A stretch of 64,000 nucleotides of DNA from NCBI GenBank assembly GCA_002868945.1, contig PKTX01000041.1, forward strand, positions 65,407 through 129,406, given 5' to 3'. Origin of the DNA: Desulfobulbaceae bacterium. Its GTDB lineage: Bacteria > Desulfobacterota > Desulfobulbia > Desulfobulbales > SURF-16. Positions 1 through 64,000 of the stretch are shown one piece after another. Both the position numbers and the translations under genes were made by a program. A model generated the notes under the pieces. That model saw nothing but the letters and a program-made list of their open reading frames with translations, was not told where the DNA came from and searched no databases. Numbering within the stretch: the stretch's first letter is position 1; every line of letters begins with the position of its first letter.

Positions 1-117
1 TTTATAAGTAATAGGTATACCGTGAGACAAAATTGTTGCTTTTGGACAATTCCCGTTGTTGTCTCTGTTAAGAAGAATATGAGCATGCCCGTCGTTGGCA
101 TCCTTAAGGAGGATTTC

Positions 118-453
118 ATGTTAAAAATTACTGATAAGGCGATTGACAATCTCAAGGCCTATCTGGAGCAGAATTCCATCGATTCTGCCATCCGGGTGGC
201 CATGATGCAGGGCGGCTGAGCTGGCCCATCCCTGGGATTGGCTCTGGATGAGCCAAAAGATAACGACGAAGTGGTTGATCAGGACGGACTCAAGTTTCTG
301 GTGGAAAAGGGACTTCTGACAACATGCGGCGAAATCCTGGTTGATTTCGTCGATGCAGGACCCCGTTCCGGTTTTTCCATTACCTCCAAGGTTCCCTTGG
401 CCAGTGGTGGTGGTTGCAGCAGTGGTTCCTGCAGCAGCGGCTCCTGCGGCTGA
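118..453 (+). CDS. HesB/IscA-like selenoprotein (in-frame UGA 217-219 read as selenocysteine)
   Basis: Track ORFs 22..219 and 238..453 are in one frame and are separated only by TGA 217-219. ATG 118 follows AAGGAGG (106-112). The joined 111-aa product, MLKITDKAIDNLKAYLEQ...RVAMMQGG-U-AGPSLGLALDEPKDND...GLKFLVEK, has a HesB/IscA-type signature with the UGA at the first conserved Cys. It ends in a C-terminal tail GGGCSSGSCSSGSCG. Confidence 0.75.
238..256 (+). promoter_or_regulatory. Candidate bacterial SECIS stem-loop
   Basis: TTGGCTC-TGGAT-GAGCCAA forms a 7-bp perfect stem with a 5-nt loop. The stem starts 18 nt after UGA 217-219, the loop starts 25 nt after it, and G is the second loop base. 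Confidence 0.4.
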
Positions 454-475
454 TTGTTTCCTGACGCACATGCAC

Positions 476-517
476 AAAAAAAGGCCGTGATCTGCTTGCA
501 GATCACGGCCTTTTTTT
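476..517. terminator. Bidirectional rho-independent terminator
   Basis: A-run 476-482, stem GGCCGTGATCTGC/GCAGATCACGGCC (483-510), T-run 511-517. It lies between convergent genes. Confidence 0.7.
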
Positions 518-775
518 GGTGTCTTGATCATTTCGGGCCAGGTCCTGGCAGACCCTGTCCTGCCATGCCTCGATCTGTTCTCTGTACAGCCTGGCGTCCG
601 ACTCCATCCCGCACGACCTGCAGGTGACCGTGGCTGTCGCTCAACGTCCTTGCAGGGTTGCCGGATGGTTGCAGTAGAGACAGCGCAAGGCATTCTCCAT
701 CGGGTCGGCGACGTTGTGGTCGCCTGACTGTTCGTGCCGGCGACTATCAGGGCGCTTTGTTTTTGATGTTGCCAT
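503..775 (-). CDS. Candidate small zinc-ribbon protein with an in-frame TGA (641-643); either recoded or a pseudogene
   Basis: ATG 775 is preceded by AGGTGA 5 nt upstream. The frame reads MATSKTKRPDSRRHEQSGDHNVADPMENALRCLYCNHPATLQGR-TGA-ATATVTCRSCGMESDARLYREQIEAWQDRVCQDLARNDQDTKKRP. A CxxC-N14-CxxC motif spans the TGA. Codon usage looks coding on both sides, and the ORF ends inside the terminator. Confidence 0.3.
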
Positions 776-884
776 TGCGATCACCTGTTCCGGCCACCCT
801 GTAAAAAAAGCGGCTCACAAAAAGAGAGTGGCACAATAAAAAAAAAGGGATCCAGAAAATCTGAATCCCTTTTGTGATGTTTAA

Positions 885-962
885 TGGGGTGAGCGATGGG
901 ACTTGAACCCACGACCTCCGGAGCCACAATCCGGGGCTACCACCAGCTGAGCTACGCCCACC
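885..962 (-). tRNA. tRNA-His (anticodon GTG)
   Basis: The reverse complement GGTGGGCGTAGCTCAGCTGGT...CCGGATTGTGGCTCCGG...GGTTCAAGTCCCATCGCTCACCCCA folds as a cloverleaf. It has the His-specific extra 5' G(-1), anticodon loop TTGTGGC, a T-loop, and an encoded CCA. Confidence 0.93.
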
Positions 963-1050
963 ATGCTTTCTGCGCAGATCTCTCTGCGTCAAGAACACTC
1001 GGTATATAATAAATTAACGTGCCAAAGGCAAGGGTAAATCCTGCTATTCC

Positions 1051-1255
1051 AGTGTCTGTCCAGAAATAGGTCATCCCGGAGTCTCGCAGGCTCACGTATC
1101 TGTTTGAGATCCAGGAGTGCGGAAAAAATAAGAAGAGCATCTATACGATATCGGAGTCTCCACTTCGTCTCGTTTACCTCCGAGCATTATTTTTGAGCAG
1201 GATGAGGTACGCGAGCGAAACGAGACTCCGAAATATCTAATTATTCAAGATGCCC
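1051..1255. mobile_element. MITE-like element, chimeric copy (A-type left end, B-type right end)
   Basis: The left end is AGTGTCTGTCCAGAAAT and the right end is ATTATTCAAGATGCCC. The interior aligns with the core of the 8003 copy plus extra CGGAGTCTC segments. The flanks are TTCC and ATTA, so there is no TSD. Confidence 0.7.
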
Positions 1256-1256
1256 A

Positions 1257-1916
1257 TTATTCTAAGTTCTTGCCGCAGTGTTTGCATTTAGCCGCCTTCT
1301 TCTTGACGATCTCCATACAGTCAGGGCATTCCTTCATGAAGTTTTTCTGCAAGAGCTCAACAATGGCCTGGTTGATCTGGTGCTCCAGGTTGGCATCCGT
1401 GTATTGCTGATTGCGCAGGGCGTCTATACAGGAAAGGTCGTTGAGGGGCACAAGCATGCGGCTCGCCTTCATCTTGTTGACCAGGCTGGATTTCTCGTCA
1501 AGGAGGATGCCCAGCACAGGGGTGAGGTTTTTCTCCTCGACGCAGGTGTTGAGCTGCTCAACCCACTCTTTTTCCTGATGATAGCGATGGTTGGCGGCCA
1601 TGATGACCTCAGGGTCAAGCACACTGCCGGTAAAGGCCATTTTGTTGCCCACCATCATTAATTCGCCCTTCTCTTCGTTGGCCAGACGCATATAGCGATA
1701 GGAGCCGACATGGCCGTATGATTCTTCGATGTGCTGCCAGCCATTGACAAAGGGCGGACATTCATCGTTGAGACAGACAAACATTACCTCGGCCCCCCAG
1801 CCCAGGCCATCGCCGATATGGAAGGGTGGTGTCTCGCAGGGGGAGAGCCGGGTGTTGCAGTGGGGGCAGTAGAACTCCATTTTACAGTAACGCATACAAT
1901 CATCAGCGCTGAGCAT
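1257..1916 (-). CDS. Hypothetical protein with N- and C-terminal zinc-ribbon motifs
   Basis: 219-aa ORF with CPHC...C...C at the N-terminus and CPDC...CKHC at the C-terminus. No family was recognised. The start could be a later Met (MEFYCPHC). Confidence 0.7.
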   Translation of the reverse strand: MLSADDCMRYCKMEFYCPHCNTRLSPCETPPFHIGDGLGWGAEVMFVCLNDECPPFVNGWQHIEESYGHVGSYRYMRLANEEKGELMMVGNKMAFTGSVLDPEVIMAANHRYHQEKEWVEQLNTCVEEKNLTPVLGILLDEKSSLVNKMKASRMLVPLNDLSCIDALRNQQYTDANLEHQINQAIVELLQKNFMKECPDCMEIVKKKAAKCKHCGKNLE

Positions 1917-2208
1917 GAATACATCTCCTCATTGTAGACCTATGTTGAGCCAGGTCTTTGATATTACAAGATATCTCGAGCAATTTTCTCTTGGCCATCC
2001 AAAACACCCCACAGCTTGTATCCTCTTCGGCAGGACAAAAAGCGGCGCTGGAGTTTAAGGCGAAAGTAGATTTACAGTAAGCATTGTTACTTACTTGATC
2101 AAGGTGAGAATGGCAAGATCGGTCTGGCGGAGGGGAGGGGGGAAGATCTGGGCAAGGGGCAGAGTTTTTGGCGTGTAACCGATGGAAAAGGCGCTTACGG
2201 GATGTGCT

Positions 2209-2577
2209 TCAGGCATGGCCGCGACTGTTTGCCGCCATGAAAGAGACCAACTGTTCTCCTTGTCGGCTGGTCAGGTTGATAAATTCCAGTCCTGCCGTTC
2301 GGGTGAAGAGGTTGAGGCGGGGGTTAAAGGGGGAGGCATCATGCACCGAGACAACACGGCACGGCAAATCTTCGACAAAATGGTTGCCGGCCTTGTTGAG
2401 GATGGCTATCTCAAAGGCATCTGGGAAGGCTTCGGTGGGCCGCAGAATATATTTGACACGCAGGCCGCCCAGGCTCATATTGATGACCTGGCCAAAACGT
2501 GCGCTGTTAAGGACGATGGTGTCCGGGGCAGCGCTAAAGCGTTGATATCGGCGACGTTCCGGGTCTGTATGTATCAT
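2209..2577 (-). CDS. PilZ domain protein
   Basis: RRYQR (RxxxR) and NMSLGG ((D/N)xSxxG) motifs are present. The start was chosen at Met28 of track ORF 2209..2658, where GGGGA lies about 10 nt upstream. Confidence 0.7.
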   Translation of the reverse strand: MIHTDPERRRYQRFSAAPDTIVLNSARFGQVINMSLGGLRVKYILRPTEAFPDAFEIAILNKAGNHFVEDLPCRVVSVHDASPFNPRLNLFTRTAGLEFINLTSRQGEQLVSFMAANSRGHA

Positions 2578-2687
2578 TTTTATGTTCCCCATAAGAGGCG
2601 CTCGGCGCAAGAAGATTGTTGGGAAAGTGTAGGGTGTATCTCCCCTGAAAGCAACCAAAAAAATGAGAATTATATTGTCCGGTTTTT

Positions 2688-3230
2688 TTGCAAATGCTAG
2701 GAATGCAGCAGTTCGGCCTTCTTGTGAGCCGTATCAATCAAGGTGATGGAGGTGATTTCGGTCGTTGGCTTTTTGAGCCGGGTATGGCCTTCGGTGATAT
2801 GGTGTCGTGGTGGCGACCAGCCCCGGCCAGACGCGCTGTTGCCCATGAGGGGGTTGATTTTTACCGTTATGAAGATCGGTATGGTCGGCACCAGTATATG
2901 GCCGACCGCCTGGTGCCCGCCCCCTGCAGATGTCGTATTGTTGCCGTCTGTGATGATTTTCTGGGGCGCTCTCTCTTCCTCGTGCCGCAGCAGCCTGTCG
3001 CAGAAGGGCAGATCTTTGTTTTCGGCCACATAACGCCTTTGGTGGAGATCGGCCGGCAGGTGCAGGCAGGTGATGTGGTTGGCCGGGTCACTACGCCGCA
3101 GGGGCGTGTGCCCGGTCATTTGCACGTCTCGTGCCTGCAAGGTGACTGGCGTCATCTGCCGCAGCAACTGAGCTGGCCGACACTGCTGGCCGAGCCGGGC
3201 CTGCGCTTTGTTCGGCCCTTTGCCGCATAA
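2688..3230 (+). CDS. Putative M23/LytM-like metallopeptidase-fold protein
   Basis: HEGVD (HxxxD) and HLHVS (HxH) motifs occur in the M23 order. The start is ambiguous (TTG 2688, ATG 2694 or ATG 2703). Confidence 0.5.
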   Translation: MQMLGMQQFGLLVSRINQGDGGDFGRWLFEPGMAFGDMVSWWRPAPARRAVAHEGVDFYRYEDRYGRHQYMADRLVPAPCRCRIVAVCDDFLGRSLFLVPQQPVAEGQIFVFGHITPLVEIGRQVQAGDVVGRVTTPQGRVPGHLHVSCLQGDWRHLPQQLSWPTLLAEPGLRFVRPFAA

Positions 3231-3287
3231 AGGCGCCGGAATTCTGAATTCTCGGTGAACCAGACGTTTGCAACGGCTTTTAACTCG

Positions 3288-3343
3288 CATAATGTCGAAT
3301 AATTATCTCAACCCGGAAAGTTGAATCTAATGGTTCAAGATAC
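3288..3343. repeat. Degenerate ends-only remnant of the B-type MITE
   Basis: ATGTCGAATAATTATC ... TAATGGTTCAAGATACCC resembles the B-type ends, with 2 mismatches each. No TSD was seen. Confidence 0.3.
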
Positions 3344-3866
3344 CCATAAGATAAATGAAACAATGGAAACAAAAACAATGGCGGAAGAGGAAAAGAGAAT
3401 TGATCGGGAATTTATTCCCAGCCTGCGGGAAGGCGTTGATGTCATACGGATGATTTTTTTTAAAGAGATGCGCCAGCATTTTGCCGAGAAAACGCCGGGG
3501 CAGGAAGCCCAATTCTATGGCATGTTGGCCGGGGCCGTGATGAATGAGCTGTTTGGCACCCCTAATCCGGCAGAGAAGTTCACCACCTTTGCGGCGCAAA
3601 ACAGGGCGCGTATTGATGAGGAGCTTGCTGCTGTGGCCGATAACTTTGCAAAACTGCGTATCCCTCTCACCGATGCCCTGCGCATCCATTATCTATGCAA
3701 TTATCAGGAGGGCATCGAGGGAGATGAGGCCACGGTGCTGGCCCGGGCCCGTGAGCTAGGTGTGCTGATCGAGGAGCGTGATGTGCCGTTGCCCAAGGGC
3801 TTTATGCAGTTGGTCTACAGGGTGGGCAAGGCCCATGGCCTGATCAGGGAACAGAACTCTGCCTGA
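3321..3866 (+). CDS. Hypothetical protein
   Basis: 181-aa ORF with coding-like composition. The 5' end overlaps the MITE remnant, so the true start may be ATG 3363 or ATG 3378. Confidence 0.6.
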   Translation: MNLMVQDTHKINETMETKTMAEEEKRIDREFIPSLREGVDVIRMIFFKEMRQHFAEKTPGQEAQFYGMLAGAVMNELFGTPNPAEKFTTFAAQNRARIDEELAAVADNFAKLRIPLTDALRIHYLCNYQEGIEGDEATVLARARELGVLIEERDVPLPKGFMQLVYRVGKAHGLIREQNSA

Positions 3867-3908
3867 ACGGCACGGGGAAGGGTGCCATGCCGTCCGGGGT
3901 GCCGGAGT

Positions 3909-5720
3909 CTACTGGTGGGCAGCCAATTCAGCCTCCTTTCTTTCCAGTTCGTCCCAGCGCTGGTAGAGCGCTTCCACTTTTTCCTGGCAACAGTCGAGCT
4001 CTCGGCACCAATGAGCCAACCTGTCGGCATCGGCCATGATCTCCGGCGCGGCAACATTCTGCTGGCAGGCCGCCAGTTCCTGCTCCGCCTCGGCGATCAT
4101 CTCCTCCATGTTGTCGAGCTCCTGCTGTTCGCGGTAGGAAAGTTTTTTCCTTGTGAGTTGCTTTTTCTTTCTGGCGGTCGGCGCCGGCGCGGCTTTGGTG
4201 GGCCTGCTTTTTTCCAGGTCAGCCAGCCATTGCCGGTAGTCGCTGTAGAGGGCGGCCTTGCCGCCCTGGTCGCTGAAGCCGATGATCTGGGTGGTAATGG
4301 TGTCCAGAAAGGCCCGATCATGACTCACCAGGACCAGGGCGCCGGGAAAGTCGAGCAGACTCTCCTCCAAAACGGCAATGGAGTTGATGTCAAGGTCATT
4401 GGTGGGTTCGTCCAGCAGGAGGATGTCTGCCGCGCTCAGCATGAAACGGGCAATGAGGATGCGGGCCTGTTCGCCCCCTGACAGGCGGGAGACCGGCATC
4501 TCCAGCTGGTCCGGCTGAAAGAGGAAGCGCTTGGCCCAGCCGGCCACATGGATGCTGCGGCCCTGGTAAGTGACGCTGTCGCCGTCCGGGGCCAGGGCCC
4601 GGCGCAGGCTCTGATTAAGGTCAAGCTCCTGGCGTTTCTGGTCAAAGAAGGAGATTTGGACGCCGTCGGCCCGACTGATCGTGCCGGTATCGCAGTCCAG
4701 GCTGCCATGGATGATCTGCATCAATGTGGTCTTGCCGCAGCCGTTGTTGCCGGCCAGGCCCAGGCGGACGCCGGGACCGAGCTCGAAGGAGAGATCGTTG
4801 AAGAGGGTGGTATCACCCATTTTTTTGCTGATGTGGCGGGCACTGAACAGTTTCTTGGTCTTGCGACCGGTGCCGATCACATCAAGTGCCGGGGCTTGTT
4901 CGACCTGGTTGCGTTGACGAACCTGGGAGAGTTCGTCCTGGAGACGATGGGCCTCGTTAATACGGAAGCGGGCCTTGGTGCTACGGGCCTTGGGGCCGCG
5001 CCGTAACCATTCCACCTCCCTTCTCACCTTGTTGGCCAGGCTGGCCTCCATGGCCTGCTGCTGGTTGAGAAAGTCTCGGCGCTTTTCCAGAAAATTGCTG
5101 TAATTGCCCTGAAAACCGAGGTAGCCCTGTGGGTAACAGCGGTTGAGTTCAACAATATGAGTGCAGACGTTTTCAAGGAAAAGACGGTCATGGCTGACCA
5201 GCACAAAGGCAAAGCGCGCCTCGCGCAGTATCTTTTCCAGCCAGAGAATCGAGCGGATATCAAGATGGTTGGTGGGCTCGTCAAGCAGGAGGAGGTCGGG
5301 CTCCCGGGCCAGGGCGCAGGCAATGGCCAGTCGTTTAAGCCAGCCCCCGGAGAGAGACGCCACCCGGGCCTCGGTATCGGCGAATTCCGCCTGGCTCAGG
5401 ATCATCTGGGCGGTGAGCATCTGCTGCTCCTCGTCACGATCACTGATGGCGGCCGTGACGACTTCAGTAACACTTTTGTCCGCATCAAAACTGTGGTTTT
5501 GGCTGAGATGGACGACCCGGGTATGCTTGCCGGCAAAGATCTGACCCTGATCGGCCTCCTGATTGCCGGCTAAAATGGCAAGCAGGGTCGATTTGCCGGA
5601 GCCGTTCGGACCGATAAGACCGGTTTTGCTTTTGGCCTCAAAGCTCAGGGATATATCGCGAAAAAGGGTATGGGCACCAAAGGACTTGCTGATATTCTGG
5701 CAGCTGAGAAGTGGAGGCAT
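3909..5720 (-). CDS. ABC-F family ATPase (Uup-like)
   Basis: Two ABC cassettes are present (GPNGSGKST and GNNGCGKTT Walker A; LSGG signatures), with no transmembrane segments and a C-terminal coiled coil. Confidence 0.9.
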   Translation of the reverse strand: MPPLLSCQNISKSFGAHTLFRDISLSFEAKSKTGLIGPNGSGKSTLLAILAGNQEADQGQIFAGKHTRVVHLSQNHSFDADKSVTEVVTAAISDRDEEQQMLTAQMILSQAEFADTEARVASLSGGWLKRLAIACALAREPDLLLLDEPTNHLDIRSILWLEKILREARFAFVLVSHDRLFLENVCTHIVELNRCYPQGYLGFQGNYSNFLEKRRDFLNQQQAMEASLANKVRREVEWLRRGPKARSTKARFRINEAHRLQDELSQVRQRNQVEQAPALDVIGTGRKTKKLFSARHISKKMGDTTLFNDLSFELGPGVRLGLAGNNGCGKTTLMQIIHGSLDCDTGTISRADGVQISFFDQKRQELDLNQSLRRALAPDGDSVTYQGRSIHVAGWAKRFLFQPDQLEMPVSRLSGGEQARILIARFMLSAADILLLDEPTNDLDINSIAVLEESLLDFPGALVLVSHDRAFLDTITTQIIGFSDQGGKAALYSDYRQWLADLEKSRPTKAAPAPTARKKKQLTRKKLSYREQQELDNMEEMIAEAEQELAACQQNVAAPEIMADADRLAHWCRELDCCQEKVEALYQRWDELERKEAELAAHQ

Positions 5721-5751
5721 GTTTTTCCGGGGGGATATCTGAAGGGATAAT

Positions 5752-5942
5752 GGCCATCTTGAATAATTGCTCTTTCGGAGTCGGGCAGGCTCGCTTGCCT
5801 GCCCGATTCTTTCGTCGCTCCGAAAATAAAAATCTTCACATATGCTCGATATGTTGGGTGCCCGTGGGGCGGGGAAAGGAGCCTGCTAGACTCCGCAATG
5901 ACCTCTTGCCGAACAGGCATTATCTCATTATTCAAGATACCC
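5752..5942. mobile_element. MITE-like element, B-type ends
   Basis: The ends are GGCCATCTTGAATAAT and ATTATTCAAGATACCC. The element is flanked by direct TAAT repeats (5748-5751 and 5943-5946). The core contains TTCGGAGTC and GAAAATAAAAA motifs. Confidence 0.85.
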
Positions 5943-6139
5943 TAATGTTTTGTCGGAAAGATGCCAATGCTGTTGGCAATTTTCCGCAAAGACGGTACAT
6001 GTTTTGGAAGCAACCTACCATAATCTCCCGTGAATGGGAAAGAGCAGGTCGATGCCGGACCGCTGGCGCCGTCTCGGCGACAGCGCGCCAAGGACCCTGT
6101 CCGGCTGCCTGAAGACAACAGAGAAGAAACGAGGATACC

Positions 6140-6679
6140 ATGGCAGAATCAACAGTTACCATTGATACCATTGCAAGTATGCTGGCCCTGGCCGCCAAGA
6201 AAACCCTGGAAAAAAGTACCAAGAAAAAAATCAAGTATTCGACCACCCTTATTGCCGTGCCCAAGGTCTGCCTGAAACCGGACCTGGGCAGTTTTGTACA
6301 ATTTTCCGGCGATTATAACGGGCTGGTGGTGATGAATTTTACCACGGAAGCAGCCCTTGACCTCTATCGCAACTACATGCTTTCCATGGGACTGCCCGAG
6401 GATGAGCTGGCCAAGGAGGCCACCTCAAGTGAGGTGGTTGATACCATAGGTGAACTCACTAATCAGATCATGGGGCGGGCCATGCAGATGGTGGAGGCCA
6501 AGTTTGATCTGACCTCCTATTTTGGTCAACCCAAGGCCCTGGCCTTAAACAGCGCCATTGCCCTGACCCCTGATCTTGATTACCAGGATAACCGTCGCAT
6601 TGCCCTGAGTGTTGCCAACAACCGTTTTCATATTGAGCTGGCACTGGAGAAGGTCGAATTTATCAGCTCCGCCCTGTAG
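6140..6679 (+). CDS. CheX-like protein
   Basis: 179 aa. The pattern FSGDYNGLVVMNF...GELTNQIMGRA resembles the CheX fold signature (GE..N.i.G). Family assignment is tentative. Confidence 0.55.
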   Translation: MAESTVTIDTIASMLALAAKKTLEKSTKKKIKYSTTLIAVPKVCLKPDLGSFVQFSGDYNGLVVMNFTTEAALDLYRNYMLSMGLPEDELAKEATSSEVVDTIGELTNQIMGRAMQMVEAKFDLTSYFGQPKALALNSAIALTPDLDYQDNRRIALSVANNRFHIELALEKVEFISSAL

Positions 6680-6829
6680 GCCGCTTTTCTCCTGGCGTGC
6701 CGTATCAGCCCTTGCCTGAGAAAAGGGCTGGACAATAGTTGTTATTGTCTTATTGTTGTCTGCATTGCCACGTTGTCCGGGCGTTTCCCTTGGCGAATGC
6801 GTGATACTGCTGCCTGGTGGACCTGTAAA

Positions 6830-6898
6830 GGGTCTCTTGAATAATGAGATATCTCGGTGCCTTTCTGTGCGCACGCCGTGCTCTTGTACAAGATGAGC
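6830..6898. repeat. Truncated or decayed B-type MITE remnant
   Basis: The left end GGGTCTCTTGAATAATGAGATATCTCGG is good. The right end CTTGTACAAGATGAGC is weak. No TSD was seen. Confidence 0.35.
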
Positions 6899-7039
6899 TC
6901 GTTGCCGAGGGACACAGGTGAGCGGCCGGCAACGGCGAAAAGTTTAAGAAAATAGCGCCGCAAGAGCGCCGTATCATTAGAAGAAAAGCTCTGTTAAGCA
7001 GGGTAATTTTCCAGTTTTACTGGTTGAGGAGGAAGTACA

Positions 7040-7990
7040 ATGGCAGGATGTGGTGGCGGCTCCAGCTGTGATAGTGGCAGCTGCGGATCGGTTGATGCAG
7101 GTATCGCCCAGCAGGATATGGCAATTTCCGCCTCCCTGGGTCGAATTAAGAATAAACTATTGGTGATGAGCGGCAAGGGTGGCGTCGGCAAGTCCACCGT
7201 GTCGGTTAATCTTGCCCTGGGCCTTGCCAATCGCGGCTACAAGGTGGGCTTGATGGATGTTGATCTGCACGGTCCGGATATCTGCCGCATGCTCAACCTG
7301 ACCGAGCGGTTGATGGATGCCAAGATCAATAAGGATGGTTTGTTGCCGCCCATGATGTACGGTGATAATCTCAAGGTTATCTCCCTGGAATACATGATGG
7401 AGAATCGCGATGATCCCGTTATCTGGCGTGGTCCCTTGAAGGTCCAGGCCATTCGGCAGTTTATCGCCGATCTGGACTGGGGTGACCTGGACTACCTGAT
7501 CATTGATGCGCCTCCCGGTACCGGTGATGAGCCCCTGTCCGTGGCCCAGAACATCAAGGATGCCCGGGCCATTGTGGTCACTACTCCCCAGGAGGTTGCC
7601 TTGGCCGATGTGCGCAAATCCCTCAACTTCTGCAAGCATGTCAAGATGGATGTGGTGGGCATGGTGGAGAATATGAGCGGCTTTGTCTGTCCGCACTGTA
7701 ATAATACGGTGGAGATATTCAAGAGTGGCGGCGGCGAGAAGACGGCCAAGGATTTCGGCCTCAACTTCCTGGGCAAGATTCCGGTGGACCCCAAGGTGGT
7801 GGTCGGCGGTGATGACGGTGCCCCCTATCTCAGTTCCACGTCCGAGAGTCCGGCCACGCAGGCCTTTTACCAGGTTGTTGATAATGTCGAAAAGGTCTGT
7901 GCCAAGCAAAAGGTCAGCCTGGCCATGGCGGAGAGTGCTTCCAGCTGTGGTTGCGGCGGCAGCTGCAACCCGGATACCTGCGACTGCTGA
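7040..7990 (+). CDS. Mrp/ApbC/NBP35-family Fe-S cluster carrier ATPase
   Basis: Deviant Walker A SGKGGVGKST and a CPHC motif are present. A GAGGAGG RBS precedes the start. Cys-rich tails occur at both ends (MAGCGGGSSCDSGSCGS... and ...SSCGCGGSCNPDTCDC). Confidence 0.9.
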   Translation: MAGCGGGSSCDSGSCGSVDAGIAQQDMAISASLGRIKNKLLVMSGKGGVGKSTVSVNLALGLANRGYKVGLMDVDLHGPDICRMLNLTERLMDAKINKDGLLPPMMYGDNLKVISLEYMMENRDDPVIWRGPLKVQAIRQFIADLDWGDLDYLIIDAPPGTGDEPLSVAQNIKDARAIVVTTPQEVALADVRKSLNFCKHVKMDVVGMVENMSGFVCPHCNNTVEIFKSGGGEKTAKDFGLNFLGKIPVDPKVVVGGDDGAPYLSSTSESPATQAFYQVVDNVEKVCAKQKVSLAMAESASSCGCGGSCNPDTCDC

Positions 7991-8002
7991 TCCACGCTAA
8001 CG

Positions 8003-8169
8003 AGTGCCTGTCCAGAAATGGCCCTCTCGGAGTCTCGTAAACTCGCTTACCGGCCCGATCTCGGTGTCATGCTCAAAAAATAATGCTCGGAATATCGAAT
8101 ATATGCCTGCGCTTATTTTTCTCGCAGTCCTTGATCTCGAACGAAATGACCTATTTCTGGACAGGCACT
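8003..8169. mobile_element. MITE-like element, A-type ends
   Basis: A perfect 17-bp TIR (AGTGCCTGTCCAGAAAT / ATTTCTGGACAGGCACT) is flanked by direct AACG repeats (7999-8002 and 8170-8173). It begins 13 nt after the Mrp stop codon. Confidence 0.9.
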
Positions 8170-8486
8170 AACGCGCACTTTTGGTGACACCGCAGACAAA
8201 GGGTACGAGGTTCGACAGGGCCTTGTGCCCTTTGTCTGCTTGGTGACCAGTGCAAAGCTTGCCGGTTTCGGACCGGCTTTGATGAATGGTGTGGAATTTT
8301 TCTTTGGCGGGTATTCTTCCCGGCGTTGCCTGGTCGGTCCACAGGTTGTGAGCGGTTCGGCATGAGATGATACTGTTTTGTAAGGTTGCCCAGGCATGGC
8401 AGGTCAGGTTACTACTCCCTGGACAGATGGTGCGGGCACGGCTTGCCGGCCATGCAAATCTTTGAGCTTAACAAGGAGAAGCGAAC

Positions 8487-9122
8487 GTGTTGATCAGACA
8501 GAAAGTTGTGGGGTCCATGGCGGTATGTTGTTATGTCCTGGGCTGCGAGGAGACCAAGAAAGGCGTTATTGTTGATCCGGGTGGTGACGAGGCGGCCATT
8601 CTGGCCCTCTGTAAGGAAGAGGGTTTGACCATTGAGTATATCATTGCCACCCATGGTCATCCTGATCATGTCTGCGGCAACCGTAAGATAAAGGAGGCCA
8701 CCGGTGCGCGCATCGTCATGCATGCCGCAGACGACGCCTTCTTCAACAAGCCCGAGGTACACCAATATTTCTCGATGCTCGGTCTGGAGCATTCGCCGGC
8801 CGCCGATATCCTGGTGCAGGACGGCGATACCATCACCTTTGGTAAGCAGACCCTGCAGGTCATCCATACCCCGGGTCATACCCCCGGCGGTATCTGTCTC
8901 TACAGCGGCAGCGATCTGTTTAGCGGCGATACCCTCTTTGTCGGCGCCATTGGCCGCACCGATTTCCCCGGCGGTGACATGGGCCAGTTCATGGACTCCA
9001 TCCGCCAGAAGATTCTCACCCTTCCCGATGACACCGTGATCTGGCCGGGGCACGGGTATGGCGGCTCCCAATCGACCATCGGCGAGGAAAAACGCTCCAA
9101 CCCCTTTATCACCGGAGTCTGA
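8487..9122 (+). CDS. MBL-fold metallo-hydrolase (glyoxalase II-like)
   Basis: THGHPDH motif. The GTG start follows AAGGAG 8 nt upstream. The stop overlaps the selB start region. Confidence 0.85.
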
Positions 9123-9123
9123 G

Positions 9124-11040
9124 ATGCGGGAGATCATCCTTGGTACAGCCGGCCATGTCGACCATGGCAAGACAAGTCTGGTGCGGGCCCTGACCGGGAT
9201 TGATACCGACCGCCTCAAGGAGGAAAAAAAGCGCGGCATCACCATAGAGCTAGGCTTTGCCTTTTTGGATCTACCCTGCGGTCATCGCCTCGGTATCATT
9301 GATGTGCCCGGCCATGAAAAGTTTATCAAGAATATGGTGGCAGGTGCCAGCGGCGTTGATCTGGTCGTCTTTGTCATTGCCGCGGACGAGGGCATCATGC
9401 CCCAGACCAGAGAGCATTTTGAAATCTGTCGGCTGCTCGGCGTTGACAAGGGCTTTATCGTTATTACCAAGAAGGACATGGTGGAGGCGGATTGGCTGGA
9501 GCTGGTCGAGGAGGATGTCCGTGATTTTTTCAGAGAGACCTTCCTTGATGCGGCGCCTCTGCTTAAGGTTTCCTCGATAACCGGCGAGGGTATTGACGAG
9601 GTCAAAACAGTTATCGACTCCCTCGTCTCCCGGTGCGACTTTACCGAGGCGCACGGCCCCTTTCGACTGCCGGTGGATCGTGTCTTTGCCATGAAGGGCT
9701 TTGGCGCTGTGGTCACCGGCACTTCGGTGAGCGGTCGTATCCAGGCCGGTGATGATGTGGAGATCTTTCCCGCCCGGCAATTCGGCAAGGTTCGCGGCTT
9801 ACAGTGCCATGGCCGCAGTGTCGAGATGGTGGAGGCCGGTAAGCGAACGGCCATCAATATTCAGGGGGTGGACAAGGAGCGGATCAGGCGCGGTAATATG
9901 CTGATCACGCCGGGTTGTCTGGATGCAACCTATATGCTTGATGCCCGTTTTCTCTACCTCTCCTCCTGCGAACGGCCCTTGAAAAACAGGACACGGGTGC
10001 GCGTCCACCTGGGCACGGCCGAGATCATGGGGCGGCTGGTTCTGTTGGAGGATGAGACCCTGGCTCCTGGTGCCGAGGCCAATGTCCAGATCCTGCTGGA
10101 AGAGCCCGTTGGCGTATGGCCCGGTGATCGCTATGTGGTGCGGAGCTACTCGCCGGTGGCCACCATTGGCGGTGGTGTCGTTTATGCGGCCTCGCCTCGC
10201 AAGCGGCGGCGCTTCAGGGCCGATAACCAGGAGGCCTTTGCCGTCTATAATGAAGGCGACCAGAAAGAGCTGGCCCTTCTCCTGCTGCGCGACAGCGGTT
10301 ATCAGGGCCTGACCTTGGATGAGCTGGGCGGCAGGATCGGTGTCTTCGGCAATCGGTTGCAAAAGCTGCTCAAGACCTCCATCTCCTCCAGCCAGATTAT
10401 CGTTGTTGACTCGGAGCGTAAACTGCTGGTGAGTCGGCAGCGTTTCGACGCCCTGGCTCAGGCAGTCATTGATACCCTCAGCCGCTATCATCAGCTCAAT
10501 CCCTTGAAAACCGGCCTGGCCAAGGAGGAGATCCGCTCTCGACTCCTGGGCGGTCGGGAGAGCAAGCTTTTCCAGGCGGTCCTGGCCAGCCTTATCAAGA
10601 AAGGCGATATAGTCGCCGAGGATTCCCTGCTGCGCATGGCCGACCATACCGTGGTCTTGCAAGCCGATGAGCAGCAGGTCCAGGCGGATATGCTGGCCCT
10701 TTATAAGAAGGCGGGGCTGACCCCCCCCACCTACAAGGAGGTGTTGCACCATTTTGCCGAGCTGGCCCCTGAGCTGGTCAAGGAGATGCTGCCGGTGCTC
10801 ATCAAGGAGGGCAAGCTCGTCAAGGTCAATGAGGATCTCTATTTCTATCAGGGGCATCTCGACAAATTGCAGGATGATCTGGTGGCCTTTATCAAGAGGG
10901 AGGGAGAGATCGATGCGCCGCGCTTTAAGGAGCTCACCTGTCTGACCCGCAAGTTTTCCATTCCCCTGCTCGAATATTTTGATAAACAGAAGGTGACCCT
11001 GCGGGTCGGCGATAGGCGCATTCTACGGGACAACCGCTGA
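9124..11040 (+). CDS. selB: Selenocysteine-specific translation elongation factor SelB
   Basis: [46 protein letters not shown] matches SelB, along with DVPGHEKF and ITKKD motifs and a long winged-helix C-terminal half. The start was taken at ATG 9124 rather than track position 9058. Confidence 0.92.
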
Positions 11041-11144
11041 GTAGTGCCGGCACCGGGACACCTGCACCAACCACCTAACGGCAAGAAGGGGAGACGACAA
11101 TCGGCAAGATCAGCGGGAATACAGCAGGCCTGAAGACCGCCCAG

Positions 11145-12731
11145 TTGCGGGGCCTGGAGAGGCTGGCCAAACGGCGGGTTCCGCCTGAACTGGTGATCAG
11201 TCCGGAAATGGCCCGGGAGATGGCGAGGATCTCCGTGGACCTCAACCGCCAGCTTGGTGTGCTCTTGACCAGGAGCGGTGAGGTGGAAACGGTTATTGTC
11301 GGCGATCACCGGCAGATTGTTATCCCGGTCCTCACTCATCTGCGCTCAACCGGCGGTCGTCTCAAGGGCCTGCGCTGTGTCCATACCCATCTGGCCGGGG
11401 AGGAGATCTCCCAGGATGATTTGATGGACCTTCTCTTTTTGCGCCTTGACCTCATGGCCGTCATCATGGTGCGCCAGGGGCTGCCCGACAGGCTGCATGT
11501 GGTCCATCTTGTGCCGGAAGGCGGTCGGCATGAGGATTTTCATTTCCTGCCGCCCGTGGTCCCTGCCGAGCAGAGCGGTGATATCCGAACGCTGATCACC
11601 TCTCTGGAGCAGGAGTTTTCCAGGCATCGGCCGGTGCGGGAGGTGGATGCCGGCAAAGACAGGGCCATCCTGGTCAGTGTCACCACCAGCAACAAGGCCC
11701 AGGCCCAGGAGTCCATGGATGAGCTGGCCGAGCTGGTGCGTTCCGCGGATGTCCAGGTGATGGATACCGTTATTCAGCGGCGCCAGAAGATTAATCCGCG
11801 TCTTATCCTGGGCAAGGGCAAGCTGAGCGAGATTATGGTCCTGGCCCTGCGCCATAACGCCAATCTCCTTGTCTTTGATCAGGAGCTTAATCCCTCCCAG
11901 GTCAATTCCATTATCAGTCATACCGACCTGCGGGTCATTGATCGTACCCAGCTCATTCTTGATATCTTTGCCCGGCGCGCCCTGAGTCGCGAGGGGAAGC
12001 TGCAGATCGAGATGGCCCAACTTAAATACCTGCGGCCCCGGCTCGGCCTGCGTGACGACTCCCTCTCCAGGCTCACCGGCGGCATAGGAGGCCGCGGCCC
12101 CGGCGAAACCAAGCTGGAGATCGACCGGCGGCGCCTTAATGATCGGCTGGCCAAGCTCAATAAAGAGTTGGCCAAGGTGGGCAAGGAGCGTTACCGGCGC
12201 CGCCAGCGGCGCCGCAAGAAGGATCTGCCGGTTATCAGCCTGGTGGGCTACACTAATGCCGGCAAGTCCACCCTGCTTAACAGCCTGACCCGCAGCGATA
12301 TCCTGGCGGAAGATAAACTCTTTGCCACCCTGGACCCCACCAGTCGCCGTCTGCGTTTCCCCGAGGATGTCGAGGTGATTATCACGGATACGGTGGGCTT
12401 TATCCGCCATTTGCCGGCCGAGCTCATGCAGGCCTTTAAGGCTACCCTGGAGGAGCTCCATGAGGCGGACCTCCTTATCCATGTTATTGATATCGCCAAT
12501 CCCCGTTTTGTTGATCAGATGGAGGTGGTGAGCGCCATTCTCCGTGATCTGCACCTGGATGGCATTGCCCAGCTCAAGGTCTTTAATAAGGTCGATCTGG
12601 TTGATCCCGCCTATGTGACGGACCAGCTCCGTATCCATGACGGCATTGCGGTCAGCGCCCTGGACCCGGGAACCTTCGGCCCCTTATTGGACGAGGCGCG
12701 CCGCAAGGTATTGAAGGAGTGGCAGTCATGA
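11145..12731 (+). CDS. hflX: GTPase HflX (long form)
   Basis: GYTNAGKSTL, DTVGF and NKVD motifs are present, together with the HflX N-domain (RVIDRTQLILDIFARRA). Track start is TTG 11145. The in-frame upstream extension to 11079 has no canonical start codon (see findings). Confidence 0.9.
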   Translation: MRGLERLAKRRVPPELVISPEMAREMARISVDLNRQLGVLLTRSGEVETVIVGDHRQIVIPVLTHLRSTGGRLKGLRCVHTHLAGEEISQDDLMDLLFLRLDLMAVIMVRQGLPDRLHVVHLVPEGGRHEDFHFLPPVVPAEQSGDIRTLITSLEQEFSRHRPVREVDAGKDRAILVSVTTSNKAQAQESMDELAELVRSADVQVMDTVIQRRQKINPRLILGKGKLSEIMVLALRHNANLLVFDQELNPSQVNSIISHTDLRVIDRTQLILDIFARRALSREGKLQIEMAQLKYLRPRLGLRDDSLSRLTGGIGGRGPGETKLEIDRRRLNDRLAKLNKELAKVGKERYRRRQRRRKKDLPVISLVGYTNAGKSTLLNSLTRSDILAEDKLFATLDPTSRRLRFPEDVEVIITDTVGFIRHLPAELMQAFKATLEELHEADLLIHVIDIANPRFVDQMEVVSAILRDLHLDGIAQLKVFNKVDLVDPAYVTDQLRIHDGIAVSALDPGTFGPLLDEARRKVLKEWQS

Positions 12732-13312
12732 GTCGGCGGCCCTCTCCTTGCACCTGCTGGCTCTCTTTCCTGCTGCTTATCCTGCTGGCCTGCGGCGCCG
12801 TCAGGAGCGAGGCGGCGCAAAGGGCCACCATTGAGGAGGCCTTTGTCACCAACTCCCAGACCGACCTGCTGCTTTTCTTTCGGCTGCAGGGCGCCATGAG
12901 TCCGGAAATGGAAAAGGGCATCCTGAACGGCATTCCGCTGACCTTTGCCTTTTTTGTCGAACTGCATGAGCATCAGGGGGCCGAGAGTGTACAGGTGGCC
13001 AGCCGCAGCTTCAGCCACACCCTCCACTTTGAGACCCTGAAGGAGGTGTTCAATGTCGATTTCAGTGAACATGGCGTGAAGGAGGCGGCCTATTCGGATC
13101 TGGCCGCGGCCCTGGCCGCCATGCTCCAGGTCCATGACCTCTCGGTGGCGCGCCTCGGCCTCTTGAAGCCGGGCCTGCGCTATACCGTTAAAATGAGGGC
13201 GCAACTGGCCAAGCAGCGCCTGCCGGACAAGTTTAAAAACGTCATGACCTTCCTGAAGATCTGGGATTTTGAGACGAAATGGCATGCTGTTGATTTCCGC
13301 ATGCCTCCCTGA
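12728..13312 (+). CDS. Secreted protein, DUF4390-like (tentative)
   Basis: It has a signal-peptide-like N-terminus and an ATGA overlap with the hflX stop. It sits directly upstream of an NtrY-like kinase, as DUF4390 genes often do. Confidence 0.65.
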   Translation: MSRRPSPCTCWLSFLLLILLACGAVRSEAAQRATIEEAFVTNSQTDLLLFFRLQGAMSPEMEKGILNGIPLTFAFFVELHEHQGAESVQVASRSFSHTLHFETLKEVFNVDFSEHGVKEAAYSDLAAALAAMLQVHDLSVARLGLLKPGLRYTVKMRAQLAKQRLPDKFKNVMTFLKIWDFETKWHAVDFRMPP

Positions 13313-13461
13313 GGGCAATGATCTCTGCCGGGTACAGGAGGGCGGCCCGGCCCGGCCAGAGAGTGGCAATCTGCTGGAGAGACGGGTGCGCCGCGCCTCC
13401 GCCGCTTCGACCAACAGAGGAAAAAAGAGTTGTGGATAAAAACATTGCCTGAGAAAGCATT

Positions 13462-15675
13462 GTGGAGATAAAGACCCCTTCCAGGACAGAGGAGCTCAGG
13501 GCCCGCCGTAAAAAAAGGCGGATCTGGTGGATAATTGCCGCCTGCCTGCTCCTGATGATCAGCCTCACCTTTCTGGAGACCCGTGTCCTTGACATGGGTA
13601 CCGTGGATTTTCCGGTGAGCGGCAATGTCCTTGTCTATGTGCTGATCAACTTCAACGTCCTTCTCCTGCTGCTTATCGTCTTTCTGGTGCTGCGTAACCT
13701 GGTGCAGCTCGTCTTTGACCGCAAGCGCCGCATTCTGGGCACCAAGCTGCGGACAAAGCTGGTCATCTCCTTTATGTCCATGGCGCTGATTCCCACCAGT
13801 ATCCTCTTTTTTCTGGCCCTGCAGTTTGTCTCCACCTCCATGGACTACTGGTTTAATATCAATGTTGAACAGGCCCTGGAGGAGTCCCTGGAGATTGCCC
13901 GTAATGTCTATCAGGAGGAACGCAGCGTGGCAGCGCGGCTCGGTAAGAATGTCGCGCAGCAGCTTGAGTCCAAGCGGTATCGGCATCTCACCGACACCTC
14001 GCTGGATGTCTTTCTGAATGATATTGTCGAGAGCTTTGGGCTGGCCTCTCTGGCCCTGGTCCGACAGGATCATCGGGTCGAGGTGATTTCCCTGGCCGCG
14101 GAGTTTGCCTCGGCCGATGAGCTGCCGCCCATCCCCGATGCCATGATCCGCAAGGCCCTCAGTAGTGAGGAGCAGCTTGATGTAATCCAGAAGATCAACA
14201 GAGGGGAGTTGGTGCGCAATGTAACCTTGGTGCGCTTGGGGTCGGCTGCCCGCGAACCCCATGTTCTGGTGACGTCGTTGCTCATTCCCCAGGAGAAGAT
14301 TGATCAGCTCCACAAGATATCCGGCGGTCTGGAAGGCTATCGCCAGCTCATGCTCATGCAGCAGCCCATCAAGACAAGCCTCCTGGTTATCTTGCTCATT
14401 GTTACCCTGCTGGTGATGTTTTCCGCCATCTGGTTTGGCTTTTATGTGGCCGGTGGTCTGACCACGCCCATCGGCAAACTGGCTGATGCCACCCGGCGAG
14501 TGGCCGAGGGAGAGCTTGATTTTGTCATTGACAAGGAGTCGGGTGATGAAATGGGCACCCTGGTGGAATCCTTTAACAAGATGACCCGTGATCTGCTCAT
14601 TGGCAAGCGTAGCCTTGAGCAGTTCAACCTGGAGCTGGAGAATAGACGGCGTTATACCGAGACCATCTTGCGCAATGTGCCGGCCGGTGTTATTTCGTTG
14701 GATAATAAGGGGCGTATCACCTCAATAAACACCTTTGCCGAGACCCTGTTGCATATCAATTCGGAACGGCTGCTCGGTCATGACTATAAGAGTGTCCTGG
14801 CCCCGCAGCACAGTGCTGTTCTTGATCAATTCTATGAGGAGTTGGCCCGGACCGGCAAGATGTCGCTGGAAAAACCGCTGCAACTCTCGGTGGGCAACGA
14901 GACCTTCTCACTGCGGGTCAATATCACCCGGTTGCACGATGAGAGCGGCGACGATCTGGGCGTGGTTCTGGTCTTTGATAATCTCACGGAGCTGGAAAAG
15001 GCGCAGCGCATGGCCGCCTGGCGCGAGGTGGCCCGCCGCATCGCCCACGAGGTCAAGAATCCCCTTACCCCCATCCAGCTTTCCGCCCAGCGTCTGCGCA
15101 AGCGATACCTTGACAAATTGGCCGGAGAGGGTGATATCTTTGATCTTTGTACCAAGACCATTATCGGCCAGGTGGATGAACTGAAACATCTGGTCAGTGA
15201 GTTTTCCAGCTTTGCCCGCATGCCGGCCGTTCAGAAGAAGAAAAGTTCCCTGGAGGAGATGGTTCGGGAGACCCTGGTCATGTATGAGCAGGGGCACAAG
15301 GATGTCAATTTCCGCTATCGGTGCGATCAGGAGGTGCCCCCCTTTCTCTTTGACCGGAAACAGATGGAGAGGGTGCTGATCAATCTCCTTGATAACGGTG
15401 TGGCGGCAGTGCCGGAACACGGCGGCGAAATCACCGTGACGCTGAGGTTTCAACAGAATAGCGTCTTTCTTGAGGTCAGTGATAACGGCCCCGGTATAAA
15501 TGACGAGGATAAGCTCCATCTCTTTGAACCTTATTTTACCACCAAGAAGAGTGGCACCGGTCTGGGGTTGGCCATTGCCACCACCATTGTTGCCGATCAC
15601 GGCGGCTATCTGCGTATTAAGGACAACAAGCCCTCCGGGGCCCGTTTTATTGTTGAGTTGCCCATGACACCGTAG
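13462..15675 (+). CDS. NtrY-like sensor histidine kinase
   Basis: Multiple N-terminal transmembrane segments, a HAMP region, a PAS region, an H-box (HEVKNPLTPI) and a HATPase domain (DNGPGI...GTGLGL). Confidence 0.9.
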   Translation: MEIKTPSRTEELRARRKKRRIWWIIAACLLLMISLTFLETRVLDMGTVDFPVSGNVLVYVLINFNVLLLLLIVFLVLRNLVQLVFDRKRRILGTKLRTKLVISFMSMALIPTSILFFLALQFVSTSMDYWFNINVEQALEESLEIARNVYQEERSVAARLGKNVAQQLESKRYRHLTDTSLDVFLNDIVESFGLASLALVRQDHRVEVISLAAEFASADELPPIPDAMIRKALSSEEQLDVIQKINRGELVRNVTLVRLGSAAREPHVLVTSLLIPQEKIDQLHKISGGLEGYRQLMLMQQPIKTSLLVILLIVTLLVMFSAIWFGFYVAGGLTTPIGKLADATRRVAEGELDFVIDKESGDEMGTLVESFNKMTRDLLIGKRSLEQFNLELENRRRYTETILRNVPAGVISLDNKGRITSINTFAETLLHINSERLLGHDYKSVLAPQHSAVLDQFYEELARTGKMSLEKPLQLSVGNETFSLRVNITRLHDESGDDLGVVLVFDNLTELEKAQRMAAWREVARRIAHEVKNPLTPIQLSAQRLRKRYLDKLAGEGDIFDLCTKTIIGQVDELKHLVSEFSSFARMPAVQKKKSSLEEMVRETLVMYEQGHKDVNFRYRCDQEVPPFLFDRKQMERVLINLLDNGVAAVPEHGGEITVTLRFQQNSVFLEVSDNGPGINDEDKLHLFEPYFTTKKSGTGLGLAIATTIVADHGGYLRIKDNKPSGARFIVELPMTP

Positions 15676-15683
15676 GAACACTT

Positions 15684-17066
15684 ATGGCCAGGAAAATTCT
15701 CATAGTTGACGATGAAGAGACCATCCGTGACTCGGTGGCCGGTATTCTCGGTGATGAAGGCTTTGAACCCCTCACCGCAGCCGGCGCGCAGGAGGCCTTT
15801 GCCCTGCTGGAGACGGAGACAGTGCACGTGGTGCTGCTTGATATCTGGATGCCGGAGATGGACGGCATGGAGGCGCTGCCCAGGATCAAGGAGCTTTATC
15901 CCGAGCTGCCGGTTATCATGATTTCCGGGCACGGCAATATTGAGACCGCTGTCCAGGCCACCAAGATGGGGGCCTTTGATTTTATAGAAAAGCCGCCCTC
16001 CTACGACAAGATTATCCTGGCGGTGAGCAATGCCCTGCAGTTTTCCGACCTGGCCAAGGAGAATGAAATCCTCAGGGCCCAACAGGGTAAGAAGGCGGAA
16101 CTGACCGGCGTCTCGCCGGCCATCACCGCCATTCGCCAGCAGATTCTGAGGGTGGCTCCGACGCCGGCCTGGGTGCTGATCAGGGGCGAGCATGGTACCG
16201 GTAAGGAGCTTGCCGCCCAGATGATCCATAACAATTCACCGGCCAGGAACAGGCCGATGATTGAGGTGAACTGCGCCGCCATCCCCGAGGAGCTCATTGA
16301 AAGTGAACTTTTCGGCCATGAAAAAGGCGCCTTCACCGGGGCCACCACCGGTAAAAGGGGTAAGTTTGATCTGGCTGACGGCTCTATTCTTTTCCTGGAT
16401 GAAATCGGTGATATGAGCCTCAAGACCCAGGCCAAGGTGCTGCGCATCCTGCAGGAGCAGAAGTTCGAGAGGGTGGGTGGCGGCAAGACCATTTCCGTGG
16501 ATGTCCGGGTGATCGCCGCCACCAACAAGGATCTGGAGGCGGAGATCGAGGCCGGTACGTTCCGGGCCGATCTCTTTTATCGTCTCAATGTGGTGCCCAT
16601 CACCCTGCCGCCCCTGCGTGAGCGTCTGGAGGATCTCCCCCTGCTGGTCGAGGACCTGATGGCGGATTTTCGGCGCAAGGGTTTTGGCCGGAAAATATTT
16701 TTGCCCGGTGCCATCCATGCCATGCAGCGCCATGACTGGCCGGGTAATGTTCGCGAGCTGCGTAATTTCCTGGAGCGCATCTCCATCATGTGTCCGGATG
16801 AGGAGGTCACCGGTGAGCTGGTGGTGCAGATCCTTGGTGGCGGCTCTTCCATGACGCTGCCGGAGGCGGAAGGGGTTTCCCCCGACGAACAGGGGGGCTG
16901 GGCCGCTTTTGCAAGTTTTAAGGAGGCCAAAAAACAGTTTGAGGCCGATTTTCTCAAGGCCAAGATTGAGGAAAATCATGGCAATATTTCAAAAACCGCC
17001 GAACAGATCGGCATGGAGCGGAGTCATCTTCATAAGCGAATCAAGGCCCTCGGCCTTGATTCGTGA
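15684..17066 (+). CDS. Sigma-54-dependent response regulator (NtrX/NtrC family)
   Basis: A receiver domain (LLDIWMPEMDG), an AAA+ domain with GESGTGKE-like GEHGTGKE and a GAFTGA motif, and a C-terminal HTH. Confidence 0.92.
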   Translation: MARKILIVDDEETIRDSVAGILGDEGFEPLTAAGAQEAFALLETETVHVVLLDIWMPEMDGMEALPRIKELYPELPVIMISGHGNIETAVQATKMGAFDFIEKPPSYDKIILAVSNALQFSDLAKENEILRAQQGKKAELTGVSPAITAIRQQILRVAPTPAWVLIRGEHGTGKELAAQMIHNNSPARNRPMIEVNCAAIPEELIESELFGHEKGAFTGATTGKRGKFDLADGSILFLDEIGDMSLKTQAKVLRILQEQKFERVGGGKTISVDVRVIAATNKDLEAEIEAGTFRADLFYRLNVVPITLPPLRERLEDLPLLVEDLMADFRRKGFGRKIFLPGAIHAMQRHDWPGNVRELRNFLERISIMCPDEEVTGELVVQILGGGSSMTLPEAEGVSPDEQGGWAAFASFKEAKKQFEADFLKAKIEENHGNISKTAEQIGMERSHLHKRIKALGLDS

Positions 17067-17179
17067 TGATTGGAGATGATGGACTCGTAAAAAAACCTCT
17101 TTTGCCTGCGGACATGCAGGAGTTGGAGCGGTTGCCGCAGCAGCCCTCGAACAAGGGGTAAACAAGGTGTAAAACTGTA

Positions 17180-18928
17180 ATGAGTGATGATAAGTTAAGT
17201 TTACCAAGCGAAAAGGATCTGGAACGGGAGCTGGGTGATTATCTCAGCAACAAGTATGGCGGCCAGGTTAAGATTGTCTCGGCCGGCATGCTGCCCTTTG
17301 CCAAGAAAAAAGATGTGGAGCAAGAGGCGCGCCGTGATGACGACGAGGCCTTTTACTTTGACCTCAAACCCGAAGAGCTGGTGCGTTATCTCGATGAATA
17401 CGTGGTGCAGCAGGATGAGGCCAAGGCGGTTTTGGCCACCAAGATCTGCACCCATTTCAACCGAATCCGCCATGAGCTGGAAACCGGTCGGCCCGCCAAA
17501 AGACAGGTGGGCCGTATCAAGTCCAATGTCCTGCTCATCGGTCCCACCGGCGTCGGCAAGACCTATCTGGTCAAGCTCATTGCCCGGCGACTGGGAGTGC
17601 CCTTTGTCAAGGGTGACGCCACCAAGTTCAGTGAAACAGGTTATGTGGGCGGTGACGTCGAGGATCTGGTCCGCGATCTGGTACGGGAGGCGGATGACGA
17701 TATCAGTCGGGCGGAGTTCGGCATCATCTATGTGGATGAGGTGGACAAGATCGCCGCCAGCCCCAATCGCATGGGAACGGATGTCTCCCGGGCCGGGGTG
17801 CAGCGCGCCTTTTTGAAGCCCATGGAGGAGACCGAGGTTGAGCTGAAGGTGCCCCATGATCCGGTTGCCCAGCTTGAGGCCATGGAACATTATCGGGCCA
17901 CGGGCAAGCGTGAGAAAAAGGTGGTCAATACCCGTAATATCCTCTTTATCATGAGCGGCGCCTTTGCCGGTCTGACCGACCACATCAAGAAGAGACGCAA
18001 CGAGCTCTCCATGGGGTTCGGCAGTAAGGTGGAGTCAAAGACGGAGAGCAGCCGTTACTTCCAGGAGGTGATGGCCGAGGACCTCATTGCCTATGGTTTT
18101 GAGAGCGAATTTGTCGGCCGCCTGCCGGTGGTGGCAGCCCTCAACGAATTGACCCAGGAGGATTTTGTCAAGATCCTCGCCAATCACAACTCCGCCGTGG
18201 TGCTTGGCAAGAAGCAGGACTTTAATGCCTATGGTATCAAGCTTGATTTCGAGGCCGCCGCCTTTGAGGCCATTGCCGCCAAGGCGGTCCTGGAAAAGAC
18301 CGGAGCCAGGGGGCTGCTCAGTGTCATGGAAAAGACCCTGCTGCCTTTTGAGAAGTCACTGCCGTCCACCTCCTGTCGCCACCTGGTCCTCTCCCGAGAG
18401 ATGGTGGAGGATCCGTACACCGGCCTTGCCGCCATGCTCGCAGAGCAGGAGCACGATTATCACGAGCAGCGCTATGAGGAGCTGCGCCGCCAGAAACATG
18501 CCGATTTGGTGGAAATCATCGCCAATTCCAACGGTGACTATCTCCAGGAAGAGGGGGTGGCCTTAACCGCCGAGCGCCTCAATATGATGGCGGACTATTG
18601 TCTGACTGAGTTTCTTGATGTGCGGGAGGTGTGCCACGACTTTGTCGAGATGATCCTCCACATCCGTGACTATGCCGCCACGGTGTCGGACGAGAGTAAC
18701 TTCACTGTACTGTTTGCCGAGGCGGCCATTGACCGTATCCTGCAAAAGAGCAAGCTCACCATTTCGTCGGTCAATGCGGTGTGTGAGACTATTTTTGTCT
18801 CCCTTGACTATGGCCTGCGCCTTATTGCCCAGAAGAAGATTGATGGTGAGCTGCTCATCCCGGTGGCGGGTGTCGATGACCCGGATGGCTTTATCAATGA
18901 TCTGCTTGATGAGAATTTTAAATTGTGA
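17180..18928 (+). CDS. ClpX-like AAA+ ATPase lacking the N-terminal zinc finger, with an extended C-terminus
   Basis: LLIGPTGVGKTYL Walker A, IIYVDEVDK Walker B, and ClpX/HslU-type flanking sequence (LDEYVVQQDEAKAVLA). There is no Cys4 N-domain, and about 200 extra C-terminal residues are present. Confidence 0.8.
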   Translation: MSDDKLSLPSEKDLERELGDYLSNKYGGQVKIVSAGMLPFAKKKDVEQEARRDDDEAFYFDLKPEELVRYLDEYVVQQDEAKAVLATKICTHFNRIRHELETGRPAKRQVGRIKSNVLLIGPTGVGKTYLVKLIARRLGVPFVKGDATKFSETGYVGGDVEDLVRDLVREADDDISRAEFGIIYVDEVDKIAASPNRMGTDVSRAGVQRAFLKPMEETEVELKVPHDPVAQLEAMEHYRATGKREKKVVNTRNILFIMSGAFAGLTDHIKKRRNELSMGFGSKVESKTESSRYFQEVMAEDLIAYGFESEFVGRLPVVAALNELTQEDFVKILANHNSAVVLGKKQDFNAYGIKLDFEAAAFEAIAAKAVLEKTGARGLLSVMEKTLLPFEKSLPSTSCRHLVLSREMVEDPYTGLAAMLAEQEHDYHEQRYEELRRQKHADLVEIIANSNGDYLQEEGVALTAERLNMMADYCLTEFLDVREVCHDFVEMILHIRDYAATVSDESNFTVLFAEAAIDRILQKSKLTISSVNAVCETIFVSLDYGLRLIAQKKIDGELLIPVAGVDDPDGFINDLLDENFKL

Positions 18929-18952
18929 AAAGAGAATGAAGAGAAGTTAACA

Positions 18953-19150
18953 AGTGGCTGTCCGGAAATGGCCCTTTTGCCCGATCTCTGTGTCGCTACG
19001 GAAAATAAAAAAAGGCTCACATATGCTCAATATGCTGCAGCCCAAGGGCACCCGGAGTGTCGCCGGCTCCCTTGCCTCTTTCAGGGCGCGCTTTTTATTT
19101 TCCCATGCTCCTTGATCTTGAACAAAATGACTCATTTCTGGACAGGCATT
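18953..19150. mobile_element. MITE-like element, A-type ends
   Basis: The ends AGTGGCTGTCCGGAAAT and ATTTCTGGACAGGCATT match at 14 of 17 positions. The element is flanked by direct AACA repeats (18949-18952 and 19151-19154). Its core is nearly identical to that of the 20284 copy. Confidence 0.88.
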
Positions 19151-19253
19151 AACAAAATTATGGAAGGTAAAGAATGTGCGAGTATTGCACCGATTTTTTA
19201 TCTCCTTTCCCTTCTCCATATTCTCTAACTTTTATAAAAAAAAGGAGCTCCCC

Positions 19254-20228
19254 ATGGTTTTTCCAGATTATCGCCCCCGCCGTCTGCGCCGCAACCCCCA
19301 GCTGCGCTCCCTGATCCGTGAGACACGCCTTTCGCCGGAGCAGCTGATCTATCCCATCTTTGTCATGCCCGGCAAGGGGAAAAGGGAGGAGATTCCCTCC
19401 ATGCCCGGCATAAGCCGCATGAGCGTCGATCAGTTGGGCGTTGAGGCAAAGGAGCTGCTCGGCCTGGGCGTCCAGCATGTTTTGCTCTTTGGTCTGCCGG
19501 AGAAAAAGGACGCGGCCGGCTCCCAGGCGCATGCCAAGGGCGGTATCATCCAGAACGCCGTCCAGGAGCTCAAAAACAAGGTGCCGGAGATCATGGTCAC
19601 CACGGATGTTTGTCTGTGTGAGTATACCGACCACGGTCACTGCGGCATCCTGGAGCATGGTCATGTCAATAATGACGCCACCCTGGAAATCCTGGCCAAG
19701 ATCGCCCTGTCCCACGCTCAGGCCGGTGCCGATATCGTGGCGCCTTCGGATATGATGGATGGCCGGGTTGCCGAAATCAGGGCGGCCCTTGACGAAAATA
19801 ATTTCGACATGGTGCCCATTATGAGCTATGCGGTGAAATACGCCTCTGCCTTTTACGGCCCCTTCCGGGATGCCGCGGAATGCGCCCCCCAGGAGGGCGA
19901 TCGCCAGGGCTATCAGATGGACCCGGCCAACAGCCGCGAGGCCCTGCGCGAGGCGACCCTTGATGTGGACGAGGGGGCCGATATCCTCATGGTCAAGCCG
20001 GCCGTGGCCTACCTGGACATCATCCGTTCCCTGCGCGAGGAGTTTGATCTGCCCATCGCCGCCTACCATGTCAGTGGTGAATATGCCATGATCAAGGCCG
20101 CTGCTGCCAACGGCTGGATTGACGGCGACCAGGTCATGCATGAGACCCTGCTCTCCATCACCCGGGCCGGGGCTGATATTGTTATCAGCTATGGCGCCAA
20201 GGAGATGGCCCGCCTCTTGAACGGCTGA
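19254..20228 (+). CDS. hemB: Porphobilinogen synthase (delta-aminolevulinate dehydratase)
   Basis: The N-terminus RPRRLRRNPQLRSLIRET and the rest of the sequence are a typical HemB. ATG 19254 follows AAGGAG. The track ORF starts earlier, inside the MITE. Confidence 0.93.
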   Translation: MVFPDYRPRRLRRNPQLRSLIRETRLSPEQLIYPIFVMPGKGKREEIPSMPGISRMSVDQLGVEAKELLGLGVQHVLLFGLPEKKDAAGSQAHAKGGIIQNAVQELKNKVPEIMVTTDVCLCEYTDHGHCGILEHGHVNNDATLEILAKIALSHAQAGADIVAPSDMMDGRVAEIRAALDENNFDMVPIMSYAVKYASAFYGPFRDAAECAPQEGDRQGYQMDPANSREALREATLDVDEGADILMVKPAVAYLDIIRSLREEFDLPIAAYHVSGEYAMIKAAAANGWIDGDQVMHETLLSITRAGADIVISYGAKEMARLLNG

Positions 20229-20283
20229 GCCCTTCATCCCTAACAGGGCAGGGTGGTGCTTGCTAACATTGGCACCATATTAC

Positions 20284-20500
20284 GGGTATCTTGAATAATT
20301 AGATATTTCGGAGTCTCGCTCCGCTCGCTTACCTGTTCGAGTTCAAGAAGCATAGAAAATAAAAAGCGCGCCCTGAAAGAGGTAAGGGAGCCGGCGACAC
20401 TCCGGGTGCCCTTGGGGTGCAGCATATTAATGATATGTGAGTATTTTTATTTTTGTAGCGACGAAGAAATCGGGCAAAATGGCAATTATTCAAGATACCC
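20284..20500. mobile_element. MITE-like element, B-type ends
   Basis: A perfect 17-bp TIR (GGGTATCTTGAATAATT / AATTATTCAAGATACCC) is flanked by direct TTAC repeats (20280-20283 and 20501-20504). Confidence 0.9.
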
Positions 20501-20598
20501 TTACGCCCTGGCAACAAAATTCCCTCTTCCTGAGGGAGGGGGGATCCGGCACCACACGGTGCGCACCAGCACGACGACACCATGATCAATCAACACCT

Positions 20599-20712
20599 CC
20601 GCCGGGCACGCAGCATATCGGGCATATGTGAGTTTTGTTTTCGTGGCAACGAAAAAGTCGGTCAGGTCAGCGAGCCTGCGAGACTCCGAAACAGAAATTA
20701 TTCAAGATGGCC
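20599..20712. repeat. Half copy of the MITE family (one B-type end only)
   Basis: It aligns from the central GGGCAC...CATATGTGAG core through CGAGACTCCGAA to ATTATTCAAGATGGCC. No opposite end was found. Confidence 0.55.
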
Positions 20713-20723
20713 ATAAATAAGAG

Positions 20724-20763
20724 AAGGCCCCGGCAGCAGCATACGCTTGCCGGGGCCTTTTTG
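20724..20763. terminator. Hairpin terminator (bidirectional)
   Basis: The AAGGCCCCGGCA ... TGCCGGGGCCTT stem is followed by a T-run and lies downstream of the minus-strand DUF89 gene. Confidence 0.5.
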
Positions 20764-20829
20764 CTCGGTACCATGACGGAGGCGATAGGGCGCTGCCGCC
20801 CGACAGGTCCGGCCTGGTCGGCGCTCGGC

Positions 20830-21720
20830 TCAGCCGGTCCGTGTTCCGCGCCCCTGCATCAGGACCAGATCACCCTTGGCCGGGGTCACGCCGCTCTGCT
20901 CGGCAATGTGCCGGCCGACAACGGGACATTTGACGGTGAGCAGGAAGTAGAGAGGGCCTCCGGTTTCAGAGAGGGTCTCATAATTACCCTGGCCCTTGCT
21001 GATAATGACATCCGCCGCGGCAAAGAGGCCTTGCAGCTCGGCGGAGCAGTCGGCAAGCGGCGTGCCCGGACAGGCGGTGCCGTTGGTGATGACGGTGCAC
21101 CGTGCTGGAATGCCGCATGCCCGGGCGTCAGCCGGCAGGGCATCATTAATAATGGGCCGCTCCTTGACCACAAAGACGATCTCCAGGGTCGGCCAGAGGC
21201 GTTGCAGTTCCTGGACCACCAGGGAATCAAAGATGATTTCTCCGGCATTGTCGGCCAGGTAGAGGAGGAGGCCGCTGTTGGCCAGATCGCGGCGCAGGCT
21301 CTGGTAGTCATTGATGGCCAGAGGCCTTGCCAGGCATTGGCGCAGGGTGTGTTCCGCGTCGAAATTCTGCTGGGAGCCATAATCGATGATATTGCCGGCA
21401 ATGGAAAAGAGCAGGGCCGTGGCCAGGGGGTCGGCACTGGCGCTTATCTTGTTGGCAATGTCCGCCATGAGCTGACGGGCCAGTCTGTTTGATTCCTCCT
21501 TCAGGCCAAGAAAAGGGTCGGCGCAGCCCGACAGCTCGGCAATGGCCTCATAGACCGGCATGGAGTTTTCCGGTGGGGTCCTGTTCAGATCAAGGCTGGG
21601 TAGGAGCAGGGCAACCGCATCGAGGATTTTTTTTTGAAGAAGGGGATCAGGGGTGCTGAGACGGGCCGCCGTGATGGTTTGTTGGAGAAAACAGGGTAGA
21701 CAGTGGAGGCTTGATTTCAT
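20830..21720 (-). CDS. DUF89/ARMT1-family damage-control phosphatase
   Basis: The N-terminal CLPCFLQQ motif and overall pattern are typical of DUF89 proteins. Confidence 0.75.
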   Translation of the reverse strand: MKSSLHCLPCFLQQTITAARLSTPDPLLQKKILDAVALLLPSLDLNRTPPENSMPVYEAIAELSGCADPFLGLKEESNRLARQLMADIANKISASADPLATALLFSIAGNIIDYGSQQNFDAEHTLRQCLARPLAINDYQSLRRDLANSGLLLYLADNAGEIIFDSLVVQELQRLWPTLEIVFVVKERPIINDALPADARACGIPARCTVITNGTACPGTPLADCSAELQGLFAAADVIISKGQGNYETLSETGGPLYFLLTVKCPVVGRHIAEQSGVTPAKGDLVLMQGRGTRTG

Positions 21721-22466
21721 GGGCGCGCCTCCCGGCCATGCAGGCGTTGATCAAGGAGATACTCCGGTTTGACATTGCCAAGTGCCGCAAAAATGGTGCT
21801 CTGCAGCCCCGGATCCTGCCGGTAGAGTGTGTTCATCATGGTGCGGATGCTCTGGCGCTTGGTGCTGCCGGTGAGGGGGCAGGGGTTGGCCACCGGTGCA
21901 AAGCCGAAAAGCTCGGCCAGTTCCGTTATCTCCTGCTTTTGCAGAAAGGCCAGGGGGCGGATAATGGCCAGGTTGCCCTTGAACAACTCCTGTTTGGGCA
22001 GCATGGTGGAGAGGTTGCCGCCGTAAAAGAGGTTCAGGAAAAATGTCTCGATGATATCCTCCTTATGGTGTCCCAGGGCCAACTTGTTGCATCCCATGTC
22101 GCGGGCCAGATTAAAGAGGGCAGTGCGGCGGTTGCGGGCACAGTGAAAACAGGTGGAGGTGCTTGTATGCGCCAGGGCATCTTTGCCGATGCTGGTGCGG
22201 ATAACCTGAAAGGGCACGCCGGTCACTTCCAGCTGCCTGCCGACACGTCGGCCTTCATCCTTATCAAAACCCATATCAAGATAGACGGCGCTGAGTCCGT
22301 AGGAGATGGGGGCCTTCTGCCGCCAGAGCCGCAAGATGGCCGCCAGGACAAGACTGTCTACTCCCCCGGAGACCGCGACCAGAACCTGGTCGCCATCACT
22401 GAGCATCCGGTATTCATGGAGGGCCTGACCGATGGCGCGATTAAGTGCGGGTGGCAGATGGAGCAT
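21717..22466 (-). CDS. TtcA-like PP-loop tRNA thiolation ATPase
   Basis: SGGVDS PP-loop and CFHCARNRR motif. There is a 4-nt overlap with the downstream DUF89 gene. Confidence 0.8.
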   Translation of the reverse strand: MLHLPPALNRAIGQALHEYRMLSDGDQVLVAVSGGVDSLVLAAILRLWRQKAPISYGLSAVYLDMGFDKDEGRRVGRQLEVTGVPFQVIRTSIGKDALAHTSTSTCFHCARNRRTALFNLARDMGCNKLALGHHKEDIIETFFLNLFYGGNLSTMLPKQELFKGNLAIIRPLAFLQKQEITELAELFGFAPVANPCPLTGSTKRQSIRTMMNTLYRQDPGLQSTIFAALGNVKPEYLLDQRLHGREARP

Positions 22467-22500
22467 GGCTGGCAGTGGGAGGTCCTGAGAGCGGGGGTGC

Positions 22501-23142
22501 TTACGGGGTGGTCAGGTATCGGCAGGTGCTGAACTTTTTCTCGACGCCCTCCCGCAGCAGGGTATCGGCCGAGACAAACTCAAATTTTCGTTTTGAGGCC
22601 TTGCCAAAGGAAAAGAGGTCGGAAAAAAGGGTCTCCTGGGTCTCTTCATAACTGCCCCGGCAGAGGGTCTTGCCGCTGGCAAGGTGGATCAGGCTGTATT
22701 CGAAACTCACCGAGGCCGGTTCGTCGGCACCATATTTTTTGCCGATCAGCTTGTTGTAGCGGATAAGACGAGTGGTGAGCACCGCATCACCGCGGGCCTG
22801 CGCACCGATGTGACGGGCCCGCATGCTCGGGGTGCCGATAAAGGTGCCGGTCAGGGATTCCTGCTGGATGGCAGAGAGAATATTGACATTCTCCTTCATG
22901 GCAAAAAACTCGGCAATGACGGTGTCCAGGGCCCGGCAGCCTTCATCAAGATCGCGGACCTCGGCCATCTGGCCTGCCTGGTTGCGGTCAAGCAGGTCAT
23001 GTTCACACTGCAGGACAACGATGGAGCCGAGGGTCAGGTCGTCGCTGCTGTTGTCGGCGCCGGGTTGGGAGGTATGGGAGGCACAGGCGCTGACACAGAG
23101 GAGGGCGGCAAGGGCGATAAAAAAGGGAAATGGTCTGGTCAT
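22501..23142 (-). CDS. Putative lipoprotein
   Basis: The start was taken at MTRPFPFFIALAALLCVSAC, which has a lipobox. The longer track ORF would overlap hisB. Confidence 0.7.
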   Translation of the reverse strand: MTRPFPFFIALAALLCVSACASHTSQPGADNSSDDLTLGSIVVLQCEHDLLDRNQAGQMAEVRDLDEGCRALDTVIAEFFAMKENVNILSAIQQESLTGTFIGTPSMRARHIGAQARGDAVLTTRLIRYNKLIGKKYGADEPASVSFEYSLIHLASGKTLCRGSYEETQETLFSDLFSFGKASKRKFEFVSADTLLREGVEKKFSTCRYLTTP

Positions 23143-23170
23143 GGAGATGTCCAAGTGAGGGTGGCCGGTT

Positions 23171-23773
23171 TTACAGGGTTCCCTTTGAAGAGAGGGTGCC
23201 GTGTACCCGGGGGTCAATGGCTGTTGCCTGGTCAAGGGTGCGGCCCAGGGCCTTGAAAATGGCCTCTATGATATGATGGGTGTTTACACCATATTTTACT
23301 TCCACATGCAGTGTCAATCCGCAGTTGAAGGCAAAGGCGCGCAGGAATTCGGCTATCATGGCGGTGTCAAAGGTGCCGCTCTTCTGGTCCAGGGGTACCA
23401 CATCGTAATGGAGGTAGGGTCTGTTGGCGAAATCCATGGTGACGCGGGCCAGGGTCTCATCCATGGGCAGGGCGAAATGGCCATAGCGGGTAATGGTGGA
23501 AAAGTCGGCCAGTGCCTCCTTGAAGGCCTGCCCCAGACAGATGCCGATATCCTCGACGGTGTGGTGATCGTCAACATCCGTGTCGCCACTGGCCTGCAGG
23601 TTGATATCAAAAAAACCATGTACGGTAAGCAGGGTGAGCATGTGGTCGAAAAAGGGGACACCGGTGTGGATGTCCGCCTTGCCCGCACCATCGAGACGCA
23701 ACTCAAGCTTTATGGAGGTCTCCTTGGTGGTGCGATTGATAAGACTTGTGCGGGGGGCAGAGGGGGTGGCCAT
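23171..23773 (-). CDS. hisB: Imidazoleglycerol-phosphate dehydratase
   Basis: RTTKETSI...TGVPFFDHML...DDHHTVEDIGI...HHIIEA hallmark motifs are present. Confidence 0.93.
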   Translation of the reverse strand: MATPSAPRTSLINRTTKETSIKLELRLDGAGKADIHTGVPFFDHMLTLLTVHGFFDINLQASGDTDVDDHHTVEDIGICLGQAFKEALADFSTITRYGHFALPMDETLARVTMDFANRPYLHYDVVPLDQKSGTFDTAMIAEFLRAFAFNCGLTLHVEVKYGVNTHHIIEAIFKALGRTLDQATAIDPRVHGTLSSKGTL

Positions 23774-24128
23774 TGGCGTTACTCCGGAATCATGATGGTA
23801 AAATAACGAATTTTTTGCACTTCCAGTGCATTACGTATATATAAGGATCTGTTTTCCTTCCTCTTTCTTATAACAGTAACTTAAAGAGGGGTGCAAGGGC
23901 TAGAACCGGGCCGAGGCAAAAAGCTGCGGAGATGGCGGCTCATGGGGCAGCTGGCGTAGGCGGCAGGAGGATCCGGCCTTGTGCTCAGCCGTGGGCACCC
24001 CCTGCCTGCAGGCGAACTGGAAGATTTCTGAGGCGTGAAGAGCCGAGCTGCCGAGTGCTCAGCAAAAATCCTTGCAGGGCAAGGTGTTGGCGCGTGTTGC
24101 TCAAGGGGGCGGCACGGTAAATTTTTTA

Positions 24129-24157
24129 TTGACAAGGGGGATGAGTTCCGATATAAC
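24129..24157 (+). promoter_or_regulatory. Sigma-70-type promoter for tRNA-Gly
   Basis: TTGACA (24129-24134), a 17-nt spacer, and TATAAC (24152-24157). An A/T-rich tract lies upstream, and the tRNA begins 33 nt downstream. Confidence 0.5.
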
Positions 24158-24189
24158 TCCCCCTGTTTCGCACACAGTCTTTCAGAAAG

Positions 24190-24265
<76 letters not shown>

Positions 24266-24278
24266 TATATACAAAACA

Positions 24279-24307
24279 AAGGTTCGAAGACTCTTCGAAC
24301 CTTTTTT
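24279..24307 (+). terminator. Rho-independent terminator after tRNA-Gly
   Basis: AAGGTTCGAAG-ACT-CTTCGAACCTT stem followed by TTTT. Confidence 0.6.
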
Positions 24308-24377
24308 CGTCATGGAAACCGGCGTTGATCAGGCTAGTCTGGTCGGTCTGGTTTCTACTGTTATAGAGGAATGTATC

Positions 24378-24806
24378 ATGACCACTTACCTGACTCCGGT
24401 CAAAGAAATTGAGCGCAAATGGTTTATCGTTGACGCCCAGAGCGAGGTTCTCGGTCGTCTGGCTGCCGAGGTTGCCACGCGTCTGCGCGGCAAGCATAAA
24501 CCCAATTACTCAACTTTTCAGGATGTTGGTGATTTTGTTATTGTTGTTAATGCCGATAAGATCAGGCTGACAGGCCGTAAGCTTGAGAACAAGAAGTACT
24601 ATCAGCATTCCGGCTACCTGGGCGGATTGAAAGAATGTACAGCTCAGGAGCTGCTGGATAAGGCTCCCGAGCAGATTGTTTATAAGGCGGTGAAGGGCAT
24701 GCTGCCCAGTAACTCCCTTGGTCGTGCTCAACTGAAAAAACTCAAAGTCTATGCTGGTGAGAATCATCCCCATGAGTCCCAGCAGCCTGAAGAGCTCAAG
24801 TTATAG
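24378..24806 (+). CDS. rplM: 50S ribosomal protein L13
   Basis: [20 protein letters not shown]...GKHKP matches L13. The start was taken at ATG 24378, because the track ORF runs upstream through the tRNA. Confidence 0.95.
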
Positions 24807-24817
24807 ATCGGAGAAAA

Positions 24818-25216
24818 TTGATGTCTGCACAGAAATTCTACGCAACCGGAAAGCGCAAAAACGCCATTGCCCGTGTCTGGCTCAGTGCCGGGAACGGTGA
24901 TGTTGTAGTTAATAAGAAACTGTCCATGGCTGATTACTTTGGCGGTGCCATGGATGAGCGTCTCATCCTCAAGCCTTTTTCCCTCACTGAAACCGACGGC
25001 AAGTACAATGTCATGGTGACCCTCAAGGGTGGCGGAAAGTCCGCCCAGTCCGAGGCCCTGCGTCATGGTATAGCCAAGGCCCTGACTGAAATAGATCCCG
25101 AATATCGGGGCGTCTTGAAAAAGGCCGGTTTTCTGACCCGCGATTCCCGTGTTAAGGAGCGCAAGAAGTATGGACAGAAGGGTGCTCGGGCTCGCTTCCA
25201 GTTCTCCAAGCGTTAA
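24818..25216 (+). CDS. rpsI: 30S ribosomal protein S9
   Basis: [15 protein letters not shown] ... [19 protein letters not shown]. Confidence 0.95.
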
Positions 25217-25257
25217 AAAAATCCCAGCCTGGCTGCTGGTTTTGTGTTCTTATACAA

Positions 25258-25295
25258 GGGAAGAGTGATTTTTGGTCACTTTTCCCTTTTTTTTT
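25258..25295 (+). terminator. Rho-independent terminator after rpsI
   Basis: GGGAAGAGTGA / TCACTTTTCCC stem followed by T9. Confidence 0.6.
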
Positions 25296-25348
25296 ATGCC
25301 TGGCTCGCCGCTGTCGGCCCAGGTTCTTCCCTCAAGAGAGGATAATCC

Positions 25349-26386
25349 ATGTATAAAATTGGAATTGTTGGTGCCTCAGGTTATACAGGTGTTGAGCTGG
25401 CCAGACTGCTGGTCAATCATGCGGATGTTGAACTGACCGTGGCCACATCCCGTCAGTATGCCGGTCAGCAGCTCGCCGATATTTACCCCAGCCTGCGGGG
25501 CCGCACCGATGTCGTGTTGGAGGATGTGGTGGTGGAGGATCTGGTGCAACGGGCCGATCTTTTTTTCACGGCCGTCCCCCACCAGACCGCCATGAATATT
25601 GTGCCGGCCCTGCTGGCTGCCGGCAAAAAGGTGGTGGATCTCAGTGCGGATTTCCGTATTGATGATGCCGAGGTCTATGAGGCCTGGTATCAGGAGCATA
25701 TTGCCAAGGAGTTTCTTGATGAGGCGATTTATGGTTTGCCTGAGCTGAATCGCCAAAAGATCAAAGGGGCGCGACTGGTTGCCAATCCCGGCTGTTATCC
25801 TACCAGTATTATCCTGGGACTGGCGCCGCTCCTGCAGGCCGGAATTATTGAACCGACCACCATTATTGCCGATTGCAAATCAGGCGCCTCCGGGGCCGGG
25901 CGGGCCGCCAGTGTGGCCACCCTCTTTTGTGAGGTGTCCGGTGGCTTCAAGGCCTATAAGGTGGGGAGCCATCGCCATACCCCGGAGATTGAGCAGGAGA
26001 TCGGCAAACTGGCCGGCCAACCGGTGACGGTCTCCTTTACCCCTCATCTCGTCCCCATGACCCGCGGCATCTTGAGTACGGTTTATGCCGGTCTGCTTAA
26101 AGAGGTCGGCCAGGAGGAGGTGGACAGGCTCTATGACGACTATTACCGCCAGGAGCCCTTTGTGCGCCCCTGTGCGCCGGGGACCTTCCCGGCTACCCAG
26201 TTTGTGCGGGGCAGTAATTATTGCGATATTGCCTGCAAGGTCGATTCACGTACCAACAGGGTGGTTGTTGTCGCAGCCATCGACAATCTGGTGAAGGGCG
26301 CGGCCGGCCAGGCGGTCCAGAACATGAATATCATGCTGGGGCTTGACGAGGGAGCCGGTCTGGGCGTTGTCCCTCTTGCCCCTTGA
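25349..26386 (+). CDS. argC: N-acetyl-gamma-glutamyl-phosphate reductase
   Basis: GASGYTG N-terminus and NPGCYPT active-site motif. Confidence 0.93.
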   Translation: MYKIGIVGASGYTGVELARLLVNHADVELTVATSRQYAGQQLADIYPSLRGRTDVVLEDVVVEDLVQRADLFFTAVPHQTAMNIVPALLAAGKKVVDLSADFRIDDAEVYEAWYQEHIAKEFLDEAIYGLPELNRQKIKGARLVANPGCYPTSIILGLAPLLQAGIIEPTTIIADCKSGASGAGRAASVATLFCEVSGGFKAYKVGSHRHTPEIEQEIGKLAGQPVTVSFTPHLVPMTRGILSTVYAGLLKEVGQEEVDRLYDDYYRQEPFVRPCAPGTFPATQFVRGSNYCDIACKVDSRTNRVVVVAAIDNLVKGAAGQAVQNMNIMLGLDEGAGLGVVPLAP

Positions 26387-26389
26387 TTC

Positions 26390-27163
26390 ATGCGGAATAT
26401 CAAGCTGCTTATCAGTTTCGACGGCACGGATTTCTGCGGTTGGCAGCGGCAGCAAAAACTTCCCACCATCCAGGGGATTATTGAAGAGAAGCTTGCCGTG
26501 ATCTGTAACGAGCCGGTTGTCCTGCATGGCGCCGGTCGCACGGACAGCGGCGTGCATGCCCTGGCCATGGTGGCCAACTTTACCACTGCTTCGGCCATTG
26601 CCTGCCATGGTTTGCAAAAGGGGCTCAACAGTCTTTTGCCGCCGGCCATTCGTATCCACCATGTGGTTGATGTTGATAGCGGCTTCCATGCCCGCAAGAG
26701 TGCCCTGGCCAAGACCTATTGCTACTACTTTTCCACGGCAGCCATGGTGCCGGCCACCAGTCGTCTCTACGTCACCTCTCTGCCCGGTCCTTTTGCCTTG
26801 CCCCAGGTGCAAAAATGTCTGGCCCTGCTCCGGGGACGGCATGATTTCAGCTCTTTTGAGGCCACCGGCTCCAGGGATCGCAGCCGGACAACGGGCCGGG
26901 GCGCGGTGCGCACCCTCTTTGAGGCCACGTTGCGTGGCCAGGGCGATCCGGATCTCTATAAACTGGTGTTGCGTGGCGATGGATTTCTGCGTAAGATGGT
27001 GCGCAATATTGTCGGTACCCTTTTTGAGGTGGGGCAGGGACGCATGAGCGTTAGCCGTTTCCAGGAGGTTATCGCGGCCAGGGATCGTAATCAGGCCGGC
27101 CCTACTGCATCGGCCTGCGGTCTTTTCTTGACTCATATAGAGTACAGTGATGAGGAGCGATGA
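26390..27163 (+). CDS. truA: tRNA pseudouridine(38-40) synthase
   Basis: FDGTDFCGWQRQ and GAGRTDSGVHA motifs. Confidence 0.92.
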   Translation: MRNIKLLISFDGTDFCGWQRQQKLPTIQGIIEEKLAVICNEPVVLHGAGRTDSGVHALAMVANFTTASAIACHGLQKGLNSLLPPAIRIHHVVDVDSGFHARKSALAKTYCYYFSTAAMVPATSRLYVTSLPGPFALPQVQKCLALLRGRHDFSSFEATGSRDRSRTTGRGAVRTLFEATLRGQGDPDLYKLVLRGDGFLRKMVRNIVGTLFEVGQGRMSVSRFQEVIAARDRNQAGPTASACGLFLTHIEYSDEER

Positions 27164-27298
27164 CCAAGCCGTTGCACGCCTGCATAAATAGTAATGACTA
27201 AAACCGCCAAACCATCACTTTTTCAGCAGGGCCACAGATTGCCGTAAGCATGGGCGACGCAGACCGGCCGATCAGTGCTGCAGGCGAGTTATAATGAA

Positions 27299-27343
27299 GG
27301 TTATCTTGAATAATTGCTATATATCTAATTACTCAAGACACCC
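27299..27343. mobile_element. 45-bp ends-only mini-element of the B-type MITE
   Basis: GGTTATCTTGAATAATTGC TATATAT CTAATTACTCAAGACACCC is flanked by direct TGAA repeats (27295-27298 and 27344-27347). Confidence 0.75.
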
Positions 27344-27429
27344 TGAAATATTGTCCGCCGGCCTTGCCCTACCCTTGGGCACGGCCCTTACCATGTCATC
27401 GAATAATCTTCTCTTAAAGAGGAAAACAA

Positions 27430-28638
27430 ATGAGTGAGCAAATCATCTCTCTGGCAGCCAGGATGTCTCAGATTAAACCTTCTCCAACCTTGGCGGTGAA
27501 TGCCAAGGCCAAGGAAATGAAGGCTGCTGGGGCGGATATCCTCAACTTCAGTGTTGGTGAACCTGATTTCCCTACACCGGATCATGTCTGTGAGGCCGGC
27601 AAGCAGGCCATTGATGAGAAATTTACCAGATATACGGCAGTGCCCGGTATTCCTGAACTGCGTGAGGCCATTGTCCGGCGCTATAAGGAGGATCATGGCT
27701 GGGAGTATGATGCGGATCAGGTCCAGGTCTCCTGCGGCGGCAAACATGGCCTCTATAACATGGCCCAGGCCCTTTTTGGTCCCGGTGACGAGGTGTTGAT
27801 CCCCACCCCCTACTGGGTCTCCTATCCGCCCATTGTCACCCTGACCGGTGCTACACCGGTGCTTGTTCCCCTGGATGAGAAGGATGATTTTGACCTCACC
27901 CGGGAGAATTTGAGCAAGTATGTCACGGAAAAGACGCGGGGCATTATCCTCAACTCACCCTCCAACCCCACAGGCGCGGTTTTCTCCGCCAAGGCTTTGC
28001 GCCTGGTGGCGGACATGGCCTTGGCCAAGGGCTGGGTGGTGATCTCCGATGATATCTATGACACCATTGTCTATGGCGACGAGCCCCTGGCCCACATCCT
28101 TGATGTTGCTCCGGAACTCAAAGAGCAGGTGATGCTTTCAAACGGCGTCTCCAAGTCCTTTGCCATGACCGGCTGGCGCATCGGCTATACCCTGGGGCCC
28201 AAGCATGTTATTGCCGCCATGAACAAGATCCAGAGCCAGTCCACCTCCAATCCTTCCTCGGTGGCCCAGCGCGCCGCCCTGGCTGCCGTGGCAGGCCCGC
28301 AGGATTTCCCCGGCGTCATGAAGGAGTCCTTTCTGCCGCGCCGCGATTATATTATCGGAGAGCTCACCGCCATCCCCGACGTCACCTGTGTGGTGCCCAA
28401 GGGCGCCTTTTATGTCTTTCCCAATCTGTCGGCCTATTACGGAAAATCCTATGACGGCAAGGTGATCGAGGGGTCGGTGGATATGTCGGCCTATCTGCTG
28501 GAAAAGAGCTTCATGGCCACTGTGCCGGGCGCTGCCTTTGGGGCGGACGACTTTGTCCGCTTCTCCTTTGCCGCCTCCATGGATGATATCAAGGAGGGCA
28601 TGCGGCGCCTGCAGGAGGCCATTGCCAACCTGGTCTGA
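27430..28638 (+). CDS. PLP-dependent aminotransferase (aspartate aminotransferase class I)
   Basis: The SNGVSKSFAMTGWRIGY Lys motif and NSPSNPTG are present. Confidence 0.9.
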   Translation: MSEQIISLAARMSQIKPSPTLAVNAKAKEMKAAGADILNFSVGEPDFPTPDHVCEAGKQAIDEKFTRYTAVPGIPELREAIVRRYKEDHGWEYDADQVQVSCGGKHGLYNMAQALFGPGDEVLIPTPYWVSYPPIVTLTGATPVLVPLDEKDDFDLTRENLSKYVTEKTRGIILNSPSNPTGAVFSAKALRLVADMALAKGWVVISDDIYDTIVYGDEPLAHILDVAPELKEQVMLSNGVSKSFAMTGWRIGYTLGPKHVIAAMNKIQSQSTSNPSSVAQRAALAAVAGPQDFPGVMKESFLPRRDYIIGELTAIPDVTCVVPKGAFYVFPNLSAYYGKSYDGKVIEGSVDMSAYLLEKSFMATVPGAAFGADDFVRFSFAASMDDIKEGMRRLQEAIANLV

Positions 28639-28674
28639 GTAGAGCACATTGCTTATTGCGAGGCCAACAAAAAA

Positions 28675-28707
28675 GGCGATTCTCATTTGTCGAGAATCGC
28701 CTTTTTT
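28675..28707. terminator. Bidirectional rho-independent terminator
   Basis: GGCGATTCTC-ATTTGTC-GAGAATCGCC stem with an A-run upstream and T6 downstream. Confidence 0.7.
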
Positions 28708-28725
28708 CGTGGAGAGCGGTATGGG

Positions 28726-28899
28726 CTAGAACTCTTCGCTCATGACCCAGGTCCATTGGTCCAGGGGTTTGGGGGTGGATAGCGGTTTCGTGCCGTTACT
28801 GGTGTAGCATTGATAGACCCACTCGCCATTCTTGGTGAAAATTTTTATGACTCCTAGGTTGGGATGGTTGTACATGCCATCTCTGAATGGTCCGTCCAT
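28726..28899 (-). CDS. Candidate 57-aa small protein (below the track length cutoff)
   Basis: ATG 28899 is preceded by CAGGAGA 4 nt upstream. The product is MDGPFRDGMYNHPNLGVIKIFTKNGEWVYQCYTSNGTKPLSTPKPLDQWTWVMSEEF. The stop at 28726 lies just before the 28675-28707 terminator. Confidence 0.3.
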   Translation of the reverse strand: MDGPFRDGMYNHPNLGVIKIFTKNGEWVYQCYTSNGTKPLSTPKPLDQWTWVMSEEF

Positions 28900-29032
28900 A
28901 CATTCTCCTGCCTGTTTCTATTTTTTCTTGCCGCCTTGGAAAGGCTCATATGTGAACACGGGTTCATTGTAAGGGATAGAGGAGTGTTTTTGGTCAGGTT
29001 GAGGGAGTGAAAATCCTCCAGAAAAACGAAAA

Positions 29033-29536
29033 TCAGCCCTCTTCCTTTTCCAGGCATGTGGCAATGCATGCCGAGCAGTTGTCCCTGGTCTGGCCGCTGG
29101 CGCAGTAATCGCTGAAGCTCTTGATCCAGTCTGCCCCACCGCGTGGGCATTCTTCAACAAATTTCACAAAATTTATCATACGGTCGATGATTTTCCGTGG
29201 CGCCGCATGTTCGATGCGGCAGGCCCCTTCATCGGCGGTCTGCTCGTCAACGGCCAGGACCTTGATGAAAAAATCCTGCAGGGCCTGGTGGCGACGGATG
29301 ATGTCGGCGCTGACTTCCTCGCCCTTGTCGGTAAGGGTAATCACCTCATAGGGGGCATAGTTTATCAGCCCTTTTTTGGCCAGGGAGCGAAAGGCCTCGG
29401 TCACCGATGAACGGCTGACCTGCAGTTTGGCGGCGATTTCCTTGGCACGCGCCACCTGCTTTTCAGCAACTATATGGGCAATGACCTCAAGATAATCCTC
29501 CAGGCTGGCGCTGAGCTGTTCATCATCCTGTATCAT
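29033..29536 (-). CDS. DtxR/MntR-family metal-dependent transcriptional regulator with a Cys-rich C-terminus
   Basis: LEDYLEVIAHIVAEKQVARAKEIAAKLQVSRSSVTEAFRSLAKKGLI HTH and a dimerisation helix. The C-terminus ECPRGG...YCASGQTRDNCSACIATC replaces the usual SH3/FeoA-like end. The start at ATG 29536 follows GAGGAG. Confidence 0.8.
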   Translation of the reverse strand: MIQDDEQLSASLEDYLEVIAHIVAEKQVARAKEIAAKLQVSRSSVTEAFRSLAKKGLINYAPYEVITLTDKGEEVSADIIRRHQALQDFFIKVLAVDEQTADEGACRIEHAAPRKIIDRMINFVKFVEECPRGGADWIKSFSDYCASGQTRDNCSACIATCLEKEEG

Positions 29537-29727
29537 GGATTTCTCCTCTTCGTTGCACCATAACATCCTGATGTTATGAGCAGTTTGGCATTATAGTATT
29601 AACTTTACCTGTGCTTGCTGATAAATGCTATGATTTTGTCGGGAAATAAGCCTGACCGACAAGGGGTGGTGTTGCCCACACAGCCTCTTCGGGCCTGGAG
29701 ATCCGGCCTGATGAGCCGCTTAATTCC

Positions 29728-29756
29728 TTGCCAGGCGGCTCCCCTATTGCTATAAA
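29728..29756 (+). promoter_or_regulatory. Candidate promoter of the stand-alone pilin gene
   Basis: TTGCCA (29728-29733), a 17-nt spacer, and TATAAA (29751-29756). A sigma-54-like cGGCtc-N5-TTGCt (29736-29751) overlaps it. Confidence 0.4.
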
Positions 29757-29826
29757 TTGTTGAGAAGATTACCATGCACCATGAGGGAATATTGGCTATT
29801 CCGTTTAAAAAAAGAAAGGTGAAAGT

Positions 29827-30309
29827 ATGAATGACAAGGGTTTTACACTGATCGAACTGATCGTTATTATTGTTATCCTCGGTATCCTGGCGGTCACCGC
29901 CATTCCCAAGTATGTGGATATGAAGACAGAGGCCGAGGTCGCCGCTGCCGACGGCGTGTTCGGTGCTGCCCAGGGTGCCGCCACCATGAACTTTGCCGCC
30001 AGCTTGCTTGATAAAGCTGCTGCTGATAGGCCCGCCCACGGTGCTGCTCCTTGTGATACGGGCCTTGTTGCTAATGCCCAATGTCTAGCAAATGCTATGG
30101 AGGAGGTGCCGGCGGATTGGGCTGTTGAGACAACATCTGCGACGTGTGAGGTTGATGCCATTGCCTCTGGTGAGGCTGCCGGCGGTTGTATCTATAAGGA
30201 TGCAGATGGTTCTGGCGGAATTAACAGCGGCGATTATGTTATTGCCGTTCAAACTGTTGAGGCGGCAGGGCCGCCTGCTGTGAAGGCAAAATTGAAAAAG
30301 AGCTGGTAA
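29827..30309 (+). CDS. Type IV pilin (prepilin with N-terminal methylation motif)
   Basis: MNDKG/FTLIELIVIIVILGILAVTAIPKY, with a 5-aa leader and 4 Cys in the C-terminal half. Confidence 0.85.
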   Translation: MNDKGFTLIELIVIIVILGILAVTAIPKYVDMKTEAEVAAADGVFGAAQGAATMNFAASLLDKAAADRPAHGAAPCDTGLVANAQCLANAMEEVPADWAVETTSATCEVDAIASGEAAGGCIYKDADGSGGINSGDYVIAVQTVEAAGPPAVKAKLKKSW

Positions 30310-30324
30310 GTACCATACGAAATT

Positions 30325-30380
30325 CCTGCAAAAAAAGAGGGGAGAGGCATGTGATTGCCTCTCCCCTCTTTTTTTGCAGG
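30325..30380. terminator. 25-bp perfect hairpin, bidirectional terminator
   Basis: CCTGCAAAAAAAGAGGGGAGAGGCA-TGTGAT-TGCCTCTCCCCTCTTTTTTTGCAGG lies between the convergent pilin and mshG-like genes. Confidence 0.7.
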
Positions 30381-30409
30381 AATGCATAAGGGCTTAATTG
30401 GCAAAGGAA

Positions 30410-31654
30410 TCAGCCCCCCCGCATGACCTCCATCATCGACCACATGGGGGTGAAGATGGCCAGGGCGATGAAGCCCACCATGATACCCATGAAGAGTAAG
30501 AGGAGGGGCTCGATGAGGGTGGCGAGGTTCTTGATGGTGTAATCGGTCTCTGTGTCGTAATAGTCGGCCACCTTCTCCATCATCTCATCCGTGCGGCCCG
30601 ATTCCACCCCGACACTGACCATCTGGGTCACCATGTCCGGAAAGAGGGGCTGGTGGCTCATGGCCTCATCCAGGGCCACGCCGTCCGCCACCTCGGCGGA
30701 AATGGCCGCCAGTTGATCGCGCAGGATAAGGTTTTCAAGGGCGGCAGAGGAGAGGGTCAGGGTCTTGATAATATCGACGCCGCTTCTGGTCAAAACCGCA
30801 AAGACCCGGCTGAAACGGGCCATGTAGATCTTGACGTGGAGCGGCCCGAAGACGGGTAGCCGTATGAGGATCGTATCACGCAGGTGCACCACCTGACGAT
30901 ATTGCAGGCCCATCCGGTAGAGCAGGACAAGACCCACCACCAGGGCGATGATCAGGATATTATAGCTGGCAAAGAAGTTACTCATGCCGATGAGCAGGCG
31001 TGTGGCAAAGGGCAGTTCTACCTTGGCCATGGAGAAGAGGGCGACAAATTTGGGCACTACATAGCTCATCAGAAAGAAGACCGCTGCCAGCAGGGCACCG
31101 ATGACAATCTTCGGATAGCGGGTGGCGGCCTTGATCCGTTCGCGAATCTCTTTCTCGTTTTCGAGCAGGTCCGCCATATAGCTGAAGGAGGAGTCCAGGT
31201 TGCCCGATTCCTCACCCACCTTGACTATATTTCTGTAGAGCACGGAGAAAACCTTGGGGTGCTCTGCAAAGGCGTCGCTGAGGCTCTCACCCTGTTCAAT
31301 GGCACTGCGGATCTCCATAACAACCTGACGCAGCACGGGGTTGGAGAGTTGTTTGCCCAGAATGGTCAGGGTGCGCAGCATGTCGACGCCGGCCGTCAAC
31401 AGGGTGGCGCATTGCCGACAGAAGAGGATGTGGTCTTCCAGGCGGATGCCCAACCACCTGTCGAGAAAGGTGACGCCTTTTGCCCTGACCTTGTGGGCAG
31501 CGCCATTGCGGCCCTGTCCCGCCACCCCAACCGTCACCGGCGTGAGGTGCTGGCTCGTCAGCCACTGTTCAACATCCTTGAGCAGCTCCGCCTCGTGGGT
31601 ACCCTGTTTGGTCAGGCCGCGGCTGTCTATGGCTTCATAGTAAAAGAGGGGCAT
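30410..31654 (-). CDS. mshG: Type II secretion/type IV pilus platform protein (GspF/PilC/MshG family)
   Basis: 414 aa with duplicated T2SSF domains and three transmembrane regions. It sits directly downstream of the MshE-like ATPase. Confidence 0.88.
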   Translation of the reverse strand: MPLFYYEAIDSRGLTKQGTHEAELLKDVEQWLTSQHLTPVTVGVAGQGRNGAAHKVRAKGVTFLDRWLGIRLEDHILFCRQCATLLTAGVDMLRTLTILGKQLSNPVLRQVVMEIRSAIEQGESLSDAFAEHPKVFSVLYRNIVKVGEESGNLDSSFSYMADLLENEKEIRERIKAATRYPKIVIGALLAAVFFLMSYVVPKFVALFSMAKVELPFATRLLIGMSNFFASYNILIIALVVGLVLLYRMGLQYRQVVHLRDTILIRLPVFGPLHVKIYMARFSRVFAVLTRSGVDIIKTLTLSSAALENLILRDQLAAISAEVADGVALDEAMSHQPLFPDMVTQMVSVGVESGRTDEMMEKVADYYDTETDYTIKNLATLIEPLLLLFMGIMVGFIALAIFTPMWSMMEVMRGG

Positions 31655-31657
31655 GTC

Positions 31658-33289
31658 TTATTCCCTCAGCTCCAGAGAGAGGCGCAGTACCTCATCCAGG
31701 GAGGTGACACCGCTTAACACCTTGGCGAGGCCGGCCCGACGCAGGTCCTTGAAGCCCTGGCGCTGCGCCTGCCGGGCGATTTCCCGGGAAGTGGCGCGTT
31801 CCATGATCAGTTTTTCAATATCGGTGGAGAGCTCCAGTATCTCGTAAATGGCGGTCCTGCCCCGATAGCCGGAGTTGTCACACTGGGGGCAACCCTGCGG
31901 TCGGTAGATGATCAGGTCATCGGTGGGCGTGTCGGGAAAGAGTTTGCTGATGGCCGGCGTGATTTCCTGGGGGCTCTTGCAGGCCGGACAGAGGCGGCGC
32001 GGCAGGCGTTGGGCCAGGACAAGGCCCAGGGAGGAGGCGATGAGAAAGGGCGGGATACCCATGTCAATAAGGCGGGTCACGGCCCCGCAGGCATCATTGG
32101 TGTGCAGGGTGGAAAGGACCAGGTGGCCGGTGAGGGCGGCCTGAATGGCAATCTCCGCGGTCTCCACGTCCCGGATTTCGCCGATCATGACAATATCGGG
32201 GTCCTGGCGCAGAATGGAGCGCAGGGCGGAGACAAAGGTGAGGTTGGCCTTGAGGTTGACCTGCACTTGATTGACGCCGGGCAGGTCATACTCCACCGGA
32301 TCTTCAACCGTGATAATATTCTTTTCCGGGCTGTTGATCTTGTTGAGTGCCCCGTAAAGAGTGGTGGTCTTGCCGCTGCCGGTGGGGCCGGTGACCAGGA
32401 TGATTTCGTGCGGCATGGCCAGGTGGTGACGGAAGATCTTTTCCTGCTCAGGCTCGAAACCAAGCTCGCTGAGATTGATCTGGACCTTACTCTTGTCCAG
32501 CAGGCGCATGACCACCTTTTCCCCCTTGCGCAGGGGAAGAATGGACACCCTGATGTCGAATTCCCTGCCAGAGATGGGCAGCTCGATACGGCCGTCCTGC
32601 GGCTTGCGGCGTTCACCGATATCGAGCTGACTCATGATCTTGATGCGGGAGATGAGGTTGGGGTGCATCTCCAGGGGATAGGAGCGGATATTGTGCAAGA
32701 CGCCATCGATGCGGCAGCGGACCCGCACCTCCTGGAGGTCCGGCTCAATGTGGATATCACTGGCCTCCCGGCGCACCGCTTGGATGAGAATGTCGTTGAT
32801 GGCGGCCACGGCCTCGCTTTCGTCCGCCTCGCCGTTCTGGTCGCCGCTGCTCTGACCGCTCAGGGCGGCATATTGCTGGTCAATGGTCCGGGCCAGCAGA
32901 GAGTCTATGGCCACACACGGCACCAGGGTGGCATTGATATGGGCGGAAACCGCATCAATGGCAAAGATGTTGAGGGGATCGGCCAGGGCCACCAGGATCT
33001 CCCCGGGCCGCTTGCCGATGGCCAGGACCTTGTTCTTGCGGGCGACATTCTCGGGGATGGTGGCCACCACCTCCGGATCAAGGACGATTTTGTTGAGATC
33101 CACATAGGGGATCTGCAGCTGGCGTGACAGGGTGTGGGCCACCGCCTCCTCGGTGACAAAACCCAGATCAACCAGGGCCTGCCCCAGTTTGATATCGTTT
33201 TCGCGGCCGAATTTGAGGGCCTGGCCCAACTGGGTCTCCGTGATCAGGCCGCCGTCAACCAATATGTCGCCGAAACGTTTTTTTGCCAT
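31658..33289 (-). CDS. mshE: GspE/PilB-family assembly ATPase with an MshEN-type N-terminal domain
   Basis: GPTGSGKTT Walker A, Asp and His boxes, and a tetracysteine CPAC...CPQC. The N-terminus carries the tandem motifs RFGDILVDGGLITETQLGQAL and KLGQALVDLGFVTEEAVAHTLSRQ. Confidence 0.92.
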   Translation of the reverse strand: MAKKRFGDILVDGGLITETQLGQALKFGRENDIKLGQALVDLGFVTEEAVAHTLSRQLQIPYVDLNKIVLDPEVVATIPENVARKNKVLAIGKRPGEILVALADPLNIFAIDAVSAHINATLVPCVAIDSLLARTIDQQYAALSGQSSGDQNGEADESEAVAAINDILIQAVRREASDIHIEPDLQEVRVRCRIDGVLHNIRSYPLEMHPNLISRIKIMSQLDIGERRKPQDGRIELPISGREFDIRVSILPLRKGEKVVMRLLDKSKVQINLSELGFEPEQEKIFRHHLAMPHEIILVTGPTGSGKTTTLYGALNKINSPEKNIITVEDPVEYDLPGVNQVQVNLKANLTFVSALRSILRQDPDIVMIGEIRDVETAEIAIQAALTGHLVLSTLHTNDACGAVTRLIDMGIPPFLIASSLGLVLAQRLPRRLCPACKSPQEITPAISKLFPDTPTDDLIIYRPQGCPQCDNSGYRGRTAIYEILELSTDIEKLIMERATSREIARQAQRQGFKDLRRAGLAKVLSGVTSLDEVLRLSLELRE

Positions 33290-33318
33290 AGCTTACCAGC
33301 TGTCAGGAAGAGGTTGTC

Positions 33319-34176
33319 TCATGAGGCGGGCCTGCCGAACCGGCCCCGGAAGCCGGCAAGGGGCGCCATGTCAAGGGAGGTCGCGGCATCCTTGATGCTC
33401 TTTTTGTCAATATGCTGTTTGCCGGCGGCATATGACATGAGCAGGGCCCGTGACATCAGTTTGTTGATCAGGCGGGGCGTGCCCCTGGTGTAGCGATAAA
33501 CCATCTTGGTGACCCGGGCCGGCGGCGTCAGGTCGGCCCGGCCCACCCGATTAAGGCGGAAATTGATATAGGCGGTCATCTCGGCGGCGGACAGGGGCTG
33601 CAGGGTCTCGGAAATGGTAATACGCTGCCGGAGCTGGCGCAGCGATGGTCTGTAGATCTTTTCCCTCAGCTCGGGCTGGCCTACAAGAAGAATCTGCATG
33701 AGCTTCTCCTTGTCCGTCTCAAAATTCGATAAGAGGCGCAGCTGTTCAATGGACTCTTCCGGCAGGCTCTGGGCCTCGTCAATGATCACCAGGAGCCGTT
33801 TGCCTGCGGGGTTGCGGCGCACCAGATAGTCGTAAATTTTCTGGAACAGGGCCGGGGCGCTCTGGTCGCTCTCCTGCCGGGAAAGGGCGTTCAGATCCTG
33901 CAGGATGGCAAAGAGCAGGTCGCGGGGCGTCAGTTGCGGCGCAATAATATAGGCGGTGTCGTAACGGTTGTGCAGATAGCTCCCCAGTTTGCGCAACAGC
34001 ATGGTCTTGCCGGTGCCCACCTCGCCATAGATGATGAGAAAACCTTCGCCACTTTCCAGGCCGTAGCGGATAACCTCGGCCACGGCCGCGTGGGCCCGGG
34101 AGGGGAAGAAAAAATCCCGGTCAGGAGTGAGGCGAAAAGGCTCTTCCTGTATGCCGAAAAAATGCAGGTGGTTCAT
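33319..34176 (-). CDS. mshM: ExeA/MshM-like AAA ATPase
   Basis: FGIQEEPFRLTPDRDFFFPS N-terminus, GEVGTGKT Walker A and IIDEAQ Walker B. Confidence 0.8.
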   Translation of the reverse strand: MNHLHFFGIQEEPFRLTPDRDFFFPSRAHAAVAEVIRYGLESGEGFLIIYGEVGTGKTMLLRKLGSYLHNRYDTAYIIAPQLTPRDLLFAILQDLNALSRQESDQSAPALFQKIYDYLVRRNPAGKRLLVIIDEAQSLPEESIEQLRLLSNFETDKEKLMQILLVGQPELREKIYRPSLRQLRQRITISETLQPLSAAEMTAYINFRLNRVGRADLTPPARVTKMVYRYTRGTPRLINKLMSRALLMSYAAGKQHIDKKSIKDAATSLDMAPLAGFRGRFGRPAS

Positions 34177-35558
34177 GGCTCCGGGCTGCTTTTCTTTTTC
34201 TTCTTGTGGGTCTCGGGTCTAAATTCCTTATGGACATTATCGCTTAAGGCCTCATCGACAAGCCCCTGGCGCTCTCTGGCCTGGGCAGCCATGCTCTCCA
34301 TGGAAACAATGGTCGGGGTCAGGAAGATCATCAACTCATAGTTTTCCAGACTGCTCTCCTTGTTCTTGAAGAGATTGCCGAGAATGGGCAGGCTGGCCAG
34401 GCCGGGCACGCGGCCCTTGTTGAGATCCTCGCCGCTGACATGGATGCCGCCGATAACCACGGTGACCTGATCTTCCAGAAAGAGATTGGTGGTGATTTCC
34501 TGCCGGTTGATGAGGGGTTCACCATCCACGGCCGAGGATTGGTCGATACTGTCGTTGGTTACATTGACATCCAGGTTGACAAAGCGGGTCTTGATAATGC
34601 GGGGGGTCACCTTGAGGCTGAGGTTGGCCTCGCGGAACTCGGTGTTGATCACATCGCCGGACTGCGAGGTATAGGGCACCTCCTTGCCCTGTTTGATCTC
34701 CGCCTCATGGCCGTCAAGGACCAGCAGGGAGGGGGTGGAGAGGACGTGCAGCAGATTGTCCTGGGCCATGGCCTGCAGATCGATGTTGAGGTTCATGTTG
34801 TCCCATATAAAACCGATATTCATGGCCGTGGTGGCCGCGGAAACACCGAGGTCCGAGATAATGGAGACCGGTTTGCTTTTGGTGGCCAGGATCAGGTCGT
34901 TGCCGTAGTTCTGGTAGCCCCAGCGGATACCGAGCTGTTCCTTGCCCTCCTTGCTGATTACCACCACCCGCGCCTCAATGTGGACCTGCGGGGTGGGCCG
35001 GTCGATCTGGCTCAGCATTGCCTTGATTTCGCTGACGTTCTGCTGCTGGTCTTTGATGATCAGGCAGCTGTCGTTATTGGTTGCCGTGATAATGCCCTGG
35101 TCGCTGAGCAGGTGGTCAAGCTGGCCCTTGAGTTTGCTGCTGTTGCCGTAATCGGTGCAGACCCGGGCCATGGTAATGCCCTTGCGTGTCTTTTTGTAGC
35201 TCTCCCGGCTTTCCACAAGAATGGCGCTGTTGCTCTCCGAGTAGTGCAGGTCCTTGGCCCGCATGACCAGCTCAAAGACCTCGTAGAGGGTGACATTATC
35301 CATCTCAAAAGAGATGGTGTCGGTAATGGCATCGGCAACGTAGATGTTGATGCCCGCCTGCCGGCCGATGGCGCGCAGCAGGGTGGAGACCTCCAGGTCT
35401 TCACACTGCAGGGAGGCGGGAAAGTCACGTAACCTCTCCACCAGAACATGCTGATCCTCCTTGTTTTGGGCCTGGGCCCAAGGCGGCAGGAGTTGGCAAA
35501 AGAGAAGGGCCACAACAAGGCAGGCGCCGAGCAGGTAGGGGGATTTGAAATGTGTCAT
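34173..35558 (-). CDS. mshL: Secretin (MshL/PilQ/GspD family)
   Basis: Signal peptide and a C-terminal secretin domain (VPYTSQSG..., VPGLASLPILGNLFKNK, ELMIFLTPTIV). Confidence 0.88.
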   Translation of the reverse strand: MTHFKSPYLLGACLVVALLFCQLLPPWAQAQNKEDQHVLVERLRDFPASLQCEDLEVSTLLRAIGRQAGINIYVADAITDTISFEMDNVTLYEVFELVMRAKDLHYSESNSAILVESRESYKKTRKGITMARVCTDYGNSSKLKGQLDHLLSDQGIITATNNDSCLIIKDQQQNVSEIKAMLSQIDRPTPQVHIEARVVVISKEGKEQLGIRWGYQNYGNDLILATKSKPVSIISDLGVSAATTAMNIGFIWDNMNLNIDLQAMAQDNLLHVLSTPSLLVLDGHEAEIKQGKEVPYTSQSGDVINTEFREANLSLKVTPRIIKTRFVNLDVNVTNDSIDQSSAVDGEPLINRQEITTNLFLEDQVTVVIGGIHVSGEDLNKGRVPGLASLPILGNLFKNKESSLENYELMIFLTPTIVSMESMAAQARERQGLVDEALSDNVHKEFRPETHKKKKKSSPEP

Positions 35559-36031
35559 TGGGCCTTATCCCTGGCAGCCGGTCGGCCGCCGAAGTCTATA
35601 TCAAGAGTGTCAAATTGCATGGTGTGGCTCCGGGCTTTTTTCGTCAACAAGACCCTTGTTGCCGTGATCTCGGTGATAAGGGCGCCATCCACCATGTCAC
35701 CCACCTTTACCAGCTGGTCATTGATCACTGCCTGGGGAGTGCCGGTGGGGCTCCAGAGAATGGCCTGCAGAATGAAATCAACAAAAATATCCTGCTCTGC
35801 CTCGGCCACCTGTTTGAGACGAATACGCCGACTATCCGGCCAGTTAAAGGGATCACGCTGAGGCAGGTCGCTGTTGGTCAGCCTGCCGGCGGGGGGAAGT
35901 TCCAGCAGCTCCAGGGTGGCGGCCCTTGCCGCCGGCAGCGGCCAGAAAGGGCTGCCAAGCAGCAGGAGCGCCAGGCCGACAGCGGCCCGGCCCCCTAAAC
36001 TCTTTGTGGGGCGTGTCGTCTTACAGGCCAT
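35555..36031 (-). CDS. MshK-like pilus biogenesis protein (tentative)
   Basis: Small secreted protein located between the PilO-like gene and the secretin. The start was taken at ATG 36031 (MACKTTRP...), which overlaps the upstream stop. Confidence 0.45.
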   Translation of the reverse strand: MACKTTRPTKSLGGRAAVGLALLLLGSPFWPLPAARAATLELLELPPAGRLTNSDLPQRDPFNWPDSRRIRLKQVAEAEQDIFVDFILQAILWSPTGTPQAVINDQLVKVGDMVDGALITEITATRVLLTKKARSHTMQFDTLDIDFGGRPAARDKAQ

Positions 36032-36701
36032 CTCTTGCCTCCAGGCGACCCAGGTCCACCTGAAAATCCACCAGGCTTTTTTCTGTCGGGTCAGCGGCAT
36101 GGGCCGTCAGTTCGATTCCATCAAGAAGGCCGATTTCCGGACTCTTTTCCAAAAAGGAGAGATAGAGAAAAAAGTTCTCAAAATAACTGCGGCCCTGCAA
36201 ACGGACGGGATGAAAGGTAAATTCCTCCATGGATCTGCTCTCTTTGCGGCTCATCTTGAGCAGGTCAGGCTGAATATCCACCGGTGCCGAGCCGGTCAGG
36301 GTGAAGATGACTTGATGAAAGCGATCTTCATTGCCCTGGTGCTGCCACTGTTCCCGTAATAATTGTTCCTGCAGGGTCAGTATCTCCAGGGTCTGATCCT
36401 TTTGCCGGATTTCTCCGGCCAGTTTGAGAAGATGGCCGGCAAGAAGATCGGTCTGACCGACAACGGCCTGGGCTTCAATGTCGCGGATGTTGGCCTGCCT
36501 CTTGTGGATTTTGTCCTGGCGTGGCGCAACCAGCAGGACAAAGGCTCCATAGGCACAGGCCAGGCCGATGAGCAGGGTGAGGAACAGTTGCCTGACCTGT
36601 TGGGCCAGTTCCGGGTCGGCCCGCATGACAAGGTAGCCTTTCTTGAGGATGCCCGGTATTTCTTGGAGTGTACGTGTCATATTTTCGTAGAAAAATGTCA
36701 A
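36021..36701 (-). CDS. PilO/MshJ-like pilus assembly protein
   Basis: One N-terminal transmembrane segment followed by a coiled coil. Called by position after the PilN-like gene, with a 4-nt overlap. Confidence 0.6.
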   Translation of the reverse strand: MTFFYENMTRTLQEIPGILKKGYLVMRADPELAQQVRQLFLTLLIGLACAYGAFVLLVAPRQDKIHKRQANIRDIEAQAVVGQTDLLAGHLLKLAGEIRQKDQTLEILTLQEQLLREQWQHQGNEDRFHQVIFTLTGSAPVDIQPDLLKMSRKESRSMEEFTFHPVRLQGRSYFENFFLYLSFLEKSPEIGLLDGIELTAHAADPTEKSLVDFQVDLGRLEARDGL

Positions 36702-37255
36702 GTAAGGCGCATCTGGATGGTGAACTCAATACGTTCCTGGTCCTTGTCCGTGGACCGGTCCGTCACGGTGAGGGAGACATTGGCGAAGACGCTCAAGGCC
36801 TGCATGTGATGTATCATGTCAACCAGATCGTTATAGTCAAGGGCCGTGCCCTGTATCTCGCCGCTATTGCCGGTAAAGGTCAAGCTGCGCAGGCGTACCG
36901 AATCGGGCACCAGGGCGGCGATGTGGCGTAAGGGCCGGCTGAACCTTTTTTTATGGGCGCCGATCTTGGTAAGACCGGCAATGTCGGTATTTTTCCGGCG
37001 GATGGCATTGTCCTTGTCCTGCAGATTTTTTTTGAGTCGGGCAACCTGACTGCTCAATTCGGTGGCTTGATCGGCCTGGGTTTCCAGGTGGACAATCTGT
37101 TTATTGAGGTCGGTCAGGCGACCGTTGAGGAGCTGGATCCAGACAACAAAAAACAGGGTGAGCAGGGCAGCCATGCCCACAAAGAGAATGGGGATCAGGT
37201 GCTTGATCCGGTCGGCCAGGGGTTTTTGGGGGATCAGATTGATACGTTGTTGCAT
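36698..37255 (-). CDS. PilN-like fimbrial assembly protein
   Basis: MQQRINLIPQKP N-terminus, a single transmembrane segment, and a coiled coil. Confidence 0.7.
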   Translation of the reverse strand: MQQRINLIPQKPLADRIKHLIPILFVGMAALLTLFFVVWIQLLNGRLTDLNKQIVHLETQADQATELSSQVARLKKNLQDKDNAIRRKNTDIAGLTKIGAHKKRFSRPLRHIAALVPDSVRLRSLTFTGNSGEIQGTALDYNDLVDMIHHMQALSVFANVSLTVTDRSTDKDQERIEFTIQMRLT

Positions 37256-37264
37256 TCTCTTCCT

Positions 37265-38395
37265 CTAACTCAGCACGCCGGTGCTGATGGCCTCAAAGAG
37301 GTTGTTGTCAAAGGAGGCCTGCTCGTTTTCCATGATGTCCTGCACGGTGATGTCGAGACTGGCCGCCAGCTCCGCGGCCAGGGGCTGCCAGGCCGCTTCA
37401 CCGCCGCCGATAAAGGCGGTTTTGATCTGGTTGCCTTTGATGACGGCGTTGAAATAGTCACGCGTACGCATCAACTCAAGAGAGACCTGATTTATGTAGG
37501 TGGCCCAGTTCTGGTTGGTGGGCCGCGGCTCTGGCCTGGAGGCGGGAGGCGGGGGAACGTCTGTTTCAGGGGCTGACGCCGCCGTGGCTGAATCATCGCG
37601 GTCCTCCTTGGTGGCAACCAGAAAATTGGCCAGCAGGTCGTCGGAGCTGGGGTCGAACAGAGAGTCGTCCTGGCGGAGCGGGTCTTCTGCCGCCGGCATG
37701 ACCGGTCCGTTGATCTCCTCTTCCGCTCTTTGTCCTTCGGAGGTTGTACTGTTGTCATCCTCTTGGACGGGACGTTTGAGGTTGACGTCGCGGGTCAGGC
37801 TAAGATCCTTGTTGTCATAAATGGCAATGGAAACCGATGCGGGCCACAGAAGGACGATGAGCGAGGCACCGTTATGGGGTAGGCGACGGCGCGACTCCAG
37901 AAAGGCGCAGGCGGAAAAGACATCGGGCTCCAGGGCCACGGGGTTCAGCCTGTAATGGTTCAGGGTGGAGCGCATCTCCTGAAATATCTGCGCCGGAAAG
38001 AGAAAGACATTGAGCTGCAAGGAGTCCTTGAGTTCCTTACTTACCTGCCAGTCGTAGATGAAGTCGGCAAGGGGTGTCTCTATTATCTTGTTGATGTGGT
38101 AGGGCAGGATCTTGGCCACCACCTCCCGCGGCACCTTGTTGATGGTCAGATTCAATACCTCGAATTGGTCCAGGGGCAGTGAGATGGCGACATTGCCCCT
38201 GGGATTGGTGACAGAGGCCATGAGCTGGTGGATGCTTTTGGCCTCAACAGGGGGGCGTTCGCTCCAGCCTAAAGGAGTGGCGGCTGCGGCACCGGTGGGG
38301 GTGATGCCTTTGACGGCCAGCAGGCCGCCCTGGTGGTTACCCACCAGGGCGTAGGTGTTGATTTTTTTGGTAAAAGGCCATGGCATGGGGGTCAC
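37265..38395 (-). CDS. PilM/MshI-like pilus assembly protein
   Basis: Called by position upstream of the PilN-like gene. It has an actin-like fold pattern and an internal acidic, Pro-rich low-complexity insert. Confidence 0.6.
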   Translation of the reverse strand: MTPMPWPFTKKINTYALVGNHQGGLLAVKGITPTGAAAATPLGWSERPPVEAKSIHQLMASVTNPRGNVAISLPLDQFEVLNLTINKVPREVVAKILPYHINKIIETPLADFIYDWQVSKELKDSLQLNVFLFPAQIFQEMRSTLNHYRLNPVALEPDVFSACAFLESRRRLPHNGASLIVLLWPASVSIAIYDNKDLSLTRDVNLKRPVQEDDNSTTSEGQRAEEEINGPVMPAAEDPLRQDDSLFDPSSDDLLANFLVATKEDRDDSATAASAPETDVPPPPASRPEPRPTNQNWATYINQVSLELMRTRDYFNAVIKGNQIKTAFIGGGEAAWQPLAAELAASLDITVQDIMENEQASFDNNLFEAISTGVLS

Positions 38396-39000
38396 TCTCC
38401 TGCCACGTCCGGCATGGCGGGGGGGGCTGGAAAATCAGGCGGCAGTATCTGTTCGGCAATGGCCTGTTGCACGGCCTGCCGGAGGTGCTCGTTGTCCGGG
38501 GCCAGCTCGTATGCCTCCCTGAAAAGGCGGCCGGCCGGAAAGCCAAGATCAAGGCGACTCAGAAGAATAGCCATGTTGAGCAGCGGTTCCGGCTGCTGCG
38601 GCCCCAGTTCGGCGGCCTTGTCAAAATAGTAGAGGGCGCTCCAGAAATCGCCGGTCCGGCTCAGGGCAAGACCTTTCTTATTGTAAAACTCCATCTGCTG
38701 CCGGGGGGAGGCGTGTGCGGGCGGCTCTCCCACCCGGGGAACAGTGGCGGCAGCCTGATCGCCTCCGCTTATGGGGGGGCGCTCCTGCTCCCTGGTCGGC
38801 CTGTCATGGAAAAGTACCTCTTTGAAAGGGGGGAGCTGCAGGCCTGCCGCTATAAGGATGACAAGCACTATTATGGCCAGCAGATAAGGCAGGTACCCCT
38901 TTTTTTGGGCAGCCGCAGCGGTTGAGTCGCTCTGCTCCGGGGGCGAATCAGCCTCCTCCTGTTGCTGGATTTTTTCCAGGGCATCAAACAGCTTACTCAA
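38392..39000 (-). CDS. TPR-repeat pilus biogenesis protein (MshN-like)
   Basis: One transmembrane segment and C-terminal TPR-like repeats (ALYYFDKAAELGP...). Confidence 0.55.
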   Translation of the reverse strand: MSKLFDALEKIQQQEEADSPPEQSDSTAAAAQKKGYLPYLLAIIVLVILIAAGLQLPPFKEVLFHDRPTREQERPPISGGDQAAATVPRVGEPPAHASPRQQMEFYNKKGLALSRTGDFWSALYYFDKAAELGPQQPEPLLNMAILLSRLDLGFPAGRLFREAYELAPDNEHLRQAVQQAIAEQILPPDFPAPPAMPDVAGE

Positions 39001-39066
39001 AAAAGGTCACCTGAAGGGCTGGAAGTGTGTGGGCCGCCTTTGTGTAGTGGCGCCGGGAAAAGGGCT

Positions 39067-39666
39067 CTAAAAGTTGGCGGGCGGCCGGCCGGAGCCATCA
39101 ATATTATCCGTATAGTCGCGGTCATCGTTAATATAGAAGATTGCGCCGATCACCTTACCGTTTGCATCCCGTTCATCCCCAGGATAGTAGGCCCAGCCGG
39201 TGGATTCACTGGCAATACGTGCCGGATTGGTGGCCTCGGCCAGGGAGCGGTCGGCAACACCGGCCGGTCGATCAGCCATGCCTGAGGTCATGTTGGGCAG
39301 ATTGACGCCAGGCAGGGCCTCGTCCGGCACATTGGAGTAATCATTGGAGCGCACCAGGCGCAGATTGCGCAGGGGCTCGGGCCGGGTGGCCAGTACCAGG
39401 GCATTGCGCCGTACCTCTTCCAGGGTGGGCCAGTCCGGGTTATCGCCCGTGGGGCCTGTATTGACGCCGGAGAGCAGGATCTTGGCATGGGCCAGTTCAA
39501 TGCCACCGCGGATGGCGGCCAGTTTGCCTTTTGTGGCAGCGATCTTGGCCTCCTTCTGCATGTCAAGATAATAGGGGATGGCCATGGAGGAGAGCAGGCC
39601 GAGGAGAATGATGACTATGATCATCTCTATGAGGGTGAAACCTCGATCATCGTGGTACAGCTGCAT
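39067..39666 (-). CDS. Type IV pilin / GspG-like pseudopilin
   Basis: MQLYHDDRG/FTLIEMIIVIILLGLLSSMAIPYY prepilin N-terminus, followed by a GspG-like EAKIAATKGKLAAIRGGIELA helix. Confidence 0.8.
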   Translation of the reverse strand: MQLYHDDRGFTLIEMIIVIILLGLLSSMAIPYYLDMQKEAKIAATKGKLAAIRGGIELAHAKILLSGVNTGPTGDNPDWPTLEEVRRNALVLATRPEPLRNLRLVRSNDYSNVPDEALPGVNLPNMTSGMADRPAGVADRSLAEATNPARIASESTGWAYYPGDERDANGKVIGAIFYINDDRDYTDNIDGSGRPPANF

Positions 39667-39758
39667 AGTGCCCCCTTCCAGCTTGGTGGAGTGTGCCTAA
39701 CGTCTTTTAAGTTGGTAAAAATTAAGCACTTTATATCATATTTGTCGAAGAGTCTAAA

Positions 39759-39920
39759 GGCCATCTTGAATAATTGCTCTTTCAGAGTCTGGCAGGCTCG
39801 TTTACCTGGCCGATTTTTTCGTCGCTCCGAAAATAAAAATGCTCAGATCTGCTCGATATGCTTACCTGCCCGTAGGAGATGAGGGAGCCTGCGACACTCC
39901 GAATTATTTCATTGTTGACC
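39759..39920. mobile_element. MITE-like element, B-type left end and decayed right end
   Basis: GGCCATCTTGAATAATTGC and a core that aligns closely to the 5752 copy up to GACACTCCG. The right end AATTATTTCATTGTTGACC is diverged, and no TSD was seen. Confidence 0.7.
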
Positions 39921-39957
39921 ATAGCCTCATGGCCAGTTGCTTGGCAAAAAGTTGTGG

Positions 39958-40473
39958 CTACCGGCTGTATCTGACCTCGATGATGCGACTGACCGTGGCC
40001 CGTGTTGCCGTGGCGCGGATCTTCAGGATATCACCGGCCGGATCAAGGGGGGACGGGCCCACAAGGGTGGTGGTTATATTGTTGATGGTGGGCGTCGCGG
40101 ACCAGCCCGCCGGCCAGTTGCCGCCGCCGTCATCTTCGAGGATGCGCAGCTGGGTCACCGATTCGGCGGCATAGAGGGCCTGGGCCCAGAGATAATCCTC
40201 GGCCGAGGCCTGGGAGGAGATCATGGTATAACGACCAATGAGCACTCCGAACATGGCCACCACCACGATGATAAAGAGGGCGGCAATAAGGCCGATGCCG
40301 TCTTGATTTTGCAGAACCTTACCAGCCCGTTGAAAAACTACTACGCTTACTGACGCGTCGTCAAAATTCGGCTCAAAATGCTCATTTACCCCATGTAAAC
40401 TGTGCTTTTTCGCCTCATTTTTCCTAGCCTCAGTTTCGCTCGCTACCTTTTTCAACGGGCTGTTACGGAACAT
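39958..40473 (-). CDS. PilX/MshP-like minor pilus protein carrying an in-frame MITE insertion
   Basis: The hydrophobic segment QNQDGIGLIAALFIIVVVAMFGVLI has a PilX-type N-terminus. Codons 4-51 after ATG 40473 are contributed by the 140-bp element plus its TSD. Confidence 0.6.
   Translation of the reverse strand: MFRNSPLKKVASETEARKNEAKKHSLHGVNEHFEPNFDDASVSVVVFQRAGKVLQNQDGIGLIAALFIIVVVAMFGVLIGRYTMISSQASAEDYLWAQALYAAESVTQLRILEDDGGGNWPAGWSATPTINNITTTLVGPSPLDPAGDILKIRATATRATVSRIIEVRYSR
40323..40462. mobile_element. MITE-like element, C-type ends
   Basis: A perfect 15-bp TIR (CAGCCCGTTGAAAAA / TTTTTCAACGGGCTG) is flanked by direct TTAC repeats (40319-40322 and 40463-40466). The core shares GGTAGCGAGCGAAAC and other segments with the A- and B-type copies. 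Confidence 0.9.
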
Positions 40474-41293
40474 TGCGCACCTGGATCTCTTTATGGAAGT
40501 CAAGGGTGATGCCATTTCTGTCCAGGGTGAAATTCACCCGGACCATGGCGTTTCTGGTCAGGCTGGCCGGGGTGAATGTAAAGCTGAGGCTGCCGGGCTG
40601 GATATTGGTGAGAAGCGGATAGGCCGTGGCGCTGTCAAGTGCGGCTGTCAGATCGTTACTGGTGGTGACTGTTGCCTGGCTGCGAGACAGGATGCCTGAG
40701 GAGCTGTCGTAATCGTAGCGGATCACTCCCTGCACCGGATAATAGCGTTTGGTGACCGAGTGGCCGCCGATGATGGCTGTACCCAGGTCCATATTGTTGC
40801 CGACTACCTGGGTGACTTGATAAACCTTGCGGTTGCTGATTGACGAAAAGTCATTCCAACGGGTGTTATAAATAGATATGAGCGTATTGAGCGGCAGTGT
40901 ATTGGTGGAGAGGTCCCTGATCCTGGTGGTGGTGCCCACCGGTTGATACAGGCCGGCCAGGCCGTTTGCTGACAGGGCATTGTCATCGATGATGCCGAAG
41001 TTGATGGTTGTTGTCGATGAGGTATCAACGGCATTGGGGACCATATGATGGATCTCGCGTTCCATGCGCATCAGGGCCAGTTTGCCCTCCTCAAAGAGCT
41101 CCATGGCGGTGTCTGTCTCGGCAAAACCCTTGAAGCTGGTGGTGATAACCTCGCTGCCCAGCACCCCTATGATGCCCAGCAGAAGAATGACGGTGATCAG
41201 CTCGATCAGGGTAAAGCCGTGCTCCTTTCTCCTGTCTGACAGGCTGCGACGATACTCGTGGTGGCCGGCAAGGGGACGCCGCTGTCGCTCCAT
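40463..41293 (-). CDS. MshO-like minor prepilin
   Basis: KEHG/FTLIELITVILLLGIIGVLG prepilin motif. The start is ATG 41293 or ATG 41332, giving a 26- or 39-aa leader. Confidence 0.7.
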   Translation of the reverse strand: MERQRRPLAGHHEYRRSLSDRRKEHGFTLIELITVILLLGIIGVLGSEVITTSFKGFAETDTAMELFEEGKLALMRMEREIHHMVPNAVDTSSTTTINFGIIDDNALSANGLAGLYQPVGTTTRIRDLSTNTLPLNTLISIYNTRWNDFSSISNRKVYQVTQVVGNNMDLGTAIIGGHSVTKRYYPVQGVIRYDYDSSSGILSRSQATVTTSNDLTAALDSATAYPLLTNIQPGSLSFTFTPASLTRNAMVRVNFTLDRNGITLDFHKEIQVRNVP

Positions 41294-41319
41294 GGGCGTT
41301 CCGGTGCCATGCCTGTCTC

Positions 41320-41964
41320 TTAAAAATTGCATGTCACCGCCACCAGTTCAAAGGTTTCGCCAAGGGGAGAGGCAACCGTGACAATGATGCGCTTGCTGTC
41401 CGTGGCATTGGCCGCCAGGCTGCCGGCCGAGGCGGTGTCTGCATCAATGGTGAGCTCATTGCTGGCTATATAATCGATACTGACCTGACGGCTGAAATCT
41501 GTCCAGGACCCGGTAAGGGGCGCACCATCCTGATCGTAAAAGGTGTTGCCGGGGCCGCCCGGTTCGGCCAGGCCGTTATAGTCATCCACATCATCCCACT
41601 GGTCGCGGTTGTGGGGGCCGCCGGCCTCGCCATCGAGGCCGAGGGTGGAGGCGTTTCGGGTCGGTTCCGGACAGATGAGGGTATAGGTACTGTTGCCGCG
41701 GCCGGTGCCGCTTTCAGTGCTGCAGATCGGTCCACCGCCATTGGGGGTGTTCTCGTCCCAGCGTTTTGCCAGGATCTCATCCATCATGGCCTGGCCCAGG
41801 CCAATGGCTCGTTCCCGCAGCAGGGGATCAGGGCTGTGGGTCACTGCGCTGAAATAGGGGATGATGATCATGACGGCCACAGCCATGATCATCATGGTGA
41901 TGATCAGCTCTATAAGAGTGAAGCCGCCCTTGTGATGAGGCGTTGCCGTACGTATCATGGGCAT
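41320..41964 (-). CDS. MshD-like minor prepilin
   Basis: HHKGG/FTLIELIITMMIMAVAV prepilin motif. Confidence 0.7.
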   Translation of the reverse strand: MPMIRTATPHHKGGFTLIELIITMMIMAVAVMIIIPYFSAVTHSPDPLLRERAIGLGQAMMDEILAKRWDENTPNGGGPICSTESGTGRGNSTYTLICPEPTRNASTLGLDGEAGGPHNRDQWDDVDDYNGLAEPGGPGNTFYDQDGAPLTGSWTDFSRQVSIDYIASNELTIDADTASAGSLAANATDSKRIIVTVASPLGETFELVAVTCNF

Positions 41965-42473
41965 GTGGCGCCCTCCATGACATAGCCGGTCTGCAGGCAG
42001 ACGGTGAGGTGCTCGCTGCCGGCAATGGTGTATGTCAAGCCGTTGGCGGGAGCGCTGAGGGGCTGTTCGTAATCGGGGGCTGCCGGATCCGCCGTAATGG
42101 GTACGCCCAGGCCGTTAAACCAGAGACCGTCCCCGGCAGTGGGATCGCTGATGGGAATGGTGCCCTCGGCCAGCAGGGCGCGGTTGGTGAAGTCCGCCCC
42201 GGCGTTTTCACCACCGCCGCGCCGGCCAATGGTGTAGGTGGTGGCACTCACGGAAATACCCCAGGCCGTGCTGCCGCCGACAAAACTCCTGGTCATGGCC
42301 TGATGCTGGGCATAACGGATGGCCCGCTTAAACTCCTTGATGGCCGCTTCTTCCTGCATGTCACCCGGCCATTTGGCAGTGGCCGCCACTGCAATAATGC
42401 CGAGCAGAACGATAATGGTGAGTAGTTCAATCAGGGTGAAACCATGTCGGTTGACGAAGTGCCGGGCCATCAT
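41955..42473 (-). CDS. MshC-like minor prepilin
   Basis: MMARHFVNRHG/FTLIELLTIIVLLGIIAVAA. ATG 42473 overlaps the MshQ-like stop (ATGA). Confidence 0.7.
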   Translation of the reverse strand: MMARHFVNRHGFTLIELLTIIVLLGIIAVAATAKWPGDMQEEAAIKEFKRAIRYAQHQAMTRSFVGGSTAWGISVSATTYTIGRRGGGENAGADFTNRALLAEGTIPISDPTAGDGLWFNGLGVPITADPAAPDYEQPLSAPANGLTYTIAGSEHLTVCLQTGYVMEGATCP

Positions 42474-45400
42474 TGCACCACCTCCCGCCAGTTGATGATC
42501 CGGTCGTTGCCACGGTAGATGCCGAAGGTGAACTCCCCACAGGTGAGGTCCGGAGCGCTGCAGTCCGTCTCGCTGAGCCACACTGGAGCGGTGAGGCAGA
42601 CATCAAGCTGTTCGCCTGCCGTGCCGGTGGTGGTGACGGTCAAGGTGGCCCGGCCAGCCGCCAGTGGGTCCGGGTCGATGTTGGTCACCCGTCCGGCCGA
42701 TGGTGCCGAGCAGAAGGCGAGACCGGTGGTACAGTGGTCATCGCTGTTAATACTCCAAGTAGTGCCGTCATAGTAGTGCGCCTCAAAGGGAGAGGCGGTG
42801 ATGTCCTCGGTCTCGGGGCCGAAGTTGTTAAAGATTTGGATTCTGCCGTGTCGCAAGTTGGTGCCGGTGATGCCGGCCTGGCTGAAGCCCTGACAGCCTG
42901 AGCCGGTATCGTGGCAAACCGAGTCGGCATCGGTGAGTTGGAGGGCGTTGATGGCCAGATCAACACTGGCGGCAAAGGGTGCCAGCGGGCTGAGTATGGC
43001 CGGGCGCGCGTAGGTAATGGTGTCGGTAAGGGTGAGTTGGACAGTGCCGTTACAGTCGCTGGTGTCGCCGGTCGCAGGATTGACCGTGCCGGCGGTCGGA
43101 CTCAGACCAAGGCTGTTACCTGATGAGTCTGTGTAGGAGTAGGCCAGGTTCATGGGGGTGGCAAATTTCCAGAAAGCGCCGCAATCGTAATTGCGGGTGA
43201 TGGCCGGCGTGGGTGCGCCGTTCATGGCGCTTATGGTAATAATGGGCGGTGTGGCAAAGGGAAAGGGCTCACCCAGATAGCTGTAATTGCCTACCACGCA
43301 GGCATCGGTGAAAGTGGGAGGGGCCGGGTTGATGCTGACGACAAAATGGTCGGGCCGAAAGCGGCCGATATAGGGTGAACAGAGCTCCATCGGCTCACCC
43401 AGGAAGCCGCCGCTGACGTTCTCATTCAACTGCACGATACCAACTTCGGGATAAGCGCTATCATTGACGGTAACACTCGCGTCGGCGGCGGCAAAGGTTA
43501 CATCACCACTGGCGTAGCTCAAGCCGGGATCATTAGCGGCGGCGGGCAGTACCAGGGCGGCGGCTGGTTGGCCGATGTTCCAGGCCGGCACCCGGGCCAA
43601 AGGGAGGCCGGGGTCGGTTAAGGTTGAGCTGCCGCAATCGTCCCACACTCCGTCGCTGTCGGAATCCCGCCCCGCTGTCCAGCGCAGGCTTGTGAAGGTA
43701 AGGGAAAAGGCCTCGCCCGCCTTCTTGAACACGCCACCGTCGGCGTCCTGCGCCTTGGGATTGCCGGCGGCATCGGCAAAGAGGGCCAGGGGGCGGACGA
43801 CAAAATCGTTACTGGTGTCAGTGGCAGGGATGGTGTCGCCGGTGGGGACCCCGGCGGCGTCGGTGACCGGGATGTCGAGGTCAATGCGCAGGCTGTAGCG
43901 GCCCGCATCCGTCCAGGTGGAGTTGAACGGGGCGGTACCGTTGCCGTCAAAGGCCAGCTCCACGGTGGCGCCGTTGCCGGCGCTGCTCAGATCCGCACTG
44001 GTGTTGCCGGCGATGGTGATGGTGTTGTCAGCCAGCCCTTGGTCTGCTATCGGTACCAGATACTGGAACGTGGCATCAAGGGTCTCGTTGCTGACTCCGG
44101 CAATGCAGGCACCTGTCTGGTCGTCCGTGCGCACCACCCGAATCCGCTGCAGGAGCGCGGGGCTCGGCGGCGCTACATTGGAGGGCTTACCGGCGATCTG
44201 GGTAGTGAAGGGGCTCGCGGCGTCAGCGTCGTTGTCGTTGCCATCGATGAGCACCCCCACTTCGGAAAAAAACAGCTGACAAGCAGCGCCACCCCCATTG
44301 TTGAGGCATATCGTGTCGTTGTCCGCTATGGGTGAGGTGGCCACGGCAGCAAGGGTAATCGTTTCCGCCGTGGTATGGTGTAAATCGACGGTGGTGGAGC
44401 CACCGTCGAAGGTGACAGGGTCTGGACTCCAGCCCGAGACTGGGGAAGTCAGATCAACAGTCACTTCGCCGGTGTAGGTCACAGTGCAGTCGGCGTCGGC
44501 GCAGGCCAGGATGGTAACCCTCTCGGCCATGCAGGTGATGCCCGTGCCGTCGTGTTCAAGACGGATGTGATCCAGTGGGGTGCTTGGGCCGCCGCAGAAG
44601 CCGCGATGGTCGACGTTTTCCACGGCGGAAGCGTCGTAGGCAAGTTCGCCGAGCCAGAGAATGTCGCCGCCTGCAGCGATGGTCCCTGTGGCGTTTAGGT
44701 TGTTGGTGGTCACGTCACCGGTGGTGTAGATCAGCGCATTGAGGGTTCCGCTGTTGCCGTTGTTAAAGGTGAGGTTGTCGTAGCCGACAATGAGCAGGTC
44801 TTCCGGGGCTCCATCCTTGTTGACATCGGCATGCCAACTGAATTCCACGTCATTGCCGATGAACAACCGTGCCGTGCCGCTGCCGACCACCTCGATAACG
44901 TTGCGGCTGCTGTTGAACTCCAGGTTCTCGATCCAGTAATCTACCCCGCCGCGCAGTACCAGCTCGTCGCGCCAGTTGAGCCTGAGCGTCCGGATTCGAT
45001 AGACCTGTTGCGCGCCGCCGTCACTGATGGTGCCGTGTCCGCCGCCGGTGATGTCGCGGTAGTCGCTGACGCCGCCGCTGCCCAGGGTGTAGTCCTCTTG
45101 CCAGCCGAGGCTGATGTCGGTGTTCCCGCTACTGTGTTGAAAGGAGGGCATTTCAGGCTGGGCGGCGGGGAAACCGGAGGCGGTGCAGTCGCTGCTACCA
45201 CAGGTGTCAGCGCCCCAAGGGTTGAAATCGATGGTGTTGGCGGTTTCCAGGATATTATCGGGGTCACTCACCTGGGCATTCCAACCAAACTCGATGGTAC
45301 CCGCCGCTGTGCTGTTCTGCAGGGCGCTGGGGAAGATGGCGGCGCAGCTCCCGGACTCCGGTGGCAGACAGCTACGGGCGCTGCCATCCCAGTTGAACCC

Positions 45401-46747
45401 GGCGGCCTGGTTGGCGTAACCCATTTGGATCTGGGCTGAGGAGAGGGGGGAAGCGAAGACCAGCACCTCGTCAATGGCCCCTTCAAAACGCCATCGAGCA
45501 GTTGATTCGCTGGAGCCATCAGGCTCGCCGCCTATTGCGGCAATGCCATTGTCAACGCCCCATGAACCGGTATAGGTGTCGGAGGCCACCATGTTCGCGT
45601 CCACATAGATGCGTCGTGTCTTGTTAACAGCATCATGCACTGCGGTGACAAAATGCCATTGGCCCTCCTGGATGACAACGCCGGTGTCGAGGATAATCGG
45701 ATTAACATTTCTGGAAAAAAAACGCAGCCTGCCATTGCCTCCATCGTTAAGACTGAAGGCGAAACCACCGCTGTTGTGTTGATCGTCCACGAAAATACGC
45801 TGGTCACCACCAAGGTTATCCGCCCGTATCCACGCTGAAATGGTGAAGCTTCCTTGGAGATTGGAGAACGATGGCGGTAAGGCGATGTAATCATCCATGC
45901 CATCTAAGGCAGCAGCCATACATATACCGCCGGTTTCTTCAGTTATATCCGTGGGGATAAGGCCGTTGACGGCAGTGCCATGGTGGTCGTTGCCGCTGCT
46001 GTCCTCCACCTCGCCTGCCGTACCATTCCAGGAAGCTTCATCCATTCTGAGATCGAGGAGGGCAGAGGGGGAGGCTTGAAAAAACAGGATGGCATCGCCG
46101 TTTGTTACGGAACTGGTATTGAAGGAATACTCCGTGTAGTCGGTGTCGGAAACTTCGATGCCGATGGTTGCGCTGGTGCCGTTGGTATTTCCGGCGCCGT
46201 ACTGGAATTTGATCTCGTTACTGGTTTCGTAAAGGATAATCTGAAAGGTGTAGCTGCCGGAATGTGAATAGTGCGGCACATTGATCCAGCTGGCCACAAA
46301 GATGCGATTTGGGGCGGTGCCCATTGTTTCATAGGTTACTGATCCGCCCCGGCTCGGCTCGAGGTCGTCCCAATAGCCGGCAATAACCCGATCTGCCGGG
46401 CTTGCTGAGCAGGGTCCTTGGCCAACATTGGTGATGGGCAGTGCTTCATTGGTGTAATCCTTGTGAAAACCCAGGTCGGTGCCAAGGTGCAGGGCGCCGT
46501 TACTCAAGATCCTGAGCTGGCTGTAGTCGGTCCCCGCAAAATTAAAGGTGAAGCCGATATTAACAAGTTGTTTGTCGTCGTCGGTGGGGTAACGCGTGCA
46601 GACCCCCTCCCAGGTGACATTGATCGGGGCCGATGCTTGCCAGGCGAAGGTGGCGGTATCATCATGGAAATAGGTCGCAGCCTGGGTGGGGCTCATATAT
46701 GGAAAAAGAAGGAAGCTCAACAGGGAAGCTATGAAAAGACGGGCCAT
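42470..46747 (-). CDS. mshQ: MshQ-like giant pilus-associated protein with a LamG/ConA-like domain
   Basis: About 1425 aa with a signal peptide (MARLFIASLLSFLLFPYMSPTQAA). A LamG-type segment (DDYIALP...FTISAWIR...GQWHFVTAV...IDEVLVF) is followed by long beta-rich repeats. ATG 46747 follows GAGGA, and the track start at TTG 46780 is less likely. Confidence 0.8.
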   Translation of the reverse strand: MARLFIASLLSFLLFPYMSPTQAATYFHDDTATFAWQASAPINVTWEGVCTRYPTDDDKQLVNIGFTFNFAGTDYSQLRILSNGALHLGTDLGFHKDYTNEALPITNVGQGPCSASPADRVIAGYWDDLEPSRGGSVTYETMGTAPNRIFVASWINVPHYSHSGSYTFQIILYETSNEIKFQYGAGNTNGTSATIGIEVSDTDYTEYSFNTSSVTNGDAILFFQASPSALLDLRMDEASWNGTAGEVEDSSGNDHHGTAVNGLIPTDITEETGGICMAAALDGMDDYIALPPSFSNLQGSFTISAWIRADNLGGDQRIFVDDQHNSGGFAFSLNDGGNGRLRFFSRNVNPIILDTGVVIQEGQWHFVTAVHDAVNKTRRIYVDANMVASDTYTGSWGVDNGIAAIGGEPDGSSESTARWRFEGAIDEVLVFASPLSSAQIQMGYANQAAGFNWDGSARSCLPPESGSCAAIFPSALQNSTAAGTIEFGWNAQVSDPDNILETANTIDFNPWGADTCGSSDCTASGFPAAQPEMPSFQHSSGNTDISLGWQEDYTLGSGGVSDYRDITGGGHGTISDGGAQQVYRIRTLRLNWRDELVLRGGVDYWIENLEFNSSRNVIEVVGSGTARLFIGNDVEFSWHADVNKDGAPEDLLIVGYDNLTFNNGNSGTLNALIYTTGDVTTNNLNATGTIAAGGDILWLGELAYDASAVENVDHRGFCGGPSTPLDHIRLEHDGTGITCMAERVTILACADADCTVTYTGEVTVDLTSPVSGWSPDPVTFDGGSTTVDLHHTTAETITLAAVATSPIADNDTICLNNGGGAACQLFFSEVGVLIDGNDNDADAASPFTTQIAGKPSNVAPPSPALLQRIRVVRTDDQTGACIAGVSNETLDATFQYLVPIADQGLADNTITIAGNTSADLSSAGNGATVELAFDGNGTAPFNSTWTDAGRYSLRIDLDIPVTDAAGVPTGDTIPATDTSNDFVVRPLALFADAAGNPKAQDADGGVFKKAGEAFSLTFTSLRWTAGRDSDSDGVWDDCGSSTLTDPGLPLARVPAWNIGQPAAALVLPAAANDPGLSYASGDVTFAAADASVTVNDSAYPEVGIVQLNENVSGGFLGEPMELCSPYIGRFRPDHFVVSINPAPPTFTDACVVGNYSYLGEPFPFATPPIITISAMNGAPTPAITRNYDCGAFWKFATPMNLAYSYTDSSGNSLGLSPTAGTVNPATGDTSDCNGTVQLTLTDTITYARPAILSPLAPFAASVDLAINALQLTDADSVCHDTGSGCQGFSQAGITGTNLRHGRIQIFNNFGPETEDITASPFEAHYYDGTTWSINSDDHCTTGLAFCSAPSAGRVTNIDPDPLAAGRATLTVTTTGTAGEQLDVCLTAPVWLSETDCSAPDLTCGEFTFGIYRGNDRIINWREVVQ

Positions 46748-46839
46748 GTGAAGAGTCCTCAAAAAAAACAGGCTGAACAAGCATCTCGGGAATCTACCGT
46801 ATCACAGTTAATGAAGTAGGTAAAGTTTTTGCACCATCG

Positions 46840-47790
46840 CTATTTCCTGCTAAGTCCCTGGATATAGGTGCAAAGATCCTGGAATGAGGGTTGCGCGAAG
46901 ATCCTCTGGCGGATGGTGGAGCTGCCGGGCAAACCCTTAATGTACTTCCCGGCGTGGTTCTTGATTTTACCCAGCAGTCGTTAGGCCGGCAGGTAGTGGT
47001 CGATGAGCTCCAGGTGGCGGCTCAGGGCCCCCAGGCGCAGGGAGCGGGATGGTTCGATATTGATATGCGGCGAAAAGATCCAGGGGGCGCCCAGGGCGGC
47101 GCGGCCGATCATGACGCCGTCGCAGCCGGTCTCAGCCATGAGTCGCAGGCCGTCATCGTAGGAGTGGATGTCGCCGTTGCCGATCACCGGGATGTGGGAC
47201 GCCTCCTTGACCCGGCTGATGACGCTGTAATCCACGCTCCCGGAAAAACCGTCACTCCAGGTGCGGGCATGGACGGCAAGGGCTGAGGCGCCGGCCTCCT
47301 CGACCATGCGGGCGAATTCCGGGGCATTGATGCTCTGATGGTTCCAGCCGGTGCGGAACTTCACCGTTACCGGCTTGCTGGTGGCGGCCACCACCCGGCG
47401 AATAATCTGTTCGGCCAGCTTCGGCGTCTGCATGAGGGCACTGCCCGCCCCCTTTTTGATGACCTTGCGCACCGGGCACCCCATGTTGATATCGATGAAG
47501 GCCACCGGCTCCTTGTCGATCATGGCCGCGGCCTGGGCCATGACCTCCGGTTCGCTGCCGAAGAGCTGCAGGGCCAGGGGCTGTTCGTCGGGCACGGTGG
47601 CGATCATCTGCCTGGTCTTGTGCTGGTCATAAACCAGGCCGTGGCAGGAGATCATCTCCGAATAGACCAGGCCGGCGCCGAACTCGCGGCAGAGCAGGCG
47701 AAAGGGCAGATCTGTATAACCGGCCAGAGGGGCCAGGGCAAAGGGCTGGTTAATCTCTATCGGACCAATACTAAAGGAAGATGGCTTCAT
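46840..47790 (-). pseudogene. tRNA-dihydrouridine synthase (Dus) interrupted by an in-frame TAA at 46981-46983
   Basis: The 269-aa track ORF has the Dus TIM-barrel (LAPLAGYTDLPFR, DINMGCP, KFRTGW). The 46 codons immediately after the TAA, in the same frame, read RLLGKIKNHAGKYIKGLPGSSTIRQRIFAQPSFQDLCTYIQGLSRK, a typical Dus C-terminus. The combined reading frame is 316 codons, 269 before the TAA codon and 46 after it. Confidence 0.7.
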
Positions 47791-48130
47791 GTTTTTTTAC
47801 GTGTCAGCTCTGTTCAGGGAAATATTTTTTGTAGTGACGTTCTCGCAGAGGGCGAGCAGTGTGCCAGAAATGTGCAAGCAGGCCGGCCATGGCACCGCGT
47901 CGCTGATATGGCCTGCCTAGTGCCTGGATGGGGTGCAGCTCTTCCTTTACTTTTTTTCACTCGCGACTTCCGGTAATTAAGGGTAAGATAGCGGCCATTT
48001 TCCAAGGGAAAAGGAGAGTGCGGACCTGGTTTTTAAACCACAAAGTCTGTTTTGGGTAGCTATTATGGCGATAATTCTTCGAATTTGCCGCAATTATTGC
48101 TTTAGAACATAAAAAATGGAGAGAAACACA

Positions 48131-50065
48131 ATGGCACTGGAGCTGAATCTTCAAAATAAAGAGCTCACCAGCGATGAAATTGCAAAACTGGCGGAGATGC
48201 GCAAGGTCTGCGCCAGACGTATCCTGCTGGCCACCTCCCTGGCCTCCTCCGGCCATCCCGGTGGCTCCCTGTCAACCCTGGACATGCTGCTGGTGACCTA
48301 TGGTTGTATCAACCATAAACCGGCTGACAGTCAGTGGCCGGGGCGCGACCGTGTGGTCATGAGTATCGGCCATGTCTCTCCCGGTGTTTATGCCGTGCTT
48401 GCCGAGTATGGCTATTTCAGCGAGGAGGATTTCCTTACCGGCTTCAGAAGGGCAGGCTCCGGTTTTCCGGGCCATGTGGAGCGTATCGTGCCCGGGGTTG
48501 AGTGGGACACCGGCAACCTTGGCCAGGGTCTTTCCACGGCCGTGGGCATGGCCCAGGCCTTTAAGATGCAGGGCATCGACCAGAAGGTCATCTGCTACAT
48601 GGGTGACGGAGAGCAGCAGAAAGGCCAGATCTCCGAGGCCATGCGTTATGCCAACAAGTATAATCTCAACAACCTTATTGTCATTGTCGATCGTAACCAT
48701 GTGCAGATCTGCGGCAGCACCGAGGATGTCATGGATATTGATGTGGCCGGTCTCTTTGAGATCTCGGGCTGGAACGTGCTCAAGCTTGATGACGGCCATG
48801 ATACCAATAAATTCTTTCAGGCCTTTGGCCGGGCCTATAACGGTGAGGTGGCCAAGGGCGACAAACCCACCCTGATCGAGGCCCAGACCGTTATGGGCAA
48901 GGGTATCTCCTTTATGGAAAACCTGCCCAAGTATCATGGTTCTCCCCTTACTCAGGAACAGCTGACCGAGGCTTTTCAGGAGCTGGGGCTGGAAAATGAT
49001 TTTGACAAGTGGGCCGAGCTCCGTAAGAAGCCGGTCTCCACCGCCACCAAGGTAAAACATGTGGTGCGTTACCCTGATATTGCCGCCGGGGAGCCCATTA
49101 CCTATGAGAGTAAGACGGACTGTCGTTCTGCCTACGGCAATGCCCTGTACAGCCTGGCCCAGGCCAATAATGTCGAGGGCACCATGAGGATCGCCGGTAT
49201 ATCCTGCGACCTGGAGGGATCGGTGAAGATGGGTGACTTCCGCAAGCACAGCCCCAGCGCCTTTTTCGAGGCCGGGATCCAGGAGCATCACGCCGCCACC
49301 ATGGCAGCGGCCATCAGTTGTGAAGAGGTGGCCTGCTTTTTTTCCACCTTTGGCGTTTTTGCCGTTTCCGAGGTCTACAATCAGAACCGTATTTCAGATA
49401 TCAATGAGACCAATCTCAAGGTGGTGGCCACCCATTGCGGCCTTGATGTGGGCGAGGACGGCCCCACCCATCAGGGGATCGATTTTATCGGTCTCATGCG
49501 CAACTATTTCCGCTTCAGTGTCTATATGCCGGCTGATCCCAACCAGACCGATCGGGTCATCCGCAGGGCTGCGCTTGATTCAGGCAATGTCTTTGTCGGT
49601 ATGGGCCGCTCCAAGATGGATATGGTCCTTGCAGTAGACGGCAGCCCCTTCTTTGGAGGTGATTATCGCTTTACCCCCGGCAAGGGTGACTGGGTGCGGA
49701 ACGGTGATGCCGGCACCATTATCACCTACGGTTCCGTGACCCCCAATGTCATGGCGGCCTGGCAGAAGCTGAAGGATGAGGGCATCAGTGCCGCAGTCTT
49801 GGTCATGGCCTCGGTGGTGCCGGTGGATGAGGCCGCCATTGTCGAGGCGGCCCGCAAGGGGCCGATTCTCACGGTTGAGGACCATCATGTCGATACCGGT
49901 CTTGGCGCCCTGGTGGCCATGGTCATGGCCGATAATGCCCTGGCGACACCCTTTAAGCGTCTCGGGGTCAGCCGCTATGGCTCCTCGGGAAAGCCTGCTG
50001 ACCTCTATGCCGATCAGGGACTGGATGCAGCCGGTATTGCCCGTAGTTTCAGGGAGATGCTCTAG
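48131..50065 (+). CDS. tkt: Transketolase (single polypeptide of the short TktN+TktC type)
   Basis: SSGHPGGSLS, GNLGQGLS and GDGEQQKGQ (the TPP motif region), with a C-terminal pyrimidine-binding half. ATG 48131 follows GGAGAG 7 nt upstream; the alternative is ATG 48116. Confidence 0.9.
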   Translation: MALELNLQNKELTSDEIAKLAEMRKVCARRILLATSLASSGHPGGSLSTLDMLLVTYGCINHKPADSQWPGRDRVVMSIGHVSPGVYAVLAEYGYFSEEDFLTGFRRAGSGFPGHVERIVPGVEWDTGNLGQGLSTAVGMAQAFKMQGIDQKVICYMGDGEQQKGQISEAMRYANKYNLNNLIVIVDRNHVQICGSTEDVMDIDVAGLFEISGWNVLKLDDGHDTNKFFQAFGRAYNGEVAKGDKPTLIEAQTVMGKGISFMENLPKYHGSPLTQEQLTEAFQELGLENDFDKWAELRKKPVSTATKVKHVVRYPDIAAGEPITYESKTDCRSAYGNALYSLAQANNVEGTMRIAGISCDLEGSVKMGDFRKHSPSAFFEAGIQEHHAATMAAAISCEEVACFFSTFGVFAVSEVYNQNRISDINETNLKVVATHCGLDVGEDGPTHQGIDFIGLMRNYFRFSVYMPADPNQTDRVIRRAALDSGNVFVGMGRSKMDMVLAVDGSPFFGGDYRFTPGKGDWVRNGDAGTIITYGSVTPNVMAAWQKLKDEGISAAVLVMASVVPVDEAAIVEAARKGPILTVEDHHVDTGLGALVAMVMADNALATPFKRLGVSRYGSSGKPADLYADQGLDAAGIARSFREML

Positions 50066-50093
50066 CGGCGAACTCTCCCTATTTCTCGTAAAA

Positions 50094-50143
50094 CCCAATA
50101 AAAAGGGCGGCTGGAGTTCACTCCAGCCGCCCTTTTTATTGGG
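50094..50143. terminator. 23-bp perfect hairpin, bidirectional terminator
   Basis: CCCAATAAAAAGGGCGGCTGGAG-TTCA-CTCCAGCCGCCCTTTTTATTGGG. Confidence 0.7.
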
Positions 50144-50233
50144 GCAGCGCCGCGCTGGCGATGGACCAGGGCCTGTGTCCCCCTCTCTGGTTGGTGCCCA
50201 CTGCCTGGCTGCCAGTCTCCAGTGCCAGGCGCC

Positions 50234-50275
50234 AAGAAAATACAGCCGCATCCCGTGTTTGGCGGGGTGCGGCTG
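50234..50275 (-). terminator. Rho-independent terminator of the 50310-51362 gene
   Basis: CAGCCGCATCCCG / CGGGGTGCGGCTG stem, followed on the minus strand by TATTTTCTT. Confidence 0.55.
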
Positions 50276-50309
50276 TGTGGGAAAGCCTGTCGGGTTGATT
50301 GCTGTCGTT

Positions 50310-51362
50310 CTACCAGGTCTTGATTTCCACGTGGTAGATGTTGAGCGGTTCATTGCCGTCACGGTAGAGGAACTCAACCTTGTAAGCGCCTTTGCTGTTG
50401 ACCAGAGAAGAGATATCCGTCTTGATGGGTCGGACATCATCCGCGCCGTTGACGCCGTAAAAATTGGTGGCTTGCAGTTGATCCGGCGACCAGCTTGTCA
50501 CCTGATGGCGCTGACCGGAAGGGGTGACAAGATACACCTCGCCATAGGAGTTGTTGGTCTCGCGACCGTAGCCGTTAAAGGAAAGCCAGGCGTGTTCGCC
50601 AAACTGCTCTATGGCAAAGGAGTAGACGTTGTTTTTGACGTTGTTGCCGGAACCGGCGATCCCTTTGCTGTCGTTGGCATAGATCAGTGGTTTGGCGGCG
50701 CTGGCTTGCCGTGTCGGCGCAGTGACCTTCTCTGTCTTGGCCTTGCCGGCGGATCTGGCCTTGGGCGCGGCAGGGGATGCTTTGGGCGCAGGTGCTACGG
50801 CGGCTGCCGGGCGGGCCGGGGCCTTTTTCTCTGCTGTCTTGGCGGCACCGGTCCCCGGGCTGGAGAGGCCCATCATCTTGTTGCGTTCCGTCTGGACAAC
50901 CAGGGCGCCGGCCAGATTGTTCTGGCGGATCAATTTGTCCTCAAGGGTCTTGAGGTCCATGATGTATTGGTTCTTGATCTGCCTGGCGTTCTTGTTTTTG
51001 TATGAGTCGAACAGGGTCTGATATTTGCGCTCAACCTTTGCCAGGGCCTCTTTTCTCAGGGCGTTTATGCGGGCATTGTACCTCTGTTCGATCTTTCTGA
51101 TCTCCAGATCCCTGGCGTTTTCCAGGGAGGCGATCTGTTTGGTGAGTACCGGGGCCTGGAGGCTCTCTTTCTTGCTGCTTTCATACTCGCTTTTCAGCTC
51201 TGCCATCTTTTCAGGTGTTGCGACATCTTTCATCTGCTGTTCATAGGCGCTGCGCATGGCCGTGAGTTCAGCAGGTTCCCGGTCAATGGTGAGGACGTTG
51301 GCCTGCAGCGGTGCAGTCAGGCAGAAGAGAAAAGAGCAAAGAAAGAAAAACTTTTTAGACAT
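50310..51362 (-). CDS. Secreted hypothetical protein (coiled coil, Ala/Pro/Lys linker, beta-rich C-domain)
   Basis: Signal peptide MSKKFFFLCSFLFCLTAPLQA. ATG 51362 follows GGGGGA. No family was recognised. Confidence 0.7.
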   Translation of the reverse strand: MSKKFFFLCSFLFCLTAPLQANVLTIDREPAELTAMRSAYEQQMKDVATPEKMAELKSEYESSKKESLQAPVLTKQIASLENARDLEIRKIEQRYNARINALRKEALAKVERKYQTLFDSYKNKNARQIKNQYIMDLKTLEDKLIRQNNLAGALVVQTERNKMMGLSSPGTGAAKTAEKKAPARPAAAVAPAPKASPAAPKARSAGKAKTEKVTAPTRQASAAKPLIYANDSKGIAGSGNNVKNNVYSFAIEQFGEHAWLSFNGYGRETNNSYGEVYLVTPSGQRHQVTSWSPDQLQATNFYGVNGADDVRPIKTDISSLVNSKGAYKVEFLYRDGNEPLNIYHVEIKTW

Positions 51363-51622
51363 AGTGTCCCCCATGTGAGTTGGTGCAATGAGAATTCAGG
51401 AATCAGAAGAAAAGCGTAAAGGGTAGTCGTTCTGACCTCCGCCTCTGAATTTCGGCATGTTGGAAAAAAACTTTGCCATATTGCTGATAATATGCGTAAT
51501 AACAACAATATATAACAAGCCGGAATGTTGAATCGTGGATCGATATTGCTGCTGGTAAACTGCTGCCTAACCTGGCATAGCAACCTACAGAGTTTTTTGC
51601 CCTTTTGCAAGGCGCGGCAGGG

Positions 51623-52234
51623 CTACTCCAGCTCTTCGATATCATCGCTGGGGACCAGCGTCCTGCTGTCGCCCTCTCTGGTCAAGAAGTAGAAGAGTTG
51701 GATTTCTATATCCTCGGCCACGGTGTCCGCCATCTCAAGCAGGGCCAGGTCCTGATTGCTCTGGGTGCGAACCGAATCATTACCGACCCGAAAGGTTTCC
51801 CTTTTGACATAGTTCGATTTTTCCAGAACGGTTTTGCCGGTTACGGCATTGCGGAGCTCATAACCGAGTTCCACCTCGGCCCGCAGCTCAACGGCCCGGT
51901 CAAAGGCGCCGTAGGAGAGCCCGGGTATTTCCACGGCAAAGATGGTGCCGCCCAGGATGTAATCGGCGTCTGCCGGGGAGGAGCTGAGAATGAAACGGTT
52001 TGATTTGGTCAGGGTCTGCTGGAGGCTCTGGCGCATCTGGCCCTGCAGGCCAAGAAGGTTGGTCTTGTTTGACCACATATCCACAAATATGCTGAGTTGG
52101 CCGTCACCGTTCAAGTCCAGGTCGGCCAGGCGGGTCTGGGGATTGCTGTAGCCGCAGGAGCTGACAAGAAAGAGCACGAGAGCGCAGTACAAGAAGAGTC
52201 GGGTCGGAGTGCGGGGCTGTTTGGTGCTGGTCAT
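51623..52234 (-). CDS. LptE-like LPS-assembly lipoprotein (tentative)
   Basis: Lipobox LVSSC. It lies immediately downstream of leuS, the conserved leuS-lptE arrangement. The start was taken at ATG 52234. Confidence 0.55.
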   Translation of the reverse strand: MTSTKQPRTPTRLFLYCALVLFLVSSCGYSNPQTRLADLDLNGDGQLSIFVDMWSNKTNLLGLQGQMRQSLQQTLTKSNRFILSSSPADADYILGGTIFAVEIPGLSYGAFDRAVELRAEVELGYELRNAVTGKTVLEKSNYVKRETFRVGNDSVRTQSNQDLALLEMADTVAEDIEIQLFYFLTREGDSRTLVPSDDIEELE

Positions 52235-52241
52235 GGCAGGT

Positions 52242-54734
52242 CTACACCACAATGCTGATAAGTTTGTTTTTGACGACAATAATCTTGCGGATATCCTTGC
52301 CTTCGGTGAATTTGCCGACCTTGTCATCGGCCAAGGCCATTGCCTTGAGCTCTTCTTCCGAGGTGTCGCTGGCCACCTGCAGGCGACTGCGCACCTTGCC
52401 GTTTACCTGGACCACCAGGGTGATTTCATCCTCCTTGGCCGCTTCTTCATCAAAGGCTGGCCAGGGGGTGCTGCTCAATTCCGTGTCGTTGCCGATGAGC
52501 TGCCACATTTCCTCGGCAAAGTGGGGAACCATGGGGGCCAGCAGTTTGAGAATGGCCTCCACCGCCTCTTTGATTACAGCGGCCTCGGGCCGTGGCTCCT
52601 GCTCTGCAGCGGCCAGGCCGCTCAGGCTGTTGTTGAGCTCCATGATGGCTGAGATAGCGGTGTTGAAATGGAACTTGCCGTCAATGTCACGGCTGACCTT
52701 GGCTATGGTCTGGTGCGTCTTGCGGTGCAGATCCTGGCCCGGCCTGGATAATTTTTCCGGCCGACTGTGCCGACCCTGCAGGAGCTCCAGGTTGGCGATG
52801 ATAAAACGGTGGACGCGGCCCAGAAAACGGAAGGCGCCGTCCACTCCCTTGTCACTCCACTCCAGATCCCGTTCCGGCGGCGCTGCAAAGAGGGAGAAAA
52901 GGCGTACCGTGTCCGCCCCATACTGATCGATGAGATCGGCCGGGTCCACGACATTACCCTTTGATTTGCTCATCTTGAAGCCGTCCTTGATAACCATGCC
53001 CTGGGTGAGAAGGTTGCTGAACGGTTCACTGATGGAGAGATAGCCGAGATCGCGGAGGATCTTGGTGAAAAAACGGGCGTAGAGGAGGTGGAGGATGGCA
53101 TGTTCAACGCCGCCGATGTATTGATCCACCGGCAGCCAGTAGTCGGCCGCCTCTTTCTTCAGGGGGCCGGCGCTGTAATCGGGACAGGTGTATCGCGCAA
53201 AATACCAGGATGACTCGACAAAGGTGTCCATGGTGTCGGTTTCGCGGCGGGCCTCGCCGCCACATTTCGGACAGGTGGTCTTGTAGTAGCTCGCCAGGGT
53301 GTGCAGTGGTGACTTGCCGGACGACTCAATGCTGACATCGCTGGGCAGGGTGACGGGCAGATCCGCCCTGGCCACCGGTTGGACGCCGCAGACCTGACAG
53401 TGGATCATGGGGATGGGGGTGCCCCAGTAGCGCTGGCGGGAGACACCCCAGTCCCGCAGGCGATAGGTCACCTGGCTCCGGCCGAAGCCCTCTTGGTCGG
53501 CCTTGGCGGTGATGGCCTTTTTGGCTTCCTCAGAGGCCATGCCGCTGAATTCCCCTGAGTTGTGCAGAGTGCCGGGGCCGTCATAGGCCTCGGTCATCCG
53601 CTCCGGTGTCAAGGTTTCATCTGGGGGCTGGATGACCACCTTGATGGGGATCTCATACTTGTGGGCAAACTCGAAGTCCCGCTGGTCATGGGCCAGCACC
53701 GCCATGACCGCGCCGGTGCCATACTCCATGAGAACAAAGTTGGCCGCATAGATGGGCAGTCTGTCGCCGTTATAGGGGTTGACGGCATAGGCCCCGATGA
53801 AGATACCCTCCTTGTCGAGCTCCTCACCGGCCTTCTGGCGCTGCTTGGCAATGGTGGTCCGTTTGACGAAGTCGCGCACGGCTCCCTCCCGGGTGGTACC
53901 CTTGGTGAGCTTGGCCACCAGGGGATGTTCCGGAGCAATGGACATGAAGGTGGCGCCGTGGATGGTGTCGGGGCGGGTGGTAAAGATGGTCAGCAGATCA
54001 TCGGTGTCGGCAACAGGGAAGTCGAGCTGGGCACCGGTGGATTTGCCGATCCAGTTGCGCTGCATGGTCAGGACCTTTTCCGGCCAGCCCGTGAGGTTGT
54101 CGCATTCGGCCAGCAGTTCTTCGGCATAGTCGGTTATCTTAAAGAACCAGCCGTTCATCTCCCGTGGGGTGACGCCCTGGTCGCAGCGCCAGCAGCAGCC
54201 GTCAATGACCTGCTCGCGGGCCAGGACGGTCTGGCAGGTTTCACACCAGTTCACCACCGTCACCTTCTGGTAGATAAGGCCCTTTTCATAAAGCTCGATG
54301 AAAAACTGTTGTTCCCAGCGGTAGTAATCGGCATTACAGGTCGCCAGTTCGCGGTCCCAGTCGTAGCTCAGACCCATCTGCTGAAGCTGGCCGCGCATGT
54401 AGTCGATGTTTTCGTACGTCCATTTGGCCGGGTGGGTATTGTTTTTGATGGCGGCATTTTCAGCCGGTAGACCAAAGGCGTCCCAGCCCATGGGGTGCAG
54501 AACATTATAGCCCTGCATGCGCTTGTAGCGGGCCACAACGTCGCCGATGGTGTAGTTGCGCACATGCCCCATGTGGATACGACCGGAGGTATAGGGGAAC
54601 ATCTCCAGCAGGTAATATTTTTTCTTGCCCGGCTCCTCGCCGACCTTGAAGGTTTTCTCCTCTGACCATTTCTGCTGCCATTTGCGTTCAATGGCGATAA
54701 AATCATAATGGTGGGCGGTGTCGACACTGGCCAT
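52242..54734 (-). CDS. leuS: Leucine--tRNA ligase
   Basis: 830 aa with the HMGH (HIGH-class) and KMSKS motifs and a CP1 editing domain. Confidence 0.95.
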
Positions 54735-54882
54735 GGTGCTATCCTTGAAAAAAAAGAGGGAATATCTGTGGTCTATGACGGGGAGGCAGAGCTGGTCGTG
54801 GGCAGGCCTCGGCTTGGTTGGCTATTTTTACCATATCAGCCGGGAAGTGCAACTTCTTGCCCGTCGGCCCAACCTAAAAAAA

Positions 54883-56274
54883 TCAGCCGGCTGGTATGGG
54901 TTGGCCCTGGTGCTGAAAGGCGAGATTCTCAAAGGTGGTATATTGGCCGATAAAGGCCAGTTCCACGGTACCGGTGGCGCCGTTACGCTGCTTGCCGATG
55001 ATCAGTTCTGCCAGCCCTTTTTTGGGGTTGTCTTCCGATTTGTTGTAGACCTCATCACGATAGATGAAACAGATGACATCGGCATCCTGTTCAATGGCGC
55101 CTGATTCACGCAGGTCGGAGAGCTGTGGACGTTTATTGGGTCGACTCTCCAGGCTGCGGTTGAGCTGGGAGAGGGCGATCACCGGGATGTCGAGCTCCTT
55201 GGCCATTGCCTTAAGGGACCGGGAAATCTCGCTGATCTCCTGCTCGCGGCTGTCGCCGCGTCCCTTCATGAGCTGCAGATAGTCGACCACCACCAGGCCG
55301 ATATCATGCTCAATTTTCAGGCGGCGGGCCTTGGCGCGCATCTCCAGGACGGAGATGGCAGCGGTGTCGTCGATAAAGATGGGGGCAGTGGACAACTCCC
55401 CCGTGGCCCTGGTCAGCTTCGGCCAGTCCTGCTCCTTGATATGGCCGGTGCGCAGGTCGTTGGAGTCCACCCGGCCCACAGAGCAGAGCAGGCGCATGGC
55501 CAGCTGGTGCTTGGACATCTCCAGGCTGAACACCCCCACCGGCACCTTGTAGCGCATGGCGGCGTGCTGGACCATGTTCATGGCCAGGGCGGTTTTACCC
55601 ATACTGGGACGGCCGGCCATGATGATCAGATCGGAGGGCTGGAGTCCGGCGGTCAGGCGATCAAAAAGGTCATAGCCCGTGGGCACACCGGTGATCATCT
55701 CCTTGCGTTCGGCAAGCTGGGTGACCTTGTCAAAGGTTCCCTTGATGATGGCGTTCAGTGATTCAAACTTGGAGCCGCTCTTGCTGCTGGAGATCTCAAA
55801 AACCGTGGTCTCGACATCGTCAAGGAGGCGGTCGATCTCATCCTGTTCGTCGTAGCAGCGCGAGGCAATGGATGTGGTTGTGCTGATCAGTTGGCGCAGG
55901 ATCGATTTTTCGCGGACGATCTTGGCATAGTGAACAATGTTGGAGGCCAGGGGCACGGTGTCGGTGAGGCTGGCGATATAGGCGGCGCCACCTGCCGCCT
56001 CCAGGGCATTGGTGCTGGTAAGGTGGTTGATCACTGTTACCATGTCCTGTGGTTCGTTACGCTCAAAGAGGGTGACCATGGTCCTGAAAATGGTCTTATG
56101 TGTGTCCAGGTAGAAATCGTCCGGCGAGATAAGGTCAACCGTCTTGGCCATCATGCCCTTTTGCTGGAGAATGGCACCGAGGACGCACTGCTCCGCCTCC
56201 TTGTTCTGGGGAGGCAGGCGGTGGCTGCTGGAGGGAAAGGGCGGTTGTTCCATGCGGTTCTTTTTTTGTTCCAT
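54883..56274 (-). CDS. dnaB: Replicative DNA helicase DnaB
   Basis: PPQNKEAEQCVLGAIL N-terminus, GRPSMGKTA Walker A and VVDYLQLM Walker B. The start was taken at ATG 56274. Confidence 0.93.
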   Translation of the reverse strand: MEQKKNRMEQPPFPSSSHRLPPQNKEAEQCVLGAILQQKGMMAKTVDLISPDDFYLDTHKTIFRTMVTLFERNEPQDMVTVINHLTSTNALEAAGGAAYIASLTDTVPLASNIVHYAKIVREKSILRQLISTTTSIASRCYDEQDEIDRLLDDVETTVFEISSSKSGSKFESLNAIIKGTFDKVTQLAERKEMITGVPTGYDLFDRLTAGLQPSDLIIMAGRPSMGKTALAMNMVQHAAMRYKVPVGVFSLEMSKHQLAMRLLCSVGRVDSNDLRTGHIKEQDWPKLTRATGELSTAPIFIDDTAAISVLEMRAKARRLKIEHDIGLVVVDYLQLMKGRGDSREQEISEISRSLKAMAKELDIPVIALSQLNRSLESRPNKRPQLSDLRESGAIEQDADVICFIYRDEVYNKSEDNPKKGLAELIIGKQRNGATGTVELAFIGQYTTFENLAFQHQGQPIPAG

Positions 56275-56279
56275 GTTAT

Positions 56280-56460
56280 GGCAATCTTGAATGACCACCT
56301 GGTGTTCCGGTGAAGAAGCAAGGCCTGCCCGGTTTGCCGTGAGCCGGAAGGGCCTGCAGGCGCGGCGGTTATCAACGAGAAGGCATACGGAAAGCCTCGC
56401 CGCCATACTGCGAGCGCTTGCCGGAAAGGCCTCCTCCTGGCACCGGCCTGTTATTTTAGC
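56280..56460. repeat. Possible decayed B-type MITE copy upstream of dnaB
   Basis: The end GGCAATCTTGAATGAC is B-like, and GCCTGCCCGGTT resembles the core sequence GCCTGCCCGATT. The remainder is diverged and the right boundary is unclear. Confidence 0.25.
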
Positions 56461-56635
56461 CGCTGTGGATTTTTATGCAAGGTTGATGGCAGGGCAGGTG
56501 TAACTGTGGAGATGGCGGCCCATGGATTTTGCGGCAAAAATGACGGCCGCCAACGAAAAAGCGGCTCTTTCCTCGGTGATCAAGGAAAAGAACCGCTTTC
56601 GGCAGGCACCAGTGCCAATGGTCTGAAGAAACCGC

Positions 56636-57151
56636 TTATTCGTCGCTGCTGGTCTCTTCTTCAGCTGCCTCGGCTTGAGCGCTCGGTGCCGCCGGCGCTT
56701 TTTCGGCGCCAAAGGGGACAATGAGAACCTTGAACTCGCCAAAGACCTGATAACCGGCCTTGTAAGAGATGTTGAATTCTCCCAGGTTTTTCAAGGGCTC
56801 ATCAAGGAGAATCTTGCGTTTGTCAACCGTGATGCCGAGCTCGGCAAGCTTGTCGGCAAGGTCTGAGGAGGTTACCGAGCCGTAGAGCTTGTTGTCCTCG
56901 CCGGAACGCATGGTGATGGTGATGATGGTGCCGTCAATCTTTTTGGCAATGCTCTCGGCGTCCTTACGCTCGGCATCGAGGCGGGCCTGGATTGCCGCCA
57001 TGTTGCGATCGCGTTCCACCATGGCTGCCTTGGTTGCCAAGGCAGCAAGGCCTTGGGGGATCAGATAGTTGCGGCCATAACCAGGCTTGACGTTGACCAC
57101 AGCCCCTTCTTCGCCAAGGGTGTCAATAGTTTGTTTGAGAATCAGTTCCAT
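56636..57151 (-). CDS. rplI: 50S ribosomal protein L9
   Basis: MELILKQTIDTLGEEGAVVNVKPGYGRNYLIPQG. GAGGTGA lies upstream. An Ala/Glu-rich C-terminal extension of about 25 aa is present. Confidence 0.92.
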   Translation of the reverse strand: MELILKQTIDTLGEEGAVVNVKPGYGRNYLIPQGLAALATKAAMVERDRNMAAIQARLDAERKDAESIAKKIDGTIITITMRSGEDNKLYGSVTSSDLADKLAELGITVDKRKILLDEPLKNLGEFNISYKAGYQVFGEFKVLIVPFGAEKAPAAPSAQAEAAEEETSSDE

Positions 57152-57239
57152 AATGGTCACCTCAGGTACATGAACCTGTTGTCTATTTTATCCCGCCAGG
57201 CGGGATAGTTGTTTGTTACAACGAGGGCTGCGGCGGGTT

Positions 57240-58208
57240 TCAGGGTGCCGCATCTTCCTCGTAGATCTTGCCTAAATCCTTCCAGACATCGATAATTCCG
57301 AGGAGTGCCAGCAGGACCAGGGAATAGGTCTGGATAAAGATAAATATATATATGAAAATCCTGATCGGCCGGGGCGGATTCCATCTTTCCATCATGGCAA
57401 AAAGTACAGCCAGCCCCTGAAAGAAGTAAAGAGTCCCGGTGATAAGCAGGCCGTTAAGGCCCACTGTTTTCAGGCTCGTTACTGGTGGAATCATCATGAT
57501 GCCGGCCAGTATCACCAGCCAGATCAGGTTGTCGGGCAATCGCCAGCAACGGTAGGGCGGCCATGCCGCATAGTCCGGGGCGTGACGATCAAGTAACCGA
57601 TTGCCCAGGGCCATGTTCAACCAGCTGACAAGCATGGCGGAGATGATCAGCAGGGCCGGAAAAATACGCGGCAACTGCCGGCGGGCATCAATAAAGCCCT
57701 GTTCAATCTCTGCCGCCACCTCCGGTGCAAAGTCTCCGGAGCTGGTATACGCCTCCGCCATGCTGGCAAAGGCGTGGTCCATGACGCTGAGGGCGGCGCT
57801 GTATGGGTTGGTACCGCTGGCCTGCCAAAAAAGCAGTGCGCCGATGAGCCACCCGGCAAGGACCAGAAGAGTTGCCGTGAGTCCCGCCCAGGCAATGCTC
57901 TTTTTTCTTTTCAGGGCCCAGGCCAGGGCCAGACCCACCGGAAAGAGGGTGAGCGGGAAAAGGGCATTGCCGATATTGCCGGCAAGTAACGAAACAATAC
58001 CGGTAATGATAAAGGCAAACAGGCAGATATGGCGGCTGACTTTTTCCCCCATGGTGGTGCTGTAATAAAACGGCGCCAGGGGAATAAAGGTGCGGAGCCC
58101 CTCAAAGACCGGGCTGAGAGCCGGCAGGCTGCAAAGCAGCGAGGTGAGGAGGATTGCGCGCCACTGCCTGTGGGCGTCGGGGCCGGCGGTGCTTGCATCA
58201 TCCGGCAC
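57240..58208 (-). CDS. Polytopic membrane protein (DUF2232/YybS-like, tentative)
   Basis: Multiple transmembrane segments, located between rpsR and rplI. Confidence 0.65.
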   Translation of the reverse strand: MPDDASTAGPDAHRQWRAILLTSLLCSLPALSPVFEGLRTFIPLAPFYYSTTMGEKVSRHICLFAFIITGIVSLLAGNIGNALFPLTLFPVGLALAWALKRKKSIAWAGLTATLLVLAGWLIGALLFWQASGTNPYSAALSVMDHAFASMAEAYTSSGDFAPEVAAEIEQGFIDARRQLPRIFPALLIISAMLVSWLNMALGNRLLDRHAPDYAAWPPYRCWRLPDNLIWLVILAGIMMIPPVTSLKTVGLNGLLITGTLYFFQGLAVLFAMMERWNPPRPIRIFIYIFIFIQTYSLVLLALLGIIDVWKDLGKIYEEDAAP

Positions 58209-58216
58209 GAAATCTC

Positions 58217-58456
58217 CTATGCCTGTGGGTTGCCGGCGTAGGGCAAGAGGGCGATCTGGCGGGCCCTTTTGATGGCCTCGGTCAACTGGCGCTGATGCTT
58301 GGCGCAGTTGCCGTAAATCCGACGCGGAATAATCTTGCCCCGTTCGGTCAGGAAGCTTTTCAGGGTTTTAACGTCCTTGTAATCGATGGTCAGTTCCTTG
58401 TCAGCGCAGAAGCGACAGACACGGCGGCGCTGAAAAATTCTTTTCTTTTTATTCAT
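58217..58456 (-). CDS. rpsR: 30S ribosomal protein S18
   Basis: [34 protein letters not shown]. Confidence 0.95.
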
Positions 58457-58506
58457 GGTCTTATCCTGGATGTGAAAATTCGATGCTAATGTTGGTGGGC
58501 GCGGCG

Positions 58507-58863
58507 TTATTCTTCCTCGTCGGAAGAGTCGCTGTCGTCATCCTGCTCGGCATAGGACTTGTCGCTTACCACAAAGTCCTTGTCGAGTTTGATGGTCATG
58601 TATTTTAAAACATTGTCATCGATCTTAAAGATACGTTCCATTTCGTCAACACCGGCACCGTTGCCGGAAAATACGGTGTAGACATAGTAGCCGGTAGGCT
58701 CCTTTTTAATAGGATAGGCCAGCTGTCTGAGGCCCCATTTGTCAACCTTGAGGATCTCGCCGCCTGCTGCAGTAATGATGTCGGCGGTTCTGTCGCTGAT
58801 GGCCGCAATGGTGTCTTCCGAGACATTGGGCCTGATAATAGAGATGGTTTCGTACTTTTCCAT
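58507..58863 (-). CDS. rpsF: 30S ribosomal protein S6
   Basis: [17 protein letters not shown]...[12 protein letters not shown], with an acidic C-terminal tail. Confidence 0.93.
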
Positions 58864-59284
58864 AGGTCCTCCTTATGGACTTAAGGCCCCCGAGGGGAGC
58901 AAGAAGGTGATACGTCTGGTTCGGATAACAGCTGTTGGGCGCGATCCAAACCCTGTCTGAATACAAAGCTTTCCTTGTTACCATGATGCCGCCTCTACTG
59001 TCAACGGTTTTTGGGGGACGGTAAGCGCTTTAGTGGCAAGAGCGGGACGCGGCTTTTTCTTTTCCAGGTGTCCTGAAAAAAAGTTAAGCAACCCCCTCTC
59101 TTTGCTGTATAGTAGGGATGAGCATACTTTCTCTGGTGTATGTCATCTTCATAATTTGATTGACATTTCTCCCGGTGCTGGAGTATGAACTTCCCCTTGC
59201 GCAACGTGGCGGCAACCTAAGAACCAATATGCCGCGCAAGTTATCTCTTGATAAAAAACATGGATCTCGCTGCCATGGTCCTTA

Positions 59285-59452
59285 GGGTATCTTGCATAAT
59301 GAGATATTTCGGAGTCTCGCAGGCTCGCTTGCCTGTTCGCTTTTGAAAAGCATGGAAAATAAACAGCGAAACATATCACGCCGAACGTGAGCAGTTTATT
59401 TTCGTTGCCACAAAAACAAAACGGACAAAGATAGCAATTATTCAAGATGCCT
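59285..59452. mobile_element. MITE-like element, B-type ends
   Basis: GGGTATCTTGCATAATGAG ... GCAATTATTCAAGATGCCT. The core carries TTCGGAGTCTCGCAGGCTCGCTTGCC and GAAAATAAA. The flanks are CTTA and TTAC, an imperfect TSD. Confidence 0.8.
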
Positions 59453-59526
59453 TTACAGGGCGGCTTCTTTTCGATCCTCATTTTAATGACATTTCCGGCT
59501 AACCATTTAATCCCATTGAAGACATT

Positions 59527-60576
59527 ATGAGTAAATTATCCTCCTCACGATACGCAGAAGCTGGCGTTGATATCGATAAAGCCAACGACTTCATCAGTCA
59601 GATCAAGCCCCTTGTTTCTTCCACCTTCAGGCGGGGGGTGTTGACCGATATCGGCGGCTTCGGCGGTCTCTTTGCCCTGGGCGGTGATCGTTTCAAGGAT
59701 CCTGTTCTGGTTTCTTCCACGGATGGGGTCGGCACCAAACTCAAGATAGCAAGTCTCTGTAACATCCATGACACCATCGGTATCGATCTGGTGGCCATGT
59801 GTGTCAACGATATTGTGGTCAGCGGCGCCCAACCGCTCTTTTTCCTCGACTATTTTTCCGTGGGAAAGCTTGAAACCGGTGTTGCCCTTGATGTGGTCAA
59901 GGGCATTGCCAAGGGATGCGAGATCTCCAAGTGCTCACTTATCGGCGGTGAGACCGCAGAGATGCCCGGTCTCTATGCCCCGGGGGATTATGATCTGGCC
60001 GGTTTTGTGGTCGGCATTGCTGAACGCGACAAGATTATTGACGGTTCCGAGATCAAGGTCGGCGACAAGATTATCGGCCTGTCGTCAAGCGGTATTCATT
60101 CCAAAGGCTATTCGCTGGTGCGGAAGATCTGCTTTGAGGAGCTTGGTCTCAAGGTGGATGATTATATCGATGAACTGGGCTGTACCCTAGGGGAGGAGTT
60201 GATTCGTCCCACCCATATTTACACGGAGCCCCTGCTCAACCTTTTTAAGAATTACAAGGTGAGCGGTCTGGTGCATATTACCGGCGGTGGTTTTGATGAT
60301 AATATACCCCGCGTTCTGCCCAAGGGTTCCAAGGCGGTGATCAAGGAGGGCAGCTGGCCCGTGCAACCGATTTTCACCTTTCTCCAGGAAAAGGGCAAGG
60401 TGCCGGTGGAGGAGATGCGCCGCACCTTTAATTACGGCATTGGTATGGCCGTGGTTATTGATGAGCGCCTGGTGGATGATGCCGTGCAGCAGCTGGTCGC
60501 CCTGGGCGAGTCGCCCCATGTCATCGGCGAGGTTGCCGCCCGTGAAAAAGAGGAAGAGTCGGTGGTCTTTGTCTAA
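59527..60576 (+). CDS. purM: Phosphoribosylformylglycinamidine cyclo-ligase (AIR synthetase)
   Basis: YAEAGVDIDKAN, GIGGFGGLF and DGVGTKLK motifs. Confidence 0.95.
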   Translation: MSKLSSSRYAEAGVDIDKANDFISQIKPLVSSTFRRGVLTDIGGFGGLFALGGDRFKDPVLVSSTDGVGTKLKIASLCNIHDTIGIDLVAMCVNDIVVSGAQPLFFLDYFSVGKLETGVALDVVKGIAKGCEISKCSLIGGETAEMPGLYAPGDYDLAGFVVGIAERDKIIDGSEIKVGDKIIGLSSSGIHSKGYSLVRKICFEELGLKVDDYIDELGCTLGEELIRPTHIYTEPLLNLFKNYKVSGLVHITGGGFDDNIPRVLPKGSKAVIKEGSWPVQPIFTFLQEKGKVPVEEMRRTFNYGIGMAVVIDERLVDDAVQQLVALGESPHVIGEVAAREKEEESVVFV

Positions 60577-60649
60577 GCAGTGCGGCCCATGCGTGCCGCA
60601 ACCAGAGGCGATCATCCCGCTGACAGACAAGCGGGAGGGCGTCGCCAGA

Positions 60650-60700
60650 CACTAAAAGAGGGCCCGGGAAGAATCCATCTTCCCGGGCCCTCTTTTAGTG
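60650..60700. terminator. 23-bp perfect hairpin downstream of purM
   Basis: CACTAAAAGAGGGCCCGGGAAGA-ATCCA-TCTTCCCGGGCCCTCTTTTAGTG. Confidence 0.55.
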
Positions 60701-61010
60701 TCGGCTGGCTAACGGTAGTTACGAGTTTGTCGGCGCCTCTTGCACGGTCTTGCCCTTGCGGTCTATTCGTTCATGCTGCCTCAATTTTCAGGCTTATCCT
60801 GTCATGCCGTAACGCATAAAAGTTTTGCGCGGCACGGCCCTTTTTGTGGCGCCTCAGCCCTTTCTCCTCACCCTTTTCACCGCTGAATCAAAAAAAGACG
60901 AAATTTTAAGGTGTCAATCAGGTCAGAACCACCTTTACCTCTCGAAGAGGTATCTCACAACTCGGAAAGTTGAAAGGCAACGTGCGGGCCTCTCGCCACG
61001 ATCATGGTGT

Positions 61011-61502
61011 CTAGCTGCCGCAATCCTTGCTGCCCCCCTTTATTTTGTAGATGGCATGATGCAGACCGGGCAGGATGGTGGCCAGGTTTTCCCGGGCCGC
61101 CCGTTCGCTGCCCGGCAGGTTGATGATCAGTGTTGACCTGCGGATGCCGGCCACGCCTCGTGATAAAACAGCATGCGGTGTCTGTTGGAAGCTGGCGGCC
61201 CGCATGGCCTCGCTGATGCCGGGGATCTCCTTGTCCAGGAGGGGCAGGGTGGCCTCCGGTGTCAGGTCGCTGGGGCTTACACCGGTGCCGCCCGTGGTCA
61301 GGATGAGATCAAGCGCTTCTTCATCGCACCACTCCTTCAGAATGGTGGCAATGGCCGCCGCATCGTCGGCCACAACGGCGTATTTGCTGATGGCAAAAGG
61401 ACCGGCCGCGACCAGCTGTTTCTGCAGTTGCGGGCCGCTGGTATCCTGCCGTTCGCCGCGGGAGCCTTTATCGCTGACCGTAAGAATGCCGCAGCGTTGC
61501 AT
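61011..61502 (-). CDS. MogA/MoaB-family molybdopterin biosynthesis protein
   Basis: CGILTVSDKGSRGERQDTSG and TTGGTGVSPSDLTPEAT motifs. The start was taken at ATG 61502. Confidence 0.8.
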   Translation of the reverse strand: MQRCGILTVSDKGSRGERQDTSGPQLQKQLVAAGPFAISKYAVVADDAAAIATILKEWCDEEALDLILTTGGTGVSPSDLTPEATLPLLDKEIPGISEAMRAASFQQTPHAVLSRGVAGIRRSTLIINLPGSERAARENLATILPGLHHAIYKIKGGSKDCGS

Positions 61503-61524
61503 CTCTGGTGAAGAAGGCCGCCTT

Positions 61525-63171
61525 TCAGGTCTGGGCCCCTGGTTTTTCTTCGAGCTGTTCATAGTGGGAAAATGCCGTTTTAAAGGTGGCCCGGCCGCCG
61601 CTCAGGCTGGCCAGGTCATTGCCGTATTCAAGGATCTCGGCCATGGGTACCTGGCTGACAATAATCTCATTTCTGGCCTCGGAACGAATTTCCATGATTT
61701 TACCCCGTCGTTGGGCCAGATCGCTGATCACCTCGGCCAGGCAATCATCCGGCACTTTGATGGTCAGGCTCATGAGCGGCTCCAGAAGGATCTCTTTGTT
61801 GTTCGCATGCTTTTTCTGCTGGTAGGGGACGGTGGGTAGGCTGAGATTCACCTCAATACCGAACTTGCGGGAGAGGCGCTGGCAGGCGACCTCCAGATGG
61901 AGGCGACCCTGACCGGCCAGCAGGGTCTCGCCGGTCTTGGGTTGCAGGCTCATGCTGAGGGCCGGATCTTCCGCCACGATTTTCGACAGGGCAATGAACA
62001 TGGCATCCTTGTCGGCCGCATCGGCACAGGCAACGGCGCAGGTGGCATGGGAGCGGTTCAGCGTCGGTAAGGGCGGCAGGGCTTCGGCTCCGGGCGATAC
62101 TGCCAGGGTATCGCCCGGGGCACTGGCACTAAGATCAACCAGAACACCGATCATGCCGGCATTGAGACTGCTGCTTTCTTCCAATTTGCCGCCATAGGGG
62201 ATATAAAAGGTGTCGATTTCCTCCCGGCTGTTGCGGCTGACGTTGTAAAGGGTGCCGGGCCGCAGGCTGCCGGAGTGGACCTTGCAGTAGTAGAGGGTGC
62301 CCTGTTTGGGTTCATGGTCGATTTTAAAGATCTGGCACCTGGGTGAGGCATCCTCTTCTGTCGTTGTCTCCGGCAGGTATTGGTCGATGAGGTTGAGCAG
62401 CAGGGCGGCTCCGTAGCCTTTTTTGGCGGCGCCCGGTAAGACCGGCGACAGGGCGCCGGCGGCCACGGCGTTTTTCAGGCCGTCGATGAGGTCCTGTCGG
62501 TCCAGTTCGCCCTCCTCCAAAAGCTCCTCTATCAGCTCGTCGTCGGTTTCCGCCACCTGTTCCATGAGCTTTTCAAGGGCGATATAGGCTTGATCCTGCA
62601 TGGCGGTGGGGATCGCCGCCTCTGTGCCGGCCTCCGGGGTATTGTCGTTGAAATAGTAGGCCTTTTCTGCGATTACATCCACTACGCCGCAGAAATCCGC
62701 TCCGCTGCCGATGGGCAGGTAGAGAACGGCCGGATCAAGGAGGATGTTTTTGCGGATGGCAGCCAGGGTGCCGTTAAAGTCGGCCTTGTCCTCGTCCATG
62801 CGGTTGATAAAGAGAATGGAGGGCATGGTGGATTGCTGGATGAGGTGGGCCGCCTTTTCCGTCTGGAATGTGTGGGCCTCGTCCGCGCAGATGGTGAGCA
62901 CGGCATTGTCGCTGACATGGGCCAGGATATCGGCTTCATGCAGGAAGTTGGCGTCACCCGGAGTGTTGCTGAACACCATGTTCCTGCCTTGCCACTGACA
63001 GTGGAAATGGCTGGAGGTTGTGGTCATCTGGTGGGCCAGGGACTCCGGGTCCTTGTCGATGACAGGATTCTCTATGCCGCAGGTTTTGAGGAGGGCGCGG
63101 CTGAGTGCGGTTTTGCCGGCCTTGGAATGGCCAAGCAGGACAATGTTTTTGGTTGTTGATGGATCCCCCAT
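61525..63171 (-). CDS. EF-G-like translational GTPase paralogue with degenerate G motifs
   Basis: G1 is GHSKAGKT. G3 reads NTPGD instead of DTPGH, and G4 reads NRMD. No RGITI switch-I motif is present. The C-terminus is EF-G domain V-like (LEPLMSLTIKVP...GRATFKTAFSHYEQL). At 548 aa it is about 140 aa shorter than EF-G. Confidence 0.8.
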   Translation of the reverse strand: MGDPSTTKNIVLLGHSKAGKTALSRALLKTCGIENPVIDKDPESLAHQMTTTSSHFHCQWQGRNMVFSNTPGDANFLHEADILAHVSDNAVLTICADEAHTFQTEKAAHLIQQSTMPSILFINRMDEDKADFNGTLAAIRKNILLDPAVLYLPIGSGADFCGVVDVIAEKAYYFNDNTPEAGTEAAIPTAMQDQAYIALEKLMEQVAETDDELIEELLEEGELDRQDLIDGLKNAVAAGALSPVLPGAAKKGYGAALLLNLIDQYLPETTTEEDASPRCQIFKIDHEPKQGTLYYCKVHSGSLRPGTLYNVSRNSREEIDTFYIPYGGKLEESSSLNAGMIGVLVDLSASAPGDTLAVSPGAEALPPLPTLNRSHATCAVACADAADKDAMFIALSKIVAEDPALSMSLQPKTGETLLAGQGRLHLEVACQRLSRKFGIEVNLSLPTVPYQQKKHANNKEILLEPLMSLTIKVPDDCLAEVISDLAQRRGKIMEIRSEARNEIIVSQVPMAEILEYGNDLASLSGGRATFKTAFSHYEQLEEKPGAQT

Positions 63172-63529
63172 GGAATATCTCCGTGCCTCAGGTGCTGGGT
63201 TTCTTGTGGAGGTAAAGCGTTGGCGTCAAGTATGAATCCCTGGTAAGGTGGGTCCGCTTTGTGCTCCATCTGGTCGAAAAGGCACGGGCGGCAAGGGTTG
63301 CAGCGTCCCTCTCCTCCCTTTCGCAGGGACGGCGGTCATCTTTTTCAAAGATAATGATTGAAAACAGATGTTTAACCTGACTGTGGCCAGTATAGTAAAG
63401 TCTGCCTTGCCATAAAGCAAGTACTATCGCCATCTCCTCTGCCTGCGTTGCCGGTCGCTGTAGCCGTGTCAGGGCCGGGCGAGCAGCTGTTGGTTGAAAA
63501 AGTTTTTTCCTTTTCCCCCTATCCACTTC

Positions 63530-64000
63530 ATGAAACAGGCCTCTGCCGATACCGGAAAAATAGCGCGTTCCGCGGGCACCGTGGGTTTTGCAGTCATGTG
63601 CAGCAGGGTGCTGGGCCTGATCCGTGAGCAGGTCTTCGCCTTTTTTTTCGGGGCCGGCTATGCCTATGACAGCTTTGTGGTGGCCTTCCGTATTCCCAAT
63701 CTGCTGCGTGACCTCTTTGGTGAAGGCGCCTTGTCCGCCGCCTTTGTGGCTGTTTTTTCCGACTATAACGCCACCCGCGACAAGGAGCAGACCTGGCGCC
63801 TGGCCAATAATGTCCTGGTCTTTTTTGCCCTTTTTCTGAGCCTGCTGACCCTGCTGGGCATCTATTTTTCCGAGGAGATCGTCCTCCTGCTGGTCAAGGG
63901 AGAGTTTGAGCAGGAGCCGGGTAAGGTGGCCCTGACCAGCCTGCTTACCATGATCATGTTTCCCTTTCTCATTCTGATCTCCCTTTCCGCCGTGGTCATG
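63530..64000 (+). CDS. murJ: Lipid II flippase MurJ (5' part, runs off the window)
   Basis: ATG 63530 opens a frame that stays open to the window end. It reads ...MCSRVLGLIREQVFAFFFGAGYAYDSFVVAFRIPNLLRDLFGEGALSAAFV, a MurJ hallmark. Confidence 0.88.
   Translation, partial: MKQASADTGKIARSAGTVGFAVMCSRVLGLIREQVFAFFFGAGYAYDSFVVAFRIPNLLRDLFGEGALSAAFVAVFSDYNATRDKEQTWRLANNVLVFFALFLSLLTLLGIYFSEEIVLLLVKGEFEQEPGKVALTSLLTMIMFPFLILISLSAVVM

Follow-up and report, generated by a model that had tools for sequence, protein, structure and literature searches.

MITE-like intergenic repeats with two end types on a common body, and a recurring 24-nt module, in an uncultured Desulfobulbaceae genome

Repeats between the genes of the window

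The window analysed here, that is, the whole stretch of 64,000 nt (64 kb) from an uncultured Desulfobulbaceae genome, contains ten copies or remnants of one intergenic repeat family (A/B) and one unrelated element of type C. The elements are 45–217 bp in size, within the limit of about 500 bp for a MITE, and their inverted terminal repeats are 17 bp long in type A, 16 bp in type B and 15 bp in type C. According to gene calls and Pfam labels every copy lies between genes, and the single ORF called within any element (46 aa, in 39759-39926) has no Pfam match. Self-searches by blastn and nhmmer joined 1051-1255, 5752-5942, 6830-6894, 8003-8169, 18953-19150, 20284-20500, 20594-20712, 39759-39926 and 59285-59452 into the A/B family. 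These nine and 27299-27343 remain from the member list of the initial annotation, while 3288-3343 is kept only as a weak remnant and 56280-56460, which had been named as a possible member, is dropped, with one 12-mer at 2 mismatches and no body similarity.

From the left, the A/B hybrid 1051-1255 comes first and holds three X modules (described below); its left A end is AGTGTCTGTCCAGAAAT and its right B end finishes in ATTATTCAAGATGCCC. It has no target duplication, and its flanks are TTCC and ATTA. The weak remnant 3288-3343, short, degenerate and of B type, is located in a divergent promoter region and was missed by both blastn and nhmmer; each of its ends differs from the 12-nt B motif by 2 mismatches. 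The intact B/B element 5752-5942, with a perfect duplication TAAT, sits between the divergent genes of an ABC-F protein (3909-5720, minus strand) and CheX (6140-6679, plus strand). It is followed by a remnant without duplication at 6830-6898 (6830-6894 in the self-searches), in which one B end, GGGTCTCTTGAATAATGAGATAT, is recognisable. Two intact A/A elements come next: 8003-8169, which begins 12 nt past the stop of gene 7040-7990, has a perfect duplication AACG and carries an X module only in its left arm, and 18953-19150, which lies between an AAA ATPase gene and hemB and has a perfect duplication AACA.

Past the hemB stop, at a distance of 55 nt, the intact B/B element 20284-20500 begins (perfect duplication TTAC), and near it is a half element, 20594-20712, which is cut off at the centre and retains the right arm with a B end. 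The smallest copy, 27299-27343, is a minimal 45-bp element of two B end modules only, flanked by a perfect duplication TGAA; this end-only copy shows that an end of about 22 bp is enough. Inside a pilus operon, 39759-39926 has a B left end, a degenerate right end and no clear duplication. The type C element 40323-40462 has a perfect 15-bp inverted repeat, CAGCCCGTTGAAAAA, and a perfect duplication TTAC, within which the upstream gene, on the minus strand, has its stop codon. The last copy, the B/B element 59285-59452, occupies a divergent promoter region 75 nt upstream of a purM-like gene; its left arm holds a near-perfect X24, and its flanks share only TTA, an imperfect 4-bp duplication.

Three sequence patterns were counted against shuffled sequence: the B end together with TCRGAGTC was seen 6 times (0.00 in shuffles), CTGTCCRGAAAT 6 times (0.53) and ATCTTGAATAAT, with up to 2 mismatches, 19 times (3.06). 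The sequence is identical in three assemblies, so the repeats are not an assembly artefact, and two further assemblies from this strain break off within 20284-20500, as is expected of a multicopy repeat. One further A/B copy (B/B, duplication TCTA) was found in 18 kb flanking the window; with this flank, about 82 kb of the source genome underlie the copy counts of the family. As such, a MITE family is ordinary in an uncultured lineage of sulfate reducers. Repeats of this sort break assemblies and mislead gene callers, and two gene calls here are spurious or extended. What goes beyond the usual picture is one body with two ends, and a 24-nt module recurring in many unrelated repeat families of sediment metagenomes.

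Probable mobility of the elements and their two end types

The initial annotation had described the repeats as MITE-like elements whose intact copies are flanked by 4-bp duplications, and both statements hold. Perfect duplications stand at six elements (TAAT, AACG, AACA, TTAC, TGAA and TTAC), and because they differ between copies, the 4-mers lie outside the element and do not belong to it. An empty site was also found: 18953-19150 is missing from the orthologous intergenic region of four syntenic relatives, which measures 121 to about 195 bp in them and 325 bp here, and since these empty regions have diverged, the insertion point is placed approximately and not base for base. Moreover, the family extends beyond this region, with related copies bearing 4-bp duplications in other Desulfobulbaceae and deltaproteobacterial genomes (TAAT, TGTA, TCTA) and A-type copies in metagenomes (TATT, AAAT, ACCT). 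In a genome scan with the B pattern, five of eight stretches were true relatives (four in a single Desulfobulbaceae MAG and one in a Deltaproteobacteria MAG); the matches in Heimdallarchaeota, Thiothrix and 'Proteobacteria' were rejected as chance or coding repeats. With terminal inverted repeats, variable 4-bp duplications, intergenic positions and an empty orthologous site, the repeats are very probably non-autonomous DNA transposons (MITEs), in which homologous ends A and B share a body, X24 is a separate module and type C is unrelated.

As had been noted at first, the window has no transposase among its called genes and additional ORFs, as labelled by Pfam. The window, the 18 kb of contig beside it and about 0.7 Mb of related loci yielded neither a transposase nor a full-length IS carrying matching ends, and no IS-sized pairs of A ends, B ends or outward-facing X24 were seen. 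IMG/VR scans with either end type returned nothing beyond chance or coding matches that lack a partner repeat, and PLSDB plasmids gave no match. In the sequence searched, phmmer with IS5 InsH, IS30, E. coli RayT, the YkfC reverse transcriptase and the YagA integrase returned nothing. Literature searches by exact sequence (ends, X24) and by keyword (MITEs in sulfate reducers) yielded nothing relevant. The mobilising enzyme is probably an IS5-like DDE transposase encoded outside the window; supplied in trans, it would bind the ends and integrate the element at a 4-bp staggered cut, giving the 4-bp duplications.

In an intact copy, two end modules of about 22 bp each enclose a long body that forms an imperfect palindrome. 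Type A ends are AGTGCCTGTCCAGAAAT plus about 5 nt and type B ends are GGGTATCTTGAATAAT plus about 6 nt; left and right versions can be distinguished within each type, and the type-specific sequence ends at the T-run adjoining the body. Ends A and B are only 8/16 identical. The closest bodies, in reverse orientation, are those of the A/A element 18953-19150 and the B/B element 20284-20500 (88% over 149 nt), and the body of 18953-19150 is 83% identical over 117 nt to that of the B/B element just outside the window, while A/A against A/A reaches just 80% over 41 nt. That is to say, ends A and B sit on one common body. The earlier claim of three end types on one core thus stands for A and B and fails for type C, which lacks that body. 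By blastn and nhmmer 40323-40462 matches only itself and is single-copy in all the sequence searched, with only degenerate X-like stretches visible by eye beside its ends. It is an unrelated MITE of a separate family without the A/B body.

Ends A and B are diverged homologues, presumably each served by one of two related transposases. Recombination or gene conversion between copies may keep the bodies alike, and the ends may remain distinct because only copies with matched working ends would multiply. The hybrid 1051-1255, which has no duplication, could then be a by-product of recombination between copies. Similar bodies with two internally matched end types in one genome offer a natural system for the change of transposase partners by non-autonomous elements.

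Instead of descending with its ends, the body might be an independent palindromic element that was inserted separately into end-only A and B mini-MITEs, the composites being spread later by end-specific transposases. An end-only element does exist (27299-27343, 45 bp), type-specific sequence stops exactly at the T/A-runs bounding the body, and several genomes have the same body combined with either type of end. However, no free body without ends appeared in self-searches of the window, no end-only A element was seen, and the junction of end module and body bears neither duplication nor any other signature. The homology of the A and B ends (8/16) also fits common descent of whole elements, and a separately inserted body is considered unlikely.

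The 24-nt module X24

The block TTCGGAGTCTCG / CGAGACTCCGAA, previously counted in the shared core, is indeed common to the elements, but it is a module in its own right, 24 nt long, with a separate history of insertion. This non-palindromic module, X24, begins with TTCGGAGTCTCG and in full reads CGGAGTCTCGCAGGCTCGCTTACC. The X modules of 1051-1255 are located at 1077-1100 (+), 1152-1178 (+) and 1206-1230 (-), those of 5752-5942 at 5776-5799 (+) and 5872-5895 (-), and those of 39759-39926 at 39783-39806 (+) and 39878-39901 (-). Elements 8003-8169 and 18953-19150 hold one each, at 8028-8051 (+) and 19053-19076 (+). Further modules inside A/B elements are found at 20309-20333 (+), 20381-20404 (-) and 20665-20688 (-), and the one at 59310-59333 (+), CGGAGTCTCGCAGGCTCGCTTGCC, has 1 mismatch to X24. 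These 13 copies of the window are conserved no better than the remainder of the elements.

In pairwise alignments, X24 is present or absent as an exact 24-nt indel at three sites with flanks 90–99% identical, and a fourth indel site has a 23-nt variant. The indels show no target duplication and no flanking microhomology, and they fall between a pyrimidine and TG/TC at several positions of the body. X24 occurs in more than 100 distinct contexts in sediment metagenomes, with 38 or more flank clusters and six or more further end families, and it also forms tandem arrays with a 24-nt period. Across 100 unique contexts its conservation drops sharply at both edges, although the survey was chosen by an exact 19-mer and so overstates the conservation of X24. 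Two 8-nt blocks, CGGAGTCT and CGCTTACC, are conserved about a spacer of variable length. X24 is not present in IMG/VR. In search of a mobilising protein, ORFs near X24 were clustered all against all; this yielded ABC ATPases and just one other common cluster. A sigma-54 promoter was rejected on inspection, as GG and GC stand one base too far apart.

Tentatively, X24 (CGGAGTCT-spacer-CGCTTACC, with CGGAGTCTCGCAGGCTCGCTTACC as the main form) may be a very small, non-coding mobile module of a previously undescribed kind, which would insert at Y^TG/TC without duplication, preferentially inside MITEs, would form arrays by re-insertion at the same site, and would be spread across Desulfobacterota by an enzyme acting in trans. 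Candidates for this enzyme are an HUH-type single-stranded DNA transposase and a reverse transcriptase with a short RNA as its template. X24 together with the accompanying recombination could yield MITE families with common insides and different ends. If mobile in its own right, the module would be by far the smallest transposable unit known to us and would suggest that Desulfobacterota have an unrecognised mechanism of insertion.

An immobile X24 would be a conserved site beside transposon ends that binds a host factor or an accessory protein of transposition; different MITE families would have kept it or converged on it, the X-minus alleles being deletions. In favour of such a site, at least five different end families have X24 in one common orientation, 24–31 nt inward from the terminus, and the 8-nt blocks CGGAGTCT and CGCTTACC are conserved around a variable spacer. 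However, within the family it also occurs elsewhere, both at the centre and, facing either way, near arm position 12, and most alleles at these places are X-minus. In addition, spontaneous precise deletion is unlikely for an indel without microhomology, and the intact, duplication-flanked 18953-19150 has no X24 beside either end. Tandem arrays are likewise hard to reconcile with a binding site, which makes this a doubtful explanation of X24.

Folding of the elements and comparison with known systems

Predicted folds of the elements are strong (z = -3.2 to -6.7), and many copies stand directly past stop codons, as would suit structured RNA genes or terminators kept under selection. Strong folding is true of any long palindrome, however, and the elements face either way with respect to the genes beside them, have target duplications and an empty orthologous site in relatives, match no Rfam family even at permissive thresholds, and adjoin ordinary terminators instead of replacing them (for example, the GC-rich hairpin with T-run at about 20722-20764 beside 20594-20712), so that selected RNAs in place of transposons are highly improbable. 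The Rfam search gave just two tRNAs at gathering score and nothing meaningful at E up to 5. As to the role in termination or promotion suggested in the initial annotation, consensus scans found only weak terminator-like stems inside elements, and promoter sites were no commoner than in shuffles.

It is equally hard to credit that the elements are REP/BIME-type palindromes handled by a RAYT (Y1/HUH) transposase and not MITEs moved by a DDE enzyme. They are indeed extragenic, palindromic, clustered and mosaic, and X24 inserts free of duplication, as HUH enzymes do. However, elements of types A, B and C have terminal inverted repeats and 4-bp duplications, both of which REPs lack, and X24 has neither a significant hairpin (-1.9 kcal/mol, z = 0.26) nor GTAG. 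In addition, no RAYT homologue is present in the window or loci, a weak test, as another part of the genome could encode one. As for X24 itself, REP/RAYT repeats and the PATEs of IS200/IS605 resemble it in being short, extragenic, inserted without duplication and sometimes arrayed; they differ in that X24 has no palindrome and no GTAG.

Another likeness is to the terminal repeats of IS66, which are 20–30 bp long and start with GTAAGCG (PMC11946415); a published example is 24 bp in length (PMC12888890). The reverse complement of X24, also 24 nt, reads G-GTAAGCG-AGCC.., whereas X24 is single and lacks both an 8-bp duplication and a second repeat spaced as in an IS. The resemblance can be taken as a lead only.

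The DDE-moved MITEs preferred here resemble in their ends the IS5 group, a candidate source of the transposase. IS5 elements duplicate 4 bp of target and prefer YTAR. The 16-bp repeat of IS5, GGAAGGTGCGAATAAG, starts with GG and is identical to end B (GGGTATCTTGAATAAT) at 8/16 positions, with GAATAA in register. An inverted repeat of about 16 bp starting with GG/GA and a 4-bp duplication are thus shared, and an IS5-type parent of the A/B elements is plausible from these likenesses. The B-type duplications TAAT, TTAC, TGAA and TCTA differ in not being YTAR, and phmmer with InsH gave no DDE_Tnp_1 partner in the sequence searched.

A modular build is also seen in the BOX elements of Streptococcus pneumoniae and in the mosaic repeats BIME/NIME, with an internal module that varies in copy number (boxB in BOX, X24 arrays here). 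These are not known to have target duplications or transposon-type ends, whereas here the whole unit acts as a MITE. The Correia element duplicates TA. With general bacterial MITEs (Correia, Nezha, Chunjie and RUP) the repeats share small size, a non-coding nature, terminal inverted repeats, target duplications, multiple copies, intergenic location, strong folding, and presence or absence between relatives. Chunjie, a Geobacter MITE, has 21-bp repeats and 9-bp duplications (PMC3184786), and membership in it is ruled out by the 16–17-bp repeats and 4-bp duplications found here. The difference from all these general MITEs is that here two end types occur on one body, together with an extra 24-nt module.

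Family membership, insertion footprints and genomic setting

The dense family of MITEs (i.e., small non-coding transposons) in the window is real. In the blastn self-search and the nhmmer search of the window, nine stretches belong to one family (1051-1255, 5752-5942, 6830-6894, 8003-8169, 18953-19150, 20284-20500, 20594-20712, 39759-39926 and 59285-59452). A minimal element of 45 bp at 27299-27343 consists of two B ends and nothing else, and 3288-3343 is a weak remnant. The sequences at these positions are as the initial annotation described them, and three end-motif patterns were observed 6, 6 and 19 times, against 0.00, 0.53 and 3.06 expected by chance. Its list is not supported for 56280-56460, which has just one 12-mer with two mismatches, nor for the type C element at 40323-40462, which matched only itself in the window and all other sequence searched.

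Perfect 4-bp duplications flank six elements (TAAT, AACG, AACA, TTAC, TGAA and TTAC), and TCTA flanks a B/B element (i.e., B ends on both sides) just beyond the window edge. Since the 4-mers differ between elements, they are duplications lying outside the element proper, and the suggestion that they might belong to a conserved target was not borne out. Related B-type copies in another Desulfobulbaceae MAG and a Deltaproteobacteria MAG are flanked by TAAT, TGTA and TCTA, and A-type copies in metagenomes by TATT, AAAT and ACCT. The AAA-ATPase-to-hemB intergenic region, which holds 18953-19150, is 325 bp here, and 121 to ~195 bp without the element in four syntenic relatives (hemB 88% identical). 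That is to say, the MITE reading is upheld by variable duplications, related copies elsewhere and an empty orthologous region in four relatives, and the 45-bp element shows that ~22 bp per end is enough for mobility. In relatives (L041 3880-4000; L045 3806-4000) this spacer contains a minisatellite that is palindromic and variable, (GGTAAAGAA)n and then (TTCTCTAAC)n, which is missing from the window genome.

The window comes from a contig of 159,691 bp in a MAG that carries the label Desulfobulbaceae bacterium, and the identical sequence, repeats included, is present in two further assemblies. Same-strain contigs in these two assemblies (JGI 3300007102 and ERZ794999) terminate inside 20284-20500, as would happen if the repeat were numerous enough to interrupt assembly from short reads. 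According to gene calls with Pfam labels, every element is intergenic. The placement claimed for most copies, after stop codons or in divergent promoter regions, applies to five elements lying 1-55 nt from a stop codon (starting at 1051, 8003, 18953, 20284 and 40323) and to three (3288, 5752 and 59285) that occupy divergent promoter regions, the others being located between co-oriented or convergent genes. Predicted folds are strong (z = -3.2 to -6.7), as in any long palindrome; in consensus scans, promoters were not in excess and the terminator-like stems within the elements were no more than weak, and an ordinary GC-rich hairpin with a T-run at ~20722-20764 adjoins 20594-20712 without being replaced by it. 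In public gene calls, a 46-aa ORF (39782-39922) lies entirely within 39759-39926 and a 171-aa gene (39958-40473) begins within 40323-40462; the ORF and this gene start are probably artefacts that the repeats introduced into the annotation. Direct repeats of 45 nt in four adjacent pilin-like genes with N_methyl domains (39598-39642, 41174-41218, 41881-41925 and 42399-42443) are a paralogous coding repeat of the MSHA-type pilus operon (30410-46780), outside the family. The inverted repeats of 28 bp and 25 bp at 30322-30383 and 60648-60702 are perfect, have A/T runs to either side and are probably bidirectional intrinsic terminators, also unrelated to the family.

Ends A and B on a common body

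The shared core with interchangeable ends stands for ends A and B, which occur on a common, imperfectly palindromic body, and falls for type C. Each end has two versions, distinguished by the bases inside the repeat (..GAAAT-RGGTCAT and ..GAAAT-GGCCCT for A; ..AATAAT-KAGATAT and ..AATAAT-TGCYMTT for B), as expected if they correspond to the left and right termini of a parent IS. Because A and B are identical at 8/16 positions, and some variants in other genomes are even closer (AGCACCCGAACAAAAAT vs GGCCACCTTGAACAAT), they are diverged homologues. The best body pair joins A/A 18953 and B/B 20284 (88% over 149 nt; 91% over 100 nt in another alignment), and 18953 is 83% identical over 117 nt to the B/B element beyond the window edge, whereas the two A/A elements reach only 80% over 41 nt. 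In these alignments, body similarity does not track end type. The T-run bounding the body is the limit of type-specific sequence, and 1051-1255 carries one A end and one B end without a duplication.

Copies may swap bodies through recombination or gene conversion, and continued transposition would be limited to those with matched ends. It is unlikely that the body was separately inserted into end-only elements. With body exchange preferred, one of the two unusual features of this family is that a single body, probably exchanged between copies, carries two types of end.

The X24 module

The second unusual feature is X24, a 24-nt module inside the body, which has its own insertion history and recurs widely in Desulfobacterota metagenomes, and is the part worth pursuing. 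In the A-type family, pairwise alignment of alleles with and without it gives an exact 24-nt indel at three sites (CTTTT^TGCCCAAT, ATTTT^TGTTCAAG and GATAT^TCCGAGG), with flanks 90-99% identical and neither duplication nor microhomology; a fourth site (GATCA^AGGCATGCG) holds a 23-nt variant in reverse orientation. Window arms also differ by this indel in three pairings, 5752 left/20284 right, 8003 left/18953 left and 20284 left/18953 right, and one more site lies in the flanking contig. Precise indels at non-homologous sites exceed what gene conversion alone can do; therefore, some insertion (or excision) process exists.

A metagenome scan with CGGAGTCTCGCAGGCTCRC, taken from a core block of the initial annotation, found at least 120 loci. 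In 100 unique contexts among the matches listed, the seven bases past the query (TTACCTG) are 84-95% conserved, the preceding base is T or C in 96%, and conservation outside X24 drops to background on both sides. Its flanks form at least 38 clusters, and no fewer than six further types of inverted-repeat end carry it in metagenome loci, usually 24-31 nt inside the terminus with the CGGAG end outward. Tandem arrays have 2-5 units with a 24-nt period, the unit number varies between related loci, and a diverged unit, where present, is usually farthest from the TG flank. Shorter and longer forms retain CGGAGTCT and CGCTTACC with a spacer of 1, 7-9 or 11 nt. The 13 window copies, all within A/B elements, differ from the consensus by 1 to 4 or more mismatches, and the module shows no visible constraint in the window. 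The closest matches (81-84%) to PstB from one array-bearing contig are proteins of Desulfatiglans, Syntrophobacteraceae and deltaproteobacteria, so X24 is not confined to Desulfobulbaceae.

Other repeats also accompany X24. A second family with ends like GTAACTGCTCACAGGGCACC (L005 ~6290-6400, L011 ~4800-4990 and L043 ~5150-5330) is nested within a B-type MITE in L011, and bears X24 24-31 nt from the terminus in many metagenome loci. ATTCC-N-GGAAT hairpins (GTCATTCCGGGCTTGACCCGGAATCCAG), which resemble Neisseria dRS3 repeats, flank arrays in L096 (171-266, minus strand), L126, L047 and L146, and 8-nt tandem repeats (GGAGTAMT) run directly downstream of the array in L054, L166 and L059.

Comparison with known mobile elements

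X24 was ruled out as a REP, since it has no significant hairpin and no GTAG. It matched no Rfam family and was absent from IMG/VR, and no RAYT, reverse transcriptase, integrase or IS5/IS30 transposase was found near it in the ~0.7 Mb of related loci. Its length of 24 nt and its reverse complement, beginning G-GTAAGCG, are reminiscent of IS66-family inverted repeats; however, X24 is single, with neither an 8-bp duplication nor a partner.

For the MITEs themselves, Pfam-labelled gene calls agree with the initial annotation that the window contains no transposase domain, and the 18 kb of flanking contig contains none either; no transposase for the A/B ends was found in the window, this flank, the ~0.7 Mb of loci, IMG/VR or PLSDB. 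The IS5 group makes 4-bp duplications, and the ends of IS5 from E. coli K-12 (GGAAGGTGCGAATAAG and GGAAGGTGCGAACAAG) are 16 bp long, start with GG and have GAATAA in common with end B, in register. On these likenesses, the best guess is that the mobilising transposase would be IS5-like, although the target sites of these elements depart from YTAR. The Geobacter element Chunjie, with 21-bp repeats and 9-bp duplications, is unlike the elements here.

Follow-up and report, generated by a model that had tools for sequence, protein, structure and literature searches.

In-frame insertion of a 140-bp MITE at the overlapping mshO-mshP junction of an MSHA-type pilus gene cluster in a Desulfobulbaceae genome

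The 64,000-nucleotide stretch of Desulfobulbaceae DNA that was analyzed (the window) includes an MSHA-type type IV filament gene cluster (Table 1). The cluster encodes a DUF6701 MshQ-like protein, an MshEN ATPase, a T2SSF protein, an AAA_22 protein, a secretin, PilN, and pseudopilins, and the same content is present at an orthologous locus, L001. The gene that follows the mshO-like pseudopilin gene is designated mshP, a name that is supported by its position within the cluster. [quoted passage not shown] That the segment is a MITE insertion follows from its inverted repeats, the target duplication, the empty orthologous junctions, and the dispersed copies described below.

Table 1. Coordinates of features at the mshO-mshP junction, numbered from the first nucleotide of the window.
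Feature	Coordinates	Strand	Remarks
MSHA-type pilus gene cluster holding the insertion	30410-46780	-	
mshO-like pseudopilin gene, upstream, with N_methyl motif	40463-41332	-	Unaltered by the insertion; ends ...VRNVP-TAA
MshP/PilX-like minor pilin gene, 171 codons	39958-40473	-	Inserted codons 4-51 (48 codons)
Shine-Dalgarno-like AGGTG	40478-40482	-	4 nt upstream of the ATG; unaffected by the insertion
Native mshP ATG	40471-40473	-	Overlaps the mshO end by 11 nt; same ATG and context in L001 and L083
Target-site duplication copy TTAC (GTAA on coding strand)	40463-40466		Includes the mshO-like TAA stop
Terminal inverted repeat arm	40448-40462		On the coding strand, in-frame TTG codon 7 is the NCBI start
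MITE, 140 bp	40323-40462	-	Orientation relative to mshP, frame +2 stop-free; rod-like imperfect palindrome
Terminal inverted repeat arm CAGCCCGTTGAAAAA	40323-40337		Exact match; pairs with 40448-40462
Target-site duplication copy TTAC (GTAA on coding strand)	40319-40322		Downstream side in gene orientation
Remaining native leader KVLQNQDG	40297-40318	-	Ends in invariant Gly, the presumed prepilin-peptidase site
Hydrophobic N-terminal helix segment IGLIAALFIIVVVAMFGVLIGRY	40228-40296	-	Kyte-Doolittle maximum at residues 60-80, and AlphaFold model

The ends of the element are delimited by a perfect 15-bp pair of inverted repeats. When the whole window was searched with CAGCCCGTTGAAAAA at up to two mismatches, only two matches were recovered and these were the two ends of the element; 0.19 matches are expected by chance, and two matches arose in none of 100 shuffles. 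Identity between the flanking TTAC repeats stops at 4 bp with no further extension. The element has a lower G+C content (46%) than the window as a whole (56%) or the coding sequence beside it (61%). The original prediction of a 140-bp element at 40323-40462 with a perfect 15-bp terminal repeat and TTAC on both sides is borne out in each respect. The accompanying 'C-type' label is not: the element is single-copy in the 64-kb window and the label therefore cannot rest on other copies there. Several repeat families are present in the window.

The element RNA is predicted to fold into one long hairpin (-42.7 kcal/mol, z = -6.7 for the element alone) which in the transcript context attains -63.5 kcal/mol and begins 12 nt past the A of the mshP AUG. 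The sole stop-free frame of the 140-bp sequence specifies a 46-residue peptide that matched no Pfam or NCBIfam family, and the element bears no transposase gene. Rfam searches at E values up to 1 with the window copy and with copies from two other lineages returned no family. Within the interval 39600-40800 that was scanned for promoters and terminators, no site of either type was located inside the element; the same scan revealed two promoter-like sites, at 39712-39739 (+) and 39947-39918 (-), and no terminator-like sites.

The mshO-like stop codon and codons 3-4 of mshP, which overlap here, both lie in the target GTAA. Excision in silico of the element with one TTAC generates ...GTGCGCAATGTTCCGTAAGGTTCTGCAA..., which restores the overlap of the mshO stop and mshP start as originally proposed. 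A comparison with orthologous mshO-mshP junctions, which had also been suggested, agrees: at the DNA level neither L001 nor L083 has the element at this junction, and the Shine-Dalgarno region GAGATCCAGGTGCGCAATGTTCC is identical in both. Upstream of the insertion the mshO stop codon, Shine-Dalgarno sequence, ATG, and gene overlap are unaltered and, as was anticipated, it is the duplicated GTAA that retains the stop. Element and duplication together add 144 nt, and the frame that is traversed contains no stop codon. Thus, mshP remains one open reading frame with 48 additional hydrophilic residues. Translation from the ATG at 40473 confirms the predicted order of MFR followed by 48 stop-free inserted codons NSPLKKVASETEARKNEAKKHSLHGVNEHFEPNFDDASVSVVVFQRAG and then KVLQNQDGIGLIAALF..., with the first Lys codon of KVLQNQDG straddling the duplication boundary. 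The stop-free frame alone is unremarkable, as some frame was open in 57% of shuffles of the element. The original prediction also noted that no in-frame start codon precedes the hydrophobic helix. This holds 3' of the element, where no canonical start occurs before a GTG at codon 70 that is itself inside the helix, but not within the element: an in-frame TTG without a Shine-Dalgarno sequence is present at codon 7 in the inverted repeat, and the NCBI annotation of the same gene (P0001, 165 aa) starts at this codon.

The insert separates Met-Phe-Arg from KVLQNQDG and so lies ahead of an invariant Gly and the hydrophobic helix, a leader position that went unnoticed in the original prediction. The Gly is followed by [I/F]GLIAAIFxIVVVAMFGVLIARY in 44 of the 46 orthologues listed, a run of about 22 hydrophobic residues in which position +5 is Ala rather than Glu. 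The inserted residues are hydrophilic (GRAVY -0.80, 7 K+R, 7 D+E) with no hydrophobic window, and extend the leader to 59 residues compared to 6 to 35 aa, mostly 11, in annotated orthologues. In an AlphaFold model, residues 1-56 are of low confidence (pLDDT about 47-60 for the insert) and are succeeded by a confident 57-residue helix and a three-stranded sheet. In a class III signal peptide, a stretch of 20-25 hydrophobic residues is preceded by a cytoplasmic leader that is hydrophilic, varies in length, and has Gly or Ala as its last residue; cleavage of the leader takes place at the cytoplasmic face (PMC10191384). Judged by its sequence, the MshP N-terminus matches this definition. The 171-aa product matched no Pfam or NCBIfam model, including N_methyl and TIGR02532; PilX_N was detected below threshold in two orthologues only (E = 0.04-0.09), and a Foldseek search of the AlphaFold model against the PDB produced no significant match, with nothing at E below 0.4. 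On these results the MshP-like protein is not a canonical prepilin, and cleavage after the Gly is consequently proposed by analogy. The missing Glu5 is still compatible with a pilin-like protein, as the cap subunit of a tip complex is also devoid of this residue (PMC10191384).

The 48 residues are absent from all 46 orthologous proteins, which begin MFRKPLxNQDG/IGLIAA (the slash follows the Gly) and are 116-161 aa in length, mostly 120-133 aa. Both flanks of the insertion are collinear with L001. A metagenome scan for an empty allele from the same species uncovered one more distant empty orthologue only, and the filled junction is known from one genome. The 120 codons downstream of the insert are intact and the nearest orthologue is 72-73% identical. 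The inverted repeats and the duplication are perfect and the window element is 95.7% identical to its nearest copy. Thus, the insertion looks recent, and the intact downstream reading frame is not proof of continued selection.

At least 38 full copies bounded by the inverted repeats are present in related Desulfobulbales genomes, with about 40 loci of the element in one MAG alone. Copies in other Desulfobulbales genomes are 86-96% identical to the window element over its full length. Alongside the insert-free orthologues and the two empty junctions, the dispersed copies uphold the initial identification of a MITE insertion. Most copies are intergenic; ~3 of 38 sampled full copies are intragenic. 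Perfect 4-bp duplications flank 23 of the 38 copies (CTAA, 9; TTAG, 5; CTAG, 4), yielding the consensus YTAR from which the GTAA of the window copy departs (NTAN) by retaining only the central TA. The motif 5'-YTAR-3' is the target of IS5 (PMC5009759), and the YTAR-type duplications, in conjunction with terminal inverted repeats, point to mobilization by an IS5-type transposase. The family differs from IS5 in that neither the window nor 84 further loci yielded a transposase gene or an autonomous partner with matching repeats. Specifically, solo matches to the inverted repeat in all of these loci and the window revealed nothing beyond related MITE variants and a single 46-nt mini-element, with no parent insertion sequence, and a tblastn search of the same sequences with the IS5 transposase from a Pseudomonas plasmid also disclosed no parent element. 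TTAC is the target of IS608. An insertion of the IS200/IS605 type was rejected because the flanking repeats are true duplications whose sequence changes from copy to copy.

The frame used by mshP (+2) is stop-free in 33 of the 38 copies, which answers the earlier suggestion that other copies be inspected for openness in this frame; the only other frame that is open in most copies is ended by a stop codon in the duplicated target. Selection for translatability is nevertheless disfavored. In addition to the frequency of open frames among shuffles, the constituent modules are of 24 or 25 nt and some length variants accordingly are not multiples of three. Moreover, it is the hairpin loop that varies between lineages, rather than third codon positions, and the element of one related lineage is frameshifted and contains a stop codon; thus, the peptide itself is not conserved. 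Preferential insertion at gene stop codons was also rejected, as the duplicated stop terminates a long reading frame in 6 of 38 copies compared to 13% of control YTAR sites: a target preference for NTAN, mostly YTAR, suffices to account for insertion at stop codons with no need for selection. For all four confirmed intragenic copies, the element length plus 4 is divisible by three. Survivorship of in-frame copies is favored over an element that is adapted for coding.

The three confirmed in-frame intragenic copies other than that in mshP are in gspH (L058), P0048 (L003), and P0053 (L084). In L058, a 164-nt copy is inserted on the gspG stop codon and is in frame within the leader of the GspH pseudopilin, MIWVTGTLT[56 aa]KAPPSSFG/FTLLEV; gspH orthologues possess the same leader without the insert. 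This insertion, at an overlap of the gspG stop and gspH start, is an independent parallel to the mshO/mshP case. P0048 shows a clean 48-aa gap in alignment with five homologues of ~245 aa, and most of the homologues listed match in two stretches that flank the insert. In P0053, a 197-nt element plus 4 nt comprises 67 codons with a TTAA duplication, compared to homologues of 178 aa. A phosphomannomutase, P0341, is a probable further in-frame case. Through-reading frames in L057, L066, and L071 are spurious or the element lies upstream of the real start.

Based on these observations, the insertion probably is a tolerated, near-neutral event in which a MITE mobilized by an IS5-type transposase entered a cleavable mshP leader. 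That the element inserted into the GTAA shared by the mshO-like stop and codons 3-4 of the mshP-like gene is shown by the sequence. By analogy with known prepilins, the mshP leader would correspond to the variable portion of a class III signal peptide that lies in the cytoplasm, and prepilin peptidase would remove the extended leader after the Gly. If the insert is cleaved off with the leader, the mature minor pilin is unchanged and the insertion would be close to neutral; the position upstream of the invariant Gly is the most likely reason for its tolerance. The element, with its one stop-free frame and several length variants, would not be built for coding, and purifying selection would spare within genes only those copies that are in frame and a multiple of three in length. 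A possible cost would be diminished mshP translation, or RNase III-type processing at the 140-nt hairpin. Several points count against this near-neutral interpretation. The 59-residue leader is unusually long and could impair SRP targeting or cleavage, and the strong hairpin beside the start codon could severely reduce translation. The noncanonical nature of the MshP-like protein, the apparent recency of the insertion, and the failure of the searches above to recover a parent IS5-family element also weigh against it.

The leader and the hairpin recur in the main rival to the near-neutral interpretation, in which mshP is lost or much reduced in function through the insertion: the hairpin blocks initiation or triggers RNA cleavage, or the leader blocks targeting or processing, and the gene is a young pseudogene that is not yet decayed. 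This is a possible but tentative alternative. It is favored by the stability of the hairpin and its proximity to the AUG, by a leader that greatly exceeds the usual 11 aa, by the apparent recency of the event, owing to which the intact reading frame says little, and by the frequent inactivation of genes by MITEs (PMC10969869). Conversely, a parallel in-frame insertion exists in the gspH leader of another genome, and two mid-gene in-frame insertions in conserved proteins remain open which suggests that their products work. In mshP itself, the insertion spares the native Shine-Dalgarno sequence and ATG together with the stop/start overlap, through which translational coupling is possible, and the downstream codons are likewise intact and similar to those of the nearest orthologue.

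Co-option of the element is improbable. In this case the hairpin would set the mshO:mshP ratio as an RNase III site or translational attenuator, or the peptide would confer a new property on the precursor. The location of a strong hairpin exactly at a translationally coupled junction, the insertion at the same type of junction in gspG/gspH, and the conservation of a core across phyla (see below), which suggests a function at the nucleic-acid level that is carried along, are compatible with this proposal. However, the insertion is known in one genome and is missing from the 46 orthologues and two orthologous loci; the target preference accounts for stop-codon sites, which are not enriched; and copies vary in the hairpin loop, including the lineage with a frameshift and stop. 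More improbable still is an assembly artefact, with a repeat that was collapsed or wrongly joined within the pilus operon. The sequence does come from a MAG contig (the name of P0001 identifies a Desulfobulbaceae MAG protein) and the window harbors several repeat families, but a misjoin would not yield a perfect 4-bp duplication whose removal with the element rebuilds a conserved junction exactly, the length of the element is below that of a typical read pair, the element is single-copy in the window, and the flanks are collinear with L001 on both sides. That the 48 codons are ancestral mshP sequence, as their open, stop-free nature might imply, is refuted by their absence from every orthologue, by the inverted repeats and target duplication, and by the occurrence of the same sequence in other genomes, mostly between genes and also in unrelated genes.

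A central core of ~70 nt that is at least 80% conserved, CAAGGcAAAAaGAGGCGAAAAAGCrCAGTTTAC..G..GTAAATGAGCATTTTGAGCC...TTT.ACGC, is present in Desulfobulbales, Pseudomonas, Stutzerimonas, Atopomonas, Cycloclasticus, Piscirickettsiaceae, and Psychromonas. The terminal inverted repeats of the elements that bear this core are lineage-specific, and the duplications are 4-bp YTAR in some lineages and 5-bp AT-rich in others. These patterns prompt the speculative, and rather doubtful, proposal of a cross-phylum superfamily of ~140-bp MITEs whose core is a nucleic-acid module, such as a hairpin that binds a host factor or transposase accessory, that different transposition systems have carried with them or captured anew. 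The Desulfobulbales frame might then be a recurrent source of peptide insertions akin to Rickettsia palindromic elements (RPEs), but outside Rickettsia.

In-frame intragenic MITEs already are known as a kind, of which the mshP insertion is a clear and recurring example: RPEs in Rickettsia, ERIC, QMITE1 in Coxiella, and elements in Anabaena have been reviewed (PMC10969869). With these precedents and three further cases within the family, the original description of a rare instance of a MITE contributing coding sequence was overstated. RPEs are palindromes of ~100-150 bp with a stop-free frame that insert in frame in unrelated protein genes, adding ~45-50 residues and keeping the reading frame (Ogata et al., 2000, 2002, summarized in PMC10969869). 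The Desulfobulbales element likewise occurs in at least four genes: mshP, gspH, and the genes for a Zn-ribbon membrane protein and for a conserved protein of 178 aa. The resemblance is one of behavior and not of membership, and no sequence kinship is expected as the hosts are from different phyla. Furthermore, ~3 of 38 sampled Desulfobulbales copies are intragenic compared to roughly half for some RPE families, the Desulfobulbales family has clear inverted repeats and YTAR duplications, and its evidence favors survivorship over a coding-adapted element. ERIC/IRU, QMITE1, Anabaena MITEs, and the Correia elements of Neisseria are similarly small, palindromic mobile repeats with long RNA hairpins that enter reading frames and form in-frame fusions, but their sequences, hosts, and target duplications differ, with Correia elements duplicating TA. 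RNase III acts on Correia elements, which also carry an IHF site. None of these MITEs is reported from the leader of a prepilin. The leaders of type IVb and Streptococcus sanguinis pilins correspond to that of MshP in being hydrophilic, cytoplasmic, variable in length, terminated by Gly, and removed by prepilin peptidase (PMC10191384); the MshP leader differs in its 48 transposon-derived residues and total of 59 residues, and its cleavage is inferred. A literature search on MITEs and prepilins or leader peptides found no paper that joins both.

The mshP insertion illustrates how a transposon can enter a translationally coupled junction with neither gene broken, as the duplication rebuilds the stop codon. 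The cleavable prepilin leader emerges as a specific tolerant site that was struck independently in mshP and gspH, and the RPE-like pattern of selfish DNA in coding genes is extended to Desulfobulbales. If the extended leader is processed normally, the gene would be a natural experiment on the maximal length of class III leaders. The insertions also cause errors in annotation: the mshP start is called inside the inverted repeat, and gspH is truncated with loss of its prepilin motif.

The 140-bp segment within the mshP-like minor pilin gene is an in-frame MITE insertion, as confirmed by its inverted repeats, the target duplication and the empty orthologous sites. At two or fewer mismatches, the inverted repeat (CAGCCCGTTGAAAAA) was matched in the 64-kb window only at the two ends of the element, compared to 0.19 matches expected by chance, and none of 100 shuffles reached two. 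TTAC is positioned directly outside each end, the direct repeat being exactly 4 bp, and the G+C content of the element is 46% versus 56% for the window and 61% for the adjoining coding sequence. The coding (minus) strand reads ...GTGCGCA ATG TTC CGT AA/C AGC CCG TTG ... CGG GCT G/GT AAG GTT CTG CAA..., where slashes mark the element ends. The upstream mshO-like ORF terminates in CCG TAA, and translation starting at the 40473 ATG gives MFR, 48 stop-free codons and KVLQNQDGIGLIAALFIIVVV.... The original prediction described the repeats, TTAC flanks, junction and stop-free codons correctly on every point.

A search with the mshP-like product produced 54 protein matches in three classes: the identical gene (P0001, from an NCBI Desulfobulbaceae MAG); 46 orthologues, mostly of 120-133 aa, that aligned to the non-inserted part only; and seven unrelated ORFs with similarity confined to the 48 inserted residues. 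The 48-aa segment is missing from the orthologues, whose N-termini read MFRKPLxNQDG-IGLIAA..., so the insertion reading stands. Orthologous mshO-mshP junctions agreed when compared as DNA. In the syntenic locus L001 (mshQ-like, two pseudopilins, mshO-like, mshP-like, pilin) the junction is GTGCGCAATGTTCCATAAACC, and taking the element and a single TTAC out of the window leaves GTGCGCAATGTTCCGTAAGG; the same empty junction is present in L083, a metagenomic locus with a more distant orthologue. Both the 11-nt stop/start overlap and an AGGTG that precedes the ATG by 4 nt are preserved in the window and both loci. A transposase gene absent from the window lies between pseudopilin genes in L001.

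Coordinates of the mshP element, related copies and neighboring features
Feature	Location	Details
MITE-like segment	window 40323-40462 (+ strand coordinates)	140 bp, perfect 15-bp inverted repeats at both ends
mshO-like ORF	window 40463-41332 (-)	
Copy in L003 / P0048		140 bp, TTAT duplication; mid-gene in conserved ~245-aa zinc-ribbon/HExGH membrane protein
Copy in L084 / P0053		197 bp, TTAA duplication; 67 codons added to conserved 178-180-aa protein
Copy in L058 (MAG LH_M19, JAGXFQ010000036.1)	176-339	164 bp, CTAG/CTAA duplication; on TAG stop of gspG, in frame within gspH leader
Element copies with the conserved core, examples	L017 1401-1539; L057 2369-2508; L063 2330-2452; L082 2491-2629	among loci L005-L082
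Lineage-specific inverted repeats		CAGCCCGTTGAAAAA, CAGGTCGTTGAAGAAC, GAGACCTTTGCACGAG, CAGGACTTACGCG, TTTCTGTACTAAAAGT
Module CGGAGTCTCGCAGGCTCGCTTRCC	window 1077-1104, 5773-5808, 8025-8060, 19053-19080, 39780-39815, 59307-59342	also in L058, L060, L013, L051, L084
Spacer repeat family	window 39754-39863	other copies 5747-5856, 20630-20714
Palindromes	window 30322-30383; 60648-60702	perfect; arms 28 and 25 nt, loops 6 and 5 nt
Mini-element	L036 6257-6302	~46 nt
Y1_Tnp transposase gene	L001 8687-9151	IS200/IS605-like or REP-associated
rlmN-like radical-SAM ORF	L071 2619-3746 (-)	predicted N-terminus MKNGASEAETRIYALQGENE...

The mshP-like gene is part of an MSHA-type cluster that includes a DUF6701 MshQ-like protein, four N_methyl pseudopilins, an MshEN ATPase, T2SSF, an AAA_22 protein, a secretin and PilN. 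In 44 of the 46 MshP-like orthologues a Gly is followed by [I/F]GLIAAIF.IVVVAMFGVLIARY; the +5 residue is Ala, not Glu, and annotated leaders of 6 to 35 residues are variable in sequence. Class III signal peptide leaders are hydrophilic, differ in length, end in Gly or Ala and are cytoplasmic, with prepilin peptidase cutting at the cytoplasmic face, and the tip-complex cap subunit is without Glu5 (PMC10191384). The MshP-like N-terminus fits this definition. The N_methyl profile did not match the MshP-like protein, PilX_N matched below threshold in orthologues only, and Foldseek comparison of the MshP-like model with the PDB gave no significant match. The 48-residue insert is hydrophilic (GRAVY -0.80; 7 K+R, 7 D+E, 3 His), with no hydrophobic window. 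AlphaFold modeled residues 1-56 with low confidence, and residues 58-114 as a confident long helix preceding a three-stranded sheet. The insert would lengthen only the discarded part of the MshP precursor and the insertion would then be near-neutral. Judged from sequence, a tolerated extension of the leader is the probable, if not assured, outcome; it is supported by an independent insertion in gspH that precedes a canonical cleavage motif, G/FTLLE.

Inactivation of mshP by the insertion is the main rival outcome and appears less likely. The element RNA folds into a single rod-like hairpin (-42.7 kcal/mol alone, z = -6.7; -63.5 kcal/mol in context, z = -4.1) whose base begins 12 nt past the A of the mshP AUG, and which could lower initiation or create a site for a double-strand-specific RNase. 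Ribosomes reaching the mshO stop would unwind the base of the stem, so that translational coupling of mshO and mshP may be preserved. A scan of the element revealed neither promoter-like nor terminator-like sites. Contrary to the proposal that no in-frame start precedes the helix, there is a TTG at codon 7, within the inverted repeat; this sole canonical alternative lacks a Shine-Dalgarno sequence and would still yield a product with 42 element-encoded residues.

Three further in-frame intragenic copies were confirmed, in L003, L084 and L058, each with insert-free homologues; about 3 of 38 sampled copies are truly intragenic. P0048 has 1570 homologues at E up to 0.001, and among the best 150 most align as two stretches flanking the insert; alignment with five homologues revealed a clean 48-residue gap. 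One insert-free homologue of P0053 is from a Desulfobulbaceae MAG with the C0613 locus-tag prefix, which is shared with P0001. The L058 gspH product reads MIWVTGTLT-[56 aa]-KAPPSSFG/FTLLEVMVV, whereas its orthologues start M(I)W.TGTL.KAP..SSG/FTLIEV without the insert. Read from the upstream ATG, it has an N_methyl motif at residues 72-93 and a GspH domain at 107-221; as deposited, the protein (P0205, 157 aa) has its start farther downstream and is missing the prepilin motif. At the protein level, a further case is probable in the phosphomannomutase P0341 (NCBI Desulfobulbaceae MAG), where the 48-residue MITE peptide separates domain I from domain II; domain I is absent from the protein as annotated, and the peptide is in frame ahead of PGM_PMM domain II. 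Several other long through-ORFs were rejected as spurious or because the element was upstream of the true start.

To sample the wider family, a 21-nt core pattern was run against a single genome of each species. Together with L003 and the window copy, the 76 stretches found in this way yielded 38 complete copies with inverted repeats at both ends. Twenty-two are 140 bp long and the remainder are 158-207 bp with one to three additional hairpin modules (18/21, 24/25 and 24/25 nt). Frame +2, in the mshP orientation, is stop-free in 33 of the 38. A single other frame is open in most copies, but the stop codon of the duplicated target closes it; each of the remaining four frames contains stops in all or almost all copies. 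Length plus 4 is divisible by three in the 140, 158, 161, 164, 182 and 197-bp forms and not in those of 165, 189 and 207 bp. At least one frame was open in 57% of dinucleotide shuffles and a specified frame in 6%, positions that vary between lineages are in the apical hairpin loop rather than at third codon positions, and in one lineage a loop 1 nt shorter shifts the frame onto a stop. We conclude therefore that the stop-free frame is incidental and that selection purges copies within genes when they are out of frame or their length is not a multiple of three.

Perfect 4-bp target duplications flank 23 of the 38 copies, most commonly CTAA (9), TTAG (5) and CTAG (4), with TTAT, ATAA, CTAT, TGAA and GTAA seen once each. 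As these duplications match the 5'-YTAR-3' target motif documented for IS5 (PMC5009759), the family is probably mobilised by an IS5-type transposase; the GTAA target in the window retains only the central TA. A search of the window and 84 loci for an autonomous partner element found none. Targets containing TAA or TAG are sometimes stop codons, but enrichment at gene stops was rejected as the duplicated stop ends a long ORF in 6 of 38 copies versus 13% of control YTAR sites. A mini-element in L036 comprises little beyond two inverted repeats (CAGCCTGTTGAAAACTGCCGCGTTCTCTTTGTTTTGCAACAGCCTG).

The 21-nt core also matches Gammaproteobacteria, among them Cycloclasticus, Piscirickettsiaceae, Psychromonas, Stutzerimonas, Pseudomonas and Atopomonas, and unannotated relatives are present on Pseudomonas, Halomonas and Fukatsuia plasmids. 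Ten aligned lineage representatives, drawn from Desulfobulbales and a number of gammaproteobacterial genera and in eight cases 137-140 bp in total length, share a central core of ~70 nt with conservation of 80% or more, whereas arms and inverted repeats are specific to lineage. The Cycloclasticus/Piscirickettsiaceae type has 5-bp AT-rich duplications, in contrast to 4-bp YTAR duplications in some lineages. An Rfam search found no matching family. The module CGGAGTCTCGCAGGCTCGCTTRCC, inserted in long variants, is also part of other repeat families of the window, and hairpin modules seem to be common to different MITE families.

The suggested rarity of MITE-derived coding sequence was overstated: in-frame intragenic MITEs are established, the best-known being Rickettsia palindromic elements, with ERIC, Coxiella QMITE1 and Anabaena MITEs also forming in-frame fusions that are considered 'not unusual' (PMC10969869). 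The mshP element behaves like the Rickettsia elements, a likeness in mode of action and not demonstrated kinship. No paper was found that connects MITEs with prepilin leaders or describes MITEs in Desulfobulbaceae. The leader position offers a plausible, specific explanation for tolerance of the mshP insertion.

A copy of a different repeat family is present in the 290-bp spacer that separates mshP from the following pilin gene, and the pilus operon therefore has a second MITE-like insertion. Two palindromes in the window are terminator-like, that at 30322-30383 lying a short way downstream of the pilus-cluster T2SSF gene. The TTG in the inverted repeat either misleads gene callers or supplies starts: the predicted N-terminus of the rlmN-like ORF in L071 coincides with the left half of one MITE copy and starts at this TTG, and the database protein P0342 also starts inside an inverted repeat.
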